Origin: a virus | Direction: 5' to 3' (one strand) | Length of the DNA: 64,000 nucleotides | IMG/VR virus record: IMGVR_UViG_3300013137_000013 | Span: 12,246 to 76,245 of that record | Shown here: in pieces, positions 1-64,000 of the stretch | How positions within the stretch are numbered: position 1 is the first letter of the stretch | How the letters are laid out: each line of letters begins with the position of its first letter | The notes under the pieces: model-generated | What the model was told of the DNA's origin: nothing | The model's database searches: none | What the model saw: only the letters and a program-made list of their open reading frames with translations | Translations under genes and position numbers: made by a program

Positions 1-198
1 GAGCATGGAACACTAAGGTCTGATGGAGGATTTTCATCCCCCCTCACATCAAAAATTCCAGAGTGGGCTAACTATTATCGCAACATAATAGAGGAAGATG
101 TAAGAGACATCCTTAATATAGAAGAATCATTTTCTACTTTTGAATTTAGTGTTTTAAACATTACTTTCGATTTGAGATTTTATGGAATAAAAAAGTAA
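1..198 (+). CDS. 3' end of a probable class I SAM-dependent methyltransferase (truncated by the window start)
   Basis: Frame 1 reads EHGTLRSDGG...WANYYRNIIEEDVR...DLRFYGIKK*. The EHGT/YYRN/DLxFxG pattern resembles the C-terminus of phage methyltransferases. It abuts the next methyltransferase gene. Confidence 0.5.
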   Translation, partial: EHGTLRSDGGFSSPLTSKIPEWANYYRNIIEEDVRDILNIEESFSTFEFSVLNITFDLRFYGIKK

Positions 199-202
199 AA
201 TC

Positions 203-847
203 ATGAAAAATTTTTTAGATGAATTAGCCATAAAGTATAATACAGATAAGAGTTCGAAAAATCATAATTATACAAAAACATATGATAAATATTTGAGTCC
301 CATAAGAGAACAAAAATTAAACATTTTAGAAATCGGAGTCCTAAATGGGGCTTCTTTAAAAATGTGGGGAGAATACTTTCCAAATTCTCAAATATATGGC
401 CTGGACATCAGCCCAGATTGTAAAAAGCATGAAAAAGATAATATAAAAGTAATCATAGGCAGTCAGGATGATGAAGAATTCTTGATTCAGAATATTAAAT
501 CTATCAAATTTGACCTCATTATAGATGATGGAAGTCATATATCAAGGCACCAAATAAAAAGCTTTAATGTACTATTTGACAGCCTTAATAGTGGGTGTTA
601 TTATATTATAGAAGATGTTTGCTGTTCATACTGGAATAGTCATGAAGGTGGGTATAAAAAACAGGGCTCTGTCATAGAATACTTTAAAGACAAAATTGAT
701 GATGTCAATTTTTACGGATTCAAAGGAGATTTGTACGATAGGAAAAGAGAGTATATTACATCCATTAAAAAGGATTTGACATTTTTTGAAAAGACTATTA
801 ACTCAATACATTTCTATAACAGCATAATTATTATAGAAAAGATATGA
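203..847 (+). CDS. Class I SAM-dependent methyltransferase (MycE-like sugar O-methyltransferase type)
   Basis: TDK...HNY, motif I LEIGVLNGAS, GLDI, GSQDD, DLIIDDGSH, and GCYYIIED. Confidence 0.85.
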   Translation: MKNFLDELAIKYNTDKSSKNHNYTKTYDKYLSPIREQKLNILEIGVLNGASLKMWGEYFPNSQIYGLDISPDCKKHEKDNIKVIIGSQDDEEFLIQNIKSIKFDLIIDDGSHISRHQIKSFNVLFDSLNSGCYYIIEDVCCSYWNSHEGGYKKQGSVIEYFKDKIDDVNFYGFKGDLYDRKREYITSIKKDLTFFEKTINSIHFYNSIIIIEKI

Positions 848-1428
848 TAATTTTATTTACCAGTGCCCTTACAGAAAATCTCTTCGAACAAAGAAAAGAA
901 GAATATATAATCTCTTTCAACACTTTGTGTTCATTTGGATATAAGAACAACATTCAAATAATAGAATGTATTAACAACTCCGAGGATAGTTTTCTTAATA
1001 CTTTGACTGAAAAAGTTTTTTATACAAAACAAAATTATGCCTATAGAAACAAAGGCGTTAATGAGTTGTTAAATATTAAATTCTTTTTAGAAAACTTTAA
1101 TGTTGATGATGAAGAAAAAATCGTCAAACTAACTGGAAGATATAATCTTCTCGATAATTCATTTATTAAAGAGTTTGAAAATAGTTCTTGTGACGTACTT
1201 TATAAAAAAGATTCTGTCAACCAAGTGTTTTTTGGGTGTTTGTGTTTAAAGAAAAAAGTCCTAACAAACTTTATCAATCAATTAAACTTTAATGTTCTTG
1301 AATCAAATCTTGTATGTATAGAAAAATCTTTTGCCGACTTTATATACAAAAGTGAATATGAACAAAAGGTGATTGAAAAAATAAATATCAGATGCAATAT
1401 TAATAATGAAGATTTACACACTCTTTAA
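844..1428 (+). CDS. Hypothetical protein, possibly GT-A-like or glycan-related
   Basis: NKGVNE and KLTGRY motifs; start overlaps the methyltransferase stop (ATGA). Confidence 0.45.
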   Translation: MIILFTSALTENLFEQRKEEYIISFNTLCSFGYKNNIQIIECINNSEDSFLNTLTEKVFYTKQNYAYRNKGVNELLNIKFFLENFNVDDEEKIVKLTGRYNLLDNSFIKEFENSSCDVLYKKDSVNQVFFGCLCLKKKVLTNFINQLNFNVLESNLVCIEKSFADFIYKSEYEQKVIEKINIRCNINNEDLHTL

Positions 1429-2567
1429 ACTGGATACTTAAATATTTCTTCCTCATAATTCTTTAAATAAATATATTTTTCATCAGCTCCAACTATCGAA
1501 TTTGGTAATATTGGAATTTTACCGCCACCCCCAGGCGCATCTATAACATATTGCGGAATTGCATAACCACTGGTAAATCCCCTTAAAGACTGAATAATAT
1601 TCAAACCTTCTTCTATTGTTGTTTTAAAATGTGCCGAACCAATGATGGGGTCACATTGATATAAATAATAAGGCTTAATTCTAATTTTTAAAAGCTCATG
1701 AAACAATTTTTTTAACACTTTTGGCTCATTATTAACACCATTCAATAAAACAGTTTGACTTCCCAAAACAATTCCCACATCAGCCAATTTTGTAACGGCC
1801 ACTTTTGATTCATCTGTGATTTCGTCTGGGTGCGTTGAATGAATGCTTAAGAATAGTGGATGGAATTTTTTTAAAATTGAAACAAGATTGTCTGTAATCC
1901 TTTGTGGCAAAACAAAAGGAACTTTTGTGCCAATTCTGATTATTTCTACATGAGGAATGTTTCTTATATTCTCAAGAAAATATTCTATTTTTGAATCTGA
2001 AAGAGTAAGTGGGTCTCCACCAGATATAATAACGTCCCTAACTTCTGAATGGCTTTTTATATAATCAAAAACTTTTTCATAATCCACAAATTTTTCTTTG
2101 TTTTCAATAATCCTTGAGCGTGTGCAATATCTACAATTTGCTGAACAAAAATTTGTTGCTAAAAGAAGAACTCTATCTGGGTATCTATGTACAAGACCTG
2201 GAAGGGGAGAATCTTCAATTTCAGAAAGGGGGTCTATTTCTTCTCCAAAATTTTTGTTAAGTTCTTTATCAGTGGGCACCATAGTTTTTCTAATCTCTTT
2301 ACTACTGTGCACCAAACTGAGATAGTATGGGGTAATTCGCAAAGGAAGTTTTGTACTATCAACATCTTCGGCTGCTGTAATATTTAAAAACTTTTTAATT
2401 TGAGAAATGGTTCTGATGGAATTTGACAACTGCCATTTCCAATCATTCCATTGAATATTTGTTATTTGGGGGTAATATTTTTTTTTGAAACTTTCAACAA
2501 GACCTAAAGGGTCTTCTGCTTCTACATCTGCGACTGCTATTTCATCTGTACAATCCTTTGTTTTCAT
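1425..2567 (-). CDS. kamA: KamA-family radical SAM aminomutase (lysine 2,3-aminomutase-like)
   Basis: WNDWKWQL, HRYPDRVL, CxxxCxxC (CSANCRYC), SGGDPL, RIGT, QTVLLNGVN, PYYLYQCD, and PLP-lysine motif DAPGGGGKIP. Confidence 0.93.
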   Translation of the reverse strand: MKTKDCTDEIAVADVEAEDPLGLVESFKKKYYPQITNIQWNDWKWQLSNSIRTISQIKKFLNITAAEDVDSTKLPLRITPYYLSLVHSSKEIRKTMVPTDKELNKNFGEEIDPLSEIEDSPLPGLVHRYPDRVLLLATNFCSANCRYCTRSRIIENKEKFVDYEKVFDYIKSHSEVRDVIISGGDPLTLSDSKIEYFLENIRNIPHVEIIRIGTKVPFVLPQRITDNLVSILKKFHPLFLSIHSTHPDEITDESKVAVTKLADVGIVLGSQTVLLNGVNNEPKVLKKLFHELLKIRIKPYYLYQCDPIIGSAHFKTTIEEGLNIIQSLRGFTSGYAIPQYVIDAPGGGGKIPILPNSIVGADEKYIYLKNYEEEIFKYPV

Positions 2568-2733
2568 TTTGGTGAGTTTATTCTAAATATACAAATAATA
2601 CGCAAAAATTACATAAAAGTTACCTAAAAAAGAAAAAAAAATTTCATCATTTTTCTGAGTTCTACAACCATTTGATTTTCAAGTAAAAAATACGAAAAAC
2701 TGGGTTAAAGTTGTATTTTTATTTTTTTTTATT

Positions 2734-2741
2734 TATATTTG
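2734..2741 (+). promoter_or_regulatory. Bacteroidota housekeeping-sigma -7 element TAnnTTTG (early/middle promoter)
   Basis: TATATTTG 24 nt upstream of ATG 2766. The same motif recurs before other non-structural genes. Confidence 0.65.
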
Positions 2742-2765
2742 CCACAAATTTAAACAACAAAGAAT

Positions 2766-4370
2766 ATGATGTTAAAAAATTTAGAACAATCCGACATTGA
2801 ATACATCAAGAAGACTTACGTAGACAAAGCATTAACATGGGATGAAAGAATGGGAATTCTTATGAGTCATTTTGGTAAATCCGAAAGAACTGTAAGAAAA
2901 TGGTTGTCAAAGTTAGGAATAAAAGAGAAAACAAATGGAACAGCAAGAGGCGATGTAGAATCTCCCCAATTTGAAGAAGCTAAAAAAAAGCAGTTTGACA
3001 AAACTAAAAAAAGATTCATTGTAACCTGGGCGCAAAATAATACCCCTGTTCATAAGCAATTCTTAGAAAACATTAAGGCATATGCAAAATTTTTAGATGC
3101 AGACCTTCATGTAATTGCTGGAAGATATAAAAACCCAACTTCTGTTTTTGCAGATAAAGACTTTGATTTTTGGGTAGAAGATGTCGCTCCGTATCTTGAT
3201 GCTAACCGTCACGACATTCACAAATACGTTTCAATTCTATCAGATGTTAAAATTCAGCCCACTGCCGTAAACCCAATGAGCGGTTTAGAAGGAATGAGTG
3301 GGGTTAATTCTTGTATTTTTGGCTCTCCAAAGGTACAAATGGAAGTTATAGGCGCTCTGGAGGGTTATAGGCCAAAGTTGATGCTTACCACTGGTGCGGT
3401 CACTTTAAAGAACTATACGGACTCTAAAGCGGGAAAAAAGGGAGAATTTCATCACATTCTTGGATTTGTAGTAGTAGAAATTAAAGATGAAGAAAAATTC
3501 TTCGTCCGTCAAGTTACAGCTACTACAGATGGAGAATTTACAGACCTTTACTATTCTGTTAAAAATCAAGAAGTAAAAGAAATTGATGGAATAGAAGCTA
3601 TTGTTTTGGGAGATATTCACCTGGGGCAAGTAGATGAAACTGTTATGAGTTCAACAATTGACCTTTTAAACAAACTCAAGCCAGACAATACCATAATTCA
3701 TGATTTATTTGATGGCTATTCTATAAGCCATCATGACATGAAAGACCCAATAAAAATGTATAGGAAAAGTGTAGAAGGCCGAGATTCTCTTAAAAAAGAA
3801 GTTGACTATATGCTTACCTGGTTAGAAGAAATGAGGAAATATCATCTTGTAATTGTAAGAAGTAATCACGATGACTTTGTTGATAGGTGGATAATAAATA
3901 CAGACTGGAAGAAAAATATTCCAAATTCAGTTGAATATATGGAATATACAAAAGCTCTACTTGAAGACAAAGCCCCCAACGGAATTATCCCTTACATTAT
4001 TAACCAAAGGTTTAAAGATGTCAAAACTCTTGGTAGAATGGATTCGTTTAAAGTTAAAAAATGGGAATTGGGGGTTCACGGAGATTACGGGCAAAATGGA
4101 AGTCAGGGTTCAATTACACAATTTAGAAAATTAAATACAAAACTGGTTATTGGTCACTCTCATACTCCAGGAAGGAAAGATGGAGTTTTGCAGGTTGGAA
4201 CATCTACCAAAAAGAGACTTGGGTACAACCTTGGTGCCAGCACATGGCTAAATTCACACGTTATTATTCACAGAGATGGAAAAGCACAACATGTAAATTT
4301 CCTTGACGGAGAATATACAACATTTAAAATGGAAAATTTTCAGAAAAAGACTGCAAAACATAAAAAATAA
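2766..4370 (+). CDS. T5 A1-like protein (N-terminal HTH-like segment plus calcineurin-like metallophosphoesterase/DNase)
   Basis: VTWAQNNTPVH, IQPTAVNPMSG, TTGAVT..NY..KAGKKGEFHH and FVRQ recall T5 A1. Metallophosphoesterase motifs: GDIH, HDLFD, SNHD, HGD, GHSH. Confidence 0.75.
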   Translation: MMLKNLEQSDIEYIKKTYVDKALTWDERMGILMSHFGKSERTVRKWLSKLGIKEKTNGTARGDVESPQFEEAKKKQFDKTKKRFIVTWAQNNTPVHKQFLENIKAYAKFLDADLHVIAGRYKNPTSVFADKDFDFWVEDVAPYLDANRHDIHKYVSILSDVKIQPTAVNPMSGLEGMSGVNSCIFGSPKVQMEVIGALEGYRPKLMLTTGAVTLKNYTDSKAGKKGEFHHILGFVVVEIKDEEKFFVRQVTATTDGEFTDLYYSVKNQEVKEIDGIEAIVLGDIHLGQVDETVMSSTIDLLNKLKPDNTIIHDLFDGYSISHHDMKDPIKMYRKSVEGRDSLKKEVDYMLTWLEEMRKYHLVIVRSNHDDFVDRWIINTDWKKNIPNSVEYMEYTKALLEDKAPNGIIPYIINQRFKDVKTLGRMDSFKVKKWELGVHGDYGQNGSQGSITQFRKLNTKLVIGHSHTPGRKDGVLQVGTSTKKRLGYNLGASTWLNSHVIIHRDGKAQHVNFLDGEYTTFKMENFQKKTAKHKK

Positions 4371-4390
4371 ATTTTTTTTAAATATTTAGC

Positions 4391-4421
4391 AAAAAGCCTT
4401 TACAATCGTAATGGCTTTTTT
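4391..4421 (+). terminator. Rho-independent terminator
   Basis: AAAAAGCC...GGCTTTTT stem with U-tract after the A1-like gene. Confidence 0.6.
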
Positions 4422-4445
4422 TATTTTTTGTCTAAATAACCCGTT

Positions 4446-4793
4446 ATGGACGAAAAGTTTTTAAAAAGAACTAAATACACATTTGGTGCTCCAATAATTA
4501 CTGTCGAGCTCACCGATGAAATGATAACAGAATTATTCGAAACCGCAGTTGAAGATTTTGACATGTATTCAAAAATTTCAAGAAGAGGCACAAAAAGCCT
4601 TAGAGAAATAAAAGATACCTGGATTAAAAAATACACCATTGCACTTTGTAAGGAAACGATAGGAATGATAAGGGAAAAAATTGACGGAGCAACCAATATT
4701 CCTTCTGGAAATTTGAAACTCGAATACGAAAGTTTGCTTGCTGAAAGTCGTAAAGAAAAATCATTCCTTATAAGTATTTGTTTAAATAAATAA
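4446..4793 (+). CDS. Short neck-protein (gp13-like adaptor) paralogue
   Basis: GAPIITVELTDE, WIKKYTIALCKE and IPSG..L.YE.LL.E..KEK resemble the N- and C-terminal helices of T4-like neck proteins. Confidence 0.5.
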   Translation: MDEKFLKRTKYTFGAPIITVELTDEMITELFETAVEDFDMYSKISRRGTKSLREIKDTWIKKYTIALCKETIGMIREKIDGATNIPSGNLKLEYESLLAESRKEKSFLISICLNK

Positions 4794-4821
4794 ATCTAAA
4801 ATCAACTTTAAAATACACAAC

Positions 4822-5592
4822 ATGAAAAAATTAGGAATATCAATTGACGGAGTAATTAGAAATTATCTTGATGCATTCGATAAACAATACAGAAAAGCTT
4901 TTATTTATAATGAAAGTATTGTTGAAATGAGCGAAGAGTTCAAATATAAGGAACCAACCGAGATGGATATAGAAGCCAAAGCAAAGCAAATTGAAGAAAG
5001 GACTAAAGAATTAATTTCTCTTCCCGTAGACTCTCCAGACCTTTTGAATCACTATCAATTTAACGAAATTAAAGAATTTGAAAACGAAAATGCTTTCCAA
5101 CAAGATTCTACTGAGCAAAATATTCTTTTCGAAAATTTTAATTCATTTGAAAACAGAGTTCTTACACCCCAGGAGGCACTTGAAAAATTTATGTACGAAA
5201 AGCATCCTTTTAGAATATTTGGCGACTCAGAAGAATTTCAAAATGCAATGAGCCACTTTAATAGAATTCAGACATACGGACTGCAAAATAAACTTTTTGA
5301 AACCGTTTTGATTACCGACTTAAAGGCTTCTGCAATTTCTGCAAATTATTTTTTCCTTCACAAAACAGGATGTAGAGCAAGAAACATACAAGTTGTAAAA
5401 GACCACGCTGACAAGTGGAACTACTGTGATGTGCTTGTAGATGCCGCACCTGAATCATTCCAAACAAAACCAGATGGAAAAATTTCAATCAAAATTGATA
5501 GACTATACAATCAACATGATGAAGCTGACTATACAATAAAAAACTTAAAAGAAGTTAATAATGAAATGTTACTTAAAAAAATATTTAAATAA
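4822..5592 (+). CDS. HAD-fold 5'(3')-deoxyribonucleotidase-like protein with degenerate motif I
   Basis: KLGISIDGVIRN, DVLVD, KIDRLYN. Confidence 0.55.
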   Translation: MKKLGISIDGVIRNYLDAFDKQYRKAFIYNESIVEMSEEFKYKEPTEMDIEAKAKQIEERTKELISLPVDSPDLLNHYQFNEIKEFENENAFQQDSTEQNILFENFNSFENRVLTPQEALEKFMYEKHPFRIFGDSEEFQNAMSHFNRIQTYGLQNKLFETVLITDLKASAISANYFFLHKTGCRARNIQVVKDHADKWNYCDVLVDAAPESFQTKPDGKISIKIDRLYNQHDEADYTIKNLKEVNNEMLLKKIFK

Positions 5593-5604
5593 AATTCAAA
5601 ACTT

Positions 5605-6624
5605 ATGGCAAAGAAAATGAAAAATTCTGTTAAAACAGAAATGAAAAACATGGTTCAAAGAGAACTTGTTAGAATCATGGCAAAACAAATTTCCAATGAA
5701 GATTCCTTCAAAGAAATGGTTCAGGAAGTTATTAGTGATTTTTATGAAGAAGAAGCAGTAGTAGAAAATCAAACAAGCTATAATTCCAAGAAGGACTTAC
5801 AAAAGGGCAGACTTGGACTTTTAACCGATATTATGAATGGGAAATACAAAGAAGAGTTTTTGACTTGTATCAATAAGGAATTGGAAGAAAAAAATTTATT
5901 AATGGATTCCTTAGTAACTCCACACAAATCTTCAATCCCAATACAAAAACAGTCTAATGTTGAACTTTCAAAAGAACAAATGGATGCGTTGTTTAGAATA
6001 AGTCCAACAAAACGTGCAGAAAATGAGAAAATAGACAATCTAGTTTTTAGCAAAGCAAATGTACATAACATGAGGATTTTGAATAATATAAATGCTGAAC
6101 AGGCATCTCAGGATTATCAAAAAATTCAATGCACAAAAGAAATTTCCGACCAATTATTTGATTATATTGAAAACAACAAAGGTAACTTAGATGCTACTCA
6201 TGAACAATTGCACATTAACAACAAATCAATTGAAACCTATAAAGTCCACAATAAAGAAGAAAAAGAAAAAATAGGAAACTTCAAATTTGGCAAAGGATTT
6301 ACTACAACACTTAATCCAAAATATTTTGCTTTTGAATTGGAAATTAAAACAAACGAATTAACCAAACAAAGAACACTTACTCTCAAAAATATAACAATGG
6401 AGTCAAACTCAATTTCAAAAGATGTTATGAGTGCTAAAAATATAGAAAAATTGCTAAACATAGTTCAAGAGATTTATTCCAATACCACAATTAAGCCTCT
6501 TTCGCAGACAGAGCCAATTACAGAAGAAGAAAAACGTGCTGCAAAAAAATTAAAAAGTAACCAACGTGCAAAAAAGGCTTGTAATACTATTAAAGCAAAA
6601 AAACAAATACAAAAAACAAAATAA
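5605..6624 (+). CDS. Hypothetical protein
   Basis: 339-aa ORF in operon context. Confidence 0.75.
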   Translation: MAKKMKNSVKTEMKNMVQRELVRIMAKQISNEDSFKEMVQEVISDFYEEEAVVENQTSYNSKKDLQKGRLGLLTDIMNGKYKEEFLTCINKELEEKNLLMDSLVTPHKSSIPIQKQSNVELSKEQMDALFRISPTKRAENEKIDNLVFSKANVHNMRILNNINAEQASQDYQKIQCTKEISDQLFDYIENNKGNLDATHEQLHINNKSIETYKVHNKEEKEKIGNFKFGKGFTTTLNPKYFAFELEIKTNELTKQRTLTLKNITMESNSISKDVMSAKNIEKLLNIVQEIYSNTTIKPLSQTEPITEEEKRAAKKLKSNQRAKKACNTIKAKKQIQKTK

Positions 6625-6683
6625 CCATTTATTTTATTTGGAAATTTAAGTAATATTAACCTAACAAATGTAATTAAATTTAT

Positions 6684-7871
6684 ATGGAACAAGAAATGAT
6701 TGATACCACGCAGATTGACCACAATGCATTAGTACAGTCTGTAATTGAAAAAGTAAGAAATAATGAATCGAAATATTATTTCTATTGCCCTCCTTTAAAT
6801 GTACCCAGTGGGGGAATTGGCGTTTTAATCAAGATGGCAAGAATTATGAAAGATTCTGGCTATAACGTCAAGGTTGTTTTCGAACCAAGACAAGACCAGA
6901 GAGCATCTTTTGAAGAATCAAGAAAACAGAATAAACAGGTTGATATATTTGAAAAATTTAATCCCCAGTGGTTGGATTTTGATTATTCAGACATTGATTT
7001 CTTCCCACTTGGAGATAAAACCATTGTTTACAATGATGGCACCAAACAAGAATGCGTTGCTTTAAATGTTAATCCAGAGGATTTCTTTATTATTCCAGAA
7101 GGATTTCCAAATATCATGAAAAAAATCATGCAGGTGGCATGTAAAAAGATTGTTTTGGCACAGAGCTGGTTTTATATTCTCAATTCTTTAAACACTGGCG
7201 AAACATGGCAGGGAATGGGTATATTTGATGTTATTTCAGTTTCCGATGCAATTACAGAATATCTTCACACGGTTATGCCTGGACTAAAGATTAAAAACTT
7301 TTCACAAGGTATTAACAGAAAACTTTTCGCTGCTCCAGCCAAAATGTCCAACAAATATCCAATGGTTGGATTTATGGGAAATAGGGGACAAGAAAACCAA
7401 ATGAAAACATTCAACATTATTAAAACCTTCCAGGCATTTTATCCTCACTTAAGATGGGTAAGATTTATTCAATTAAGCGGACTTTCTAAAAAAGATTTCG
7501 CAGAAAGATTGGCAAGCTGCGCATTTGTTTTATATACTGATGACATTGCTGGATTTGGAACATTACCTCTTGAATCTATGGCAAGTGGAACACACGTTGT
7601 TGGCTGGAATGCATATGGCGGAAAAGAATATGTTACCACAGAAAATGGATTTTGGACTGTTAATGGAGATATTTTTCAAACAGCAGAAATTTTAGGTGTT
7701 GCTATTGATAAATGGTTAAACGGCGAAATGGATGTGGATGAAATTCAAGCATCTTATGAAAAAACCCTTGAAAAATATACAGAAGAAGGGGAAAAAGAAA
7801 ACTTCTTAAATATAATTAACGAATATAAAAATGAAAGAATCAATGAACTTGAAGGACTTAAAAAACAGTAA
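6684..7871 (+). CDS. Glycosyltransferase, GT-B fold (GT4-like)
   Basis: PSGGIGV, FIIPEG, VS, and GFGTLPLESMASG (GT4 C-terminal signature). Confidence 0.85.
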   Translation: MEQEMIDTTQIDHNALVQSVIEKVRNNESKYYFYCPPLNVPSGGIGVLIKMARIMKDSGYNVKVVFEPRQDQRASFEESRKQNKQVDIFEKFNPQWLDFDYSDIDFFPLGDKTIVYNDGTKQECVALNVNPEDFFIIPEGFPNIMKKIMQVACKKIVLAQSWFYILNSLNTGETWQGMGIFDVISVSDAITEYLHTVMPGLKIKNFSQGINRKLFAAPAKMSNKYPMVGFMGNRGQENQMKTFNIIKTFQAFYPHLRWVRFIQLSGLSKKDFAERLASCAFVLYTDDIAGFGTLPLESMASGTHVVGWNAYGGKEYVTTENGFWTVNGDIFQTAEILGVAIDKWLNGEMDVDEIQASYEKTLEKYTEEGEKENFLNIINEYKNERINELEGLKKQ

Positions 7872-8790
7872 TGTACTTGTCGCAATTTTTATTGACGATT
7901 TAAGTAATTTAATCACATTAGAAGAAACATTTTACAGTGTTTCTAAACAGACACATAATGTTGATTTACTTGTGTTGCACTCAAACACATTTTCTGATGA
8001 GCAAATCAATTCTTTAAAGTCAGCATTGGATAAACCAAAGCTTATTTTAAGAAAGCAAAATGCAGAAGGAAAATTAGAAGAACAGGTTTTAGAAACTGAT
8101 GGAAAAATAAATTATTTTTTAACCCCATCAAATTCTGATTCTTTTCCAAAAATTTTCAATGAAGGATTTAATGTTGCATCAGAAAATGAGTATGAATTCT
8201 TTTCCGTCATTGAACCAAATGATGTAGTAGGATTGAATTGGTATACCCAGGCAAACATTTATGCAAAAGAAAATGAAAATGTTTCAATGTTCTTCCCAAT
8301 TATTAGGAATACTGTAAATGGTGTTTTTAATGGGTTACTTAATGAAGCGCCTTGGGCTGAAGGACTTGCGGAAGAAGCAGGAAAAATTGATTTAAATCTT
8401 TTAAATCGTTTTAACTGTGTTGTTCCAACGGGCTCTATGCTTAAAATAAGTGCTCTCAAAGAATATAGCGAACAAAGGCAAGATGGAAAGTTTTATCCAT
8501 TTAAAGAAAGCATGAAAATCAGTCATTATTATGAATTCTTAATGAGAATGGTTTATAATGATGTGAAAGCAATGTGCATCCCCAGAATCGGGTACGAATT
8601 CAAAGTTAAAAACAATAATGAATTCAAACACGTTTATTGTAAAATTCCGCAGAATATTGCCCAAATTCCTGCTGAACAGGGAGGAATAACCCCAAATGAA
8701 GGCAAATTTTGGATGGAAACTGCGAAAAAAGAATATTTCTTTGATGAAGACAGGAACAAAGTTTATGAAGAAGCGAGTCAGCAAAACTAA
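7831..8790 (+). CDS. Glycosyltransferase, GT-A fold (GT2-like); start may be 7843
   Basis: SVSKQT, NEG, VIEPND (DxD-like) and YEFLMR..Y; overlaps the upstream GT gene. Confidence 0.6.
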   Translation: MKESMNLKDLKNSNVLVAIFIDDLSNLITLEETFYSVSKQTHNVDLLVLHSNTFSDEQINSLKSALDKPKLILRKQNAEGKLEEQVLETDGKINYFLTPSNSDSFPKIFNEGFNVASENEYEFFSVIEPNDVVGLNWYTQANIYAKENENVSMFFPIIRNTVNGVFNGLLNEAPWAEGLAEEAGKIDLNLLNRFNCVVPTGSMLKISALKEYSEQRQDGKFYPFKESMKISHYYEFLMRMVYNDVKAMCIPRIGYEFKVKNNNEFKHVYCKIPQNIAQIPAEQGGITPNEGKFWMETAKKEYFFDEDRNKVYEEASQQN

Positions 8791-9787
8791 GAAAAAACAA
8801 AACTTTGATATACAAAACGAGGATGAGGTATTAGATTTTTTTTGCCAGGAATGCGCAGATAGAAACGAACTCAAAGAGGACTCAGAAGAGCCAGAGTCTC
8901 AACTACCAGACGAATTCGAAGAAAAAATCTTAAACGAATCTGAATTAAAAATCGAAAGTAATGAGTTGGTACTTGATGAGAAAAGCGTTAAGACATATTG
9001 GACCGACGATACTGAAGCGGGGGTTATAGATTTTCTATACCTTAATGAATTTTTTTATGAAAATAGAATTAAAGAAGAGATAGAAGATGCACAAAAAGAA
9101 AAGCGTGTAGTAAACAAATTCTATTGCAATGAAATGCAAAGAAAGATGGAAGAAGTAATGCGCATTTCAGACCGTGTAGAAAGAAGGGAAAAAATTTTTA
9201 GAGAAAAAATTGAAACTCCGCTTAAAAAACTTGTCGAAAACATTCTTTTTAATTATAAATTACTTTTACCATACACAGATTCAAAAACTCAGCAAAAAGA
9301 TTGTTTTACCTTTTTATATCTTAAGTTTTCCAATTTTAACCCATGGAGAAAAACCAAATCCTTTTCTTATTTTGGAACTATTGCAAAACATCATTTTCTC
9401 GGAAACAAAAAAGAATTTTCCAAAAATTTGAAAATTCTTTATGACTATGATTCGAACAAAGAAGAAGCTGACAACAAAAAAATAGAAGACCCTAAACCAT
9501 ATGTAAAAGAAGATACATTATCTGATTTTTTTAATTTTATCATATCGTCTATTGAATCTGAACTAAATAAAGGTTCCTTATCTAAAAATGACCAAAAGGT
9601 CGGAGACGCAATAGTTCAAATTTTTAGAAACCACGAAATTTTAGGAGTATACAATAAAAACCAAGTATACCAACTAATTAAAGAAAACACAGGACTAGAA
9701 ACAAAAGATATAACTTACTCCTTACACAGATTCAGAATTATATATAAAGTTTTAAAACAAGAATTTGTGAATAAACGAGAAGAATAA
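8765..9787 (+). CDS. Phage late sigma factor (T4 gp55-like) with acidic N-terminal extension
   Basis: YWTDDTE..V..FL, PLKKLVENI and NFNPWRKTKSFSYFGTIAKHHF resemble gp55 region 2. It lies just before the first late-promoter gene. Start is set at the internal ATG. Confidence 0.7.
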   Translation: MKKRVSKTKKKQNFDIQNEDEVLDFFCQECADRNELKEDSEEPESQLPDEFEEKILNESELKIESNELVLDEKSVKTYWTDDTEAGVIDFLYLNEFFYENRIKEEIEDAQKEKRVVNKFYCNEMQRKMEEVMRISDRVERREKIFREKIETPLKKLVENILFNYKLLLPYTDSKTQQKDCFTFLYLKFSNFNPWRKTKSFSYFGTIAKHHFLGNKKEFSKNLKILYDYDSNKEEADNKKIEDPKPYVKEDTLSDFFNFIISSIESELNKGSLSKNDQKVGDAIVQIFRNHEILGVYNKNQVYQLIKENTGLETKDITYSLHRFRIIYKVLKQEFVNKREE

Positions 9788-9803
9788 TTTTTTTTTAGTC
9801 ATA

Positions 9804-9811
9804 TATTTATA
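9804..9811 (+). promoter_or_regulatory. Putative late promoter TATTTATA
   Basis: Exact motif upstream of 9827; shared with 15 other gene starts. Confidence 0.7.
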
Positions 9812-9826
9812 GAAAAATTAATAATT

Positions 9827-10207
9827 ATGGCTGAAAAAATAGAAATTTCAAAAGACGGTTATCTAGCTTTAATTAAACGAGTCTTTGAAAACAAACTCGA
9901 AGAAAGAGAGCTTGCCTTGGACAGATACAGAAAGGCGGATGACCAAATGGAAACTGCAGAGCAGTTTGCAATAATGGGAAAAAATGCTGTTTCCTTTTTA
10001 AACCTAGCGTCCTTATCTACAAATGATTTAGCGGCACTGGCCAAAGAGGTCAAAAGTCTTGTCTATAAAGACGAAGTAGGCGGCGACATCAATCTTAATT
10101 TATCTGAGGATTGGAAAACAGCCATTTCCGAAAAAATTGAAGAGGTTGAAAAAGCAAGAACTTCTTCTAGGAACGTAGATAACAACAACGATAGCGAGGG
10201 AAAATAA
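9827..10207 (+). CDS. Hypothetical late protein
   Basis: ORF downstream of the late motif. Confidence 0.75.
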   Translation: MAEKIEISKDGYLALIKRVFENKLEERELALDRYRKADDQMETAEQFAIMGKNAVSFLNLASLSTNDLAALAKEVKSLVYKDEVGGDINLNLSEDWKTAISEKIEEVEKARTSSRNVDNNNDSEGK

Positions 10208-11679
10208 TGGCATATACAGTACCACTCGACCAACCTTTAAGCGAAACCCAAGCTAAATTAATTGCCCAAGTAGGGACAATGAAAAATCTCGCCAATCTTT
10301 CCTTTTTAAAAAAGTTTAAATTTAAAAGGGAAGAAAATATGTCTTTATTTGACTATTTGCTTAAAATATTAAGGTCAATGGGTATTGACCCAGAAATTAT
10401 ATTAACTGCCTTCCTAAATGATTTTTTCAGAACTGATAAAGTAGTAGATTTTCTAATTACTGCTATTGCAAGATTAGCAACATCTATAAATAAACAATTG
10501 GATTCTAATGCACAGCTTTCATTTACTCCAGGTGATGATGTTGTTATGGATGATGCACGAATTAAAGAATTAAATGACTCTAATTATAAATATTTAAACA
10601 ATTTTTCTGTAAGTTTGGATAGCATGACAGTTCCCCTTAAGCCTGCCTTATATAAACTCATAGATGCACTAAGAACCAGAATGATTCAAGAACTCATGGT
10701 TATAATTTTTGGGAAACCAAAAAAGGCAGTAACTGGACCCAATGGCATGGTTACTGATGACAATAGAATGAATGAACTCATTGATGAAAGTGTGTGCGGT
10801 GGAGAAACAATATTTAGTGTATCTAATCCAGCTGCTATAAACTTTGGAGATTTAGAATATAATAGACTTCAAAAATTAGAAAAAGCAAAAAACGGAAATC
10901 TTTCTTTTTCCATTACTTGCCAAGGCGTACAAATAACGCTTCCAGATGACCCGATGTATTTGTTTAAAAGTGTACCTCCAGGATTTCAAGGCGGAGAATC
11001 CGTATCACCCGAAGAGGCAATGACGAATGTTTTTAATTTTGTATCTAATCAAGTACAAAAACAAACAAGTGGTGCGAGTAGTCAGTCTAATGCTTCGTCT
11101 GCTGGTAAAAGTTTTATTCAAAAATTTTTAGAATCTTTAATTGCTTCGATTACAACATTGGTAAAACCTTTTTTTGTTGGAATTATTGGAACAGTGCCAG
11201 GAGAAGCACAGGGTCTTGCACCAGAGGCTTTTGATTTATTACAACAAGGATTGCTAAACATGGTTTTTCCAGGTTCAGTAACAACTGACCCTAATACAGG
11301 GAAAAGAGTTGGTGATTATGTTCCACCTTCAAGTTGCGAAATTAATAGTCAATACCAAAAAGGAGCTTTAGATTCAATTAAAAAGAAAAAAGTATCTTTG
11401 ATAATTATATTGTGTAATTTACTATTAAATATTGCCATAGGTTTTATCATGGCCTATGTTCTTGAGAAGATAAAAAAAATGATTAAAAAATATGTAGCAA
11501 AAAGAGCACAAGAAAAAGCTGCAAGAAAAATTCAAAAATTAAAAGATAAATATGCAACATCCGTTGCTGGAAGACAAAAAAAGAAAACAGATAGAGCTGT
11601 AAGACAAATAAAATTAATGAAGAAAATTTTTGGAATCCTTCAGGCAAACGCTGGCTCATTTACCCCTACCCCTAAATAA
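10207..11679 (+). CDS. Hypothetical virion protein with C-terminal hydrophobic helix and basic tail
   Basis: 490 aa; start overlaps the upstream stop; lies upstream of the spike gene. Confidence 0.7.
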   Translation: MAYTVPLDQPLSETQAKLIAQVGTMKNLANLSFLKKFKFKREENMSLFDYLLKILRSMGIDPEIILTAFLNDFFRTDKVVDFLITAIARLATSINKQLDSNAQLSFTPGDDVVMDDARIKELNDSNYKYLNNFSVSLDSMTVPLKPALYKLIDALRTRMIQELMVIIFGKPKKAVTGPNGMVTDDNRMNELIDESVCGGETIFSVSNPAAINFGDLEYNRLQKLEKAKNGNLSFSITCQGVQITLPDDPMYLFKSVPPGFQGGESVSPEEAMTNVFNFVSNQVQKQTSGASSQSNASSAGKSFIQKFLESLIASITTLVKPFFVGIIGTVPGEAQGLAPEAFDLLQQGLLNMVFPGSVTTDPNTGKRVGDYVPPSSCEINSQYQKGALDSIKKKKVSLIIILCNLLLNIAIGFIMAYVLEKIKKMIKKYVAKRAQEKAARKIQKLKDKYATSVAGRQKKKTDRAVRQIKLMKKIFGILQANAGSFTPTPK

Positions 11680-11695
11680 ACTTAATTATGTTATT

Positions 11696-12118
11696 ATGGC
11701 AGCACCATTCGTAGATATAGACCCCAAATTAAACATTTCAGAAGACGTTGCTGATTTGTTATTAACGCTCATGAGTGATTCTTTTGAGTTAAATAGAAAT
11801 TTAACAGTATATGAAATTTTAGCTGAAAAAATAAGACCTGGAATAAATTCAGATGTTTTATCAAATGCTATAATTTCAAGATTTAAAGAAATCGGCCTAC
11901 CAAGTGGACCTTTAGTAAATGGAGCACAAAATGTAATGGAAGCTTTTGTGGTTGTATTTTGTGAAGAACTTGTAGATGCCATACAAAATGACATGAGAGT
12001 AGATATTGGTATTTTCCCAGGCGGAACTGTTAATACAAATGGAGCCAATGCTGGAGGTCCAGTGGTTTCCATAGGAACAACTGTAAATGCACAACAAGGT
12101 ATAGGAATAGCTAGATAA
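11696..12118 (+). CDS. Hypothetical virion (baseplate/spike-associated) protein
   Basis: Start set at MAAPFVD; Gly-rich C-terminus (GANAGGPVVSIGTT). Confidence 0.65.
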   Translation: MAAPFVDIDPKLNISEDVADLLLTLMSDSFELNRNLTVYEILAEKIRPGINSDVLSNAIISRFKEIGLPSGPLVNGAQNVMEAFVVVFCEELVDAIQNDMRVDIGIFPGGTVNTNGANAGGPVVSIGTTVNAQQGIGIAR

Positions 12119-12119
12119 T

Positions 12120-12284
12120 ATGGAAGAAAAAAATAAAAAAACGAAACAAGAATTACTTGAAGATGCTCAAAAATTAACAGAAAAGCATGCTGAATTAAAA
12201 TCAGTAATTATGAATATGCTTGACGAAATGGATAAAATTGAGTTAGAGTATAATAAAATTATTGAAGAGATTAAAAAGAAATAA
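12120..12284 (+). CDS. Small coiled-coil protein (54 aa, absent from the ORF track)
   Basis: MEEKNKKTKQELLEDAQKL...IKKK* fills the gap between 12118 and 12287. Confidence 0.75.
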   Translation: MEEKNKKTKQELLEDAQKLTEKHAELKSVIMNMLDEMDKIELEYNKIIEEIKKK

Positions 12285-12286
12285 AT

Positions 12287-13618
12287 ATGCCAAAAGACGA
12301 TATTATAGCGCAACGAGCTCTTCAAAACGCTGGACAAGGAAATTACAGCTCTAATATTTCTAATGGGAGAGGTATATATCCTGCCATTGTTGTTCCTTAT
12401 GGTACCAACGATAACTCAGAACAAAACCGCATAAGAGCAAGAATAGTAACTGTACAAGATGATGGAAAAATACAGGGTAGAATAAATTTAAATAGTGAAG
12501 AAAATTATAATGGTTATTCTGGCAAAGATAGGGGGATAACTGATGATAATCTTGTTTTATGTATGCCTCTTCTGCCAGAGTTTTTCCACATAAGACCGCA
12601 AGTTGGAGAAATGGTTTTTGTTATTCTGGAAAATCCTACCGATAACTCCAGTGTGAGATATTGGATTGGACCTATAATTTCATCAAAATTAAAATTAAAT
12701 TACCAAGGTTTTGAGGATTCTTATAAAATGTTTAACAAAACCACTTTTATATCTAGTCCCAAAACAAGCGGTTCCTTAGACCTTTCAACAACCTTTCCAG
12801 AAGACTCTGATGTTGCAATCCAGGGAAGAAAAGATGCAGATTTGATATTAAAAAACAGAGAGGCTTTACTTATTGCTGGCAAATTTTCAGACTTTCAAAA
12901 TTTTGTTATCAATACCGACTATCCTTCATATTTAAGGTTAAAACAATTTGATAGTACTACAACAGAAGAAAAACCTACAGTAGAGCCTAAGAATATTATT
13001 CACAACATCAATGTAGGGATGGTACATGACCCTATTGGTAACAAATTTGCTGGAACAATAATAGTAAAAGAAATAAAAAGTGATATTGAGCTAAAAAACG
13101 AAACAAACACATATATATCAAGTTCTGATACAATAAGTTGGTTAAGTACAAAAATTACAGAAGTTAAAACAAAATATCCAAATTGGTCATTTACTTCAGA
13201 AATGGAAACATATAAAACCTATAAAAAAGATTATTATGTAGTTTCAGCGCCATCCGTCACAGACCCACCAGTCGCAACGAATAATGAAAATTTATTAAAA
13301 AAATACTCCCAAGCAACTCTTATTTCAACAAATATTAACATATACTCTCCAAGAGGCAAATTTAGAGGTAATGATGTAAAATCTTTCGAAAAGAATGATG
13401 ATTTAAAATCTTTTGGGACTTTTGCAGACACACTTCATCCAGCAATATTTGGAGATGAAACAGTCAGAGTTTTAGATTTAATTATTAGACTACTTCTTAC
13501 CCACATTCACACACCAGAAATGCCTTTATTACAAACTGCAATTTCAAATGAGTTGAAAAAATATACAGTGGATGGATGGTTACAGAATCTTATATCTAAC
13601 CACATCAGGATTAATTAA
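12287..13618 (+). CDS. Baseplate central spike, gp5/VgrG-like OB-fold protein
   Basis: RIRARI...PLLPEFFHIRPQVGEMVFVILEN..RYWIG (OB-fold); C-terminal THIHT (HxH metal-binding apex). Confidence 0.75.
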   Translation: MPKDDIIAQRALQNAGQGNYSSNISNGRGIYPAIVVPYGTNDNSEQNRIRARIVTVQDDGKIQGRINLNSEENYNGYSGKDRGITDDNLVLCMPLLPEFFHIRPQVGEMVFVILENPTDNSSVRYWIGPIISSKLKLNYQGFEDSYKMFNKTTFISSPKTSGSLDLSTTFPEDSDVAIQGRKDADLILKNREALLIAGKFSDFQNFVINTDYPSYLRLKQFDSTTTEEKPTVEPKNIIHNINVGMVHDPIGNKFAGTIIVKEIKSDIELKNETNTYISSSDTISWLSTKITEVKTKYPNWSFTSEMETYKTYKKDYYVVSAPSVTDPPVATNNENLLKKYSQATLISTNINIYSPRGKFRGNDVKSFEKNDDLKSFGTFADTLHPAIFGDETVRVLDLIIRLLLTHIHTPEMPLLQTAISNELKKYTVDGWLQNLISNHIRIN

Positions 13619-15030
13619 AATGGCTTAATTATCTTTAGGTCTATTCTTTCTGGCATTACCCTATTTGTTCCCATTTCATTAATCTTAAAACTAATTTGAT
13701 ATGTTTGATTGTGTAATAACCAAGATGCGTCTACATCAAAATAATTAGTTGTACAATCATCTATGACAGCATGATTAACTTCAGTCCATGGAATAACTTC
13801 AACTTGATTGTTCATTATCATTCGGTACTGTAAAGAATAGGATGTGCTTGGTTTATTTGTGCTATAATTAACTCTCAAGTCACAATATACCCTTATTTTT
13901 TCATCCTGATGAACTATCATGCCCTGTTCAATTCCATAGGTTTCAAGAACATATTCATTTATAGATGGCCTATTGGCTGTATAATAATTTTTTTGTATTT
14001 GGAATGTTTGCGATATATTTTGATTGTCATATTGACTAAAACTTACATTATTCCAAACATCCACATATTTTTCCCCAGGGGTAGCGCCAGACATCCATAC
14101 GTTTACATAATATGCTCCAGTAGATAACTGAGAAGGAATAAGCCCAGAATAAACTGTAGTGTTTCCTCTTTTAATATCTACAGTCACTGCAGACAGATTT
14201 ATGTTTGTAAAATTATGACCACTAAAGGTATATAAGAATAAATTTGATGGTCTATTGTTAGAAATTTGTTTCCTATCATCTTGAATGACTTGATTGTACA
14301 CAACCTCAAGAAATGGCTTAAATGCAGTATTTGTTTTTTCAGTAAAAAATGAACTTATATATCTTGTGTCTGCACTAAACAATTCATAATCTCTTCTATA
14401 AGCAATTGCAATTCCATTGTTTTCAGAACCACCACTTAACCAATCTTTTACAATATCAGTTACATCCATATTTAAATCCTCATCTCCAATATCAAAATGC
14501 TGAGAAGTGTGATAAGTTGTAGATGCGGATGGGTCAATATATATTCCTGGTTCATTCCAGAAAGTCAATGACGTAGCGTAATCCCAATTAGAAACCCCAG
14601 ATGTCAAATAGTTTCCAGATTGTCTAACAATATAAATTTCTTTGATTAAATCATAACCTCTGCCCTCTTCCCAATACTTATTTATTGGGAAAGCAATCAA
14701 ATCGAATGAGGTGGCAACCATTTTTTTTAAAACATCATGTTCATATTCAGACTCAAGAACCAAATCTCTTGGTTTCGAATTTTTTAACTTTAATTTATAA
14801 GATGTAACCAAAGATTCATTAATTTCTTTAGTGCTGAATTTTTGCTGTAAATTAGTTAAATCAAAATAAAGTAGAAATCTGCTAACAGAATTTCTTTTGT
14901 CTGGCGCTGTATCTGTTCCTCCGCCACCATACCACAAGTCTGTTACGGTGTTTTGACCAGAGTTTAGGTTGCTATAATAACTTCCAGCTATAGTGTTGCT
15001 TTTTGATGGATAAATTCTAAAAACTGACAT
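13615..15030 (-). CDS. Virion structural protein (DNRLRE-like beta-sandwich)
   Basis: SRFLLYFDL, WEEGRG, SNW, MDVTDIVKDWL..NNGI, KPFLEV; has its own late motif. Confidence 0.6.
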   Translation of the reverse strand: MSVFRIYPSKSNTIAGSYYSNLNSGQNTVTDLWYGGGGTDTAPDKRNSVSRFLLYFDLTNLQQKFSTKEINESLVTSYKLKLKNSKPRDLVLESEYEHDVLKKMVATSFDLIAFPINKYWEEGRGYDLIKEIYIVRQSGNYLTSGVSNWDYATSLTFWNEPGIYIDPSASTTYHTSQHFDIGDEDLNMDVTDIVKDWLSGGSENNGIAIAYRRDYELFSADTRYISSFFTEKTNTAFKPFLEVVYNQVIQDDRKQISNNRPSNLFLYTFSGHNFTNINLSAVTVDIKRGNTTVYSGLIPSQLSTGAYYVNVWMSGATPGEKYVDVWNNVSFSQYDNQNISQTFQIQKNYYTANRPSINEYVLETYGIEQGMIVHQDEKIRVYCDLRVNYSTNKPSTSYSLQYRMIMNNQVEVIPWTEVNHAVIDDCTTNYFDVDASWLLHNQTYQISFKINEMGTNRVMPERIDLKIIKPF

Positions 15031-15044
15031 TTTCTTTTTTTTAT

Positions 15045-15052
15045 TATAAATA
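15045..15052 (-). promoter_or_regulatory. Putative late promoter TATTTATA
   Basis: Reads tataaata on +, upstream of minus-strand start 15030. Confidence 0.7.
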
Positions 15053-15116
15053 GCCTACTTTATTATTTTTTTAAACCCTCAAACATAAATATAAATGTTT
15101 ATTTTTTTTTAAGTAA

Positions 15117-15124
15117 TATTTATA
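15117..15124 (+). promoter_or_regulatory. Putative late promoter TATTTATA
   Basis: Upstream of the gp25-like gene. Confidence 0.7.
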
Positions 15125-15141
15125 TTTAAAACAAAGGAAAC

Positions 15142-15525
15142 ATGAAATCATTAGGAATACAATTTCCATTTACAGAAACTTATAACGGGGGAATTATAGG
15201 ATACACTCAAATAGATGTTGAGGCAATAAAATCCAACCTGACAGCATTTCTTACTCTTAAAAGAGGACAAAGGCCGATGCATAATTCATTGTATTCTCCT
15301 TTATATGATTATATAATGGAACCTTGGGACAATATTAGTGAATCAAGATTAACAGATGATTTAAGCAAAAAGCTGGTAGAATTTTTTCCAGAAATAGAAG
15401 TAAAAAAAATAAATTTTGTTTTTGAAGAAGAAAACAATTATTTACATCTAACACTTTATTATACAGTAGTTGATTTAAAGGTATCAGACAGTGTTTCTGT
15501 AACAATAGCCATTCAACCAAAATAA
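15142..15525 (+). CDS. Baseplate wedge / sheath initiator, gp25/GPW-like
   Basis: GIQFPF, IKSNL..FLT.KRGQRPM, LYDYIMEP; precedes the gp6-like gene. Confidence 0.85.
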   Translation: MKSLGIQFPFTETYNGGIIGYTQIDVEAIKSNLTAFLTLKRGQRPMHNSLYSPLYDYIMEPWDNISESRLTDDLSKKLVEFFPEIEVKKINFVFEEENNYLHLTLYYTVVDLKVSDSVSVTIAIQPK

Positions 15526-15533
15526 GATAAGAA

Positions 15534-17435
15534 ATGTCAACAAATTTAAATTTAAATGCACAATTTACTCAGTCAGCAGTAGGTATTAAACAAATAAACT
15601 ACTTGAGTAGAGATTTCCAAACAATAAGAACCGATTTAATTAATTACTTAAAAGCCTTTTTCCCAGAACAATGGCAAGACTTTAATGTTGCATCACCTGG
15701 CATGGCTCTTTTAGAATTAAATGCTTATGTTGGTGATTTATTAGCTTTTTCTATTGACAAAAAATATAATGAACTTTTTCTTGATGGTGTGCAACAAAGA
15801 GAAACTGTATATAGAATGGCAAAAACTTTTGGATTTAAAGTTCCTGGAGTTCGTCCAGCACTCACAATTGTAGATTTAATTTGTGATGTTCCAACAACTG
15901 CAGATGGACCCAATTATTCATATGCTCCAGTTTTAAGGCCAGGACTTCAAATAAAAGGGGGAGGACAAACATTTGAAACTGTTTATAATGTTGATTTTGC
16001 AAGTGATTTTAGTGAAACTGGTGCTGCAAATAGAACCATACAACCTATATTAAATGGGAATCAAGACCTAATAAAATATAGAATTTTAAAAAGAGAAGTC
16101 ATAAAAGCTGGTATTACAAAAAATATGAAGGTTGAGGTGCCTTCAGGTCAAGAAAAGCCTTTTATGCAAATTGTTTTACCAGAAAATAACGTTTTAGAAA
16201 TAGTAGATGTAATGGTTGAGCCTGGAATTGGATTAACCAAAAATCCAACTTATGAAGATTATCATGACCTTTCTAAAAGATACTGGGAAGTTGAATATTT
16301 AGCAGTTGATAAAATATTTGTCGAAGACGATAATGAACCGTCTGTAAATGGTGTAAAAATTGGAAAATATTTAAAAGTTTCAAAAAGATTCATCAAAGAA
16401 TTTATGTCTAATGGTACTTGTAAATTAACTTTTGGAGGAGGTAGCGAAAATTACGATTCATATGAAGAATATTTACAAGGGTTAACAAATAGTTGTTGTG
16501 ATATTACCACCAACTTAAATGTGTCTTCGTTGCTATTAAATCCTTCTCTGGGCGAGATGATTCCAGGCAACTCAACTTTATATATAAAATATAGAATTGG
16601 GGGAGGTGCACTAAGCAATATTGGACAAAATGTTTTGCAAGCAGTTAGTAATGTAAATGGTATTATATTGGGAACTGACCCAAACCTAAATCAAGCTGTT
16701 TTGTCATCAATTAGAGCAAATAACCCTGTTCCCGCAATCGGCGGAAGGGGATTGCCTACTGTTAGTGAAATCAAAAACTATATAGCATCAAATTTTGCAT
16801 CACAAGATAGGTGTGTAACATTGGAAGATTACATTTCTAGGTCATATCAAATTCCTGGAAAATTTGGAGCGCCATTTAGGATATATGGAGAAGTAAATGA
16901 TAATAAAGTTATTTTATATATTCTCACTAAAGATGCTAATGGCAAATTAAATACAATTTCAACTGGTGAGATAAAAAATAATTTAGTAACATATCTTCTT
17001 CCTTATAGAATGATAAATGATTTTATTGAAATTAATGATGGAAAATTTGTGAATCTGGAAGTCCAAGCAGATTTATTTATAGACAAAACTTTTAACAGAA
17101 GTGAGGTAAAACTTAATTCTATTTTGAAAATTCAGAATTTTTTCAACACAGACAATTGGCAAATGAATCAACACATATACGTTTCTCAATTAACAGATAT
17201 TTTAAGAGAAATTCCTGGAGTAATTAATGTTGTTGATATTAGATTTTATAACTTAGAAGGCGGTCTTTATTCTTCAACTTTATGTTCTCAAGCTATTGGA
17301 CCAAGAACCCAAGATATTGATTTGGGCGTATATAAAACACAGGTTTTACCAGTGGATAACGCAATATTTAGTACGCCATTATCAATGTTTGAGGTTCGTT
17401 ATCCAGAAAAGGACATAAAAGTAAGAGTGGCATAA
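15534..17435 (+). CDS. Baseplate wedge subunit (T4 gp6 / P2 gpJ-like)
   Basis: INYLSRDFQTIR..LI.Y, ELNAYVGD.L.F..D, FGGG, YRIGGG, SQDRCVTLEDY. Confidence 0.88.
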   Translation: MSTNLNLNAQFTQSAVGIKQINYLSRDFQTIRTDLINYLKAFFPEQWQDFNVASPGMALLELNAYVGDLLAFSIDKKYNELFLDGVQQRETVYRMAKTFGFKVPGVRPALTIVDLICDVPTTADGPNYSYAPVLRPGLQIKGGGQTFETVYNVDFASDFSETGAANRTIQPILNGNQDLIKYRILKREVIKAGITKNMKVEVPSGQEKPFMQIVLPENNVLEIVDVMVEPGIGLTKNPTYEDYHDLSKRYWEVEYLAVDKIFVEDDNEPSVNGVKIGKYLKVSKRFIKEFMSNGTCKLTFGGGSENYDSYEEYLQGLTNSCCDITTNLNVSSLLLNPSLGEMIPGNSTLYIKYRIGGGALSNIGQNVLQAVSNVNGIILGTDPNLNQAVLSSIRANNPVPAIGGRGLPTVSEIKNYIASNFASQDRCVTLEDYISRSYQIPGKFGAPFRIYGEVNDNKVILYILTKDANGKLNTISTGEIKNNLVTYLLPYRMINDFIEINDGKFVNLEVQADLFIDKTFNRSEVKLNSILKIQNFFNTDNWQMNQHIYVSQLTDILREIPGVINVVDIRFYNLEGGLYSSTLCSQAIGPRTQDIDLGVYKTQVLPVDNAIFSTPLSMFEVRYPEKDIKVRVA

Positions 17436-17447
17436 TATGAATTTAGT

Positions 17448-20400
17448 ATGCAAGATGAAATTTTAATAAAAAGATATAAGAGTGGAACCACAATTCATTA
17501 TTTTAATACGGATATAAATCCTAATAATTATTCCACGTCAACAATACCAGCCATCGTAAAATTAAATTCGACGGACAACGTTCCCTTGGAACTTCATGGA
17601 TATGATGGAGTATTTTTGACTGGTAATTCTCCAACTGTTTTGTGGAAAAGAAATGAACAACAGAATTCATATGATTCTGGAATAAATATGAATTATGTTA
17701 TTGATACATATTTGCCAAATTCGAATTATGTTTCTGGAAGAACATTTTCTTTAACCGTAAATATTCCTATTAATAAATTGAAAACAACTACACTATCAAA
17801 TAGATTCTTTGATAGCATGAATAATCTATTTACAGCTGGCACTACATCATTTGTGTTTTTTGAACCGATTTTAATAGACGATTTGTATGCAAATGTTAAA
17901 TTGGAAAAAACATTTGACGTTTTAAATACTTTAAATATTTATAACAAAGTTTCTGGCGAAATTCCAATTAGAGAATCTACAACTGGAGTAGTTTTTGGAA
18001 GATTAGAAGCCATTCAAAAAATTTCTGATACAAATGGGAATAGAATAAAAATCCCCTTGAGAAACGTTCCAATAGGAGTTTTTAATCCTTCTGTAGAATT
18101 CCAAACTCCAGATGAATTAGATAGTGAAGGGAATAGAATAAGGCTTAATTATAGACCCCTTACAGTATCTGAGGATAATTATTCACAACAATCTCCACTT
18201 GGCTGTTTAGAATATTATTTTAATTCAGAATCCGCACAATTTGATAACATATTTCTTAAACAAACTCCAATGGATGGAATTAATGTCCACCCAACATTTA
18301 GTGGGGTTGTTTATACCAATGAAAACGGAGAATTTTTTTTACACAATGTCGAAATTGGTCCTCAAATTTTATTTTTCGAGGTAGATTTATTAAAACAAGG
18401 ACTCACCAAAGATGAGGTTGCTTTAAACTTTTTCCCATATCCACCAAACTATGACAACATATTAATAGATACTGTTCCTCATTATTTTTACAGAGCAATC
18501 CCAATAGACGTTGTTCCAAGTTATGGAAGGTCTTATCAAACTGGATATACAGAAGTAGATGTTTCTGTTAATTTGGATTTGAGAAAATGGGCAACTTATA
18601 TCATTCCTCCAGTAACGTATCAAAACAATGAAATTGATAGCGCAATCTATAGAAAAATTTCAAAAGCACCTCTTACTGTAAAAGTAAGAGATATGAGTAA
18701 ATTTGATAAAAAGAAAGCGGCATCTACATCTGGGGCAATTAGAATAGAGACTTACCCATCCACAGGAATTCAAATAGTTGAAATACAAAACATTGGCGAC
18801 AAAAACTCCAATCAACAATGGGAGTGGGCTAATGAATTTTCTCAAATTAAAGACAAAGCACTTTTTTATTCATATGGTTATCATGCAGTAAAATTGCCTG
18901 CAAATATTTATGATGATCAATCATATAAAACAAATATTTATGGCATTCCAAAAAACGGGACAACAGAAGAAGCAAAATTCTCAAAAGGAGTTTGGTTATG
19001 TGGTTATCAACTTAAAGTTTACTTAACAAAAGAAGATAAATATTATAGAACCACAGGAATGGAAGTTGGGTGGAATGGCTCTATTTCAGAAAAGTGGTAT
19101 TCAAGAGACCATTATCATTGTAATTTATATGATACAAATAGGCTACCATCTATTTATCAATTTGTTAATAGTGATAATAATTATAATACAGTGATAGGGC
19201 AAGGAATAGGTATTTATCCGTATGAACAAGCTTGGACTAAAAACTACCCAAAACCATACAGTATTCCTAAAAAACCAACAATTTCGAATTTTATTGACCC
19301 TTATTTAGAAAAACCATATATGGAAACTCCAACATGGCAAGATGGGGACATTATTCGTGGAAGTTCATATTTAGGATTTGCTGGTTTTGGACTTGGCTGG
19401 AATGCAGAAATTGTGCAATATACGGATTTCGCAACAGATGTTATAGGAAATTCTAACGATTCAGATATGTACAAATATGAACCAACAGTAAATGCAGATT
19501 GCGGTTGCTACGCCAATGGATATTGTTATGATTTAGATAATGCAAACTCTGGAAATGGAGTTGGTAGCACATCAAGAGTAATTGGAGCAGAAGAATTTCA
19601 AAGAGTAGAGGCTGGTTATGGATATTTTTTATTTCCAAGTTCTATGCCTAGAATAATTCCATATCCTTGGTATTATGATGGTCTTCATATCAAAGAGACT
19701 GATTATAGCAAATATAATCAACAAGATGCAATGTACACATCTCAAATACAATTGTTGTTTCAAGGATATAATCAAGTGCTTTTACATCATTATCATTCAT
19801 TTAGTATACTAAATAATGGGAAAAGTATAGCAATGGATTTAAGTAAAAAAGGAGATGGGGGAGTTATAAATGATAGATTAAATATTTATAGAATTATTAA
19901 TGGAGCAAATAGACTACCATATACTACAAAACAATTAATAATACCGACATATTTTAATATCGGCTTGGGTGGTTTTATGGATGGTTGCTATTCATTTGTA
20001 TTTATTAACGATGGAGAAATAACAGTTGAAATTGAAAACGCTTTTAGTACACCATTAAATGCAAGTCATTTACGATATGGAGCTATAATGAACACAGATA
20101 ACTCAAAAATTATTTTGCCACCTGGGAGTTATTTTATCATAACTAAAGCAAATGGTAATGATATTGAAGCAACTTTAAATTATACAAAAATAAATTATAT
20201 TCCTGCAAATTTTGCTTTTAACGATGAACACAATAGATATACAAAAGCAAAATATCATATAGTTGTATCACTTAATGATAGTACTTTAGACGGTCCATGG
20301 AATAGTAGTTCATCTGAATCATACGAAAATTATCAATCAATAACAAATCACCATTGGGCGGCCCATGGCGGATATGCAGATATAATTTTGAATATAGATG

Positions 20401-20609
20401 CAAATGAAATTCCAGAGGATTGGTTCTTAAATACAGAATCGACTGGAGGTGCTGAATGTGCAACATTAGGGTGTGGGAGTGCAAGTAATGGAAATAGATA
20501 TGGTATCACACAATGGGGTAGTGGTTCAGTCCAACCAAGCTGGTACAGGATTTGGGTTGGAAAAACAAAAATGTGTGATGTTTCTACATTCGGCGGCAAT
20601 CCTTGTTAA
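17448..20609 (+). CDS. Large virion structural protein (baseplate/fibre-associated)
   Basis: 1053 aa; GVVFGRL..PL.NV and TNENGEFF.HNV..G suggest a transthyretin-like fold; in the baseplate operon. Confidence 0.6.
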   Translation: MQDEILIKRYKSGTTIHYFNTDINPNNYSTSTIPAIVKLNSTDNVPLELHGYDGVFLTGNSPTVLWKRNEQQNSYDSGINMNYVIDTYLPNSNYVSGRTFSLTVNIPINKLKTTTLSNRFFDSMNNLFTAGTTSFVFFEPILIDDLYANVKLEKTFDVLNTLNIYNKVSGEIPIRESTTGVVFGRLEAIQKISDTNGNRIKIPLRNVPIGVFNPSVEFQTPDELDSEGNRIRLNYRPLTVSEDNYSQQSPLGCLEYYFNSESAQFDNIFLKQTPMDGINVHPTFSGVVYTNENGEFFLHNVEIGPQILFFEVDLLKQGLTKDEVALNFFPYPPNYDNILIDTVPHYFYRAIPIDVVPSYGRSYQTGYTEVDVSVNLDLRKWATYIIPPVTYQNNEIDSAIYRKISKAPLTVKVRDMSKFDKKKAASTSGAIRIETYPSTGIQIVEIQNIGDKNSNQQWEWANEFSQIKDKALFYSYGYHAVKLPANIYDDQSYKTNIYGIPKNGTTEEAKFSKGVWLCGYQLKVYLTKEDKYYRTTGMEVGWNGSISEKWYSRDHYHCNLYDTNRLPSIYQFVNSDNNYNTVIGQGIGIYPYEQAWTKNYPKPYSIPKKPTISNFIDPYLEKPYMETPTWQDGDIIRGSSYLGFAGFGLGWNAEIVQYTDFATDVIGNSNDSDMYKYEPTVNADCGCYANGYCYDLDNANSGNGVGSTSRVIGAEEFQRVEAGYGYFLFPSSMPRIIPYPWYYDGLHIKETDYSKYNQQDAMYTSQIQLLFQGYNQVLLHHYHSFSILNNGKSIAMDLSKKGDGGVINDRLNIYRIINGANRLPYTTKQLIIPTYFNIGLGGFMDGCYSFVFINDGEITVEIENAFSTPLNASHLRYGAIMNTDNSKIILPPGSYFIITKANGNDIEATLNYTKINYIPANFAFNDEHNRYTKAKYHIVVSLNDSTLDGPWNSSSSESYENYQSITNHHWAAHGGYADIILNIDANEIPEDWFLNTESTGGAECATLGCGSASNGNRYGITQWGSGSVQPSWYRIWVGKTKMCDVSTFGGNPC

Positions 20610-20621
20610 AATTAAACAAAA

Positions 20622-22028
20622 ATGGATGAAAGAAGAAGAATATTATTAGGAAATAAAGATATATTATCCAGAAAGATTAAAGATTTTTATCTTGATATAA
20701 ATCTTTCTAGGGATAATAAAGAGATTATACCATACAAATATGATAATGTTTTTGATTTAACAAGGTTTTATGACCAAGAAAGAAATCAAAGCAGAAATTT
20801 TATCATATATGGCATTATAGATTCTTGTTCTTGGGATTGTGATAATCTATTAATTCAAGTATACCAATCCCCAGATTTAGATACTCCAAATTATTTATGT
20901 AGTACAGTAACAAAAAATGTTGTTAATCAAGCTATGCCATTTAAGAATATTTTTAATAAACTGAGAGGAAGATATATTATTGATAATATTCCAACAACCT
21001 TTACTGGATGTTCCGTTTATTTAAAGGTAAATGTTCCTGGATATACATATATTACTGAACAACAATTAATTTTTACAACATTAACATTAAGCAGTACTGG
21101 TGAAAAAGTTATTGAACAACTCAAATATGGAATAGATGAGGCTATTACTGATTGTGACGGAAATGTAATTCCAATAACTAATGATTTTGATTTTTTTTAT
21201 AATAAACATTGGATTAAAAAAGATATATTTGCCACCGACTATAGAACTATTTGGGTTGGAAATCCAGAGGATTTTTTATGTATACAAGACCAATACGGAT
21301 ATAATACAGGAATGGCACATTATAATTCAGTAATTGAATTATATGCTATTAACCATTATCCAACTGGAAACATGCAAAATAACGCCCCCCCTTATGATGT
21401 GGCAGATTTTGAGAATCTTGGAGCTTGCCCATTACCAATTCCAACAGAACAACTTACAATTATACAAAGCCCATCAAATGGAGGAACATTTATTATAAAT
21501 CCAGAAAAATTAAATTTATTATATTTGCCAATTGATAATGTTCACATATCTGCAACAGCCAATAGTTGTTTCAATTTTTCTGCTTTCACATATTCAGATG
21601 GCACTATAATTCCACACAATGTCACAGATAATGGAATTGATGTTTTAATGAATAGCGCCCAAACCATTTCTGTTATTTACAATTACAAAAAATATACATT
21701 AAGAGTTAGATTTACTTATACTGTAGAGACTAGTCCTTACGACAGCTATGACTTAAACGAATTTCCACTTGACATAAATACTAGTCAATCACCAGTAAGA
21801 ATAAATGGAATACTAACTGCAAATAATGTTGATTTAATATTTAATTGTGGAGATGTAGTATATATTTCACATTTTCTCAATACAATTTTTTCACAATCAT
21901 TAGGTAGATTTTGGCTTGGCGATGTAGTATTTGAAGGAAATAGCCACTCGCCAAATGATTTTGATTTTATAATTAATTCTGATTCTACTTTAGAAATTGT
22001 ATATGTTGCTTATTATCATCATCAATAG
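20622..22028 (+). CDS. Virion structural protein with C-terminal Ig/InlB-repeat-like segments
   Basis: FYDQERNQS..F.IYG N-terminus; SPSNGGT...V.ISATANSCFNF. Confidence 0.55.
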   Translation: MDERRRILLGNKDILSRKIKDFYLDINLSRDNKEIIPYKYDNVFDLTRFYDQERNQSRNFIIYGIIDSCSWDCDNLLIQVYQSPDLDTPNYLCSTVTKNVVNQAMPFKNIFNKLRGRYIIDNIPTTFTGCSVYLKVNVPGYTYITEQQLIFTTLTLSSTGEKVIEQLKYGIDEAITDCDGNVIPITNDFDFFYNKHWIKKDIFATDYRTIWVGNPEDFLCIQDQYGYNTGMAHYNSVIELYAINHYPTGNMQNNAPPYDVADFENLGACPLPIPTEQLTIIQSPSNGGTFIINPEKLNLLYLPIDNVHISATANSCFNFSAFTYSDGTIIPHNVTDNGIDVLMNSAQTISVIYNYKKYTLRVRFTYTVETSPYDSYDLNEFPLDINTSQSPVRINGILTANNVDLIFNCGDVVYISHFLNTIFSQSLGRFWLGDVVFEGNSHSPNDFDFIINSDSTLEIVYVAYYHHQ

Positions 22029-22052
22029 TATTCTAATTTTAAAAAATAAATT

Positions 22053-22628
22053 ATGAATTTAAACAAAAACTACATAAAAAAAACTATATTTCTTCAAAAA
22101 AGAGACAAATCTCCCTTTACTCCAATCAGTACTCTTGATATTCAAGATTTGAATTTTTCGCAAGGTCTTCAAAAGGGTTATTTTTCTATACCAGAAGACA
22201 TGTATGTCAACGTTTTGTTAACAAAAACATGTGAAATTTTTGAATATGTTGACACAAAAAAAGATGATAGAATATATGCGATTGACAGACAATTAATAAA
22301 TCCATATTATATAAATTTCGATTTTTTTAATACGGTAAGAAGAATAAAAGTCAACACTTCAGATGATTTAACACTACAAATGAAAGCGCATCTTCAAACT
22401 GCTTATACGGAGTCAATAATGCTATATTCTGCAAGCACAGACCCAACCACTACTTGGTTTAATGAAATTGGTTATAATATTCTTGTAAATGATATAATAA
22501 TAACAGTTGATGATGTTACAGGATTAAAGCGAGAAGAAAATGGATTAGAAAGATTAGAAAAAATTAAAAAAACATTTTATAGTGTTGTTTCCAAAGCTTT
22601 TTATTTCCCAATAGATATAAATAAATAA
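22053..22628 (+). CDS. Hypothetical virion protein
   Basis: ORF in the tail operon. Confidence 0.65.
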   Translation: MNLNKNYIKKTIFLQKRDKSPFTPISTLDIQDLNFSQGLQKGYFSIPEDMYVNVLLTKTCEIFEYVDTKKDDRIYAIDRQLINPYYINFDFFNTVRRIKVNTSDDLTLQMKAHLQTAYTESIMLYSASTDPTTTWFNEIGYNILVNDIIITVDDVTGLKREENGLERLEKIKKTFYSVVSKAFYFPIDINK

Positions 22629-22630
22629 GA

Positions 22631-25033
22631 ATGGAACAAATTCATGACATATTAATTAATAGATTTTTTACTGGTTCCACCAGTGCAACTACTATTGTCA
22701 CCACTCAAAGTGATTTGAAATATGAGAATAGTTATTACTATAACCCCATTGGAACTCCAGACATTATAGTAGATTATTCAAACGTAAGAGCATTTTTGTC
22801 AAATGAAAACAATCAAAAATTCGTTCAAGAATATTATTCATTTTTGACATCTTCTACGTTAATGAATTCTGCAATTTTGGCTGACCCAAATACAACACTT
22901 TTTATTCCAACGGCTGCATTTAAAGAAATTTATTACGATGATGAAAAACTTGCAGAATCTTATAATAATTTTTACAATTCATCTCTTTTAAGGGGACTTG
23001 ATACCAATTACATATCTAATCCTGATATTACAAATACTTCACTTAAAAATTTGCTATTGTCAGACGGTGTTAATCAATTGATAACTCAAAATGTTTTTCA
23101 TAATTATTATTTTTGGCAAAGTTCCATCCCAGCAAATCCAGCGTATTCACCACCAAAAAATCCATTTTTTACAGCTGGAACCCCATACTATACATCCCCA
23201 CCATTAGATGTTTATGGAGGAGATAGAGACGAAAGTGCAGAAGAGAGGCTTGTTGAAATTCCTATAAATAAGGAAAATTATTATGTAAATGTTTTATTAC
23301 TAAAAAGATTTACTCAAACAGCAAGAATGGCATTCGAGACATGCAACAATGTTATATATAAAACAATAAACTCAACAAACACACTTTCTCAAAATCCAAC
23401 TGATACAATAAGATATAATGATTTTGTAACGACATCAAATACAAGATTAACAAGCAATTTAGATGGGTCTCAGATTGTAACAATCCAGCAATCATACGAT
23501 AAAGCGCTACAAGAAAATTTTACTCAATCAACAATTGATATTTCAGAATCAGAATTACAAACTGGGAAAACATATTTACAATGCTTTGTTGACCCTAATT
23601 TTAAAACTAATGAAAATGAATATTGGACTGATATTAAGGCCAATTATGTTAGATTTGAGCATTCTTCTTATTCTTTACCGATTGGAAACACCATAGGGGT
23701 CAAAGTTATTTTACAACATCCCGCAGAAGAATATGTAACCGTAGAAGTAAAAATAGTAAACGAAACAGCTAATTCTTATTATGATTATAATATACTTTCT
23801 CCATTTCATACTTTAGAAACAAACAAATATATCACTGTTTACTTTAATGAAGGAGAAAGTGTAAAAACAATATATTTTGAAAATTCTTACACTTCTTACG
23901 AAATTGGCACAGAAGAAGTGGGGAAAACATTACCAATACCACAAAGCGAGAATTCTAATGTAAATATTTTAGGAGAAATTAGCGGAGGCACATCCAATGC
24001 CAAGACGTTTGTAATTCAACCATCTCAGATTGATACTGCCACAACATTAGAAAATTCCTCAATGAGATTTGCAACCATAGAAGATTTAAATACTATTACG
24101 TCATCTACTACTTTTATCAACACAACATATACGCCACCAAATAATGATTATATAGAAGTAAATAATTTAACAGAAATTGCTACTTCTTTAACTGATGCTG
24201 GATTCAAACTTGGGGGTGCGTATGGTTTGAGTAAACAAGGCTATGTTTTCAGAAGTAAATTTAAAGATTTAGATTTCTTTGTTACTAAAAATAATGAAAC
24301 GTCCATTTTGGTTGTACCATATGAAATAATAATAGAAAACTTTATCCCAGATTCAATTCCAAGTCAACTCAAAACCTTTCTTTCTTATATATTTGCAACT
24401 AGAATAAAGGTAAGTAAAATAAAAAAACAATTTTCAACCAAAACCGATTTAATTAATGTTTGGTATTCTATTTATACAGATTATGGAGTAATAGAACTGT
24501 TCTTTTATAATAATTCTTTTAAAGTAAATTTATTAATGCCAGAACTTGTAGATTATACTGAAATTTTAACATTGAAAAGCTTAGTGGCACGTCCAAAAGA
24601 CTTAAACGACGTAGAGCTTTTTGTTCCATATGCTACACCACTTCGTATAAATCAAAATTCAATAATAAATGCAAGCTCTGAGTATGCAAAATCAATCACT
24701 ATTAATCAATCAACCTTAAAAACATATACAATAACAACAATTGATACTAAAAACATTCTCTTAACTTTATCAAATTCATATGGAGGTTTATTAATTGGAA
24801 ATATTAGCAGTACTAATATAGCAACGGAAAGGTACCAAGTTCAATATGAAACAGAAACAGAGCCAGAGCCAGCATCAGAAGTAACACAAGCATCTCAAAC
24901 ACAGCAAGTTCAAACAGAAGAAGTAATGACATGGGGAAGCGAACCAGACCCACCAGAAGGAGGAGACTCACAATCAGAACAAACTCAAGGTGGAGATTCT
25001 GGAGGCGACTCTGGAGATGGTGGAGATTATTAG
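22631..25033 (+). CDS. Virion structural protein with Calx-beta-like segment and acidic Gly-rich tail
   Basis: VRFEHSSYS...VTVEV..ETA..YDY..TVYFNEGESVKTI; C-terminus GGDSGGDSGDGGDY. Confidence 0.6.
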   Translation: MEQIHDILINRFFTGSTSATTIVTTQSDLKYENSYYYNPIGTPDIIVDYSNVRAFLSNENNQKFVQEYYSFLTSSTLMNSAILADPNTTLFIPTAAFKEIYYDDEKLAESYNNFYNSSLLRGLDTNYISNPDITNTSLKNLLLSDGVNQLITQNVFHNYYFWQSSIPANPAYSPPKNPFFTAGTPYYTSPPLDVYGGDRDESAEERLVEIPINKENYYVNVLLLKRFTQTARMAFETCNNVIYKTINSTNTLSQNPTDTIRYNDFVTTSNTRLTSNLDGSQIVTIQQSYDKALQENFTQSTIDISESELQTGKTYLQCFVDPNFKTNENEYWTDIKANYVRFEHSSYSLPIGNTIGVKVILQHPAEEYVTVEVKIVNETANSYYDYNILSPFHTLETNKYITVYFNEGESVKTIYFENSYTSYEIGTEEVGKTLPIPQSENSNVNILGEISGGTSNAKTFVIQPSQIDTATTLENSSMRFATIEDLNTITSSTTFINTTYTPPNNDYIEVNNLTEIATSLTDAGFKLGGAYGLSKQGYVFRSKFKDLDFFVTKNNETSILVVPYEIIIENFIPDSIPSQLKTFLSYIFATRIKVSKIKKQFSTKTDLINVWYSIYTDYGVIELFFYNNSFKVNLLMPELVDYTEILTLKSLVARPKDLNDVELFVPYATPLRINQNSIINASSEYAKSITINQSTLKTYTITTIDTKNILLTLSNSYGGLLIGNISSTNIATERYQVQYETETEPEPASEVTQASQTQQVQTEEVMTWGSEPDPPEGGDSQSEQTQGGDSGGDSGDGGDY

Positions 25034-25054
25034 TGAACATAAATTTTTTTAAAT

Positions 25055-25062
25055 TATTTATA
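25055..25062 (+). promoter_or_regulatory. Putative late promoter TATTTATA
   Basis: Upstream of 25076. Confidence 0.7.
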
Positions 25063-25075
25063 AAAAAGCAAAATT

Positions 25076-25951
25076 ATGGCAGTAGGAATTTACGGTACGA
25101 AAAAATTAGCAGACGTTGACTTCAATGATGTTGATGTTTTGTATGCATATGCCCCCACCAGGGAATCTGTTACAGACAATCAATTAAGACCGTTATTTGC
25201 TAATATTACCAACAGCGACTTTACTAAAATGTTTGGGGCTGACGGTGCATATAAGTTAAAATTACCAGCATCGGTTTTTAATAAACTTGGATTTTATGCA
25301 GTTTTAATAAAACCAAAAACATTTGAAACGAATATTATAGACTGTTCTTTTGTCGTAACAGAAACTGTAGAAGAAATTCAAATTTCAAGAAAGGGAATTG
25401 TTATCCCAAAATTGCAATTTCAAGGAACTGGTAGTTTAATTGGTTATCAAATAGAATATTTTGATGATAATGGAATAAAAATTAAAAATTTTCATAAAAT
25501 TGTAACAGGAAGTGACCCCGTAAGCCCAGCACAAAACTCTAATCAATCAGTGCAAGGGTCAACAACCAGTTACACTTTAAATGACAATGGAGCCTCATTG
25601 TTTTTAACTTTGACACCAGATGAAGTTAGTTTAATATCAAATTTGGCAAAAGCTGACTTGGGAAAGGCGGGACAAAAAATATTAATTTCCAATACATTTT
25701 TTGACCCAGTAATGCTAGAGATTGAAATGGTTGACCAAACCGTTAAAACTTTAAGTTATGGTATATTTGGAAACTCTACAAGAGATATGGAAACTGGTTT
25801 ATTCTCTATATTTGATGAAAATAACAATCTTTACAAACAATATAATTTGTTAACCAGGAAGAAAGTGTTTACAAATGGTAATATTGATTATAAAGAACAA
25901 AGAACATCTATAAATTATAATCAAAACTTTAATGACTTATCGCAACAATAA
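25076..25951 (+). CDS. Hypothetical virion protein
   Basis: 291 aa, bounded by a late motif and a terminator. Confidence 0.75.
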   Translation: MAVGIYGTKKLADVDFNDVDVLYAYAPTRESVTDNQLRPLFANITNSDFTKMFGADGAYKLKLPASVFNKLGFYAVLIKPKTFETNIIDCSFVVTETVEEIQISRKGIVIPKLQFQGTGSLIGYQIEYFDDNGIKIKNFHKIVTGSDPVSPAQNSNQSVQGSTTSYTLNDNGASLFLTLTPDEVSLISNLAKADLGKAGQKILISNTFFDPVMLEIEMVDQTVKTLSYGIFGNSTRDMETGLFSIFDENNNLYKQYNLLTRKKVFTNGNIDYKEQRTSINYNQNFNDLSQQ

Positions 25952-25953
25952 TA

Positions 25954-25981
25954 AAAAAAGCCCCAAATTGAGGGGCTTTTC
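25954..25981. terminator. Bidirectional Rho-independent terminator
   Basis: AAAAGCCCC-loop-GGGGCTTTT between convergent genes. Confidence 0.75.
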
Positions 25982-25983
25982 TA

Positions 25984-27594
25984 TTAATTATAATTGTATC
26001 CTATATTCCAATAGAATGTTGTTGTAGATGCTCGATAAACAAATGAGATAATGTCTTCGGCATTTATGCCTGATGATAAAAGTACAGAACCACCACCGCC
26101 ATTTACAATCTTATGAGTACCTGGAGTTCCACTAAATGATAATGTTCTGCTACCAGAACCATCTTGCTGTACAATTAATGTTCCAGAATCACCATCAGAA
26201 ACGCCAGTTATTGATAAACTTCTATTTCCACCTAATTGGGCAAATGCATTTGCGCCCAAATCATATCCCCACGTAATTGTGGCATCATCAATAAGTGTTT
26301 GGAATGCACTCGTTCCAGAAACAACATTTCCATTAATATCTATGCCCAATCCAGCAACCAATGTCCCAGTATCTAACTTATTAACATTTAACCTATACAC
26401 ATATGTTGTGTATGCTTGCGTTCCAGTTAATGAAAATCCACCAATAATTGCACTATAATTTGCAGTAGAATCTAAATAATTATTCGAACCTCCCAAAATT
26501 ACGCCACAACTTGCATCATTAGCATTTAGTGAGCCGTGTGTCAAAGAGTAACTTCCTTTTGCTGTTGTATGATTTCCAAAAGTATTTGAATTCTTGCCCA
26601 ATGCCGTTGTATAGGCACCCTCTGCATGAGATGCTTCTCCTGAAGCTATTGTGTAATATCCTTCTGCATGAGAATATTGCCCATATGCCGTTGTATAACA
26701 TCCTTCTGCATGACTATATCCTGGCTGAATGAGTTGTGAATATCCACCTGCAGTTGTGTAATATCCCTCTGCATGAGATGCTTCTCCTGAAGTCATTGTA
26801 TAGTACCCTTCTGCATGAGATGCTTCTCCTGATGCTATTGTGTGATTCCCTTCTGCATGAGAATATTGTCCATATGATACAGTATTTTTTCCTTCTGTAT
26901 GAGATGTTGCTCCATTTGCTGTTGTTTGACCCCCTTCTGAATGTGAATTATTTCCAACCGTAGTTGTTAAACCCCCTTCAGCATGAGATACTGCTCCAGA
27001 TGCTATATTATATCCGCCTTCCGCATGAGATGCTAATCCAAAAGATATATTATATCCACCTTCAGCGTGAGAAGCATCCCCAATGGCAGTAGTTCCAGAA
27101 CCTTCTGAATGACTTGCACTTCCTGAAGTTATTGTCTCAACTCCCTCTGCATGAGATGAATAACCATTAGCTAATGTTAATTGCCCTTGTGCAAATGAAT
27201 AATCCCCACCTGCTACTGTATTATAACCAGCAGCAAAAGAAGTATTGCCACTAGCAAGGGTTGAATTATTGCAAGCAAACGATGAATAACCCGTGCCACT
27301 GGTGTTAAATCCTGATGCGGTTGCATAATTTCCAGTTGCATCTGTTCCACTATCATTATTTTCTTTAACAGAATAATTACCACTTGAACCAGAAATCCAT
27401 ATATCAGAACCTTGTGCTTGAAAAACGTTATATAAATCTGTGTTGCCAGAATAAAGGGTTCCTCCACTAAGAGAAGTTGAATAAGCTTCATTAAAGGTAG
27501 CGGCATTGAAAGATGATGTTGCACTAAATGCATTATTTAGCGCAACCCTTCCTTGGTCAAGCGTATATGAACTTAATAATAATTCGCCAATCAT
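25984..27594 (-). CDS. Tail fibre / adhesin with YadA-head-like 14-aa SHAEG repeats
   Basis: 13 SH[AST]EG repeats at 14-residue period, then a C-terminal IVQQDGSGSRTL domain typical of phage fibres. Confidence 0.8.
   Translation of the reverse strand: MIGELLLSSYTLDQGRVALNNAFSATSSFNAATFNEAYSTSLSGGTLYSGNTDLYNVFQAQGSDIWISGSSGNYSVKENNDSGTDATGNYATASGFNTSGTGYSSFACNNSTLASGNTSFAAGYNTVAGGDYSFAQGQLTLANGYSSHAEGVETITSGSASHSEGSGTTAIGDASHAEGGYNISFGLASHAEGGYNIASGAVSHAEGGLTTTVGNNSHSEGGQTTANGATSHTEGKNTVSYGQYSHAEGNHTIASGEASHAEGYYTMTSGEASHAEGYYTTAGGYSQLIQPGYSHAEGCYTTAYGQYSHAEGYYTIASGEASHAEGAYTTALGKNSNTFGNHTTAKGSYSLTHGSLNANDASCGVILGGSNNYLDSTANYSAIIGGFSLTGTQAYTTYVYRLNVNKLDTGTLVAGLGIDINGNVVSGTSAFQTLIDDATITWGYDLGANAFAQLGGNRSLSITGVSDGDSGTLIVQQDGSGSRTLSFSGTPGTHKIVNGGGGSVLLSSGINAEDIISFVYRASTTTFYWNIGYNYN
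26590..27170 (-). repeat. 42-bp-period coding tandem repeat (SHAEG array); boundaries approximate
   Basis: Recurrent ccttctgcatgaga / ccctctgcatgaga on the + strand. Confidence 0.8.
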
Positions 27595-27606
27595 TTTTAT
27601 TTTTTT

Positions 27607-27614
27607 TATAAATA
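27607..27614 (-). promoter_or_regulatory. Putative late promoter TATTTATA
   Basis: Upstream of minus-strand start 27594. Confidence 0.7.
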
Positions 27615-27625
27615 GTTAAACAAAA

Positions 27626-29329
27626 TTAATCTATACCAAAAATTTTATCACCCATAACTCCCCATGTATCCCACATATTGCCCCAAAGCAATTTGAGATG
27701 AATAACTCCAACCGAGGTGTCACCAGTAATACTAATAGTTCTACTGTCTTGTTTATATCCTCTATAGAAAGTATTTAAAGTATATGTTCCAGGTTCTAGC
27801 TCTGTAAATACAAAATTTCCAGTAAGGTCAGTCGGTTGAGTTATATAACTACTATTTGGATAAATTAATTGAATAGTAGCACCAGTCACAACACTTCCAG
27901 AAACAACTCCACTAAGAGAATATTGACCCTGGAGAGAATCATCTAAATATGATGGATATGCCCACATAGGAGAATCTGCAATGTGTGGGCTATCTGATTG
28001 GGTATAAACATAAGATTTATATACACTTGGGGTCGTTATTGCAGTTCCAACATCAGAAAAAGTTACAACACTTTGCTTCACTCCAAATATGTTTATTAAT
28101 TCTTTGACCCCACCCATTCTGTACCAAAATTGTGTTTTATTTAATAAAGGAACAGAATATTCTCTTACAATGTCAGTTGTTTTTTGTGTTATAGACCAAT
28201 CTTCAGATTCAGAGCCCAACAATTCATTTGTACTTAATTTTGTATCTTCTTTTTTAATTGGATAAGAATATACCACACCACTAAAAGATTGTGAATCTCC
28301 AGAATCATAAACAACTTGTAATAAATAACTATCTGCATCATTAGAATTTGACCAAAAGAAGTTGGGGGAAAAAGTAGTTAGTTGTCCAGTCACATAAGGT
28401 TTAACCCATTGTGGTTTATTTGGAATCAAAAAATATGTGAAATAATTTCCATAAACAGTAATTCCCGAAAATGTTCCACCAGTTATTATGTGTGCTGGTA
28501 CTGGAGTAGTTTCCTTATAATATTGTTGATAACTTATAGGCACAATGCTATCATCATCTCCAAGTTGACAAAATTCATATAATCCCGCTCCCTGCATTCT
28601 TTCAAACTCGAATTGTGTTGTAATAAAGTATTGCGCATAATCCTCAAATAATTGAAAAGCGAAATCTCCTTTTCTTTTTTGATATTCTGCTAAAAATAAA
28701 TCATAAACACTTGTTGAAATCCCAGATGTTGTTGCAGTAATCGTTAGAATTGGATTTTCTAACATTGTTTGCATTGCTTTATATTTATCAGATTGACTAA
28801 TTGAGGATGTTAATTCCGATGGAAATGAACTTGGAGCCAATAATTCAGAAACGTTGTTTAAAGATATTTTTCTTTTTGTAACACTTGTGCTTGATATTCC
28901 ATCTTTTGTTATTGTTTCCTCAATGGTTTCCTCAGATGCATTTCTTGTTTCCTGAACTTTTGTCCTTTCTAAATTAGCAACACATTCTTTATAATTTTTA
29001 TAAGGAATTTTATAAAGTTGATGTTTAATTGTTACACCAGTTCCAAAGTGGTCTGTGTTTGCAGTAAATATAAACCTAATAAATGGCCTAGAGACATTGG
29101 TAAAAATAGACCAATAATCCTGCATATAATAATTCAATGTTCCACCTAAAGTGTAATAAGTGGGCGTATCGAATTCAAAATAATCGCTATTTACAATATT
29201 TACATCAACAAAATGATTAGTGTAAAATCCTTCAGCAAAACTTTCTGGGTAACAAGCTGGCATACCAGAATGCTTTTGGTAATCTTGCTTTATGAAAATC
29301 TTTTTATTTGAATCGTATATTAATGACAT
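27626..29329 (-). CDS. Virion protein with Fn3-like and carboxypeptidase-regulatory-like domains
   Basis: PNFFWS...ADSYLLQV...FWYR; LSGVV..VTGATIQL..TDLTGNFVFTELEPGTYTL. Confidence 0.6.
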   Translation of the reverse strand: MSLIYDSNKKIFIKQDYQKHSGMPACYPESFAEGFYTNHFVDVNIVNSDYFEFDTPTYYTLGGTLNYYMQDYWSIFTNVSRPFIRFIFTANTDHFGTGVTIKHQLYKIPYKNYKECVANLERTKVQETRNASEETIEETITKDGISSTSVTKRKISLNNVSELLAPSSFPSELTSSISQSDKYKAMQTMLENPILTITATTSGISTSVYDLFLAEYQKRKGDFAFQLFEDYAQYFITTQFEFERMQGAGLYEFCQLGDDDSIVPISYQQYYKETTPVPAHIITGGTFSGITVYGNYFTYFLIPNKPQWVKPYVTGQLTTFSPNFFWSNSNDADSYLLQVVYDSGDSQSFSGVVYSYPIKKEDTKLSTNELLGSESEDWSITQKTTDIVREYSVPLLNKTQFWYRMGGVKELINIFGVKQSVVTFSDVGTAITTPSVYKSYVYTQSDSPHIADSPMWAYPSYLDDSLQGQYSLSGVVSGSVVTGATIQLIYPNSSYITQPTDLTGNFVFTELEPGTYTLNTFYRGYKQDSRTISITGDTSVGVIHLKLLWGNMWDTWGVMGDKIFGID

Positions 29330-29354
29330 TTTTTAAAGATTAATAGTTAAAAAT

Positions 29355-31730
29355 TTATTCGGCCACTAATTGTTGTGATGAACTAATTATAGATGCTGTG
29401 GCGATTACGGCACCAATTTCTGAATTAACAGTTTTAGTATTAACACTACATGTAATGTTTAAAGCCTTTATGGATGCCTCCTTTGTCTCAATTTTTTGGC
29501 AGGAAAACTTAAAAGGAAAAACATTTTGCTGAGTTGGAATAATAATTTTTACATCAGAAAGCGAACAATACTTAAATTGTCCTATCACTGGTTCTAAAGA
29601 ATCTCTTCTAAACATAGAACCTTTGTCAACTCCTTCTCTGTAAACAAATCTTTCTCTATGAAAAACTGGATTTTTATATGTAGTTGGAACGTGTTCATTA
29701 AAAATTGTGGTAGCTGGAACTAATTGTAGCATATAATCTCCGAGTTGTACTTCAAGTAACTGTATGTATGATTCCAATTTACACATTGTTAGTGAATTGC
29801 TATCAGGACAAGTTGCATAATAATAAGATAAATATATATTTTTTAGTTCTGGATAGCCCCAAACAGTATGACATTGTGCGTTTGTTTTTCTATTTGTTGG
29901 ATTAATTGAATTCGTATAAACATAATCTATATACTGACTTAAAGTCATAGCAGCTATATTTATTGGTTGCACGTCTTCTTGTGTAAAAGTTAAAAATTCA
30001 AACGGAATAGTCATACAACTAAAAGAAGGGCATGGACTGCCCCACATCCATGATGCACATGGTTGCTGAAAATATTGCCAAACATCACATTCAATAGCTT
30101 GTGTTGGAGCAAATTCAAGTCCCACTTCTTTTGTGTTAACAATACTTCTTGTACCATCAATTGGGTCTCCAACCTCTATTTTAATATTATCAACCCTCAT
30201 AAGTGGGTCAAATTCTGGCCTCCATTGATTAATATAATCATATCCATTTCCCCTGTTAATTCCCCCTTGTTGGAATATATATAAACTTTCAGAATAATTA
30301 ATATATCCGTCAGTATCAACTTTTGATGTTACATTTGGGGCTGTTTTAACAATATCATAAACAAATTCATTGAAATTTATTAAACAATCTGGAGCTCCAA
30401 GAAGTTTAAATATAAACGTAATAGCGTCTCTGGTGCCCTTTTTCTTATACAACCACACTATATTAATTAAAATTCTTCTCCAAATTTCAACATTAAAATA
30501 AGAAAATGAATTATTGCTTTGGTCCAAATCGCTTGTTAAATAATCAAACAAATCCAATTCGCTAAATCCATCTGATAATTTCCACCCCAAAAGAGTCCCT
30601 AACTTCATCATAAATTTTCTTGGAACAGTTTCTTCGTTATTATATTCAACACTATGAGCATATGCTATTGCGTCTATATAATTTTTAAGTTTATCAAATT
30701 CATAAGCATATGTTTGAATAATACTTCTATAAATTTGTCCATTGGAATCCAACTCCAAATAGTTTTCTGGAATTACAGTTTTTATAAAAATATCAGTTTT
30801 CTCCTCATCAACCCTTTCTGCTGCAACTAAAATTTTATCTTTATATGTTTCAAAATTAGAACCATATGAATCAGGAGCAAAACCATCAATCGTTCTTGGC
30901 CATATAAATTGTTTATTAATATAATCATCTTCTGTTGTTTCTGTATTTGGAATCGCAAAAATTCCTTCTCCCAACAATTGTGTTTCTAATGAAGTTATCG
31001 AATCATTGTAATTATACATTCTTTCAATGGTTGGCCTGATGTATAATGCTTTTGTAAAAACAGGACTTGAATTGCCACCCATTAAAAGCCCAGAGACTTC
31101 AAAATACAAATATGTTCCAGAGAAAGAATAGTTTTTTATTTTATGAATTTCCGTTTGTCCACTTAATTGTACACAAAACTGTTTATAGTCATAAGATAAA
31201 CTGTAATTATTAGGAGTATTTGCAGACGTTAAAATAATATTACTTTGGTTAGTTAAACCAGATGTTGGTATTTTAAAAACCGACCACGTTTCAAACGTTA
31301 TATTGTCATAGTGCTCAGAATAGTCAAATATATTTACGTTACCATTATTATAAGATAGAATTGCATATGGATAGTCGGATATTATTCTATTTATTGCTGA
31401 CGCTACGCTGGTATAAAACGAAGAAAAATAAGAATGACTTTTAGGTTTTCTTTTTGGTAAATTTAATTCGTTTTGTTGAACGAATGTGCTAGAAACAGAA
31501 CTAATTAAATTTACAGCATTTAAGGTCTCTAAATTATCAAATGTGCCAAAACTAGCAAATTGTGTAGAGGAAGTTAAAACATCTAGGGAATAATTTTTTT
31601 CAATTGTAAAATCCCCAAAAGAAAATATGGCATCAGACTTTGAGGCTACTAATCTTTTTTCCTTTCCTGGTTGTGGACGTATAGATAATGTTGTAGCAGA
31701 ATTTATATTTGTCTCAAAAGGTATTGGCAT
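29355..31730 (-). CDS. Baseplate wedge protein (P2 gpI / T4 gp7-like)
   Basis: FDKLKNYID..P.K....LGW...IWRRILINIVWLYKKKGTRDAI.FIFKLLG. Confidence 0.7.
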   Translation of the reverse strand: MPIPFETNINSATTLSIRPQPGKEKRLVASKSDAIFSFGDFTIEKNYSLDVLTSSTQFASFGTFDNLETLNAVNLISSVSSTFVQQNELNLPKRKPKSHSYFSSFYTSVASAINRIISDYPYAILSYNNGNVNIFDYSEHYDNITFETWSVFKIPTSGLTNQSNIILTSANTPNNYSLSYDYKQFCVQLSGQTEIHKIKNYSFSGTYLYFEVSGLLMGGNSSPVFTKALYIRPTIERMYNYNDSITSLETQLLGEGIFAIPNTETTEDDYINKQFIWPRTIDGFAPDSYGSNFETYKDKILVAAERVDEEKTDIFIKTVIPENYLELDSNGQIYRSIIQTYAYEFDKLKNYIDAIAYAHSVEYNNEETVPRKFMMKLGTLLGWKLSDGFSELDLFDYLTSDLDQSNNSFSYFNVEIWRRILINIVWLYKKKGTRDAITFIFKLLGAPDCLINFNEFVYDIVKTAPNVTSKVDTDGYINYSESLYIFQQGGINRGNGYDYINQWRPEFDPLMRVDNIKIEVGDPIDGTRSIVNTKEVGLEFAPTQAIECDVWQYFQQPCASWMWGSPCPSFSCMTIPFEFLTFTQEDVQPINIAAMTLSQYIDYVYTNSINPTNRKTNAQCHTVWGYPELKNIYLSYYYATCPDSNSLTMCKLESYIQLLEVQLGDYMLQLVPATTIFNEHVPTTYKNPVFHRERFVYREGVDKGSMFRRDSLEPVIGQFKYCSLSDVKIIIPTQQNVFPFKFSCQKIETKEASIKALNITCSVNTKTVNSEIGAVIATASIISSSQQLVAE

Positions 31731-31747
31731 CTAATTTTTTATTTTTT

Positions 31748-31755
31748 TATAAATA
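31748..31755 (-). promoter_or_regulatory. Putative late promoter TATTTATA
   Basis: Upstream of minus-strand start 31730. Confidence 0.7.
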
Positions 31756-31846
31756 TTCACAAAAAAGATTTAAAAACAAACAAAAATGGTTTTTTTAAAA
31801 GTTAACTATTTATTTTTAGAAAAAGTTTGAATATTTTTTTATTGAT

Positions 31847-31854
31847 TATTTATA
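31847..31854 (+). promoter_or_regulatory. Putative late promoter TATTTATA
   Basis: Upstream of 31870; divergent from the previous motif. Confidence 0.7.
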
Positions 31855-31869
31855 GGAAAAAGAAAAAAA

Positions 31870-33969
31870 ATGAGTTATATAGTTCAAGAACCCTCAAATT
31901 TTATAAACATCAAGCTTACTGATACAGGAAGAAGATTATTATCGTTGGGAGCATTAACTTTTAATAGTATAATCTTTTCCGACAGAGAAGTTAATTATTA
32001 CTTAGGAAGAAATAATATATATGATATTTGTCGCAATAGAGTTTTAGCTCCAAAAGATGACCAACCAGCCATTTCTGGGATTCCGTTTAATCAAATACCT
32101 AGTATTTCAACTCCCACGGCAGTTGAAAAACTAAGCCTTGCCTTAAGTTCAAGTTTCAACGGAGCCAATAGTGTTCCCATAACTTCACAAAACTTAACAA
32201 GTGCAAAACAAATTGTTTCTGCCATGACGAGTTCGGTTGGTTTTTTCACTGGTAGTTCTTATAATTGGCAAATAAAAACTGGAGCAACAGTTGGCGATGC
32301 TTATAGCATTGGCATGGCCGAAATAGATTATTCAACGACTATTCCAAATGGAACAACAGAAATTGATGTTACAGCTGGAGGATATACTGCAAAAACGGGG
32401 GATTTGGTTTATATTCCATGGGAACCACCTCAATATAGTGCTATAACTAATAATACAACTTATGTGTTTAGTGCAAGACCAGAAGTTGCATTATGGTATA
32501 GAGTTCAGGGGGTAAATGGAACCACTCTTTCTCTTGATAGAAGTGTACCAAATTTTGGGAATACCCCAATCGTGGGCTCTACTCAAAAAATTAAAGCATA
32601 TTTTTATCCTTATGGAAAAGTAGAAAACTTTTATGGTTCTGCGGTGACAGTGGATTGTGGAGTTTGGAATATGAATATAGTAAGAACATCTTCTGAAATT
32701 GGAACACTCCCATTAATGAGTGGGTATACAACATATGGTTCTATTGAATATAATGGAACAAAACAATATTTAGGTTTTGGATATGATATCAAAGCTTTTG
32801 GTATAATTCATTATACAAACAAATTTTCTGGAAATACCTATGCAGAACAATTAGTACCAAAAACGGTTAAATTAGAAATTCCAAATATAATGTGGCACAG
32901 AAGTTATTCTGTATCAGTTGGCCAAGAATTGATTCATGGCTTGACATTATATGATTATTATGGAACTGACATATTCGATACAATTGCTCAAACAACTTAC
33001 AGAGAGCTGAGAGATGGAACATCAAGCACATCTTTTGTAGTTGGAAGAGTTTATCATAAACTTAAAATAATTGTTATAACCGACCAAGAATTGTTGACGG
33101 CTTTAACATATAAATCAAATAGAAATTATACATTACCAGAATTAACACTTTCTACAGAGCCATCTATACTTGGCTCATCATCTGGATTTTGTAAGAGTGA
33201 TTATGTTTATTATGTAACATATTTAACGTCAAGCAATGCTTATCAAGACGGTGTAAGTTATGGATACTCACAAAGTTTACCATGTGGTTATATAAAACAA
33301 ATTAATGGAGATACAGATACAGTTACTGGTCTACATTCTGTTTTAAAAGCCAACTTCTCAACACTCTCATTTCCTTACATGAGAAATAGCACTAATTTAA
33401 CATCTTTATCTGGAACTGGATGGAATGCCAATTCAGTACAATTAATATTCCAAGAATATCCAGTATCGGCCTCTACAAACGTGGGAACTTTACCTACAGA
33501 TTTGTGGAAAATATTCACTGGAGGCAATGGGGTATATACTGGAGAAACAGGTAGTACAACTATAAATCCAGCAGATTTGCAGAGTCACGTTTTTGCTCTC
33601 AATCTGTCAGATTACTATTCATCAACCACCTATTCATTAACAGGCTTATATTCCGCATTTACTACAAATACAGATTCATATACTTCAAGTGGATTAACAT
33701 TTGGTGACGAGGCATTCTTTTATGGTAATTTAACAACAGGAATTCAGGCAAATGTTTACAAAACAATTATTACTATATATGCAAAAAATGACGAATATAA
33801 TTCATCTTTGAATTCTACTTTCGACAGTTTGTATAATGATAGTACGTTTATAACCGAAATAGGAATTTTGAATACCAAAAATGAACTTGTGGCAGTGGCC
33901 AAGCCAGCTTATCCAATAAAAAAGGATTCTTCAAGATACCTTGCATTTCAGTTGGAATTAGATTTTTAA
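31870..33969 (+). CDS. Tail-collar / fibre-attachment protein (P2 gpH N-domain-like) with a large insertion
   Basis: N-terminal KLTDTGRRLL; C-terminal FITEIGILN..NELVAVAK..PIKKD....F.LELDF. Confidence 0.65.
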   Translation: MSYIVQEPSNFINIKLTDTGRRLLSLGALTFNSIIFSDREVNYYLGRNNIYDICRNRVLAPKDDQPAISGIPFNQIPSISTPTAVEKLSLALSSSFNGANSVPITSQNLTSAKQIVSAMTSSVGFFTGSSYNWQIKTGATVGDAYSIGMAEIDYSTTIPNGTTEIDVTAGGYTAKTGDLVYIPWEPPQYSAITNNTTYVFSARPEVALWYRVQGVNGTTLSLDRSVPNFGNTPIVGSTQKIKAYFYPYGKVENFYGSAVTVDCGVWNMNIVRTSSEIGTLPLMSGYTTYGSIEYNGTKQYLGFGYDIKAFGIIHYTNKFSGNTYAEQLVPKTVKLEIPNIMWHRSYSVSVGQELIHGLTLYDYYGTDIFDTIAQTTYRELRDGTSSTSFVVGRVYHKLKIIVITDQELLTALTYKSNRNYTLPELTLSTEPSILGSSSGFCKSDYVYYVTYLTSSNAYQDGVSYGYSQSLPCGYIKQINGDTDTVTGLHSVLKANFSTLSFPYMRNSTNLTSLSGTGWNANSVQLIFQEYPVSASTNVGTLPTDLWKIFTGGNGVYTGETGSTTINPADLQSHVFALNLSDYYSSTTYSLTGLYSAFTTNTDSYTSSGLTFGDEAFFYGNLTTGIQANVYKTIITIYAKNDEYNSSLNSTFDSLYNDSTFITEIGILNTKNELVAVAKPAYPIKKDSSRYLAFQLELDF

Positions 33970-33984
33970 AAAAATTTTTAAATA

Positions 33985-33992
33985 TATTTATA
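33985..33992 (+). promoter_or_regulatory. Putative late promoter TATTTATA
   Basis: Upstream of 34005. Confidence 0.7.
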
Positions 33993-34004
33993 AAAAAAAA
34001 AATT

Positions 34005-34439
34005 ATGGGAAACGTTTTATCATCAAGTACGATTTATGCAGTAGCATATTTAACAGATTTGGGAAGAAAGTATTTGTTTGACCCAATAACAAATCATAGA
34101 TTTGTAAGAGATGCTGCTGGAAATACAATTGATGCTTTTAAAATTGTATATTTTTCTATGTCTGACCCAGACTACAATTATAATTTAACTCAAGGAATAG
34201 CACTTGAAAGTGGCGACATTGCTAATGTTTCTGGGAAAAATGACGATTTTATCCAAGGTTCCATTGTTAGCGAAGAAAACAATTTGATTTCTGTAAACGG
34301 AGAAGTTGGGGGCATGAATGGTATGACAACTCCAACAGAAAATATATCAATAGATGTTCCTTATATTTTAGAAAGCAATATGACTGACAACGTTCTCACA
34401 GTTAATACAAGTACGTTTCAAGTTGCTACAGGTATATAA
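34005..34439 (+). CDS. Virion protein similar to the N-terminus of the 31870 collar protein
   Basis: AYLTDLGRKYL...FSMSDPDYNYNL versus KLTDTGRRLL...IFSDREVNYYL. Confidence 0.6.
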   Translation: MGNVLSSSTIYAVAYLTDLGRKYLFDPITNHRFVRDAAGNTIDAFKIVYFSMSDPDYNYNLTQGIALESGDIANVSGKNDDFIQGSIVSEENNLISVNGEVGGMNGMTTPTENISIDVPYILESNMTDNVLTVNTSTFQVATGI

Positions 34440-34453
34440 TTAATTAAAAGAAT

Positions 34454-35197
34454 ATGGCAGCAATAACAACAACAACGACAATATCCACGAATACAGCATC
34501 TAAGGTTGCATCTAACCTTGGTATTTCTTATTCTGATGCTATTCAAAATTTGAATAACAATAGGAGCCCAATTATATCAATGAATGAAAACCCTCACCCA
34601 AGTAATTATGTTACCAATGGAGTGGCAAGGGTAATACAATTATTGACATACTATGGTGGTAATATAAATAATAACAGCATAGCTGTAGAAAAGTATTCAA
34701 TCAGCCCAAATTTTACTGGATTGATTAAATGCTCTGGGCCGCAAAAGGGGATTTGGTATCTTCCTTTTCCAAATACTGTTTACGCAATTAAATTTTATGG
34801 ACCAGATGAATATGATGCAAAGTATTATAATCACGTTTATGCTGTTCCTGCAAAAATAGACAGTTCTTATTGGACTGGGCTTAAAGATTATACAACCGCA
34901 GTGCCTCAAGAATGGATAACAGCATTTGTGCAATACGCAAGTACGATACCATCAAATATTACACCTGCAACCCCCACTCTTACTCCAATATTAAATGCAG
35001 TTAAAAGTTTTCCAACAACTGATGCTACTCAAAAATATCAATTTTCTTTTAATTTTTGGGGAAGTTTAAGTGGAACAATCGGCAAAGCTTCAAGTTTTGC
35101 TTTTGAATATGTATTTTACCCAGGAACAGCACCAAAACCTCCAGTGGTAGGAACAGTAATTAATGCTGATTTGAATACTTTTTTATCAGCAACGTAA
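34454..35197 (+). CDS. Hypothetical virion protein
   Basis: Ser/Thr-rich ORF in a late operon. Confidence 0.65.
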   Translation: MAAITTTTTISTNTASKVASNLGISYSDAIQNLNNNRSPIISMNENPHPSNYVTNGVARVIQLLTYYGGNINNNSIAVEKYSISPNFTGLIKCSGPQKGIWYLPFPNTVYAIKFYGPDEYDAKYYNHVYAVPAKIDSSYWTGLKDYTTAVPQEWITAFVQYASTIPSNITPATPTLTPILNAVKSFPTTDATQKYQFSFNFWGSLSGTIGKASSFAFEYVFYPGTAPKPPVVGTVINADLNTFLSAT

Positions 35198-35221
35198 GCA
35201 ATAAAATAAAAAAATAAATCT

Positions 35222-36394
35222 ATGGCAGAAATTAATAAAAGATTAGTCAATTCATCAACTTCTATTAGAAAGGAAGTATCAACTTGGGTAAGTTTGTCTG
35301 ATTCCAAGTTGTTATATACTCTTGCAGATAGAACTGATGTCAATAACAAATATGGACATTATTTTTCCACATTTAATATTCCCTACAAACGCTCTAATTC
35401 TATTTTTTATAGCGGGGAAACAATGGCAAGAACCAATCCAGAATTGTTTCAATTAAATGTTGATAAAATTGTAGTAATTCCTATTAGTGAGAACTATTAT
35501 AGTGAATATATTGATGGAAGGTCAATTACTTTAAAAGTTCCACAAACAGGCGGCACATACAAAACGGTGGTTTCTAGTTTCTATTCTGATACTTTAAGAA
35601 ATGCCAAAACTGGAGATTCGCCAATTCAATATTTTGGACCTTATAATACTGCTTTTTTATTTTCAGATGATATAAATAAACCTTTTACTGGAACAACCGA
35701 AAACGGTTCTATAAACCACAATCAAATTACAACCTGGGACCCAACTACTGATTTTAGAAATAGACCATCTGCTGTTGCATATAATCCCGAAATAAAAAGA
35801 AGTGATTATAACAAAGACCAGAGACCTTGGTCATCAGTAGATTTGGCAGTATATGTAAATCAAGCATATCCTAAATCTTTAAATACATACGATGATGTTG
35901 TTAACGGCTATAATTATGATATTCCAGTTGGTTTTGTTAGCTTAGATAAGGGGTACATAATTTTAACACACCCAAGTATTGTTGATAATATTCCATGGAC
36001 AACTGGAAGCAAAACATATCAGCCAGGATATGGAGAAGCAAATGCGGGAGAAAATATTATAACGGGAGATAATTTAGCTGGAAGCACAGAGAAAATTGTG
36101 TTTACTGGTTTAACATCTACTTTAACTTTTGAAGATATAAGCATAAGATATTTAACTTCTGTTGTTTGTATTGCAATGCCAGGGGAGTTTTTTATATCAA
36201 AAAACCCATCATGGCCATTATCAAGAAATTTGGCTGAGATTAGCAATCAAACAACCAATTTTGATTCCATTTTTATTACTCAAATTGGCTTGTACAATAT
36301 TCACGAACAACTAATTGCGGTTGCAAAACTAGATAGACCAGTTGAAAAAACATATGATGGACTAATAAATTTCAATTTACAAATTGACATTTAA
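35222..36394 (+). CDS. Virion protein similar to the C-terminus of the 31870 collar protein
   Basis: FITQIGLYNIHEQLIAVAKLDRPVEK....FNLQIDI. Confidence 0.65.
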   Translation: MAEINKRLVNSSTSIRKEVSTWVSLSDSKLLYTLADRTDVNNKYGHYFSTFNIPYKRSNSIFYSGETMARTNPELFQLNVDKIVVIPISENYYSEYIDGRSITLKVPQTGGTYKTVVSSFYSDTLRNAKTGDSPIQYFGPYNTAFLFSDDINKPFTGTTENGSINHNQITTWDPTTDFRNRPSAVAYNPEIKRSDYNKDQRPWSSVDLAVYVNQAYPKSLNTYDDVVNGYNYDIPVGFVSLDKGYIILTHPSIVDNIPWTTGSKTYQPGYGEANAGENIITGDNLAGSTEKIVFTGLTSTLTFEDISIRYLTSVVCIAMPGEFFISKNPSWPLSRNLAEISNQTTNFDSIFITQIGLYNIHEQLIAVAKLDRPVEKTYDGLINFNLQIDI

Positions 36395-36410
36395 TTTTCA
36401 AAGAGAAATA

Positions 36411-36440
36411 AAAAAGGGGAGTCAAAAACTCCCCTTTTTT
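36411..36440 (+). terminator. Rho-independent terminator
   Basis: AAAAAGGGGAGT-loop-ACTCCCCTTTTTT. Confidence 0.8.
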
Positions 36441-36503
36441 ATTTTACTATTGATTTGTGATTTTGTTTTTTCTATATTTCATCTGAACAAAAAAAACAAA
36501 AAC

Positions 36504-37046
36504 ATGTTGTTATCGTTAGATATAAGTACAAGCTGTATTGGATATTCAGTATTCAATGAAAAGAATACTTTAATAGAAATGAATTATGTAAAGTTCGACA
36601 GCAAAAAAGACCTTTTCGAAAAGTTAGAATATTTTATAGAAAAAGTTTCTTATTTGTTAAAATTTCCAATTACAGCAATAGCTATCGAAGAACCCTTACA
36701 AAAATTTCAAGGAAAATTCTCAAGTGCTCACACAATTTCTATATTAAACTTTTTTAACGGAATGATTAGTTCCTTTCTTTATAGTCACTTTAGGATTAAA
36801 CCTATTTACTATAACGTAAACAATGCAAGGTCAATTGTTTTGCCAGGTTTCAAAATTAAAAAAGAAGGCGCATCTACAAAACATCAAATATGGGAAAAGG
36901 TGGTAGAAATGGAGCCACAGATTAATTGGAAATACGGAATAAAAAGCAGAAAGCTTTTAGAGGAAAATTATGATATGGCTGACTCATATATAGTTGGAAA
37001 ATGCTTTATCAAAATGCTTGAAATTCAAAAAAATAAAATTTCTTAA
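36504..37046 (+). CDS. ruvC: RuvC-like Holliday junction resolvase
   Basis: LSLDISTSCIGY, AIEEP and DMADS catalytic acidic motifs; start set at the ATG after the terminator. Confidence 0.75.
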   Translation: MLLSLDISTSCIGYSVFNEKNTLIEMNYVKFDSKKDLFEKLEYFIEKVSYLLKFPITAIAIEEPLQKFQGKFSSAHTISILNFFNGMISSFLYSHFRIKPIYYNVNNARSIVLPGFKIKKEGASTKHQIWEKVVEMEPQINWKYGIKSRKLLEENYDMADSYIVGKCFIKMLEIQKNKIS

Positions 37047-37077
37047 CATTAATTGTGTAAATTCATTTTTTTTTGGA

Positions 37078-37085
37078 TATTTATA
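37078..37085 (+). promoter_or_regulatory. Putative late promoter TATTTATA
   Basis: Upstream of the lipoprotein gene. Confidence 0.65.
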
Positions 37086-37117
37086 GGCGATTTAAAACAA
37101 ACTTAAAATTATATAAA

Positions 37118-37312
37118 ATGAAAAAACTAATTACATTGTTATTTGCAATCTTAGCATTTGCATTAGTTTCTTGCAACTTTGGAGAAACAAAAGAAGAAGT
37201 AAAAACCGATTCAACCGCAGTATGCGTTGATACAACAAAAGTGGTAGTAGATACCATAGCTAAAGTTGATACTTGCGAAAAAGTAGAAAAAGCACCTGTT
37301 GTAAAAAAATAA
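37118..37312 (+). CDS. Small lipoprotein (64 aa)
   Basis: MKKLITLLFAILAFALVS-C signal peptide II and lipobox; repeated D[ST]x motifs. Confidence 0.8.
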   Translation: MKKLITLLFAILAFALVSCNFGETKEEVKTDSTAVCVDTTKVVVDTIAKVDTCEKVEKAPVVKK

Positions 37313-37330
37313 ATAAATCTGAAAAGATTT

Positions 37331-37368
37331 ACAAAACTCCCAAAGTGAAAACTTTGGGAGTTTTTTGT
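37331..37368 (+). terminator. Rho-independent terminator
   Basis: AAAACTCCCAAAGT-GAAA-ACTTTGGGAGTTTTTT. Confidence 0.85.
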
Positions 37369-37378
37369 TTTATTCTAC

Positions 37379-37409
37379 TTTGATTTGTCAATAATTAACC
37401 TTATATTTG
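37379..37409 (+). promoter_or_regulatory. Bacteroidota-type promoter TTTG-N19-TATATTTG
   Basis: -33 and -7 elements at canonical spacing upstream of the primase. Confidence 0.7.
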
Positions 37410-37415
37410 CAGATT

Positions 37416-38414
37416 ATGGAAGACCAAAAATTTATTATAATATCCATTTTAAAAAATTTTCTCGGTGATCCCAAGTCTTCAAGAGATTTGGAAACGAGAG
37501 AACAGTGGGAATTTAATTGTCCCAGCCATCAGTGTAGGAACGATATAAACAAATATAACCTGGCCTTTAATACAAAAAACAATATCTACAAATGTTGGAA
37601 ATGCAAGGATAGCGGAATTATTCATAAATTAGTCTACAAATATGGGTCTGCAGAAGACAATAAAAGACTAAAGCTTATAATGCCCACATATACAGGTAAT
37701 TTTATTAATGTTTTCAGAAAAAATATTGTAAATCACAACCTTATAACTTGCCCTCTTCCAGATGGATATACCCCAATCACGTCCGCCATCAAAACACCAA
37801 TGCATCAATTGGCCTATGATTATGCGGTAAAAACCAGGAGGCTATCATTTAACCAATTGATTGAACACAAAATAGGTTATACAGAAGTGGGTGCTTATAG
37901 AAACAGAATTATAATTCCTTCGTTTAATGATTATGGGAATATTAATTATTTTGAGGCCAGGACATTCCTTAAAAATATAAAACCACCCTATTATAAGCCT
38001 GACCAAAAGGTTTTTCCAGACAAAAACATACCAGAAAAATATGATATTATTTTTAACGAAAGAAATATAAACTGGGATTTACCAGTTTATTTGGTCGAAG
38101 GAGTCTTTGATATGTTCCGTATACCAAATTCAATACCTATGCTTGGAAAAACACCATCTTGGTTATTGATTTCTCGACTTATAGAGCACAATGCTACTGT
38201 AATTATTTGTCTCGACGAAGATGCATTTAAAGACAGTTTTGAAATATATGAGCAACTTTCCTCTTTAGGTTTGGATGTTTATTTTGTAGACTTAAAGGGT
38301 TTGGGAGACATTTCCTATCATTATGAGCAAAATGGTGCCCAGGGAATAACGGGATTATTACAAAGTAGAAAGAAAATGGATTTTATTTACAAAATTTCAA
38401 GAATATTAAATTAA
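37416..38414 (+). CDS. DNA primase (Zn finger plus TOPRIM)
   Basis: CPSHQC...CWKC, NRIIIP, AR, LVEGVFD, LDED. Confidence 0.88.
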   Translation: MEDQKFIIISILKNFLGDPKSSRDLETREQWEFNCPSHQCRNDINKYNLAFNTKNNIYKCWKCKDSGIIHKLVYKYGSAEDNKRLKLIMPTYTGNFINVFRKNIVNHNLITCPLPDGYTPITSAIKTPMHQLAYDYAVKTRRLSFNQLIEHKIGYTEVGAYRNRIIIPSFNDYGNINYFEARTFLKNIKPPYYKPDQKVFPDKNIPEKYDIIFNERNINWDLPVYLVEGVFDMFRIPNSIPMLGKTPSWLLISRLIEHNATVIICLDEDAFKDSFEIYEQLSSLGLDVYFVDLKGLGDISYHYEQNGAQGITGLLQSRKKMDFIYKISRILN

Positions 38415-38424
38415 AGGACAAAAC

Positions 38425-41400
38425 ATGAAAATAGCACATTTATCAGATATTCATATAAGATTTGCAAGTAGACATGACGAATACAGAGAAGTTTTTAAAA
38501 GACTTTTTGATGATTTAAAAAAGCAAAAACCAAACAGAATAGCAATTACTGGAGACTTAAACCACTTAAAAGTAAATATGTCCCCTGGGTCAATTGATTT
38601 AACTTCTGAGTTCTTAATAAATCTTGCAAAAATTGCTCCAGTTGACATCATATTGGGAAACCATGATGTAAACCTGCAGCAAAAGGAACAGGGAGACACT
38701 ATAACGCCAATTTTTAACGTGGCCGATAGATTCTCTGATTTAATGTCAGAGTCCGTTAAAAAGAGTATAAAGAAGTCGTTTATCATAGGAAAAGATAATG
38801 CCAACACAGTTGATTTTTCAAAAAAAGGAATTTATTTCTTTCCAGATAGTGATTTCTACAAAATTTCAGAAACATTAGTCTATGGAGTTTATTCCTGTAA
38901 AGATGACAAAATTCTTACTCTTACCAAAAAAGAGCCAGGAGTAAAATATGTTGCCTTATTCCATGGACAACTGAAAGGTGCCAGAGGAGACAATGGATAT
39001 GAACTCGTTGGAGATGACCTTCTTAATGTAACTACATTCAATAACTTTGACGTAGTATTTTTAGGCGACATTCATGAACATCAAGCATTTAGAGAAGACG
39101 AAAGTATGGCTTATTGCGGTTCCCTAATCCAACAAGATTACGGTGAATCAATAAATAAGGGATATTTGATGTGGGATTTGGAAAAGAATTCTTTTCAGAG
39201 AAGGTATATACTCAACGATTATGGTTTTGCAAAAATAACCATTTCTAAAGGGGAATTATTCGAAGAAAGAATTGAAAATATCAAATTCAGCAATGACAAA
39301 AAAAGAACAAAAGTTTATATTGTCTGGGAAGATTACGAAGAAAATTATTCCACAGAAAAAGAATCTCAAATTGCAAAACTTGTAAAAGAAAAATTTGGCT
39401 GTGATGTTGTAAAAGTGGAGTTTTCTGAAATTAAAAAATTACAACAAGAAAACACAGATGTGGCGGATTCCAGAAACAAAGAAACATTTCTACAACAGCT
39501 TGCAGATTATATTAAAGAAATAAATCCAGATGAAGATGAAGATGTTGTTAAGGAAGTATTACAACTCGCAGAAACAATAGACAAAGAACTTGAAATTTCT
39601 GATAAAGTAGAAGATGTAAAACTTTGGAATGTTGATTGTGTGGAAATTTCAAACATATTTTCCTTTCCAGAAAAACCAACTATTGTTAATTTTGAGAAAT
39701 TGCGTGGCTCTACTGGTATTTTTGGAAAAAATTATTCTGGAAAATCAAATGTTGTCAAAGCAATTGTGTGGGGGTTATACCAGCACATTCTTGGGGGCGG
39801 AAATGCTAAAAAGATTGTAAACATTTACACTTCTTCAAACAAGGGATATGTAAAAATACATCTCACCGTTGATGGGGAAAAGTATTATTTTAAAAGAGAA
39901 GTCATTACAAAGATTGATAAACATGGAGAATCATCAAACACATATCCAATAGAATACAAAAAATTAGTTATTGATGATTCTGGAAAAGAAAAGTGGGTAA
40001 GCGAAATATCAGACAAAAAATCCAATGACAGGAAAGAGATTAAGAACATTATATTGGCCGCAATTGGAACTGTAGAGGATTTTACCAAAGTGTGTCTTCA
40101 GACTCAAGGGGGAAAAGAAGATTATATAAATCAAGACCAGCAACCAAAAAACGATTTGGTTAATAAATATCTTGGACTTGAACCTTTCAGGGACAGATAT
40201 GAGTATGGAAATAAAAACTTTAATGATGTAAAAAAGAAACAGAAAGAATTGGGCGATATAGTTTCTTTACAATCCACCGTACTGGAAATAGAAAACAATA
40301 TTTTAAAACTTCAGAAAGAATATGACCTTTTGGTTGATGAAAGAGAGAAATCGGAAAAACAAAAGGATGTATTAAACAACAAGGTTTTGGAGCTTTCGAA
40401 AAACTTGAAACAATACGTACAATTATCAAAAGATGAAATAGAAGATGAAAGCCTTATATTAAGCAACATTAGTGCATTAGAAGAACAAGTAAAAGACGAT
40501 GGAACAAAATTGCAGGAGTTGTCTGACTGGGTTTCTGTAAATTTTAAAAGAGAATTGCCGTTTGACGAAAACGAAACAATTGAAAGTCTTTCTTCGGAAC
40601 TTACAAAAGAAAGTTCAGAATTTACCAAAGATAAAAACAAATATATTGAAGTAGAAAATTGGATTAAATCTAACCCACTAAGGCCACTTGCAAACATCGA
40701 AGGTTATGATTTAATTATTCAAAATCTAAATATTCAAATAGTTGGTTTACAAGCAAAACTCCCAACATATAAAGGAGAAAAGTGTCCCACTTGCGGACAT
40801 GTCACCACACAGCCCAATCCTGATTTGTATAATCAGTGTTTGCAGGATATTACCACACAAACTGGGCTTATGAACAATTATATAAATGCTGTAAATAAAT
40901 ACAGAGATGATGTTGCCCATAACAATACTTGCGATTTACAAAATTCAAATCTTCAGACACTACGAGCCACATTGACCGCAAGAAAAAATAGAAAGGAATC
41001 TTTAACACAAAGAATAGCACTAATATCTCAGTCACAAGACATTTTAGTTTATAATCAAACTGTAGAAGATAAAAATAAACTTTTAAATTCTACCAGGTCA
41101 GCTATTGATTTAAAGAAAAAATTTATTGACAAACTCAATACCAATCTCGAAAAAGTAAGACAGAACACAGAAAGTAAAAGCCATAATGCATCAACGGAAA
41201 ATGAAATTTTCAACATTCAAGAGCAAAGTAAATCATATAAATTTGCCGCATATGGCCTTTCACAAGACATAAACAATAAGAATGGAGACATTAGAGTTGA
41301 AAAAAATAATTTGGAAAATTATAAAAGTAAACTCGATGAAGTAAAGGCAGCTGAAAAAATATACAAAAAGTATTCTCTTTATCTGCAAGCTGTTCACAGA

Positions 41401-41895
41401 GATGGGATTCCTGCTAAAATAATCAGAAGAAAACTTCCAATTATTAACAACAAAATTAACAGTATACTTAGCACAATTGTAAATTTCAAAATAGAGATGA
41501 GCATAACTATAAAGGGGGATATTATAGAAGGTTTTTATTTTAGTCCAGATAAATCAGATATGCTTCCTCTTGCATTTGCTTCGGGGGCTCAAAAATTTAT
41601 TTCCAGCGTTGTTATTAAAGATGCTTTACATTATATGAGCAATCTTATAAAACCATCACTAAACATCATTGATGAAGGATTTGGAACTCTTGATGATGAT
41701 TTAATTTCTGGAATTATAATCGTTCTTCAGTATCTTAAAAACAAATACAAAAATGTGCTTATAATTACCCATAGAAATGAAATCAAAGATAGCGTAAACA
41801 ATATCATAGAGGTATATAAAACATATGAAAACATTCCCCAGGAAGTTCTTGATGTAAATGAGCATGCTGGAATTACTCAACTTAATATTTCTTAA
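38425..41895 (+). CDS. Fused SbcD (Mre11/gp47) nuclease and SbcC (Rad50/gp46) ATPase
   Basis: Nuclease motifs SDIH, TGD, GNHD, FHG, GDIH. ATPase motifs: Walker A GKNYSGKS, Zn-hook CPTCG, signature ASGAQK, Walker B/D-loop IIDEGFGTLD, H-loop ITH. Confidence 0.92.
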   Translation: MKIAHLSDIHIRFASRHDEYREVFKRLFDDLKKQKPNRIAITGDLNHLKVNMSPGSIDLTSEFLINLAKIAPVDIILGNHDVNLQQKEQGDTITPIFNVADRFSDLMSESVKKSIKKSFIIGKDNANTVDFSKKGIYFFPDSDFYKISETLVYGVYSCKDDKILTLTKKEPGVKYVALFHGQLKGARGDNGYELVGDDLLNVTTFNNFDVVFLGDIHEHQAFREDESMAYCGSLIQQDYGESINKGYLMWDLEKNSFQRRYILNDYGFAKITISKGELFEERIENIKFSNDKKRTKVYIVWEDYEENYSTEKESQIAKLVKEKFGCDVVKVEFSEIKKLQQENTDVADSRNKETFLQQLADYIKEINPDEDEDVVKEVLQLAETIDKELEISDKVEDVKLWNVDCVEISNIFSFPEKPTIVNFEKLRGSTGIFGKNYSGKSNVVKAIVWGLYQHILGGGNAKKIVNIYTSSNKGYVKIHLTVDGEKYYFKREVITKIDKHGESSNTYPIEYKKLVIDDSGKEKWVSEISDKKSNDRKEIKNIILAAIGTVEDFTKVCLQTQGGKEDYINQDQQPKNDLVNKYLGLEPFRDRYEYGNKNFNDVKKKQKELGDIVSLQSTVLEIENNILKLQKEYDLLVDEREKSEKQKDVLNNKVLELSKNLKQYVQLSKDEIEDESLILSNISALEEQVKDDGTKLQELSDWVSVNFKRELPFDENETIESLSSELTKESSEFTKDKNKYIEVENWIKSNPLRPLANIEGYDLIIQNLNIQIVGLQAKLPTYKGEKCPTCGHVTTQPNPDLYNQCLQDITTQTGLMNNYINAVNKYRDDVAHNNTCDLQNSNLQTLRATLTARKNRKESLTQRIALISQSQDILVYNQTVEDKNKLLNSTRSAIDLKKKFIDKLNTNLEKVRQNTESKSHNASTENEIFNIQEQSKSYKFAAYGLSQDINNKNGDIRVEKNNLENYKSKLDEVKAAEKIYKKYSLYLQAVHRDGIPAKIIRRKLPIINNKINSILSTIVNFKIEMSITIKGDIIEGFYFSPDKSDMLPLAFASGAQKFISSVVIKDALHYMSNLIKPSLNIIDEGFGTLDDDLISGIIIVLQYLKNKYKNVLIITHRNEIKDSVNNIIEVYKTYENIPQEVLDVNEHAGITQLNIS

Positions 41896-41970
41896 TATGC
41901 AAAAATAAGGAGTTTTAAAACAAAAGAAAATGCTGAAAAAGCCTTACTTTTGTTCAAAAAAAGAGTTTAT

Positions 41971-42022
41971 AAAACGGAGCGTAAAACCCACCCACCAGCT
42001 TTGCTGTGGGTGGGGAGTTCAC
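41971..42022 (+). mobile_element. 52-bp IS200/IS605-type single-hairpin mini-element (PATE-like)
   Basis: Preceded by TTTAT and ends in GTTCAC. Hairpin CCCACCCA-C-CAGC-TTT-GCTG-TGGGTGGG has the same architecture as the ends of the other two elements. Confidence 0.65.
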
Positions 42023-42036
42023 TAAAAACTTATAAA

Positions 42037-42417
42037 ATGAATTCAGAACAAAGAAAAAAATATGACGAGCAAGTTGCCTTAGAATACAAAAGTAGAAAAG
42101 AAAAATCTCTAAAAGAAAAGGAAAAGGCCAGGCAGACCCAACAAAAAAAAATGTTAGAACCAGCCATTAAAAAAAACATAGTTATTTGGATTGACAAATT
42201 TAATAATGGAAATGTTTATGAAGGAAGTTTTGGTAAAGAAATTTGCTTTGAAATCAAAAGAGGGTTGTTATCTTTTTCTTTAAAAATAGTTCATCCAGAA
42301 TTAAAAACGCCAAGTAAGAACAATGTTTCTACTGAGCTTATTAAATTACAAGAAATAGCAAATAAAATTCTTTGGAACAATCCTAAGTTTCTATTAAAAT
42401 TTAAACCCGTCTCTTAA
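42037..42417 (+). CDS. Hypothetical protein
   Basis: Start set at MNSEQ, downstream of the mini-element. Confidence 0.7.
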   Translation: MNSEQRKKYDEQVALEYKSRKEKSLKEKEKARQTQQKKMLEPAIKKNIVIWIDKFNNGNVYEGSFGKEICFEIKRGLLSFSLKIVHPELKTPSKNNVSTELIKLQEIANKILWNNPKFLLKFKPVS

Positions 42418-43143
42418 AAATTTATTCCAAGGCTTTTTAAGATACAAATTTCTTCTTTCTCTTTCTGTCATTGATTTTTCAGCTCCAGTTTCTGGAGCTT
42501 TTTCTTCTGGTGCCTCTGGGGTTTCTACATTTTCTGGCGCTTCCGCTGGGATTGGTCCAGTTGGAGTAACTTTTGACAAATCAATTGGTTCGCCCAACTT
42601 TTCTCCCCTACCTTCTCTATCATCTCTTTCGACTTCTGCGTTTGTAATGTCGTACTGGTCTGTAATTGTGACAAATCTTCTGTCTCCTTTTTTATATCCT
42701 GGGGGATATTCATAAAAGAATTTATCTGTAAACCACATACTTTTAAAACTTTTTGGGTCAAGGTCAAATAATCTCCAAACGCTTTCAGTTTCTTGACTTC
42801 TTGTTCCAGTTTTTTGTGCGGCTCTTTCTGATTGTCCAGCCAGGTGAAAAGCACTCAATTTAAGCGGAACCCCTGATTTTGTTTTATATGTTCCCAATGT
42901 AACGGGAAGAATAATTCTAAATTTTGTAATTGGCATATCAGTACTTTTGTAAGATATGCCTATTGCCCTACCTTCACGAATAGCTTGTTTTAGCATGTTT
43001 AAATCGAAACCCTGAACTCTTTGCCAGCTTTTGTCATATGCCTTCGTCAAATCCTCTCTATTGAAGTCAATGACCTCATCAAGTGGCATTATCCCAGCCA
43101 GCTTCATTATTCTACTTTTATATGACTCAGAAAGAAAACCCAT
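42394..43143 (-). CDS. WYL-like domain protein with N-terminal LSES..RIMKLAGI leader
   Basis: AIREGRAIGISYK..FRIILPVTLG..LSAFHLAG.S...WRLF; late-motif variant TATTTATT at 43148-43155. Confidence 0.55.
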   Translation of the reverse strand: MGFLSESYKSRIMKLAGIMPLDEVIDFNREDLTKAYDKSWQRVQGFDLNMLKQAIREGRAIGISYKSTDMPITKFRIILPVTLGTYKTKSGVPLKLSAFHLAGQSERAAQKTGTRSQETESVWRLFDLDPKSFKSMWFTDKFFYEYPPGYKKGDRRFVTITDQYDITNAEVERDDREGRGEKLGEPIDLSKVTPTGPIPAEAPENVETPEAPEEKAPETGAEKSMTERERRNLYLKKPWNKFLRDGFKF

Positions 43144-43189
43144 ATGTAATAAATATGGAAATAATCTTATTTTTTAGGATTTTTTTTAT

Positions 43190-43197
43190 TATATTTG
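43190..43197 (+). promoter_or_regulatory. Bacteroidota-type -7 element TATATTTG
   Basis: Upstream of 43212. Confidence 0.6.
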
Positions 43198-43211
43198 CAA
43201 AAAAACGAATT

Positions 43212-44156
43212 ATGACTATAAAAGTAATAGACAAAAAAATAATTAAAGACGACTTGCACGCTTCCTTGGGACAAGATAGCAACAATACCCATATTAGCTT
43301 TAGTGAATTTTCTCTTTATAATGAATGTGGCCAAAAACATTTAATTTTTAAATATCTCGCTCTTGATACTCAAGAGCAATCTATACATTTATTCTTTGGA
43401 AATGCTATTCATGAGTCAATCGAGATGGGTGTAAAAAATGGACTTAACAATGAACAAAGAGCAAAATATTTTGCGAACAAGTTCAAAAAAGACATGATGG
43501 ATAACATGCTTCATGATAAGCAATTTGCTGATGTAGAAGATTTTATTGAGCAAGGAAAGCATATTTTGTTAATACTCGACACAGAAGTTCTTTTAAAGGG
43601 TTATCAAATTGTAAGTGTAGAAGACCCCTTATACGAAGTAATATATAAAAAATTCAGATTCAAGGGATTTATTGACCTTATTGCTTATAATCCAACTACA
43701 GGAAGATATTTAATTATTGATTGGAAAACCTCTGGAGAAGAATGGAATGTTGACAAAAAGAAAAAAGATGACATTTTTCTTTGCCAGATGCGTTTTTACA
43801 AGTTTTTCTGGGGCAGAAAGAGCAAAGTACCACTTGATAAAATTGATTGCAAATACGTTGTTTTAAATAGGCTTAAAAACAAAAAGAACCCCCAGGGTGG
43901 ATTTGGAGAAATTCAGATAGTTGATATTAATTCTACTGAAGCAGAGATTTTTGAATCATTAGACAGACTTGGCAATACTTTAAAAAACATTCACGTAGAA
44001 AAAATCTTTCCCAAAGTTAAATTTACTGGAAACGAAAGATTTAACTGTATGTTTTGTAAATATAAGGGAGGAATTCACCCCCTCTGCAACTCTAAGTATA
44101 ATCAATATGTAGAGTTGTTACAGGAACATGAACATAAAAAACTTACTAATATTTAA
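43212..44156 (+). CDS. PD-(D/E)xK nuclease, Cas4/RecB/AddB-like
   Basis: SFSEFSLYNEC, FGNAIHE, E..L..FKGFIDL..IIDWKT, QMRFY, CMFC..C (four Cys). Confidence 0.85.
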   Translation: MTIKVIDKKIIKDDLHASLGQDSNNTHISFSEFSLYNECGQKHLIFKYLALDTQEQSIHLFFGNAIHESIEMGVKNGLNNEQRAKYFANKFKKDMMDNMLHDKQFADVEDFIEQGKHILLILDTEVLLKGYQIVSVEDPLYEVIYKKFRFKGFIDLIAYNPTTGRYLIIDWKTSGEEWNVDKKKKDDIFLCQMRFYKFFWGRKSKVPLDKIDCKYVVLNRLKNKKNPQGGFGEIQIVDINSTEAEIFESLDRLGNTLKNIHVEKIFPKVKFTGNERFNCMFCKYKGGIHPLCNSKYNQYVELLQEHEHKKLTNI

Positions 44157-44172
44157 TATAAAACTTTAGAAT

Positions 44173-44577
44173 ATGGCATATTACAGTAAAGAAGGTGTAA
44201 AAAAATACATCAATGAAAACAATGACAAAATTGAAAACAAGGGACATAAATCCATAACACCAGTTGAGCATTCATTTATGCAATTAGACGACGAGGAAGA
44301 TGTTGTGGGATTCTTCTGGATGGACATTAACGAAGAAAGCGGTGACGGTGCAAAGGTTAAAATGCAAGGAAAAACATTTGTCAGAATTGATTTTAATTTA
44401 TACACGGACGACAGATTTGCAATAGACCTCTATCAATCTCAGGCAGAAGGCACAACTGTTACTCAAGTAATTAAAAACAGAGAGATAGACCAGGAGCGTG
44501 CAAAAAAGTCTATAAAAGAGAACAAGGAAGATTTAGAAGATGGCCTTTCTGACAAATTACACCACAAAGAAGAATAA
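44173..44577 (+). CDS. Hypothetical protein
   Basis: ORF in operon. Confidence 0.7.
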   Translation: MAYYSKEGVKKYINENNDKIENKGHKSITPVEHSFMQLDDEEDVVGFFWMDINEESGDGAKVKMQGKTFVRIDFNLYTDDRFAIDLYQSQAEGTTVTQVIKNREIDQERAKKSIKENKEDLEDGLSDKLHHKEE

Positions 44578-44580
44578 AAT

Positions 44581-44916
44581 ATGGAACTAAGCGAACTATA
44601 CGAACTTACTGCACTTAACGAACTCGATTTACTTTATAAACTCATTGAAATTGCTGAATCAAACAAAAAAGATGCAGAAAAAATTTTAAGAGGGGAAAAG
44701 GCTGCTGGGATTCGCATGCGTGATAGTTTACAGGATGTTAAAACATTATGCGAAATTATAAGAGACCAAATACAAATAAGAAAAGGAATGGAGTGGGGAC
44801 CAAAAAGAGTTTCTGCTTTAGACAAGGCCATCAATGAAGCTCAAAAAAGACAAATAAAGGATAAAGAATTAATTGATAAGAAAAAAAGAGAGCGCCTGGC
44901 AAGGCTTGCAAGATAA
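44581..44916 (+). CDS. Hypothetical protein (weak resemblance to Bacteroidota histone H1-like Hc1 proteins)
   Basis: DAEKILRGEKAAGIRMRDSLQDVK..C..IR. Confidence 0.5.
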   Translation: MELSELYELTALNELDLLYKLIEIAESNKKDAEKILRGEKAAGIRMRDSLQDVKTLCEIIRDQIQIRKGMEWGPKRVSALDKAINEAQKRQIKDKELIDKKKRERLARLAR

Positions 44917-44920
44917 GAAT

Positions 44921-46867
44921 ATGGCAAAACGGACAAAAAAAGAACAAGACAATCAAGAAGTTAACGTTGTAAAAATAAGAAAGCTTAAAGTTAACTTCGA
45001 ATTAAGGTATGACTACTTAAAAGTCCTGACTGAATATATAAAAAGACTTCCCAAAGAGCACAGGTCTTTTAGAAAAGATAGTGTTATAGGAATGGATGGA
45101 CATCCAAAAGATGAATGGGTGAGAATCGTCAGTGAGGCTAAAATGGGAGAAATTGTTACATTTTTAATTGATAATAAAATTAAATTTGCTTTTGAAAACA
45201 TTACTTCTGATGTATTAGATAGGTTTAGAAATGAATACCTTGAAAGGCTAAGAAAAATATCTGAAGTTTTAAAATTAAAAGCCGAACAATTAGATATTTC
45301 TGGGGAAGATTATTCCTTCATGAAAATCCAGCCATATGATTATCAAAAAAAGGCCATCAAATTTTTCGAAATAAACGATGGAATTTCAATATTAGGAGAC
45401 CAACCTGGTGTCGGAAAAACCTGCCCCGCATTTGCTTACGCATCAAAATATAAATTAAAAACATTAGTAGTTTGTCCAGCATCATTAAAGCTGATGTGGA
45501 GGAAAGAGATATTAAAATTCACCAATGAAAATGCTTTTGTTTATAAATTAAAACCAAAAAAGAAAAGTAAATTAATAACCCATACAAAGGAAGAGTCTTT
45601 ATTCCATATTACTAATTACGAAGCAATAGAATCATACATAAAACTTGAATACCACCATAAATGTAGTGGTAATATTCTACAAACAAAAGGGGGAATGGGT
45701 AAATGCACATGGGAACAAACAGACCTTACCAAACAATACAAAAAGTGTCCCATTTGCGAAAATACTGGCACTGTTAAATCAAGAATTGTAGATTTAGTTT
45801 ATTTTAACGATGCTTTTGGACAAGAAATAAATCCAGCAGATTATGATTTAATCATTATTGATGAATGTCATAGAATGAAGGAGTTAAAGACAACTTGGAC
45901 AAAAATTATTCATCGAGCATTTGCTTGTATTCCCAAAAAACTTTTATTATCTGGAACTGTTATAAAAAGTCGTCCATTTGAATTTTTCTCCACACTTAAT
46001 TTTATAATGCCAGAAGAATGGAAAAATTCTCATGAATTCGGTGTAAGATATGGTGCAGGATATCAAGATAATTTTGGATGGAATTATAATGGTGCATCTA
46101 ACTTAGAAGAATTATTTACCAGGGTATCCCCCTACTTTTTAAGGAGGCTTAAACGTGATGTTTTAAAAGAACTTCCTCCAAAAACATATCTTGAAATTCC
46201 CCTTGAACTTGATGACAAAGAATATGCAGAATATCAAAAATTAAAAGAAGGGGTCAAAAAAGAAATAGTTGATGGAAAAGAAGTTGAGAAAAAAGATTCA
46301 TATTTAACTTCAGTTCATAAGCTTAAAAAATTTCTTGGCAAAATTAAGGTTAAAAAAGCAAAAGAAATTATAGAAGATATAATTGATGGTGGCGAAAAGG
46401 TAGTTGTAATTTCAGATTACCAGGAAATGGCCGAAGAAATTGCTGATATGTTTAAAGGAATATCGGTTCTTCATACTGGTTCTTTGAGTGATGTTGATAA
46501 ACAAACTTCGGTTGATAGATTTCAAGAAGAAAAGGAAATTAAAGTTTTTTCTGGAATGGTAATTGCCTCTGGGGTTGGAAATACGTTGACGGCTGCCAGT
46601 AAACTTATTAAATTGGGATTTTCATGGACTCCTTCAGATGAAGAGCAGGTAGAAGACCGAATTCATAGAGCAAGTACCACAGCTGATACAATAGAGATTA
46701 TAACCTTATATTGCCTGGATACTATTGATGAAGACATCATGGAATTATTGAACGAAAAGTCATATATCGTTACAAAGGCATTAGACAATAAAGAATATAA
46801 AAAACAGAGTACCACCGTAGATGAAAGTATTTTCAAAGACTTATTAAGAAGGATTCAAGAAAAATAA
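44921..46867 (+). CDS. SNF2-family helicase (SMARCAL1/HARP-like) with Zn-ribbon insertion
   Basis: PYDYQ, DQPGVGKT, VCPASLK..W..E, DECH, LSGT, LRRLK.DVL.ELPPK, QVEDRIHR. Confidence 0.9.
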   Translation: MAKRTKKEQDNQEVNVVKIRKLKVNFELRYDYLKVLTEYIKRLPKEHRSFRKDSVIGMDGHPKDEWVRIVSEAKMGEIVTFLIDNKIKFAFENITSDVLDRFRNEYLERLRKISEVLKLKAEQLDISGEDYSFMKIQPYDYQKKAIKFFEINDGISILGDQPGVGKTCPAFAYASKYKLKTLVVCPASLKLMWRKEILKFTNENAFVYKLKPKKKSKLITHTKEESLFHITNYEAIESYIKLEYHHKCSGNILQTKGGMGKCTWEQTDLTKQYKKCPICENTGTVKSRIVDLVYFNDAFGQEINPADYDLIIIDECHRMKELKTTWTKIIHRAFACIPKKLLLSGTVIKSRPFEFFSTLNFIMPEEWKNSHEFGVRYGAGYQDNFGWNYNGASNLEELFTRVSPYFLRRLKRDVLKELPPKTYLEIPLELDDKEYAEYQKLKEGVKKEIVDGKEVEKKDSYLTSVHKLKKFLGKIKVKKAKEIIEDIIDGGEKVVVISDYQEMAEEIADMFKGISVLHTGSLSDVDKQTSVDRFQEEKEIKVFSGMVIASGVGNTLTAASKLIKLGFSWTPSDEEQVEDRIHRASTTADTIEIITLYCLDTIDEDIMELLNEKSYIVTKALDNKEYKKQSTTVDESIFKDLLRRIQEK

Positions 46868-46898
46868 TTAGTAAATTAATTTTTTATTTTTTTTTCTA

Positions 46899-46906
46899 TA
46901 TTTATA
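46899..46906 (+). promoter_or_regulatory. Putative late promoter TATTTATA
   Basis: Upstream of 46930. Confidence 0.7.
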
Positions 46907-46929
46907 GGAAATGTAAAAAAAATATTGCT

Positions 46930-47697
46930 ATGAAAATTAAAAAATCTATCGTAGAACAGATAATAAAAGAAGAAGCTGTAAAAGTTAAGAAACTTATTTC
47001 TTTAAACGAAGAAAAAAAGGTTATTCTCAAACAGCTCAACGAATTATATGAAGAACAACCAGAAGAAGAGCCAGTAATGGAAGAAGATTCAATTTTAAGT
47101 TTGATTCCAGACCCAAAAGACCAGCAAATCGCACAACAAGACATTCAACAGGCACAGCAAACTGGACAACAAGCCACACCAACTACATTAGAAGAAGAAA
47201 TGCTAAGTGAAGCTATGGGTGGAGTATTGGGAAAACTTCAAAATTTGTTACTTGGTAAATTAAAAGCCCAAAACCCAGAAGGTTTTGAACAAGCTGCAGA
47301 TGCTGTTGGACAGAAATATGCTAACGCATCATATGCAGATATATTCAAAAGTGTTAAAGCAGCAGCACAGCCTGTAATGGAAGAAGCAGTTGCAACAGGT
47401 AAAAAAACAATGACCAAAGATGAGGCTAAATCAACAGTTGAAAAAGTTGCTGGTAAAGTCGGAAGTGCTTTAGGTATTGCAGCCCCAATCACTTACTTTG
47501 CAAGTGCTATGTGGACAGCCGCAACAGGAACAGGTTTCGGAATACCTTCAATACTTGGCATGGCATCTGGTGGTCTTTTAGCAGCAGCCGTTGTTGCTGG
47601 ATTAATTTATCTTCTTGCTGTTTATTACAAACAGAAAAAGCAGCAAAAACCTGCAGCACCAGCAGCTAAAGCACCAGCCGCAGCTCCACAAGCTTAA
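46930..47697 (+). CDS. Late Glu-rich protein with two C-terminal hydrophobic helices
   Basis: IIKEE/LNEE/VMEE motifs, TM-like segments and an Ala/Pro tail. Confidence 0.7.
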   Translation: MKIKKSIVEQIIKEEAVKVKKLISLNEEKKVILKQLNELYEEQPEEEPVMEEDSILSLIPDPKDQQIAQQDIQQAQQTGQQATPTTLEEEMLSEAMGGVLGKLQNLLLGKLKAQNPEGFEQAADAVGQKYANASYADIFKSVKAAAQPVMEEAVATGKKTMTKDEAKSTVEKVAGKVGSALGIAAPITYFASAMWTAATGTGFGIPSILGMASGGLLAAAVVAGLIYLLAVYYKQKKQQKPAAPAAKAPAAAPQA

Positions 47698-47720
47698 TTA
47701 AATTATAGCAATTATAAACA

Positions 47721-47747
47721 AAAAAGCCCCGCATTGGGGCTTTTTTT
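47721..47747. terminator. Bidirectional terminator
   Basis: AAAAAGCCCC-loop-GGGGCTTTTTTT between convergent genes. Confidence 0.8.
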
Positions 47748-48072
47748 ATTTCTTATCTTCTGGTTTATCTTCAGGTTCCTGAAAGTTATTATTAATACTA
47801 TGAACTACGCCGTCAATCATGCCATGTACCTCAATCACTTTTTTCTTGAATAAAAATCTATACATTAACTCAAAGAAAATTGGATAAATGATAAGAGAAA
47901 GTGTAATAAAGCCAAGCGTTTGCTGAGTGATGGAAAAATCAATCTTCATGGCAACGGGTGCCATAAAAATGAAAAAATTAACGAAAAATCCCATACCTTT
48001 ACTAAATAAGGTTTTGAGGGCAATAAGAAAAATTTTTACTATTCTCCAACCGATGTTTGCCTTTGTTTCCAT
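47746..48072 (-). CDS. Small membrane protein
   Basis: Two to three hydrophobic segments; divergent from the endolysin. Confidence 0.65.
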   Translation of the reverse strand: METKANIGWRIVKIFLIALKTLFSKGMGFFVNFFIFMAPVAMKIDFSITQQTLGFITLSLIIYPIFFELMYRFLFKKKVIEVHGMIDGVVHSINNNFQEPEDKPEDKK

Positions 48073-48198
48073 AATTACGTTTCTTTTGTTTGTTTCTACT
48101 AAATAATACGAAAATTAACAAAAAATGTTGCAAATTAATTATCTTTTATTTGGAAATATTATTTTTTTTCGTATGGCGAATATTAGAAAAAAAATACC

Positions 48199-48206
48199 TA
48201 TTTATA
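48199..48206 (+). promoter_or_regulatory. Putative late promoter TATTTATA
   Basis: Upstream of the endolysin. Confidence 0.7.
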
Positions 48207-48222
48207 AAGAAATGTATTTCAT

Positions 48223-49122
48223 ATGGTAAAGTTTGGTGACATAGGTACAGAAGTAGCTGAAGTACAAAAGCTATTGTCCCTTTTAGGCTACGACTTAATA
48301 GTTGACGCTTCCTATGGTAATAAAACACTTAGGTCTGTAAATGCTTTTCAAAAAAAATATGGACTTGTTCAGGATGGGATTGTGGGCGAAAAAACGATGA
48401 CTGCCTTAAAAGCGGCACAAAAAAGAACATCTAAAGAAAACGCAACTCCACTTGATTCAGTTGATTATGGCGATTTGATAATAAAAACAGATTGTCCTAT
48501 GCCAGACCAACAATATGTAAAACAAGTAACTCAAAAAAGTCAGATATTTCTTCATTTTACCGCTGGAGGTTCCAGTGCAAAAGCCACAATAAACTATTGG
48601 ACAAGCGACCCAGTCCAAGTTGCTACTGCTTATGTTATTGATGGAGACTCTGGGCTTCCATATCAAGCTTTTCATCCAGATTATTGGGGTTGGCATCTTG
48701 GGGCAAAAGGCACCAATGGGAAGCTCGATAAAGCGTCAATAGGAATAGAAATATGCGCCTTTGGTCCACTTGTTAAAAAGGGCGAAAATTATTATGCATG
48801 GCCAAACAATTACAATACAAAAGTGAATTCTTCAAATGTTTATACCTTGGATAGTCCATTTAGACAGTACACATACTATTTTAAATATACTGACAAACAA
48901 ATAGAAAACCTTGAAAAGCTTTTAATATTTCTAATAAAGAAATACAATATTAAAGTACAAGAAAAATTCGATTTACAATGGCTTGAATATAATCAAGAAT
49001 TACTTGATAAATGTTTGCCTGGAATATGGTCTCATACCAATGTTAGAAAAGATAAGTTTGATACATATCCAGATGCAAGATTATTTGAAATGCTCAATAG
49101 AATAGCTAAGCAATTTAATTAA
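48223..49122 (+). CDS. Endolysin: peptidoglycan-binding domain plus N-acetylmuramoyl-L-alanine amidase (Amidase_2)
   Basis: GD.G.EV..VQ.LL..AFQKKYGL..DGIVGEKT; LHFTAG, WHLG, SIGIEIC, SH..VRKDK.D. Confidence 0.88.
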   Translation: MVKFGDIGTEVAEVQKLLSLLGYDLIVDASYGNKTLRSVNAFQKKYGLVQDGIVGEKTMTALKAAQKRTSKENATPLDSVDYGDLIIKTDCPMPDQQYVKQVTQKSQIFLHFTAGGSSAKATINYWTSDPVQVATAYVIDGDSGLPYQAFHPDYWGWHLGAKGTNGKLDKASIGIEICAFGPLVKKGENYYAWPNNYNTKVNSSNVYTLDSPFRQYTYYFKYTDKQIENLEKLLIFLIKKYNIKVQEKFDLQWLEYNQELLDKCLPGIWSHTNVRKDKFDTYPDARLFEMLNRIAKQFN

Positions 49123-49123
49123 T

Positions 49124-49417
49124 ATGACAACACAAGACGAATTAAAAGTTCGAGAACTAATTAAATCTGCTATTGACAAAGAACTCAAAAAGCAGAAAGA
49201 AGAATTTGAAAAAAAAATTCTTCAATCAATAAAAGATAGTGAAAAAACTCAAAAAGAAGAATTTTTAAAATCTTTGAAGAAAGAAATTGATGCTTTTGAT
49301 AAAAAAACTATGACAAAAGAAGACGTAAAAAACCTTATGATTAAAGCTTTTGTTAGACAAAATAGATTCATGTGGGAAAAATCAAAATTTATAACCTCTT
49401 ATTTTAAAGAATTATAA
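49124..49417 (+). CDS. Hypothetical coiled-coil protein
   Basis: ORF 1 nt after the endolysin stop. Confidence 0.7.
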   Translation: MTTQDELKVRELIKSAIDKELKKQKEEFEKKILQSIKDSEKTQKEEFLKSLKKEIDAFDKKTMTKEDVKNLMIKAFVRQNRFMWEKSKFITSYFKEL

Positions 49418-49418
49418 T

Positions 49419-50117
49419 ATGGACGAAGTTGCAAGAAAAAAAGTATTAGAAATAATCAGAAAGTCTATAGATGAAGTTGTCTATGACGAAATGAGACAAA
49501 TGCCTGGCAGAATTCAAGCTAGACAAGAAGAATTTAAAAAAACCAGGTCACAAAGAGCCCAAGATGCTCACGAAGCACTATTTGGAAAAGAAGATGAAGA
49601 AGTTAACTACAGACTAAGTCTTCATGAAGAAGAAGATAAAAAACCTAAAATAACCACCAATGAGCTCTCTCAGTTTGAAAAGGAGTTTAAAAGTCGTTTT
49701 CCCGATATTACTTTTGACAAACAAAATGCCCCTGGGCAAAATGGCCAAATTGTAGATTTTCCAATAATAAATGGGAAAAAAGATGCTGTTGCTTCTGGTA
49801 AAATAATTATTGATAAAGAAACAGTTGGATTCACAATGTCACTATCCGACGGATTTAAAATTAAAAGCACAATTGAAAACGGTAAGCCAAAAGAGTTTGA
49901 GATTAAATCAGAAACAAAAGATGTCTTTGGAAAAATTCTTAATTTATTCGACGAACTGTTTAAGAAAAAATTCAACGAAATTATTAATCCTATTAAAGAA
50001 CCTGCAGCTGATACAATAGCTGCCCCCGAAGGAGGAGTTCCTCCAGTGGCAGCGGCAGCACCAGCACCAGCTCCAGGTGGAGAAACTGCACCTCCAACCC
50101 CAGCTCCTGGAGTGTAA
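49419..50117 (+). CDS. Hypothetical protein with Pro/Ala-rich tail
   Basis: ORF in operon. Confidence 0.7.
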   Translation: MDEVARKKVLEIIRKSIDEVVYDEMRQMPGRIQARQEEFKKTRSQRAQDAHEALFGKEDEEVNYRLSLHEEEDKKPKITTNELSQFEKEFKSRFPDITFDKQNAPGQNGQIVDFPIINGKKDAVASGKIIIDKETVGFTMSLSDGFKIKSTIENGKPKEFEIKSETKDVFGKILNLFDELFKKKFNEIINPIKEPAADTIAAPEGGVPPVAAAAPAPAPGGETAPPTPAPGV

Positions 50118-50171
50118 TATAAATTAAACAACTATTTAGTTTATCCTTTTTTAGGATTATATTTTCTTTGC

Positions 50172-50462
50172 ATGCATTCAATTCAACAAATAATAGAGAA
50201 CCAAAGTAAGTTTAAAGAAGAAATTTTTTCTTTTTTTTCTAAGGAACAGGCGGAAGCCAAGCGAGTTCTAAACAATATTAAGTCGGAAGATGAATATATT
50301 GTTAAAGAAAAGAATAAATTGAAAAACAAATTTAAAAAGATTAAACAGAGCATTTATGTAGAACGCCTGTTTTTTTTAAATTCTTCCAGAAACAAAACTT
50401 TATATGTTTGGTGGGACGAAGAAGAAAAAGATGCTAAAATTTTTAAATATGACAAAAGATAG
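50172..50462 (+). CDS. Hypothetical protein
   Basis: ORF. Confidence 0.6.
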   Translation: MHSIQQIIENQSKFKEEIFSFFSKEQAEAKRVLNNIKSEDEYIVKEKNKLKNKFKKIKQSIYVERLFFLNSSRNKTLYVWWDEEEKDAKIFKYDKR

Positions 50463-50769
50463 AAAAAACACCCAAGTTTATCTCGTTGATATTAAGTATA
50501 GACATTCCATGAACTACTTCGAAGAATGCTATGGAGAAAGTATAAATTATTCTTTCATTGAACAGGAAAGTTACATTGATTTGAAAAAAATGGTTTCTAA
50601 ATTGATTAGTGAAAAAATCAAATTCAGAAAATATGAAAGAAACAAAATGGTTTTAACGCTTAAAGTTGAAATGTTGGAAGAAGAATTAGAAAAATTGAGA
50701 TATTTAATAAAAGAGAAGAAGATGAAATTTTTTCACGATTATGAAATAAGTGACATTAGAAAACTATAA
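50449..50769 (+). CDS. Hypothetical protein
   Basis: Start set at MTKDRK. Confidence 0.6.
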   Translation: MTKDRKNTQVYLVDIKYRHSMNYFEECYGESINYSFIEQESYIDLKKMVSKLISEKIKFRKYERNKMVLTLKVEMLEEELEKLRYLIKEKKMKFFHDYEISDIRKL

Positions 50770-50781
50770 AAATATTGAATT

Positions 50782-51792
50782 ATGGGACAAGAATTAACAC
50801 CAGCTCAATTAGAGAGGTTAAAGCAACAAAGAGCCGCAAAGTTCAAATCTATGGGTTTGCCTGCAACTGCAGGACAATTGATGGACATTCCTGTGGAAAA
50901 CATACCAGAACAAAGAACTTATGAAGAACAACCACAAGTTGTTCAAGAATCAACTCAATATGAGCAAATAGACCCACGCATCAACGTAGAAATTCCAAAC
51001 CAATCAAATATTACAGAAGCAATTCAGCAACAATTGGCAGAAGAAAGAGCACAAAGACAGAGTACAATGTATACAGCACCAAGGGATAAGTTCAATGCAT
51101 TAGAAACAATTAAGCGAGGTGCAAAAAAACAAGAATTTAAAACATTCATGAAGGCAGAATCCCCCAATCAAAAATTTCAAGAATTAAAAGTTCCAAACAC
51201 AAAAAGAAAAGGTCAACCACAACAGCAATCGAAATCTTCAAACGCTGTTGCCCCTCAAGTATTTAATTCTTTAAAAAGTAGAGAGGAAGATATGTTAGCA
51301 AGCTTATTTACAGAGAATTCTGCTGGAATTAATATGAGTTCAACTGGGAGTGCTGCACCACAAGGAACACTTATTGAAACTGATGAAAACTACTCAAACA
51401 TAGGACCATATTTTGACCCAGTTGCACACTTAAAAGCAAAAGCTGCAGAAAAGGGAATTAACATTGGCTTTTCTAAGAAAAAGCAAGTTCTACAAGAAGG
51501 TCAAACGCCTCAAATTTTTCAAGCTGGAAATTCAGAACAGCTGGACAAAATGATGTTGATGATGGAAACCATGATGAAAAGTCAGCAAAAAACTTATGAC
51601 ATTGAAGCCATCAGACAAGAAATCCGTACTGTTGCGAAAAAAGTTGCAGAAGATACTATAAGAACCGTTTTAAAGGAATACTTAGAGGTTCGAAAGAAAA
51701 AACAAGCATTTGAAGTAGTTAACAAAGAACAAAACGTAGTTAAAATAGGCGAAAAATACTACCAATTAAAACCAGTAGTTCCAAAGTCTTAA
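50782..51792 (+). CDS. Hypothetical Gln-rich protein
   Basis: 336-aa ORF. Confidence 0.75.
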   Translation: MGQELTPAQLERLKQQRAAKFKSMGLPATAGQLMDIPVENIPEQRTYEEQPQVVQESTQYEQIDPRINVEIPNQSNITEAIQQQLAEERAQRQSTMYTAPRDKFNALETIKRGAKKQEFKTFMKAESPNQKFQELKVPNTKRKGQPQQQSKSSNAVAPQVFNSLKSREEDMLASLFTENSAGINMSSTGSAAPQGTLIETDENYSNIGPYFDPVAHLKAKAAEKGINIGFSKKKQVLQEGQTPQIFQAGNSEQLDKMMLMMETMMKSQQKTYDIEAIRQEIRTVAKKVAEDTIRTVLKEYLEVRKKKQAFEVVNKEQNVVKIGEKYYQLKPVVPKS

Positions 51793-51905
51793 CGTTGTGA
51801 ACGCTCCCCTTCACGCCAAAGGCGATGAATGGGCTTCTACACTGCAAGCACAACCTAATGGTTCACTTTGTGCAACGCTGGGCTTGTTCCTAAGCCCGAA
51901 TCTTT
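51781..51905 (-). ncRNA. Putative TnpB omega-RNA (scaffold plus about 16-nt guide AACGTTAAGACTTTGG)
   Basis: Stems GGGCTT/AAGCCC and GCACAA/TTGTGC; loop GTGAAC is complementary to the terminal GTTCAC (pseudoknot); RE hairpin present. Confidence 0.7.
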
Positions 51906-51955
51906 TTCATCCCATCCGCACTTCGTGACGAATGGGTTTTCTTGGCGAAAACTTT
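51797..51955 (-). mobile_element. 159-bp non-autonomous IS200/IS605 derivative (left end plus omega-RNA/right end, tnpB deleted)
   Basis: First 50 nt are identical to 63811-63860. TTTAT lies immediately 5'. A right-end hairpin is followed by TTCAC. Removing the element restores the flanking gene's stop codon. Confidence 0.85.
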
Positions 51956-52439
51956 ATAAATCGTCAATTGTAAAGTTGTTCGTAAAGATGACTTTTAAAG
52001 TAGGCGTAAATTTTGCTTCCCCAGCGTACCATTCTTTTAAGAATTGTTCTGGGGTTGTTTTTAATGCTACAATCGCTCTCTGCAAAATGGCTCCATGTAT
52101 TTGATTCCCTCTATTTAACCTAATAATGTTGTTTTGGTCAAACGTTGAATTAACAAAAATCACCCATTTTTTCTTTATTGCAACTTCTATGTGCTGTGTA
52201 GTATGGCACATTTTACACAAAGTAACACCCTGTGATAATTCTGGATGTTTTTTGTTTATTTCAGTTGTGGGTATGTGTAAATAAAGCTTATTACGCTCTG
52301 AGGGTTGGTGACCACAAGCAACACATCTACAACCATCTCTTACATAAGCATCATCTGCAAGTTTATCAAATAGTTCTTGTCCATAACTTTTGATAAATTG
52401 TTTTTCTTGAAAATTATTGGAAACTAATAGATTATACAT
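51954..52439 (-). CDS. HNH-fold Zn-binding protein (DotN/IcmJ-like appearance)
   Basis: RDGCRCVACG...LH...TLCKMCH..QH; TATATTTG at 52461-52468 on the minus strand; start set at the ATG. Confidence 0.6.
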   Translation of the reverse strand: MYNLLVSNNFQEKQFIKSYGQELFDKLADDAYVRDGCRCVACGHQPSERNKLYLHIPTTEINKKHPELSQGVTLCKMCHTTQHIEVAIKKKWVIFVNSTFDQNNIIRLNRGNQIHGAILQRAIVALKTTPEQFLKEWYAGEAKFTPTLKVIFTNNFTIDDL

Positions 52440-52562
52440 TTTTGAAATTCTTTTATGTGGCAAATATATGAATTTTTAATCAATTTTAAAAGTGTCCCCA
52501 TAGATTTTTATATGTTTTTCGAAAAAAAGTTGTGGGTTTTTTGATTTTTATGTTTTATTATC

Positions 52563-52570
52563 TATTTATA
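52563..52570 (+). promoter_or_regulatory. Putative late promoter TATTTATA
   Basis: Upstream of 52587. Confidence 0.7.
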
Positions 52571-52586
52571 TAAAAATTGTATCAAT

Positions 52587-53309
52587 ATGAACACTATTAA
52601 ATTCAAAACAAAAGACGAATTTGCAAAATATGTACAAGAAGCAGCTCGTAAAATTATCAACGAAGAAAAGATAAAAAGTCTTGGAATTCCAACTGATTTA
52701 GAAATGAACAAAATGGATGGTTCTAAGGATTCTACTGGTGCACAGGTTACAACCCAGGGGAAAGTAAAGAAAGATGCTCCAACTGATATTCCTGAAGAAT
52801 TTACAGCAACCAAAGACCCAGTTGATGTTAAGATGAGCGAAAGAGACGGCGGTCATGACGAAAAAATTGCCACAGCTGCTAAAATTGAGGGGTCAAACTC
52901 AGAAAAAGGTGAAACAGAAACTAATCCTTTTATCAAAGGGCAAGCAAAACCCAAAGTTGAAAGCAAAACCGACCAACCAAACGTTACAACAGATAATGAC
53001 CCAACCAAAGAAGGTGGCGTTCCTGGCAAGAAAGATAACAATGTCGAAATGAACCAAGAAGATAAAGAAGATAAAATTGAAAAACCAATGACCCAAGTTC
53101 TTGGGAAAGGTGAAATGGGAAAAGACGGATTTTCAAAAGGTCAAACCGATAAAGAAGTGAACGTAGAAGCTAAGAATGAAAAAGATGAATACGAACAAAA
53201 ATTAAGAGATTCAATAAAAACCATTCAACTTCCAGAAAGCTTCAAAAACAAAGCCGCTTTGTTAGAGTTCATTAAAAAAGAAGCTCTTAGGGTTTCAAAA
53301 ATTATCTAA
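52587..53309 (+). CDS. Late disordered Lys/Glu/Asp-rich protein (prohead core / internal protein-like)
   Basis: KIINEE and LPES; internal repeats V.M(S/N)..D...DEK and F.KGQ. Confidence 0.6.
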   Translation: MNTIKFKTKDEFAKYVQEAARKIINEEKIKSLGIPTDLEMNKMDGSKDSTGAQVTTQGKVKKDAPTDIPEEFTATKDPVDVKMSERDGGHDEKIATAAKIEGSNSEKGETETNPFIKGQAKPKVESKTDQPNVTTDNDPTKEGGVPGKKDNNVEMNQEDKEDKIEKPMTQVLGKGEMGKDGFSKGQTDKEVNVEAKNEKDEYEQKLRDSIKTIQLPESFKNKAALLEFIKKEALRVSKII

Positions 53310-53330
53310 ACAATAGTTGCAATATATTTT

Positions 53331-53364
53331 AAAAGAGTCAGGATTTATCTTGACTCTTTTTTTT
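53331..53364 (+). terminator. Rho-independent terminator
   Basis: AAAAGAGTCAGGA...TCTTGACTCTTTTTTTT. Confidence 0.8.
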
Positions 53365-53394
53365 GTTTTTGCTATATTTAAACTAAAAAAATTT

Positions 53395-55446
53395 ATGCAA
53401 GTTTTAGATATAGAAGAAATCAAAAAAGAATATTCCTTCTTATACGAGGATAAAGAAAATGATAAGGAAATTTATTTTTGCAATTGTGGTGCCATAACGG
53501 AGTCTGATAAAAAATTCATTAAAGATGTTCCCAAACATGAACAAATAAACTGTTTGTTCCCAGAAAAATCCCCTACTGTTGGAGATATACTTAAAGAGTC
53601 AAACAAAACAGAAGACGGCTTAACTAAATATGAAGATGAATTTGCCGACTTATTTAAAAGCATAAGGTTGTCCCAGGATGATGAATCTGGAGTTAAATGC
53701 GTTAGTTGCGGGAAAAACTTTGCAACTCTGGAAAATCAAAAAAAATTAATGGTAGATAATTCTTTTTTTGTATCTGGATATAACATTTTAGAGAATGATA
53801 ATGAACTGTTTTTGTATTATGGTAAAATAAGACCAGACATTAAGAAAGAAGATTCTAAATATTCTATTGATTTTGAACAAAAATACAAATATCTCAAATT
53901 AGATAAAATAACTAAGAAAACATATTTTAAAGACATTGACGTTGACGAAATAGAGTTTGATTTAGATAAAACAATTAAAGTTACAGAAAATATTTTTGCC
54001 GAAGAAGTGCAAAATATTTATAATTTGTATTATATTCAGCTATACATAAACCAACTTGCAAAGCACGTTGTAGACGTAAACAATACAAATGTTGTCGAGG
54101 AACTTCTAAGTGAAGTTAGAAACAGAATTAATCATGCAGGTCTGGATTCCATTAAAAAGGTTGTTTCCATATTTCTTGGAATTATAAAATATTCCAATCT
54201 ATCTACAATATCGCTTACAAAAGGATGTAAATTTCTTTATGATTTAATGAAGGAATGCGACATCCCCGACAGTGAAACACTAATGAAAAGCGGGCTTACA
54301 TCTCCAATTCCAATTTTCAACTATCTTGTTAACAATTATATTAGAAAAATAAACGAAGAGGTAAATGAAGATAATAAAGAAATTCATGAATTTTTGTTTA
54401 AATCTAATCAAATGGTAAAAATGGAAATTAATGAAAAAGACAAGCTACAAGAAGCCAAAAGCTTTGAAGTCGTTGATTTAGACGAAGAGAAAGAAATAAA
54501 AATTGTTTACAAAGAAAACAAGGATTATAAAGAAGGTAAAATCTCTCACAACTTCAATGCAAACAAATTCCAGGTTATGGAAATATCAAATGATGCCAAC
54601 GCTTCAAAATTTATATTTAAGAACATTAAAAAATTCTCTGATTATAAACAATTATTAAAATATTTTAAATTTTATGATAAACATCAGATTATAGCATTAT
54701 TGCAAAAATATGATATGGAATTACTTACAAAAGTAATTGATTTAATATATTTTAGGGACTTTGTAGATATTAAAGAATTCGAAAGAATAATAACAATCAT
54801 AAAAGATTTCGCAACTCAAGAAACTTTTAGATATAAACCAACGCTTAATATTGAAAAAATTGTTGTAGATTATTCATATGTAAGTAAGTTTGAGTTTGTG
54901 CTTTATGATGATAGTGTAATGATGATGGAGGTTTTAAAATTTGACCCCAAAAGAGAGTTTAATAAAATTAAGACATTCAAAGATTTAAGAGATTACCATG
55001 ATAATCTTGTTAAGTATTTTAATGTTGTAGCCGATAAAGAAAAAAATGCCAAATTTAAAGAATTTGTAGACAGATTTAAGTTCTTAGAAAGCAGGGAAGA
55101 CTATGATGGACCGCTGGAATTTAAAATTATATCTACACCAGCCATGCTTATAACCGAAGGCGTTCAAATGAAACACAGCGCATCTTCCTATTCAAAGAAA
55201 GTAATTACAGAATCATATCTTATTGGCCAGGTGTTCGACAGAACCCCCAACCTACCAGAGGAAGAATTGGTAAGATTTACAATAGGTTTTACATTCGACA
55301 GCATAAATGGTTTAGAGTTCCACCAGGTAAAAGGATTTGCCAACAAGCCAGGTACAGATAGGTTTAAAAAGCTATTAATGGAATTTCTAACAACTAAAGA
55401 TATATCCTATAGACCAATAAAAGATTTAAAACTGGCGAATGAATAA
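53395..55446 (+). CDS. PcfJ-like domain protein with N-terminal Zn-finger motifs
   Basis: CNCG and CVSCG; YDD...L.DYHD.L; LITEGVQMKHS..SY; QVKGFAN. Confidence 0.65.
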   Translation: MQVLDIEEIKKEYSFLYEDKENDKEIYFCNCGAITESDKKFIKDVPKHEQINCLFPEKSPTVGDILKESNKTEDGLTKYEDEFADLFKSIRLSQDDESGVKCVSCGKNFATLENQKKLMVDNSFFVSGYNILENDNELFLYYGKIRPDIKKEDSKYSIDFEQKYKYLKLDKITKKTYFKDIDVDEIEFDLDKTIKVTENIFAEEVQNIYNLYYIQLYINQLAKHVVDVNNTNVVEELLSEVRNRINHAGLDSIKKVVSIFLGIIKYSNLSTISLTKGCKFLYDLMKECDIPDSETLMKSGLTSPIPIFNYLVNNYIRKINEEVNEDNKEIHEFLFKSNQMVKMEINEKDKLQEAKSFEVVDLDEEKEIKIVYKENKDYKEGKISHNFNANKFQVMEISNDANASKFIFKNIKKFSDYKQLLKYFKFYDKHQIIALLQKYDMELLTKVIDLIYFRDFVDIKEFERIITIIKDFATQETFRYKPTLNIEKIVVDYSYVSKFEFVLYDDSVMMMEVLKFDPKREFNKIKTFKDLRDYHDNLVKYFNVVADKEKNAKFKEFVDRFKFLESREDYDGPLEFKIISTPAMLITEGVQMKHSASSYSKKVITESYLIGQVFDRTPNLPEEELVRFTIGFTFDSINGLEFHQVKGFANKPGTDRFKKLLMEFLTTKDISYRPIKDLKLANE

Positions 55447-55538
55447 TTATTATATTTAACGCAGTAGTAATTACTATCTTCTTACTTATTTAATACGAGA
55501 AAAAAGAATTTTATGCTATTTATTATAAAACATTTGTA

Positions 55539-56015
55539 ATGAAAAATAGCATAAAAAATTTTTTATTAGAATCTGAAAGTGATAAAGATGATAACTTTGC
55601 TTATCTCAAGGGAGATACTATTGCAAAAGTCAATGACGTAGACTTCGACAGCAAAGAAAATTACATTAAAATCAGATTTTCAACTACCTATAAAAAGAAA
55701 TATTCCTTTGTTGCCAAACTAACTGATTTTAAAAAGTGGTTACAGGGCAAATTGCAAGGAAAATCTCCAAATTTATTTCATGATTATCTCGTAGACTTCT
55801 TTAATTCTTCGAAAGAAGTAAAAGTTAAACAGATAGATGAAATTATAGACGACACCAATGAAATAATGCCAGACGAAGACATCCCAACAAATGCAACAAA
55901 CAAAATGGTTGGCGATTCTCACACAATGGATTTGGAAAAAATATTTAAAAAATCAATGCCAAAATCAGTCAGAAACTATTCTGGCAATTTGGGATTAGGA
56001 ACAGTAGTTTGGTAA
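55539..56015 (+). CDS. Hypothetical late protein
   Basis: TATTTATT at 55517-55524; LLESE and IDEII motifs. Confidence 0.7.
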   Translation: MKNSIKNFLLESESDKDDNFAYLKGDTIAKVNDVDFDSKENYIKIRFSTTYKKKYSFVAKLTDFKKWLQGKLQGKSPNLFHDYLVDFFNSSKEVKVKQIDEIIDDTNEIMPDEDIPTNATNKMVGDSHTMDLEKIFKKSMPKSVRNYSGNLGLGTVVW

Positions 56016-56033
56016 TATATAAATCTCAATACA

Positions 56034-56495
56034 ATGGAAAAAATTAAAGATAAAAGAATGTTAGAACTTATGAAATCTTTGGAAGAATCTCATGAAGTTT
56101 ATAAGGATAACACAAAAGAAGTTGATGAAAACAAAATTTTAACTGAAAACGAAAGGCTAAAAAAACTTATTTCAAAAGATACTAATGCCGACTTTAAAAA
56201 CGAAAACTATTATATAGCTGGCAAATTTGGCACAGGGGGAAGAGGTAGGACTGTAAACTCAATTTTGGATGATTATAAAGATAATCCAACTACACAAACC
56301 CCAAAGGTTTCGCCTTCAAATTTAAAACCAGATGAAGCTCTTGAAGTTTGTATTAAAAGAGTTTTAAAATCAGGGATGCCTGTTAATAACATTTCTTTTT
56401 ATGATGAAATTAATTGGAACTTGATGAATCTTGGATTCCCAGCAGTTAAAGAAATTGATATAAAAAACGCCATCTCGTTAATGATTGGTGAATAA
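56034..56495 (+). CDS. Hypothetical late protein
   Basis: LEES and LTENERLKKLI motifs. Confidence 0.7.
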   Translation: MEKIKDKRMLELMKSLEESHEVYKDNTKEVDENKILTENERLKKLISKDTNADFKNENYYIAGKFGTGGRGRTVNSILDDYKDNPTTQTPKVSPSNLKPDEALEVCIKRVLKSGMPVNNISFYDEINWNLMNLGFPAVKEIDIKNAISLMIGE

Positions 56496-57058
56496 TGAAA
56501 GAGTTTCTTAGAAAAACAATAAGAGAACAAATAGATTTGCTATTTGAATCGTTTGAGATGCAAAACGAGAAGAAGGGGTATTTGCCTACCACTGAAGTTG
56601 CAAAAACGGCTCAAATGGCATTAGAAGCCATAAGTTTGGCTAAACAAAAAGGAGTTGAACCCACCAGTTTAGATGAAACTGGAAACCAAGGTAGCGGCAG
56701 ATTTAAGGCCAAACAACTTTCCCAAAGAAAAAAACAAAGCTTTGTTGAAATGAAAAGATTAAAAGCTTTTTTTGAATCCAACACAGGGAAAGTGGAAGAA
56801 GAAAGAAAAATGCTCGGAATAATTCAACAAAGAAGAGGTACCATTGATGAAATGTCAAAATCTAACATTCTACTTGTATGGAACTTACATGGCGGAGACC
56901 CCTGCCAAAAATGGGTAACATCTAAACTATCAGATACACACTCCCAAGGAATGCATAAAAAAGAAAGATTGCGTAAGGCTGGGGGAGCTTATAAAAATAA
57001 CGGTATGGGCGTTTTTAGAACTCAATATAACCCATCACAACAAAGAATTCATAGATAA
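56495..57058 (+). CDS. Hypothetical virion-associated protein
   Basis: LRKTIREQ leader; A.QL......MKRLKAFF...WNLHGGD...W. Confidence 0.65.
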   Translation: MKEFLRKTIREQIDLLFESFEMQNEKKGYLPTTEVAKTAQMALEAISLAKQKGVEPTSLDETGNQGSGRFKAKQLSQRKKQSFVEMKRLKAFFESNTGKVEEERKMLGIIQQRRGTIDEMSKSNILLVWNLHGGDPCQKWVTSKLSDTHSQGMHKKERLRKAGGAYKNNGMGVFRTQYNPSQQRIHR

Positions 57059-57059
57059 T

Positions 57060-57090
57060 TTTGTTTTCTGGCTTTTTTTTCTTATCTTTG
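57060..57090 (+). promoter_or_regulatory. Bacteroidota-type promoter TTTG-N19-TATCTTTG
   Basis: Canonical spacing upstream of 57118. Confidence 0.7.
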
Positions 57091-57117
57091 AATGTTAATT
57101 TTTAAAAATTTATAATC

Positions 57118-57693
57118 ATGGCAGAAAAAAATTATTCAGCACTACAGGGTATTGGAACCCCTGAAATCGTGGTGGAAGTAAGAGAAAAAGATGCTGTTTT
57201 CGCTGGTGGAAGCAAGTATTTAGAAGCAGATGATGAACTGCGCCCAATTGCTGATTGGATAAAATCTAATGTTCCACACAATGCGGACATTAAACCCGAC
57301 AGAATTAAGTATCTCTACACCACACTTGTTAAGAAAGATGGCGGAAAATTTGTTCTGGGAACTCTTTCTTTGCGTAGCGAACTTGAAAAAACAGTGAACG
57401 ATGACTACGACTACATTCTTTTTGTTCACTATAAAACATGGAAAGAACTGAATATTGAGAATAAAGTTATTCAGTTGGACAAAATTCTTTGCGGAGTTGA
57501 TATTGATGCTGAAAACAATACCAAAAAAATGTCCGTAGACAGCAAAGAATATATCAGCAATTTAAGACATTATGGACCAGAAGTGGTTTTGAATAGCACT
57601 GAAATAGTTGATATGACTGTTGACAGAATAATTGGCCAAGAAAAAGAAGAAAGAAAAGAGGCCAAAGAAAGTCGTAAGAAAAGAAAAGAATAA
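57118..57693 (+). CDS. Phage metallopeptidase-like fold lacking HExxH
   Basis: IKYL...G.FVLG...YDYILFV....W..L..E.K.IQLDKILC, where HELxH would be expected. Confidence 0.5.
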   Translation: MAEKNYSALQGIGTPEIVVEVREKDAVFAGGSKYLEADDELRPIADWIKSNVPHNADIKPDRIKYLYTTLVKKDGGKFVLGTLSLRSELEKTVNDDYDYILFVHYKTWKELNIENKVIQLDKILCGVDIDAENNTKKMSVDSKEYISNLRHYGPEVVLNSTEIVDMTVDRIIGQEKEERKEAKESRKKRKE

Positions 57694-57704
57694 GGCAAAG
57701 AATA

Positions 57705-57974
57705 ATGGAACTCGTTAAATCAAAAATGTTATTGGCGGCTTTATCTCAATGCGTAGCAGACAGAGATAGTGCTGCTGCTAACATTGCATCAATATTAAAT
57801 GAGGGATGTGTCAGAGAATCTGACAATATTCAAAATCTTAAAAAAGAATTTGAAAAAATTGCTCATTTAGAGTTAGCCATGGAGGCAATTCAGGTTTATT
57901 ATGCAAACCATTGCCCGCTTCCAAGTCAAGAACCAGAAAAAAAAGAGAACAATGTTGATGATAATAATCCTTAA
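57705..57974 (+). CDS. Hypothetical protein
   Basis: ORF in operon. Confidence 0.7.
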   Translation: MELVKSKMLLAALSQCVADRDSAAANIASILNEGCVRESDNIQNLKKEFEKIAHLELAMEAIQVYYANHCPLPSQEPEKKENNVDDNNP

Positions 57975-58191
57975 GGTTATATTGGTGCTTTTTATCTTAC
58001 TGGGAGCATATATAATGAAAATGCTCTACAAAGATTTTAAGTTAATCGAAAAGACCGAAGAATACGAAAATAGTACACTTGCAGACAAAATTAAATTGAA
58101 AGCTGTGTTATATTTTTCATTAGTTGGAATATGTACATTTTGCTTACTTCTTTTGTATTTCGTTATTGTTCCAATGCAAATTATATGGTAA
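57952..58191 (+). CDS. Small two-TM membrane protein
   Basis: Two hydrophobic helices; start 57952 or 57958. Confidence 0.65.
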   Translation: MLMIIILKVILVLFILLGAYIMKMLYKDFKLIEKTEEYENSTLADKIKLKAVLYFSLVGICTFCLLLLYFVIVPMQIIW

Positions 58192-58197
58192 TTTTTT

Positions 58198-58276
58198 GGA
58201 GGTGGCTCCCTTAATAGCTACGGCTGACCGAAGGCATCTGATAGAGTACAAACTATCTATACAGGGGGCGAAACCA
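58198..58276. ncRNA. Unclassified structured RNA/DNA element candidate
   Basis: GC-rich island in an AT-rich spacer. GCTCCCT/AGGGGGC closes two hairpins, CGG-CTGA-CCG and GATAG-N8-CTATC. Confidence 0.35.
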
Positions 58277-58294
58277 AATTTTACTTTCTTCTAA

Positions 58295-58302
58295 TATTTA
58301 TA
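58295..58302 (+). promoter_or_regulatory. Putative late promoter TATTTATA
   Basis: 3 nt upstream of ATG 58306. Confidence 0.5.
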
Positions 58303-58305
58303 TAC

Positions 58306-58611
58306 ATGAAGGAATTTTTCAATAAAAAATGGAAGCACTCAAGGCTTAGATTCTATATTTTAAACGCAATGTGGAATTATAAGTTTTGGTTGTTTTGCAA
58401 AAAAATGTATAAAAATGTAAACTATCAAATTGAAGACGGTGATTATGATATGAATTTCGATTATACTCTAAAAAGGGGCAAAAAAAACGTTTCCAAAAGA
58501 AGATTCGTAGGTTATTTTTTTAATAACAATATATATTTGGATAATCCAGGATTGAAAATAGAGGATAGAGAGACCTGGGAGGTATGGAAAAAGAAGAAAT
58601 TAATTAAATAA
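58306..58611 (+). CDS. Hypothetical basic, aromatic-rich protein
   Basis: ORF followed by a terminator. Confidence 0.65.
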   Translation: MKEFFNKKWKHSRLRFYILNAMWNYKFWLFCKKMYKNVNYQIEDGDYDMNFDYTLKRGKKNVSKRRFVGYFFNNNIYLDNPGLKIEDRETWEVWKKKKLIK

Positions 58612-58634
58612 GGCTGTGGCAACACAGCTTTTTT
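58611..58634 (+). terminator. Rho-independent terminator
   Basis: AGGCTGTG-GCAA-CACAGCTT plus U-tract. Confidence 0.7.
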
Positions 58635-58668
58635 ATTTTAAAATAAACGCAAAAAGCTTTTTTTTTAA

Positions 58669-58676
58669 TATTTATA
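58669..58676 (+). promoter_or_regulatory. Putative late promoter TATTTATA
   Basis: Upstream of 58695. Confidence 0.7.
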
Positions 58677-58694
58677 AAAAAATCTTTTTAGCAA

Positions 58695-60398
58695 ATGGAA
58701 AATAAAGAAATATATCCTGAAGGAACAGTAAATCAAACAGAGGAATTTGCTTTGCGCCAAAAAATTAAAAAATTAGTAGGCGAAAATGTTGAAGAAGTAA
58801 TTAAAGAAGAAACCATTAAAGCCTTTGAAGATTTAGGTTATGAGGAAAAAGATGGTTACATGTTTGTTGTTGCTGCTGGTGGAAAAGACAATAAAGAAAA
58901 AGAAGTTGGAAAAGGCACGCAAGAAGGCAAATTAAATGTTACCGTTTCCATTCCAAAAATGCTTAACATGGGCGCTGTAAAACCAGTTTCCTACATGCAA
59001 AAAGTAGTTACTTTTGGTGGGAAGAAAATTGTTAGTGAAATTTACCTAGAAATTAAAGACAGAACTGTTCACATTGAATATAAAAACACTGAGGCCGCAT
59101 CCTTTCACCCTTCGTCAGATAAAGACACATATGCACCAAACCAACTTAACAAAAACGGTGTAATTTCTGGAATAGAAAATGAAAAAACCTTTAGAAAAGA
59201 TTTTAAAGACTTTTTTGAATCAATTGCAAAAGCTGAAGCCATGTATTTGGTTGGTACTAAAATAGCAAATGATGATAAAATTGAAAAAAATATGAATGAT
59301 TCAATTGTAAAAGAAAATAAACATAGCATGAAACTAACAGACCTTTTTTCAAGTTCCTTTGAGGAAGTTGGGAATCAAATAGACAATCTTATGAAAGAAT
59401 CTCTTGAATTAAAAGAGGGCGAAAAGAAAGGTGACAAAAAAGATTCTTATGGTACCCCAGCAACTTCTACTGGCAAGCCAACTGACAAAAAACTTGTTAT
59501 TGGAAGCGAAGATAAAACAGAAGAAGAAAAAAATGAAAATACGGTAGAAGAAATAACAGCTTCTGGCGGAAATGCAGCTGGAGGTGCTTTCCTTACTCCT
59601 CATTCTTTTACAAATGATGGAAAAACAAAAGCTTTTAAAACAAACAAAGACCTTGGTTATACAGAAGTTAAAATGAACGAAGCAGTAAAAAATACAACCT
59701 ATGGAGCAATGAGAACTCCAAGAGCTCATCTTGAAAGACAAGAAAATGGTTCTTACAAACTCATCACAGAATCTGATTTGAAAACCCCTTATACCGAAAC
59801 TGTTCCTATGGGAAAAGATGGATGGCCACCAGAAGGAATGGAACATCCTTTCGCTATGGGAAAACATGGAGTTCCAGTAAATAGTCCAGAAGAACTTAAA
59901 GAAACTGGACACGGCGATTTAAGTCAATTGGAAAAAAAGGAAGATGAAGACAAAAAAGGTTTGGAAGAAAACTATCAAAAGTCTCTTAATTTGACAAAAA
60001 GGAAATTTACTTCTTTGAAAGAAAATGAAGAAAAGGGAATTAACAAAAGATATATAATTACCGAAAAACTTTCAAAAGAAGACCAGACAAAAAGATGGAA
60101 GACACTGTATGAAAACGACTGTTTCTGTGGGATAAAAGACCAGCAGGACATTGTTTCAAGAGGCGAATATGAAAATAAAGCTGACAAAGAATTTGCAGCA
60201 AACAACCCAATTGAATCTAATTTGTGTGATACCCCATATTCTGGAGAACAAGAAGGATTTGTTGACGTTCCAAAAACAAAGGACAGCATGATTGTTTTTA
60301 GACTTTCAGAATCCGATGTTAAAGCAAACAAAATGTACTTAATTGACCACTTCACTAAAAAATTAGTTCTTAATCCCCTGTATAAACCACAGGAGTAA
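58695..60398 (+). CDS. Late Glu-rich protein (putative head-internal protein with multiple processing sites)
   Basis: Repeated hydrophobic-x-E sites: VIKEE, VKEN, MKES, LKEG, VEEI, MNEA, ITES, LEEN, LKEN, ITEK, LYEN, LSES. Confidence 0.6.
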   Translation: MENKEIYPEGTVNQTEEFALRQKIKKLVGENVEEVIKEETIKAFEDLGYEEKDGYMFVVAAGGKDNKEKEVGKGTQEGKLNVTVSIPKMLNMGAVKPVSYMQKVVTFGGKKIVSEIYLEIKDRTVHIEYKNTEAASFHPSSDKDTYAPNQLNKNGVISGIENEKTFRKDFKDFFESIAKAEAMYLVGTKIANDDKIEKNMNDSIVKENKHSMKLTDLFSSSFEEVGNQIDNLMKESLELKEGEKKGDKKDSYGTPATSTGKPTDKKLVIGSEDKTEEEKNENTVEEITASGGNAAGGAFLTPHSFTNDGKTKAFKTNKDLGYTEVKMNEAVKNTTYGAMRTPRAHLERQENGSYKLITESDLKTPYTETVPMGKDGWPPEGMEHPFAMGKHGVPVNSPEELKETGHGDLSQLEKKEDEDKKGLEENYQKSLNLTKRKFTSLKENEEKGINKRYIITEKLSKEDQTKRWKTLYENDCFCGIKDQQDIVSRGEYENKADKEFAANNPIESNLCDTPYSGEQEGFVDVPKTKDSMIVFRLSESDVKANKMYLIDHFTKKLVLNPLYKPQE

Positions 60399-60414
60399 AT
60401 AAACCTATATTAAT

Positions 60415-60443
60415 AAAAATCCATCAATTTGATGGATTTTTTT
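60415..60443 (+). terminator. Rho-independent terminator
   Basis: AAAAATCCATCA-ATT-TGATGGATTTTTTT. Confidence 0.75.
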
Positions 60444-60487
60444 GATTTTAGTTTTTATTATTACTATATTTTAGAAAAAACCAAAAT

Positions 60488-61006
60488 ATGAATTCTACAA
60501 AGGATATTAAAGTAACATTTTTAGAAAGTGCCAAATATACGAGCACGGAAAAAATCAGAGTCTTTTTCAAAGACCTTTTTAACAATGACATCCAAATTGA
60601 TTTACGCCCTGGGGAAGTCGTTTATTCGCAAACAGACTACCTTTCAAACTCTTTGAGAATATATTCAAAAAAAGGAATTATCAACATTCAGGAAGAAAGT
60701 AAACCTGGATTTTTAGATTATTATGTTGGCTATAAACAAGAAGAAGTTGATAATAAATATTTCCTCTTCAATTTGCAAAACTCTTTAAAAAAACCTTTAG
60801 AAAAGCAAGAGAAACCAAAAAAAGAAATAGCAAAACCAACTGCAGAAGTCAAAATCAAAGAGGATGATTTAACAGTTGTTGACAAAGCTATTAAAAACGC
60901 TAAAAAATATTCAGAAAAGAAGAAATCCAGAAGCAGAAAAGGACCTGGAAGGCCAAAGAAGAGAGGTCCCAAAAAAGGCTCAAAAAGAAAGAAATCGGAG
61001 GAATAA
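60488..61006 (+). CDS. Hypothetical protein with AT-hook-like basic C-terminal tail
   Basis: RKGPGRPKKRGPKKGSKRKK. Confidence 0.65.
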   Translation: MNSTKDIKVTFLESAKYTSTEKIRVFFKDLFNNDIQIDLRPGEVVYSQTDYLSNSLRIYSKKGIINIQEESKPGFLDYYVGYKQEEVDNKYFLFNLQNSLKKPLEKQEKPKKEIAKPTAEVKIKEDDLTVVDKAIKNAKKYSEKKKSRSRKGPGRPKKRGPKKGSKRKKSEE

Positions 61007-61009
61007 CAC

Positions 61010-61270
61010 ATGGTAATTAAAAGCTTTAAAATCAAAAGAAGCGATTTTGAGAAAAAGCCAATTACCATATTTCAACACAAATTAAGAGTTTTAATGAAGT
61101 GTTATACGATAAGAGAGCTTGTTCTCGATGAAGTAAACTTCACTATTAGATTTAAAAAAAGTCATAAAATTAATGGTTTAAAAATGGAAGACCCTAAAGA
61201 ATATACTGGTACTTACGAGATTGCTGAAGCCGAAAATATTTCAGAACTTACACTCAAACTTATGATATAA
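61010..61270 (+). CDS. Hypothetical protein
   Basis: ORF in operon. Confidence 0.65.
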   Translation: MVIKSFKIKRSDFEKKPITIFQHKLRVLMKCYTIRELVLDEVNFTIRFKKSHKINGLKMEDPKEYTGTYEIAEAENISELTLKLMI

Positions 61271-62046
61271 TGGATTTTTCTGATTTAACCAAAAGGGAAC
61301 TACATATTAAATCCATTTTTCTCCCAGAAATCAAAAGCCCCCAAAAAGAGTACTTATCCGAAGAAAAGGTTTATGAAATCATCAAGGGCATATCTGGCAT
61401 AGGGGAAAGATGTGGCTTTGTTGGAAATAAAGAAAATCAAGATTTGGAAAAGTCTTCAAAAAGAAAACATAAATACGATGTTTGGATTGCAAAAGAAATT
61501 AAGAAAAATCTTGATTTATTAAACCAATTTAGCAAAATTCGTTTTATCTTAGACTGGGCTATTCAAACAAAAGCAGATATATTCCTTTATTCTTTTGATG
61601 AAGCATTTAAACAACAAGAAGCATGGCACAAAGAGTTATTTGCCAAATATGATGTCGAAGAATTAGAAATTCAGGAAATTGATAATGATAGAGTATTGTT
61701 TAGATGTTCAGATAAAAAACACTTCATTTACTTACTTACAGCTGAAGATTTGACATATGAGGGCAAGGCAATGAGCATGTGCGTGGGTGGAGATAATTAT
61801 AAAACTAGCGTAAGAAACAATATGTCTATTATAATTTCCCTACGTGATGAAAAAAACCAACCACACGTAACTACAGAAATAGGAGTCCAAAGCGGTGACA
61901 TTATTCAACAATACGGAAAAGGAAACTCCAATCCTTTGCCAGAATATAAAAGATTGTTTTTAGAATTTGTACTATTTGCTACGAATTACGAAGAATTAAA
62001 CAATAACGAGACATTGCGCTTGTTAAATTTAAACCAGACCCTTTGA
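61270..62046 (+). CDS. PcfJ-like domain protein
   Basis: ILDW...QEAWH...LTYEGKAMSMCVGG..Y..ISLRDEKNQPHVTTE..QQYGKGNS.P. Confidence 0.7.
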   Translation: MDFSDLTKRELHIKSIFLPEIKSPQKEYLSEEKVYEIIKGISGIGERCGFVGNKENQDLEKSSKRKHKYDVWIAKEIKKNLDLLNQFSKIRFILDWAIQTKADIFLYSFDEAFKQQEAWHKELFAKYDVEELEIQEIDNDRVLFRCSDKKHFIYLLTAEDLTYEGKAMSMCVGGDNYKTSVRNNMSIIISLRDEKNQPHVTTEIGVQSGDIIQQYGKGNSNPLPEYKRLFLEFVLFATNYEELNNNETLRLLNLNQTL

Positions 62047-62064
62047 AATAATATTTTCCTGCAA

Positions 62065-62072
62065 TATTTATA
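62065..62072 (+). promoter_or_regulatory. Putative late promoter TATTTATA
   Basis: Upstream of 62084. Confidence 0.7.
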
Positions 62073-62083
62073 AACAAAAAGTT

Positions 62084-62878
62084 ATGTGGACAAAAATCAA
62101 AAATTACATCCAGGCAATTGTAGCTATTGCTGGGGTATTATTCCTGATGCTTTTTCTGAATCAGTGTAATCAAACAAGAAAACTCAAAAAAGAATTAGCA
62201 CGTCAAGAGCAAATTGCCAAACAAAATTATGCTGCTCTAAATGATTCTATTAAGGTTTATAAAAATTTATTAGGGGAAACATCCTTCAGTAAGCCTATAG
62301 CCGAAATGAATGCCGAAGATATTAAAAAATATTTTCCTTCTCTTTATGATAGATTAAAGGCAGAATTAGGAGAAGTAAAAATTATATGGAAAACACAATT
62401 TGTATATAAGGATACTGGCTCTGTTATAAATGCTATAGTTAAACTTGATAGTAATGAATATGCTTTAAAATATGATTATTATTCAACCGATAGTTCTCTG
62501 CACATAAAGTCATCAAATACTTTCTTCGCAAACCCAATTCTCGTTGATAAAGAAAAGAATCAATACTCAATAATCACAAAATCAGGTATTTCAACCATAG
62601 ATGATGTGAGTTTAAAAATGGGATTTACCACTGGAATTAAAAAAGAGGGCGATTTATATAAAATATTCATAACCCCCAGCAGCTCAAAAATCGTTATAAC
62701 GCAATTAGAAGGCGCAGACGTGTCTAATATGATTAACCCACCTATTTCTCCAACCAAGAACAAAAGATGGTCTATAGGTCTTTATATTGGGTATGGAATA
62801 GCTTTTGGAAGTGATGGTAAATATACATTAGGTCCAGGGGTCGGGATAAGCTTGCAGTATTCCATACTCAAGTTTTAG
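62084..62878 (+). CDS. Membrane-anchored coiled-coil protein with C-terminal amphipathic beta-hairpin (spanin candidate)
   Basis: N-terminal TM and coiled coil; ends KRWSIGLYIGYG...GPGVGISLQYSILKF. Confidence 0.55.
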   Translation: MWTKIKNYIQAIVAIAGVLFLMLFLNQCNQTRKLKKELARQEQIAKQNYAALNDSIKVYKNLLGETSFSKPIAEMNAEDIKKYFPSLYDRLKAELGEVKIIWKTQFVYKDTGSVINAIVKLDSNEYALKYDYYSTDSSLHIKSSNTFFANPILVDKEKNQYSIITKSGISTIDDVSLKMGFTTGIKKEGDLYKIFITPSSSKIVITQLEGADVSNMINPPISPTKNKRWSIGLYIGYGIAFGSDGKYTLGPGVGISLQYSILKF

Positions 62879-62890
62879 TAATTTTCTCAT

Positions 62891-62898
62891 TATTTATA
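62891..62898 (+). promoter_or_regulatory. Putative late promoter TATTTATA
   Basis: Upstream of 62914. Confidence 0.7.
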
Positions 62899-62913
62899 TA
62901 AAATCAAAGTACT

Positions 62914-63492
62914 ATGGAAGCAAACAAAAAAGTCAAGGGCTATGCTGAAAAATTAATCACGCTATTAGCCAAAAAAATGGACTTAGACATTACAAAATAC
63001 GACATGAATGAATTAGTCCAAGGAATGTTAGTTGAATTAGAACATGGTAGTCAAAATGATAAAACAAATGTTACCGACGACAATCCAACAGAAACCTTTA
63101 AAATAGTTTTAGTACATATGGACGAATTGCCAGACTACTATACCAGATTAGAAAAAATGGAAAAAGAAGCTGGTTTAGTAAAAACTGAAACTCAAGAAGA
63201 AACCGAAGAAAGTTCTGAGGAAGACTCAGAAGAAGAAACTGAAGAAAAAAAACTTACTATGGAAAATGCTGCTAAAAGATTTAAAGAACTTTGTGGTATA
63301 GTTGAAAATGATGAAAAAAAACAACTAAAGAACGCTCTTTATCAAGAAAAGCCCAAAAAAACTCTTTTGAAAGAAGAAATAGACCCAACTAAATTCGATA
63401 TTGTTAAATTTAGCAACGATGGTCTTGGAGAAAAAGGCTCAGACGAGGAAATTGACCTCTATAAAATGCAAACTAAAACGAAAAAACTTTAA
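62914..63492 (+). CDS. DUF5661-like protein with acidic linker
   Basis: ELVQGMLVELEHG..TNVTDDNP..T.KI.L.H.DELPDYYTRLEKME. Confidence 0.65.
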   Translation: MEANKKVKGYAEKLITLLAKKMDLDITKYDMNELVQGMLVELEHGSQNDKTNVTDDNPTETFKIVLVHMDELPDYYTRLEKMEKEAGLVKTETQEETEESSEEDSEEETEEKKLTMENAAKRFKELCGIVENDEKKQLKNALYQEKPKKTLLKEEIDPTKFDIVKFSNDGLGEKGSDEEIDLYKMQTKTKKL

Positions 63493-63494
63493 AA

Positions 63495-63528
63495 TAAAAT
63501 GGGGGCTTTTGCCCCCCCCATTTTTTTT
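63495..63528. terminator. Bidirectional terminator
   Basis: AAAATGGGGG...CCCCCATTTTTTTT between convergent genes. Confidence 0.7.
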
Positions 63529-63796
63529 ATTTATTTCCGCCAAATATTTTTGCAAAAAACTTTTTTGGTTTCGCATCTGGCACTCCAGAAATAACTTGTT
63601 CTTTAACTCTTGCCCCTTCAAGTTGACTAAATGCTGTAGAAATAACATCTGAAACGATGTCGTGAGCAAGCACTTTTAACATAATAGTTTTTTCTTCAGC
63701 TGAAACTTCTTGATTATTCCAAATAGCAATTTTATTATGAACTCTGATAATCATCTTATCCATATCAATTGCCACTTCTTTTTTGTTTTCTTCCAT
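63527..63796 (-). CDS. Hypothetical protein
   Basis: Start set at MEENKK; the track's longer N-terminus runs through the IS left end. Confidence 0.7.
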   Translation of the reverse strand: MEENKKEVAIDMDKMIIRVHNKIAIWNNQEVSAEEKTIMLKVLAHDIVSDVISTAFSQLEGARVKEQVISGVPDAKPKKFFAKIFGGNK

Positions 63797-63810
63797 ATTG
63801 ATTTTTTTAT

Positions 63811-64000
63811 AAAGTTTTCGCCAAGAAAACCCATTCGTCACGAAGTGCGGATGGGATGAATTGGCGTTTGCTTTTGTAAATATACGAAAATTTTTTAAAA
63901 TAGTTACGAATAAATTCAATTTTATAAAATTTTTATATATTTGTATATAGAACATATAAAAAAATAGATGTTAAAGGCATATAAATATAGGATATTTCCG
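63811..64000 (+). mobile_element. IS200/IS605-family (IS1341-like, tnpB-first) element, truncated by the window end
   Basis: TTTAT target, then left-end hairpin CGCCAA..CCCATTCG-T-CAC-GAA-GTG-CGGATGGG..TTGGCG, promoter TATATTTG at 63936-63943, then the tnpB start. Confidence 0.85.
63968..64000 (+). CDS. tnpB: TnpB RNA-guided nuclease, first 11 codons only
   Basis: MLKAYKYRIFP is a typical TnpB N-terminus and lies downstream of an IS605-type left end. Confidence 0.8.
   Translation, partial: MLKAYKYRIFP

Follow-up and report, generated by a model that had tools for sequence, protein, structure and literature searches.

A [ST][GA]xT motif enriched in unrelated tail proteins of jumbo phages, and its possible role as a sequon-like tag

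The N-x-[ST] sequon, which is read by oligosaccharyltransferases and by cytoplasmic N-glycosyltransferases, consists of an acceptor, a free position that excludes proline, and a hydroxyl two or three residues downstream, with threonine preferred over serine. TibC/AAH-type enzymes carry out O-heptosylation in the cytoplasm on many serines and threonines at short turns of the beta-helix repeats of autotransporters. The chlorovirus PBCV-1 glycosylates its major capsid protein with virus-encoded enzymes, at non-canonical sites with a virus-specific short motif; its glycans, N-linked in this eukaryotic virus, come from a soluble assembly line that includes methyltransferases. For virion glycosylation in mycobacteriophages, we know of no strict sequon. 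In these phages (Che8 type; Freeman et al. 2023), according to PMC12619734, structural proteins are modified while still in the cytoplasm, by glycosyltransferases of the phage; the glycans, carried by the C-termini of capsid and tail-tube subunits, are proposed to shield exposed virion surfaces. The same source gives Bacteroidota as the predicted host phylum of large phages related to the one described here, and lists glycosyltransferases in the core gene content that large aquatic Bacteroidota phages share (PMC12619734).

The locus that we analyzed is a window of 64,000 nucleotides of a viral contig. Glycosyltransferase genes are encoded here as they are in the mycobacteriophages, but the locus differs in having a strict motif, sharpened below to hydrophobic-[ST]-[GA]-x(not P)-T, the candidate sites of which lie in internal loops of proteins of the fibres, outer sheath and outer baseplate; the capsid protein is not a carrier. 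Compared with PBCV-1, the candidate acceptors are Ser/Thr on tail proteins, and no kinship between the enzymes of the two systems is implied. The motif shares with N-x-[ST] the free non-proline x and the preference for a downstream Thr, whereas its candidate acceptor is Ser/Thr, it has an extra small residue at +1, and its spacing is i to i+3. Unlike the TibC/AAH type, many unrelated proteins are concerned, not the repeats of one substrate family, and the enzyme family is different. The general O-glycosylation of Bacteroidota acts on exported proteins at D-[ST]-[AILVMT]; this sequon is enriched neither in the window (21 observed, 25.8 expected) nor in its relatives (1056 against 1165), and the N-termini of the carriers, as judged by eye, lack Sec-type signal-peptide features. 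Thus, the motif is a different one and any modification at it would be cytoplasmic. We found no published explanation for the enrichment.

The 15 ORFs of the window that start between positions 13615 and 35222 hold 66 instances of [ST][GA]x[ST], against 30.4 expected (sd 5.3) from within-protein shuffles; the highest shuffled count was 51, and none of the 5000 shuffles reached 66. When shuffling was confined to blocks of 30 residues, such that local composition was kept, 32.0 were expected and 66 was reached in none of 2000. Seventeen alternative arrangements of two [ST] and one [GA] over 3-5 residues were not enriched in the window (all |z| < 2.5). The remaining 48 ORFs of the window showed no excess (18 observed, 15.8-16.3 expected). 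The original prediction had noted the motif by eye as dense in structural ORFs. Every pentapeptide that it quoted is present in the ORF named for it, and the excess, which outlives shuffling and is confined to one arrangement, is stronger than first stated. Its remark that the motif is scarce in replication proteins is accurate, but the scarcity is merely the level predicted by composition. The features are given here with sites observed against expected.

203-847, plus strand: methyltransferase-like gene, last of the glycosyltransferase/methyltransferase cluster; weak Methyltransf_31/24/12 matches below the Pfam cut-offs.
13615-15030, minus strand: 471-residue late protein, carrier; 6 [ST][GA]x[ST] against 1.2; no Pfam or PHROG match; orthologue in the near-complete relative G005 79% identical.
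15142-15525, plus strand: gp25-like core baseplate wedge protein (PHROG 43, weak PF04965); motif-free, 0 sites.
15534-17435, plus strand: gp6-like core baseplate wedge protein (PHROG 219/10646/6); motif-free, 0 sites, as in its orthologues in G005 and a second near-complete relative, G027.
17448-20609, plus strand: 1053-residue baseplate or fibre protein, weak carrier; 5 against 2.6, not enriched; G005 orthologue 7 against 1.4.
Within 20622-22628, plus strand: 468-residue late protein (ORF 20622), carrier; 4 against 0.7; family 3.3-fold in 80 related loci.
Within 20622-22628, plus strand: 191-residue late protein (ORF 22053), weak carrier; 2 against 0.2; family 4.9-fold in the same loci.
22631-25033, plus strand: 800-residue fibre-like protein, carrier; 7 against 2.7; family 4.5-fold in relatives.
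25076-25951, plus strand: 291-residue conserved late protein, motif-free, 0 sites; family 0 against 13 over 35 homologues, which are close kin, so that the zero is not a strong sign of avoidance.
25984-27594, minus strand: 536-residue YadA-head-like fibre (PF05658, PHROG 25468), S/T/G/A-rich; 9 against 8.7; family 3.3-fold in related loci, although the window copy is unenriched.
27626-29329, minus strand: 567-residue protein with a C-terminal CarboxypepD_reg-like beta-sandwich (PF13620), strong carrier; 10 against 2.2; family 6.3-fold in related loci.
29355-31730, minus strand: 791-residue late protein, carrier at family level (6.4-fold across 80 homologues); window copy 4 against 2.1, not enriched.
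31870-33969, plus strand: 699-residue highly conserved virion protein, strongest carrier; 14 against 4.4.
34005-35197, plus strand: 144-residue and 247-residue late proteins (ORFs 34005 and 34454), motif-free, 0 sites each; families in relatives 2.1-fold, and 0 against 7.6, respectively.
35222-36394, plus strand: 390-residue late protein, carrier; 5 against 1.3; family 4.9-fold.

A clear excess is seen in the individual ORFs 13615, 20622, 22631, 27626, 31870 and 35222. The motif recurs in two sets of 80 related IMG/VR loci, at about 4.5-fold and 4-fold. In the first set, it occurs 3525 times against 724 expected and the reversed motif 878 times; in the second, more distant set, at 28-37% identity, the counts are 3241 against 809 and 1074. 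The motif-rich relatives are jumbo phages of about 290-380 kb. Their ORFs without a homologue in the window still show 3.7-fold enrichment, and phage proteins that are not carriers lie at 0.9-1.15-fold, with no avoidance of the motif. Among the outgroups, T4 (19 against 16) and Mel-JY01 (11 against 8.9) have no excess, and the Flavobacterium phage immuto is weakly raised (34 against 22, about 1.5-fold).

The original prediction gave the motif as [ST][GA]x[ST]. The arrangement was right, but the last position is Thr only: in the 15 window ORFs, [ST][GA]xT is found 51 times against 15.0 expected, and [ST][GA]xS 15 times against 15.7. With a preceding hydrophobic residue added, 31 are observed against 5.0 expected; the hydrophobic and Thr refinements are post hoc on the window and were then replicated on the two other sets of loci. 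Residue scans of both sets agree on the core rules. Position 0 accepts S or T (3.3-5.7-fold), with all other residues at or below 1.3-fold and D and N specifically at 0.8-1.1-fold. Position +1 accepts G or A (3.2-5.1-fold), with the others at or below 1.2-fold except for a rare Trp (2.1-fold) in the second set. Position +3 accepts T (4.0-4.9-fold), compared to 1.3-fold for S and 0.8-1.0-fold for V and I. Pro and Trp are disfavoured at x, and hydrophobic residues flank the motif at -1 and +4. S and T swap freely at position 0, while T at +3 is nearly invariant. The logic resembles that of a sequon, with three strict positions and a free x without Pro. Serine at position 0 is encoded by both TCN and AGY codons, thus selection works at the level of the protein.

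A statistical or compositional artefact, whether from local patches rich in S/T/G/A, repeats within proteins, common descent or a signal in the DNA, is very improbable on these data. All carriers are beta proteins rich in S/T, the count is multiplied in some fibres by internal repeats some 70 residues long, and homologues in related loci are not independent. Set against this, the block shuffles give the same result, neither the reversed motif nor the 17 permuted ones are enriched, no control of equal composition reaches the same excess, and both Ser codon families are used. The excess is also present in ORFs without a window homologue, in four unrelated carrier families, and again in the second set of loci.

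The carrier families comprise fibres, domains of the outer sheath and proteins of the outer baseplate. Four of them are mutually unrelated (hhalign probability at or below 1%). That the carriers are non-homologous, as the original prediction held, agrees with both blastp and hhalign, which show no kinship among carrier families, with one exception that concerns a motif-free domain: a C-terminal domain of about 73 residues is common to the 31870 and 35222 proteins (hhalign 96.7% probability, residues 627-699 of the former and 307-390 of the latter). The enrichment is thus convergent in unrelated tail proteins, as the original prediction held. The motif sites are mostly in loops. Fibre proteins of relatives have 20-36 sites each, and the G005 fibres carry LSAGTF-ISGxTN-YTGGT-type repeats and have 20-26 sites each. 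The true tail sheath of G005 (PHROG_23) is a carrier as well; eight of its nine sites fall within 101-500, a region that is not part of the core and lies beyond the Pfam core domains. In contrast, the Gp23-like major capsid protein is not enriched in G005 or G027 (2 against 1.1 and 3 against 1.3), and proteins that are interior or not part of the virion (gp6-like, gp25-like, primase, SbcCD) have no excess. A coat over the whole virion, as first proposed, does not agree with this distribution, which is limited to proteins of the fibres, outer sheath and outer baseplate.

The 31870 protein has more than 450 full-length homologues, which average 13.4 [ST][GA]xT against 2.2 expected. Of the sites, six persist in 80% or more of the homologues and 13 others in 20-80%, and the permuted control motifs gave no conserved column in this family. 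In the AF2 model of the protein (pLDDT 71), ten of the 14 sites are in coil, and five of the ten conserved sites fall in loops of pLDDT below 50. Fold searches were weak (best Z 7.9). A contractile tail sheath was considered for this protein and ruled out: the family has no Pfam, PHROG or PDB-sequence match, and in G005 the true sheath is a different protein, encoded at 156272-158701.

Such deep positional conservation, together with the flanking hydrophobics at -1 and +4, would also suit an intrinsic structural element, namely a strand-to-loop corner of beta-rich outer tail domains that serves stability or assembly and involves neither reader nor modification. The small +1 residue, the flanking hydrophobics and the exclusion of Pro are typical of tight corners, many sites hold their position across about 50% sequence divergence, and the carriers are all beta proteins. 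The D-x-[GA]-x-Y corner of Ig domains is a precedent for four-residue corners. However, a hydrogen-bond cap or a preference for beta-branched residues would tolerate Asp/Asn at position 0 and Ser/Val/Ile at +3, and the intolerance of these swaps counts against a corner. Motif-free members of the 31870 family are scattered beside motif-rich sisters and, in a consensus comparison, one motif-poor subgroup has its key residues replaced while the flanking residues are still conserved. The fibres and sheath of T4 and Mel-JY01 do without the motif excess, and that of immuto is slight.

A further departure from the corner explanation is found in G020, the only motif-free lineage, in which the genome-wide count is 50 against 46.8 expected. 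Its orthologues of three carrier families and of the sheath all lie near 1-fold, and sisters at 61-65% identity are motif-rich. Sites are retained into G020 at 11-16%, compared to 50-68% among rich sisters of similar divergence. As four families lost the motif at once and are still 62-66% identical to their motif-rich sisters, their folds do not require it, and the concerted loss implies a shared trans-acting factor. The motif is thus a trait of the genome and not of the protein family. Two results count against an ST-turn or beta-corner: the Asp/Asn replacement that it predicts is seen at 0.8-1.1-fold, and the fold requirement that it predicts is at odds with the 11-16% of sites kept in G020. 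Overall, we consider the structural element rather unlikely, though it retains appreciable weight. What we observe directly is the motif itself, its specificity, its distribution, the conservation of its sites and, in one lineage, its concerted loss.

That the genome encodes glycosyltransferases and methyltransferases, as originally predicted, is correct: the contig has a large cluster of such genes immediately upstream (contig 5725-13092), mostly outside the window. Its genes include a GT2+GT6 fusion, GT10, two GT2, an FkbM-type methyltransferase, a weak GT4-like match and Methyltransf_23/11; the product of contig 4923-5723 is predicted to have a GT-A fold. PF00535 (GT2-family) matches are present in every one of the 19 motif-rich records of 48% completeness or more, and GT2-family genes are present in immuto as well, with its only 1.5-fold excess. 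The GT-A protein and its GT2 neighbour at contig 5725 are conserved in the window's own subgroup. Orthologues of the two are absent from four complete motif-rich genomes, in a search in which the positive control worked, and we found no glycosyltransferase with orthologues in every motif-rich genome. The G020 contig stops just before the position of its sister's GT2 genes. The same motif over so wide a group leads one to expect a conserved writer enzyme, which counts against the glycosyltransferase reading. Alternatively, the glycosyltransferases might glycosylate DNA or the host surface; relatives carry a ThyA-family gene.

The motif might also be read in trans by something other than a glycosyltransferase, as the site of another modification (phosphorylation, acylation, cross-link) or as a docking site, for which a decoration protein, a fibre chaperone or the strand of a neighbouring subunit could be the partner. 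Strict residue rules, unrelated carriers and the genome-wide loss in G020 fit any trans factor, and the lack of a universal glycosyltransferase orthologue among those searched for also points this way. The five conserved 31870 sites in loops of low pLDDT are as one would see for partner-ordered segments. On the other hand, no candidate writer or partner was identified, 20-36 sites per fibre protein are many for a docking motif, and the need for a hydroxyl at position 0, which either S or T can supply, is a feature found most typically in acceptor residues. We consider this explanation unlikely, below the structural corner but far above an artefact.

Our preferred reading, tentative and of less than even probability, is that the motif acts as a short linear tag in tail-protein loops, selected because a shared factor reads it, with O-glycosylation as the leading candidate. 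The tag would sit on loops of the outward-facing parts of the tail (fibres, domains of the outer sheath, proteins of the outer baseplate), and selection would retain it for the factor that reads it. Within this reading, it is most likely an acceptor site, which would be modified inside the infected cell as the tail assembles or earlier. Phage-encoded glycosyltransferases would O-glycosylate the Ser/Thr at position 0, with Gly/Ala at +1 and Thr at +3 as putative recognition residues. We infer the trans-acting reader, its identity as a glycosyltransferase and the choice of the modified residue; glycosylation by phage glycosyltransferases is our leading guess, and an unproven one. As to the sequon-directed glycosylation of the original prediction, the sequon-like rules and the concerted loss, which fits a trans factor, speak for it, while the link to the glycosyltransferases is circumstantial only. 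It is conceivable, although we would not call it probable, that these jumbo phages, a very large uncultured group probably of Bacteroidota, modify exposed parts of their contractile tails in the cytoplasm at a strict O-linked hydrophobic-[ST]-[GA]-x-T sequon by means of their own glycosyltransferases, that the elaborating enzymes vary between relatives, and that lineages such as G020 dropped the system and purged the sequon.

That one motif is in 4-5-fold excess in tail proteins of unrelated families, over hundreds of phage genomes from metagenomes, and is lost in concert in one lineage, is a clear evolutionary signal. If it does not mark a sequon, the motif marks an unrecognised reader or a novel structural code in these proteins. 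If it does, modified sites on the virions of uncultured phages would be predictable from sequence alone, and the motif would be a portable tag for the glyco-engineering of phage tails. If the glycosylation reading is true, viruses of bacteria would have their first described system of sequon-directed protein glycosylation, and such a sequon would explain the core status of glycosyltransferases in large aquatic Bacteroidota phages (PMC12619734).

The 15 ORFs at 13615-36394, which form a myovirus baseplate and fibre module, are enriched in the short motif [ST][GA]x[ST]. Every pentapeptide quoted in the original prediction was found in the window, and the excess described there outlasts shuffling: 66 copies were observed versus 30.4 expected, and 0 of 5000 shuffles reached 66. 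Shuffling within blocks, which keeps local composition, gave the same answer and rules out local composition as the cause. The remaining 48 window ORFs are at expectation. When these residue classes were placed in 18 different arrangements, [ST][GA]x[ST] alone was enriched (z 6.7, the rest being below 2.5). Pairwise terms amounted to just 1.07-1.14-fold, and thus this is a true multi-position motif. The claimed form held for T at the last position (51 versus 15.0) but not for S (15 versus 15.7), and the addition of a hydrophobic residue at -1 to [ST][GA]xT gave 31 versus 5.0 in the window (positions are numbered from S/T as 0). A DNA-level signal was ruled out by codon usage: Ser at position 0 is encoded by both TCN and AGY, which places selection at the protein level. 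The position-0 codon at the sites of the module shows a strong third-base T preference ahead of the G-starting codon. TCA accounts for 0 of 29 Ser codons (27% in the background), and ACT:ACA is 17 to 4 (background 34:48). This bias is a codon-context effect.

The virus contig is a single piece of 76,245 bases with 31% G+C, the window being its bases 12246-76245, and CheckV places its completeness at about 24% of the genome. Several large ORFs of the module match no known family. Downstream of it lie replication genes (a RuvC-like resolvase, a primase and a fused SbcD-SbcC). Features in window coordinates are as follows.

1425-2567, - strand: radical-SAM protein with a lysine-2,3-aminomutase C-terminal domain, adjoining the glycosyltransferase/methyltransferase cluster
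15142: gp25-like gene, baseplate/fibre module
15534: gp6-like gene, baseplate/fibre module
25984: YadA-head-like fibre, baseplate/fibre module
27626: protein with a CarboxypepD_reg-like domain at its end, baseplate/fibre module
38425-41895, + strand: 1156-aa ORF that joins an SbcD-like nuclease to an SbcC-like ATPase

In a gp6 comparison, the nearest named phages are Microcystis phage Mel-JY01 (29%) and Flavobacterium phage immuto (28%); the true relatives are uncultured jumbo phages. Among these, G005 (372 kb, rated complete) is syntenic with the window, its proteins being 65-88% identical. It retains the SbcD-SbcC fusion, and its ORFs gave no blastp match (E up to 1e-5) to the radical-SAM protein. 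G027, a 380-kb IMG/VR record (L239-L257), encodes SbcD and SbcC as separate ORFs and contains the baseplate module twice, in diverged versions, with the gp6-like gene, the 25076-like gene, the SbcCD set and the 31870-family member each present twice. Instead of a single genome, the record may join two related phages in a chimeric assembly. The moraphages, large aquatic phages described as a lineage, have hosts predicted to be Bacteroidota and four core glycosyltransferase gene families (PMC12619734).

The motif recurs across relatives. In 80 related IMG/VR loci it was observed 3605 times versus 793 expected, with a per-locus excess of 2.5-6.5-fold in 80 of 80. Eight structural families showed a 3.3-6.4-fold excess, ORFs without a homologue in the window still showed 3.7-fold, and primase, SbcCD and other non-virion proteins were near 1-fold. 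The forward motif stood at 4.87-fold, versus 1.21-fold for its reversal. The residue rules in this set are sharp. Position 0 takes S (5.7-fold) or T (4.0-fold) and position +1 takes G (5.1-fold) or A (4.5-fold), all other residues reaching at most 1.2-fold at either position. Position +3 takes T (4.9-fold; S 1.3-fold, V/I 0.8-0.9-fold), and x accepts all residues but P, C and W. F, M, Y, W, L and I are preferred at -1, and Y, I and V at +4, where P and K are avoided. A second set of 80 loci, merely 28-37% identical to the query that fetched them, gave 3241 versus 809 (reversed 1074) and identical core rules; Cys at +3, 2.6-fold in the first set, was 1.2-fold in the second and is not a replicated motif residue. 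Across 80 loci, the motif load of the 31870-family member did not correlate with that of its neighbours (Spearman 0.004), because nearly all loci are rich. The motif is not a generic property of phage fibres: the baseplate, sheath and fibre proteins of T4 showed no excess (19 versus 16), nor did Mel-JY01 (11 versus 8.9), and immuto showed only a weak one of about 1.5-fold (34 versus 22). A literature search found no paper on such a motif.

As had been claimed, the carriers are non-homologous. Profile-profile probability among four carrier families was at most 1%, bar one C-terminal domain, and blastp and hhalign rule out shared domains as the cause of the recurrence. The exception is a domain of about 73 residues common to the 31870 and 35222 ORFs (hhalign probability 96.7%), which is devoid of motif sites and may be a common attachment module.

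33748-33966: shared C-terminal domain, residues 627-699 of the 31870 ORF
36140-36391: shared C-terminal domain, residues 307-390 of the 35222 ORF

Of the 380 ORFs in the complete relative G005, only 10 reach significance on their own. These comprise two fibres (26 and 20 sites), the baseplate/fibre module matching that of the window, two proteins without known function and the true PHROG_23 tail sheath (9 versus 2.4), eight of whose sites lie between residues 101 and 500 and outside the Pfam sheath domains. There is no enrichment in the G005 Gp23-like major capsid protein (2 versus 1.1) or in the gp6-like and gp25-like proteins, and this pattern is repeated in G027. The motif thus marks outward-facing tail parts and not the whole virion, and the glycan coat over the entire particle envisaged in the original prediction is unsupported. 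The 20-site fibre (153154-154443 of G005; L092:13154-14443, - strand) is a 429-aa protein of ~70-residue repeats with three motif copies per repeat, of the types LSAGTF, ISGxTN and YTGGT. Homologues of the conserved late proteins at 25076-25951 (+ strand) and 34454-35197 (+ strand) hold 0 copies versus 13 expected over 35 homologues and 0 versus 7.6 over 11, respectively; since these homologues are close kin, avoidance of the motif is not established.

The ORF at 31870-33969 (+ strand) encodes a 699-aa virion protein with more than 450 full-length homologues at ~50% identity. The family has no Pfam, PHROG or PDB match, and fold searches with the AlphaFold model (pLDDT 71) returned nothing clear and gave no identification. 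The N-terminal ~100 residues are similar to the anchor domains at the N-termini of tailspikes (AP22 gp54, LKA1 gp49), and residues 145-248 form a small beta-barrel like that of tail tube and Dit proteins. It is not the tail sheath: it has no sheath domains, and G005 has a separate true sheath. In 118 homologues, [ST][GA]xT occurs on average 13.4 times per protein versus 2.2 expected; retention across homologues is at least 80% at six sites and 20-80% at 13 others, and three control motifs gave 0 conserved columns. At these sites S and T interchange freely at position 0, T is near-invariant at +3 and x is variable. In the model, 10 of 14 sites are in coil, mostly right after a strand or helix. 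Residues below pLDDT 50 make up 17% of the protein and contain five of the 10 conserved sites.

The motif is dispensable for the fold. A profile search over 1.8 billion representatives yielded full-length family members with 0-1 sites (P0305, P0364, P0382, P0387, P0284, P0285, P0302, P0343, P0347 and P0373), dispersed over the tree beside sisters with 7-15 sites. In one motif-poor subgroup, consensus comparison showed that the flanks are conserved and the key residues replaced. Loss is concerted in the related record G020 (IMGVR_UViG_3300027833_000012; 187 kb, 53% complete), which has no genome-wide excess (50 versus 46.8). The G020 sheath and the G020 orthologues from the 35222, 31870 and 29355 families each stand near 1-fold; in eight sister loci, at 61-65% identity, these proteins are motif-rich. 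G020 retains 9/80 and 8/50 of the sister sites, and comparably diverged rich sisters retain 50% and 68%. Losing a shared reader or writer would produce such simultaneous loss from several unrelated proteins of one lineage. Fold constraints hardly explain it.

The contig carries a cluster, at contig 4923-13092, of a GT2+GT6 fusion, a GT10, two GT2 genes, an FkbM methyltransferase and further methyltransferases. Two of its genes are listed in contig coordinates.

4923-5723: unannotated 266-aa protein with an invariant DDD and a confident predicted GT-A fold
5725-7716 (L001): GT2+GT6 fusion protein, upstream of the window

In G005, the GT2 part is a separate 266-aa gene, 80% identical to that of the window contig, and there is no GT6 domain; cluster content therefore changes fast between near relatives. 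The protein at 4923-5723 and its adjacent GT2 at 5725-6522 are both kept in 13 of the 19 subgroup records to which the window belongs, and in 6/6 of those at least 49% complete; immuto and Mel-JY01 lack both. A conserved gene pair within an otherwise variable cluster would suit a first step that is constant and later steps that vary. Neither gene is a universal writer for the wide group: four of its complete, motif-rich genomes lack both, in a search whose positive control worked. GT2-family matches occur in 19/19 motif-rich records at least 48% complete; they are too common to discriminate, and two occur in immuto. G020 has no GT2 match, but it is not a clean case of no glycosyltransferase and no motif, as its contig stops ~6 kb before the region syntenic with the GT2 genes of G027. 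The glycosyltransferases could instead serve DNA or host-surface glycosylation; relatives carry a ThyA-family gene.

Use of a host Bacteroidota sequon after export does not explain the motif. The sequon D-[ST]-[AILVMT] is not enriched in the window (21 versus 25.8) or in relatives (1056 versus 1165), and the carrier N-termini show no signal-peptide features by eye. The evidence, with the concerted loss in G020, favours recognition of the motif by a shared factor. A glycosylation sequon is, tentatively, the best single guess; an intrinsic structural corner is slightly less probable, and a trans reader other than a glycosylation system somewhat less probable again. The observation itself is confirmed, in a sharper form, and holds across a very large phage group.

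What the first reader, a model, noticed from the sequence alone, without database searches (positions are those of the whole stretch)
51781..51960. Orphan omega-RNA mini-transposon: a protein-free guide cassette for TnpB supplied in trans
Seen on the minus strand: TTTAT, then 50 nt identical to the left end at 63811 (identity stops exactly at TTTAT and at the deletion point), then about 109 nt of scaffold ending TTCAC, then AACGTTAAGACTTTGG. The scaffold keeps nested stems and a perfect 6-bp pseudoknot (GTGAAC with terminal GTTCAC). Excision restores GAT TTA TAA and leaves the two convergent stop codons 2 bp apart, so the insertion is silent. It sits just downstream of a gene with a host-type promoter, so read-through could transcribe it. 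Established: TnpB cuts TAM plus guide-matching empty sites. Inference: the deletion removed tnpB but kept both mobility ends and the RNA. One TnpB could therefore be programmed by dispersed guides that cut co-infecting relatives lacking the insertion, a distributed homing or phage-competition system.
Basis: partly seen in the sequence, partly recalled or inferred. Interest (0 to 1): 0.85.

Follow-up and report, generated by a model that had tools for sequence, protein, structure and literature searches.

The report
Gene-less TnpB guide-RNA mini-transposon in phage
A 159-base jumping element that has lost its nuclease gene but keeps both transposon ends and the full guide-RNA scaffold of a TnpB nuclease sits silently between two genes of a lake-water phage; it is real and has moved at least once, but this kind of element is already described and its activity here is untested.

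Summary
On the minus strand, TTTAT (51960-51956) is followed by a 159-nt insertion (51955-51797). It consists of 50 nt identical to the left end at 63811 plus 109 nt ending TTCAC. Removing it restores GAT TTA TAA and leaves the two convergent stops 2 bp apart. A metagenome contig (L118) holds the full parent: TTTAT, left end, promoter, an intact 387-aa TnpB (ISDra2-like, E 5e-71), right end. The mini's 109 nt match its last 113 nt at 94.7%. The window is the end of its contig, so only the first 11 tnpB codons (63968-64000) are seen. A second mini with the same junction (151/159 identical) lies elsewhere (L150), so the mini form has moved. Relatives at 63-66% protein identity lack the insertion. 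Twelve close relatives support three helices by covariation, all kept in the mini. His pseudoknot is probably mis-assigned: by homology to ISDra2 it is GGAAC (stem-1 loop) with GUUC. It is a PATE of an IS200/IS605 element carrying an omega-RNA, a kind already described (Meers 2023) and met before by this scan in other phages. Expression, TnpB loading and phage competition remain untested.

The parts
51956..51960 (-). TAM / target motif TTTAT, immediately 5' of the left end. Its last T plus the element's first AA form the stop codon of the upstream gene.
   Evidence: The same TTTAT precedes the left end at all eight insertion sites seen: window 63806, mini, L116, L118, L119, L120, L146, L150.
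51797..51955 (-). 159-nt gene-less mini-element (PATE) = LE50 + RE109.
   Evidence: A second copy with the same junction is in L150, 151/159 identical.
51906..51955 (-). Left-end segment, 50 nt. It includes the inner LE hairpin CCCATTCG-T-CAC-GAA-GTG-CGGATGGG (51935-51910). The 3' arm of the outer LE stem (TTGGCG) is deleted.
   Evidence: 100% identical to window 63811-63860. Full-length copies continue with TTGGCGTTTGC beyond 51906 (loose ends).
51797..51905 (-). Right-end segment, 109 nt. It is the last 30 codons of tnpB (..FGLRNKPSVAQSEPLGCACSVEAHSSPLA*) and equals the omega-RNA scaffold, ending GTTCAC.
   Evidence: 94.7% identical to L118 1231-1343. Translation of L118.
51880..51897 (-). 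Omega-RNA stem 1, GGGCUU/AAGCCC, with loop AGGAAC. The loop's GAAC is the likely pseudoknot partner of GUUC at 51802-51799.
   Evidence: Covariation (helix 1). Pseudoknot assigned by homology to the ISDra2 omega-RNA (PMC10097598). Modest cross-subfamily covariation.
51840..51877 (-). Long-range stem CGUUGC (51877-51872) / GCAGUG (51845-51840), enclosing the small hairpin AACC-AUUA-GGUU (51863-51852).
   Evidence: both helices are 100% paired in 12 relatives, with 4 and 3 pairs showing changes on both sides.
51806..51833 (-). Right-end hairpin (omega-RNA stem 4 / TnpA-binding hairpin) CCCAUUCAUCGCC-UUU-GGCGUGAAGGGG. It resembles the LE inner hairpin.
   Evidence: The equivalent hairpin covaries across the family.
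51781..51796 (-). Predicted 16-nt guide, AACGTTAAGACTTTGG (flanking DNA, 3' end of the convergent gene).
   Evidence: Assigned by position, by IS605/TnpB rules. The only match in the 76 kb is this junction itself, which has TTCAC instead of the TAM.
51954..52439 (-). Upstream gene (161 aa from ATG 52439), weakly HNH-endonuclease-like. Read-through from it is the only visible way to transcribe the mini.
   Evidence: PHROG HNH families, E 1e-5 to 6e-4.
52461..52468 (-). TATATTTG, which matches the Bacteroidota -7 promoter box TAnnTTTG. The -33 element is only a weak TTTT 19 nt upstream.
   Evidence: Read. The consensus is from general knowledge and was not tested here.
50782..51792 (+). Convergent gene (336 aa) whose last 12 nt lie inside the predicted guide.
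   Evidence: Orthologues in L148/L149 abut the HNH-like gene with no insertion.
63806..64000 (+). Sibling copy cut by the contig end: TTTAT (63806-63810), LE with full double-stem hairpin (63811-63866), TATATTTG box (63936-63943), and the first 11 codons of tnpB, MLKAYKYRIFP (63968-64000).
   Evidence: 97.9% identical to L118 2-196, where the ORF continues to 387 aa.

Best explanation
The feature is a 159-bp palindrome-associated transposable element (PATE). It is a non-autonomous derivative of a phage-borne, tnpB-only IS200/IS605-family insertion sequence. One internal deletion, with 2 nt of microhomology, joined the first 50 nt of the left end to the last 109 nt of the element. Shown: the intact parent form exists, and the mini form occurs at two unrelated sites with the same junction. 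It inserts 3' of TTTAT without duplication, relatives have the uninterrupted site, and all comparatively supported omega-RNA helices are retained. Inferred: a Y1 TnpA supplied in trans moves it as single-stranded DNA. When it is transcribed by read-through from the upstream HNH-like gene, a TnpB from a full-length sibling could trim and load the RNA, using the adjacent 16 nt as guide. That complex would cut only TTTAT+AACGTTAAGACTTTGG, which is the site left by excision or a phage allele lacking the insertion. Recombination with a copy that carries the element would then restore or spread it. This is selfish maintenance; no benefit to the phage is shown.
For: Anatomy and 55/55 identity to the LE at 63806. 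Full parent L118: LE, promoter, 387-aa ORF with HTH_OrfB_IS605, OrfB_IS605 and Cas12f1-like_TNB domains. It matches ISDra2 TnpB structures 8bf8/8h1j at E 5e-71, and the motifs GIDLG, IEDL and HDRD are present. The mini's RE part is 94.7% identical to the L118 3' end. Second mini locus L150: 159 nt, same junction, 151/159 identical, different flanks. Four of the 8 differences lie in stems and all keep or improve pairing. Logan contigs of two lake runs span the junction with the L150-type differences. The LE motif CAAGAAANCC..GGATGAATTG occurs in more than 115 IMG/VR loci, nearly all followed by a 370-430-aa ORF, some with Y1_Tnp (E 2e-37). Empty sites occur in L148/L149. Covariation for stem 1, the long-range stem and the small hairpin: 95.8% paired, 11 pairs with double changes, score 0.483 versus 0.179 shuffled, 0/500. 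The ISDra2 core is 116 nt, its 5' region is dispensable, and its pseudoknot is GAA (stem-1 loop) with UUC (PMC10097598). In the mini, stem 1 starts at -101 and the deletion lies about 4-8 nt upstream of it. Element parts are 10-28 times deeper than the phage flanks in lake metagenomes. No off-target site in 76 kb.
Against: The mini has no promoter of its own, because the deletion removed the parent's. The L150 copy sits directly behind an intrinsic-terminator hairpin and T-tract, so read-through is not a conserved feature. No cognate intact tnpB and no tnpA is visible in the 76-kb contig. The sibling at 63806 could be the dead deletion form seen in L117/L120/L146, which has the same 5' end. 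The mini's LE lacks the 3' arm of the widely conserved outer stem. A covariance model built from more distant relatives scores the mini at only 6.2 bits, and Rfam has no matching family.
Confidence: 0.8

Rival explanations
1. Inert relic: the mini is a dead internal-deletion remnant. It may once have been moved by TnpA, but it is not transcribed, not loaded by TnpB and not maintained. It persists only because an insertion at two stop codons is neutral.
For: No own promoter. The second copy lies behind a terminator. No tnpA or intact tnpB in the contig. A still smaller 52-nt one-hairpin element with the same TTTAT...GAGTTCAC ends exists at 41971-42022 without any omega-RNA, so retention of the scaffold is not required for persistence.
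Against: Both mini copies keep exactly the complete omega-RNA core, although transposition should need only the terminal hairpin. Substitutions between the copies and the parent spare or compensate the helices. A second independent deletion type (L117/L120/L146) also keeps the omega-RNA.
Confidence: 0.35
2. Domesticated regulatory element: the phage uses the insertion as a terminator or insulator between the two convergent genes.
For: On the + strand, the complement of stem 1 followed by AATCTTTTTC scores as the only terminator-like site in 51400-52700. It lies about 90 nt after the stop of the 336-aa gene.
Against: Relatives manage with overlapping or abutting stops and no such element. The T-run is a by-product of the deletion junction. 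The same 159-nt element occurs in an unrelated context in L150.
Confidence: 0.05
3. Not IS605-related: a chance repeat or another structured RNA, such as a riboswitch, an sRNA or a group I intron fragment.
For: No Rfam hit for any omega-RNA family. The CM from distant relatives gives no significant score.
Against: Direct 94.7% identity to the 3' end and right end of an intact tnpB element, and 100% identity to its left end. Boundaries are exact at TTTAT and TTCAC in many copies.
Confidence: 0.01

Closest known systems
PATEs (palindrome-associated transposable elements) of IS200/IS605 that encode omega-RNAs: Geobacillus stearothermophilus (Meers et al. 2023, PMC10055086), first named in Haloquadratum (PMC3119063)
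   Same: Gene-less, with LE and RE hairpins of a sibling IS. It needs TnpA in trans and carries an omega-RNA that would need TnpB in trans. The paper states exactly this modularity.
   Different: It sits in an uncultured lake-water phage fragment rather than a bacterial chromosome. It is very small (159 nt, LE cut to 50 nt without the outer stem). It is inserted at overlapping stop codons.
ISDra2 TnpB-omega-RNA (Deinococcus radiodurans; cryo-EM structures 8bf8, 8ex9, 8h1j; PMC10097598)
   Same: The parent TnpB aligns over residues 3-360 at E 5e-71. Both have a scaffold of about 100-116 nt overlapping the tnpB 3' end. Both have a stem-1 loop GGAA(C/U), a 3' GUUCA, and a terminal hairpin before the guide.
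   Different: TAM is TTTAT rather than TTGAT. The stem-1 loop is only 6-7 nt. No tnpA lies in the element. The structure here is inferred, not solved.
IS608 / IS200-IS605 peel-and-paste transposition by Y1 TnpA
   Same: Subterminal hairpins at both ends, insertion 3' of a short target motif, and no target duplication. Family members with the same LE motif encode Y1_Tnp.
   Different: No TnpA was found with this subfamily or in this contig. Mobilisation of the truncated LE is inferred from two loci only.
Free-standing homing endonucleases of T4-like and jumbo phages (seg/mob marker exclusion; the intron endonuclease of Birkholz et al. 2024, cited in PMC13565253)
   Same: The proposed outcome: cutting the allele of a co-infecting relative that lacks the element, then copying the element in.
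   Different: Targeting would be RNA-guided and split between a nuclease gene and dispersed guide cassettes. Nothing of this is shown here.

Membership tests
IS200/IS605 PATE | Both ends homologous to the LE and RE of a full-length IS of the family, with subterminal hairpins | tested here: met
   LE 50/50 identical to window 63811-63860. RE part 94.7% identical to L118 1231-1343. Hairpins are present. The LE lacks the 3' arm of the outer stem.
IS200/IS605 PATE | No protein-coding gene inside | tested here: met
   159 nt. Only the last 30 codons of tnpB remain, without a start codon.
IS200/IS605 PATE | Insertion 3' of a fixed target motif, without target-site duplication, at exact boundaries | tested here: met
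   TTTAT at 8 of 8 sites, with no flanking repeat. Similarity to other copies stops at 51797 and 51960/61. Relatives L148/L149 have the uninterrupted site.
IS200/IS605 PATE | Mobilised as such (more than one locus of the same deleted form) | tested here: met
   L150: same 159-nt form and junction, 95% identical, unrelated flanks. There are only two loci, so support is limited.
IS200/IS605 PATE | A Y1 (HUH) TnpA available in trans | tested here: inconclusive
   No PF01797 match in the 76-kb contig, which is 24% of the genome. Y1_Tnp is present in other elements with the same LE motif.
TnpB omega-RNA | Derived from the 3' end of tnpB plus the RE, ending at the transposon boundary and followed by the guide | tested here: met
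TnpB omega-RNA | Conserved secondary structure supported by covariation and retained in this copy | tested here: met
   three helices, 11 pairs with double changes, 0/500 shuffles. The mini keeps all of them, using G-U at two positions.
TnpB omega-RNA | Pseudoknot between the 3' end of the scaffold and an upstream loop | tested here: inconclusive
GGAAC (stem-1 loop) with GUUC is invariant in the subfamily. It matches the ISDra2 pairing. Across subfamilies, loop and tail co-vary only modestly (cognate mean 4.8 versus 3.8 paired nt).
TnpB omega-RNA | Expressed, processed and bound by a cognate TnpB; directs TAM-dependent cleavage | not testable with these tools
   No RNA run is listed for this stretch. 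The cognate tnpB is cut off by the contig end.
Rfam-curated omega-RNA / IS605-associated RNA families | Match to a curated covariance model | tested here: not met
   cmscan of 50000-64000 at E<=1 found nothing at this locus.

The most novel reading that the evidence does not exclude
In this phage lineage one intact TnpB serves many dispersed, gene-less guide cassettes (minis and other deletion forms). During co-infection the loaded guides cut relatives that lack each insertion. The insertions and their flanking markers would then be over-inherited: an RNA-guided, split version of T4-type marker exclusion that acts as phage-phage competition.
Probability: 0.15. Interest if true: 0.7.

Novelty: new member of a known kind. 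Interest (0 to 1): 0.3.

Why it matters
The element adds a well-documented case to a pattern: IS200/IS605 elements thrive inside large environmental phages and decay into guide-RNA-only miniatures. Three points may be useful to specialists. First, a natural omega-RNA of about 101-105 nt with a 50-nt left end defines a very small mobile unit. Second, both copies landed where the element's own ends recreate stop codons (T|AA at the left end, TCA read as TGA at the right end), which shows how TTTAT targeting lets it hide at gene ends in AT-rich genomes. Third, the sequence gives a ready TnpB/omega-RNA/TAM set (L118 TnpB, TTTAT) for testing trans-loading. It does not open a new class of system.

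Tried and rejected
Rfam cmscan of 50000-64000 found no relevant family.

Exact-match scans of IMG/VR with a 40-nt LE piece, a 28-nt RE piece and the window's junction found nothing.

GenBank phages gave no DNA match to the element and no protein match to the 336-aa neighbour.

Covariance model R1, built from 16 more distant TTCAC-type right ends, did not find the mini with default filters. It scored 6.2 bits with filters off, so it is too distant to be a test.

MAFFT of 24 mixed right ends misaligned the mini's stem 1, so alignment A1 was discarded.

PF07282 and PF01797 gave no hit in the 76-kb contig.

Sequencing runs: no RNA holder is listed. In the four DNA runs laid, no contig joins across the element, so no empty allele or donor joint was seen. 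All runs are contigs, so rare variants would be missed.

The tnpB fragment at the end of L150's contig is another subfamily (..GTATGTCAA end), so it is not a cognate partner.

A scan of bacterial and archaeal genomes for the TnpB gave at best 66-69% identity in MAG contigs and no host clue.

The 372-kb relative (G001) has no copy of the mini.

A loop/tail complementarity statistic for the pseudoknot across subfamilies was only weakly discriminating.

Full report
**What is in the sequence.** On the minus strand the region reads GAC GAT TTA T|AA AGTTTTCGCC...GGGATGAA|AAAGATTC...GAGCGTTCAC|AACGTTAAGACTTTGG. TTTAT is 51960-51956, the inserted element is 51955-51797 (159 nt), and the 16 nt after TTCAC are 51796-51781. 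BLAST against the whole contig finds one other match. It covers TTTAT plus 50 nt, is 55/55 identical, and lies at window 63806-63860. The minus-strand ORF ends with a TAA made of the T of TTTAT and the element's first two bases. The plus-strand ORF 50782-51792 ends at TAA 51790-51792.

**The window ends where the contig ends.** The genome held is a single 76,245-nt linear IMG/VR record, rated 24% complete, and the window is its last 64 kb. The 'full element beyond 64000' therefore cannot be read there. What can be read after the left end at 63811 is a TATATTTG box (63936-63943) and then ATG TTA AAG GCA TAT AAA TAT AGG ATA TTT CCG. That is MLKAYKYRIFP, a TnpB-type N-terminus cut by the contig end. 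The other end of the contig (genome 98-152, minus strand) holds a second, diverged left end with compensatory changes in both stems. Both contig ends thus stop inside such elements, as expected from assembly breaks at repeats.

**The family.** A degenerate left-end pattern, CAAGAAANCC-N12-28-GGATGAATTG, hit more than 115 IMG/VR loci, many on contigs of 100-400 kb. The inner and outer stems covary and a TTTA[T/A/C]-type motif lies about 10 nt upstream. In nearly all loci with enough sequence a 370-430-aa ORF follows. In some a 130-aa ORF is also present, and two of these are Y1_Tnp (E 2e-37 and 1.6e-36). The right ends read GAAGCCC-hairpin-GGGTAGTTCAC, like the mini's 3' end.

**The parent.** A metagenome scan with the last 34 nt of the window returned five loci.
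- L118 is a complete element: TTTAT|left end, promoter, a 387-aa ORF, then ...GAGCGTTCAC|.
- The protein has HTH_OrfB_IS605, OrfB_IS605 and Cas12f1-like_TNB domains. It aligns with ISDra2 TnpB structures at E 5e-71.
- The mini's 109-nt right part matches L118 1231-1343 at 94.7%, and its left part matches L118 1-56 at 100%.
- The mini is therefore LE50 joined to the last 30 codons of tnpB plus the right end.
- L116, L119 and L120 are further insertions at other TTTAT sites.
- L120+L117 and L146 carry a different internal deletion: left end, promoter and about 21 codons fused to the last 66 codons or so.

**The mini form has moved.** Laying Logan contigs of four lake and sediment runs on 51000-52800 gave several results.
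- In run X2 the phage flanks stand at 23x, but the right-end part of the element is at 642x and the left-end part at 316x.
- Similarity to other copies breaks at exactly 51797, 51960/61 and 51906/07.
- Two contigs span 51803/10-51960 without gaps but continue into a different flank.
- No contig joined across the element.

A junction pattern allowing one of their differences found L150 in IMG/VR. L150 holds a 159-nt element with the same junction, 151/159 identical, inserted after the TTTAT of a terminator T-tract. Its guide is different (AGAGTTATCTTTTGCA), and its terminal TCA provides the TGA stop of the convergent 769-aa ORF. Four of the eight differences lie in stems and all keep or improve pairing.

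**Empty sites.** Two relatives, L148 and L149, are 66% and 63% identical in the 336-aa protein and 64% and 62% in the HNH-like protein. Both have the same two convergent genes with overlapping or abutting stops and no insertion. L149 reads GAT GAT TTA T|AT TAA at the same place. These are too diverged to be targets of the present guide.

**RNA structure.** In 12 close relatives (alignment A3), three helices are supported: stem 1 (GGGCUU/AAGCCC, loop AGGAAC), a long-range stem (CGUUGC/GCAGUG) and a small hairpin (AACC/GGUU).
- They are 95.8% paired, with 11 pairs showing changes on both sides.
- The covariation score is 0.483 against 0.179 in shuffles (0 of 500 as high), and at most 0.12 when partners are slid.
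His pseudoknot has no double change.

In the solved ISDra2 complex, UUC at -5 to -3 pairs with GAA in the stem-1 loop. It does not pair with the GAA just before the last hairpin. The region 5' of the 116-nt core is dispensable (PMC10097598). Our element has the same GGAAC loop and GUUCAC tail, so the pseudoknot is most likely GAAC:GUUC. Across subfamilies the loop and tail change together: CUGAC with GUCAG, GACG with CGUC, GGCAUC with GAUGUC. The statistic is weak, however. In the mini, stem 1 starts at -101 and the deletion lies 4-8 nt upstream, so the whole predicted core is present.

**Expression and partners.**
- The mini has no promoter.
- The upstream 161-aa gene is weakly HNH-like. It has a TATATTTG box before its ATG, and no terminator lies before the element.
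- A G-U-rich hairpin plus U-run lies 16-45 nt past TTCAC.
- The L150 copy sits directly behind a terminator, so read-through is not a conserved arrangement.
- No tnpA and no complete tnpB is present in the 76 kb.
- The guide has no TAM-flanked match elsewhere in the contig. Its own junction carries TTCAC instead of TTTAT.

**Comparison and verdict.** This is a PATE of an IS200/IS605 element that carries a complete omega-RNA. Meers et al. 2023 already note that PATEs often encode omega-RNAs that must be used in trans by TnpB from other IS copies. This scan has also reported such gene-less guide cassettes in other phages several times. It is a clean, well-supported new member of a known kind. 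Trans-loading, homing and phage competition remain untested inferences.

Noticed in passing
window 41966-42022 (+): TTTAT followed by a 52-nt element with a single hairpin (CCCACCCAC...GTGGGTGGG) ending GAGTTCAC. It has the same end motifs as the IS family but no omega-RNA. CM R1 scores it 17.6 bits.
   Followed up: partly
L121:98-152 (-), i.e. the first 152 nt of the contig, outside the window: A second, diverged IS605-type left end (CTTAT|GAGAAATCGGCAAGAAAGCCAAC...GTTGGATGAATTGCC) with compensatory changes in both stems. It points out of the contig, so both contig ends stop inside such elements.
   Followed up: partly
L117:12805-13080 (-) with L120 and L146: Another deletion form of the same IS: left end, promoter and about 21 codons of tnpB (with a stop at codon 16 in L117) fused to the last 66 codons or so plus the right end. 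It keeps both the promoter and the omega-RNA.
   Followed up: partly
window 51879-51908 (+): On the opposite strand, the complement of omega-RNA stem 1 plus the T-run created at the deletion junction looks like an intrinsic terminator. It lies about 90 nt after the 336-aa gene.
   Followed up: no
L150:2667-2845 (-): The second mini copy is inserted in the T-tract of a terminator hairpin. The TCA of its terminal TTCAC supplies the TGA stop of the convergent 769-aa ORF. Both mini copies recreate stop codons at their ends.
   Followed up: partly
window 51954-52439 (-): The gene just upstream of the mini is a small HNH-endonuclease-like protein (PHROG E 1e-5). It is conserved at the same position in the relatives L148/L149.
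   Followed up: no
L001-L115 (IMG/VR loci): The left-end motif has a strongly conserved internal loop (GAAA opposite GAUGAA) between two covarying stems, in more than 115 viral contigs. The mini lacks the outer stem's 3' arm and has apparently still moved, so the role of the outer stem is unexplained.
   Followed up: no
L122-L147 versus L156-L195: TnpBs more than 70% identical to the parent were found only in viral contigs. In 185,579 prokaryote genomes the best are 66-69%, on short MAG contigs. This IS lineage looks phage-resident.
   Followed up: partly
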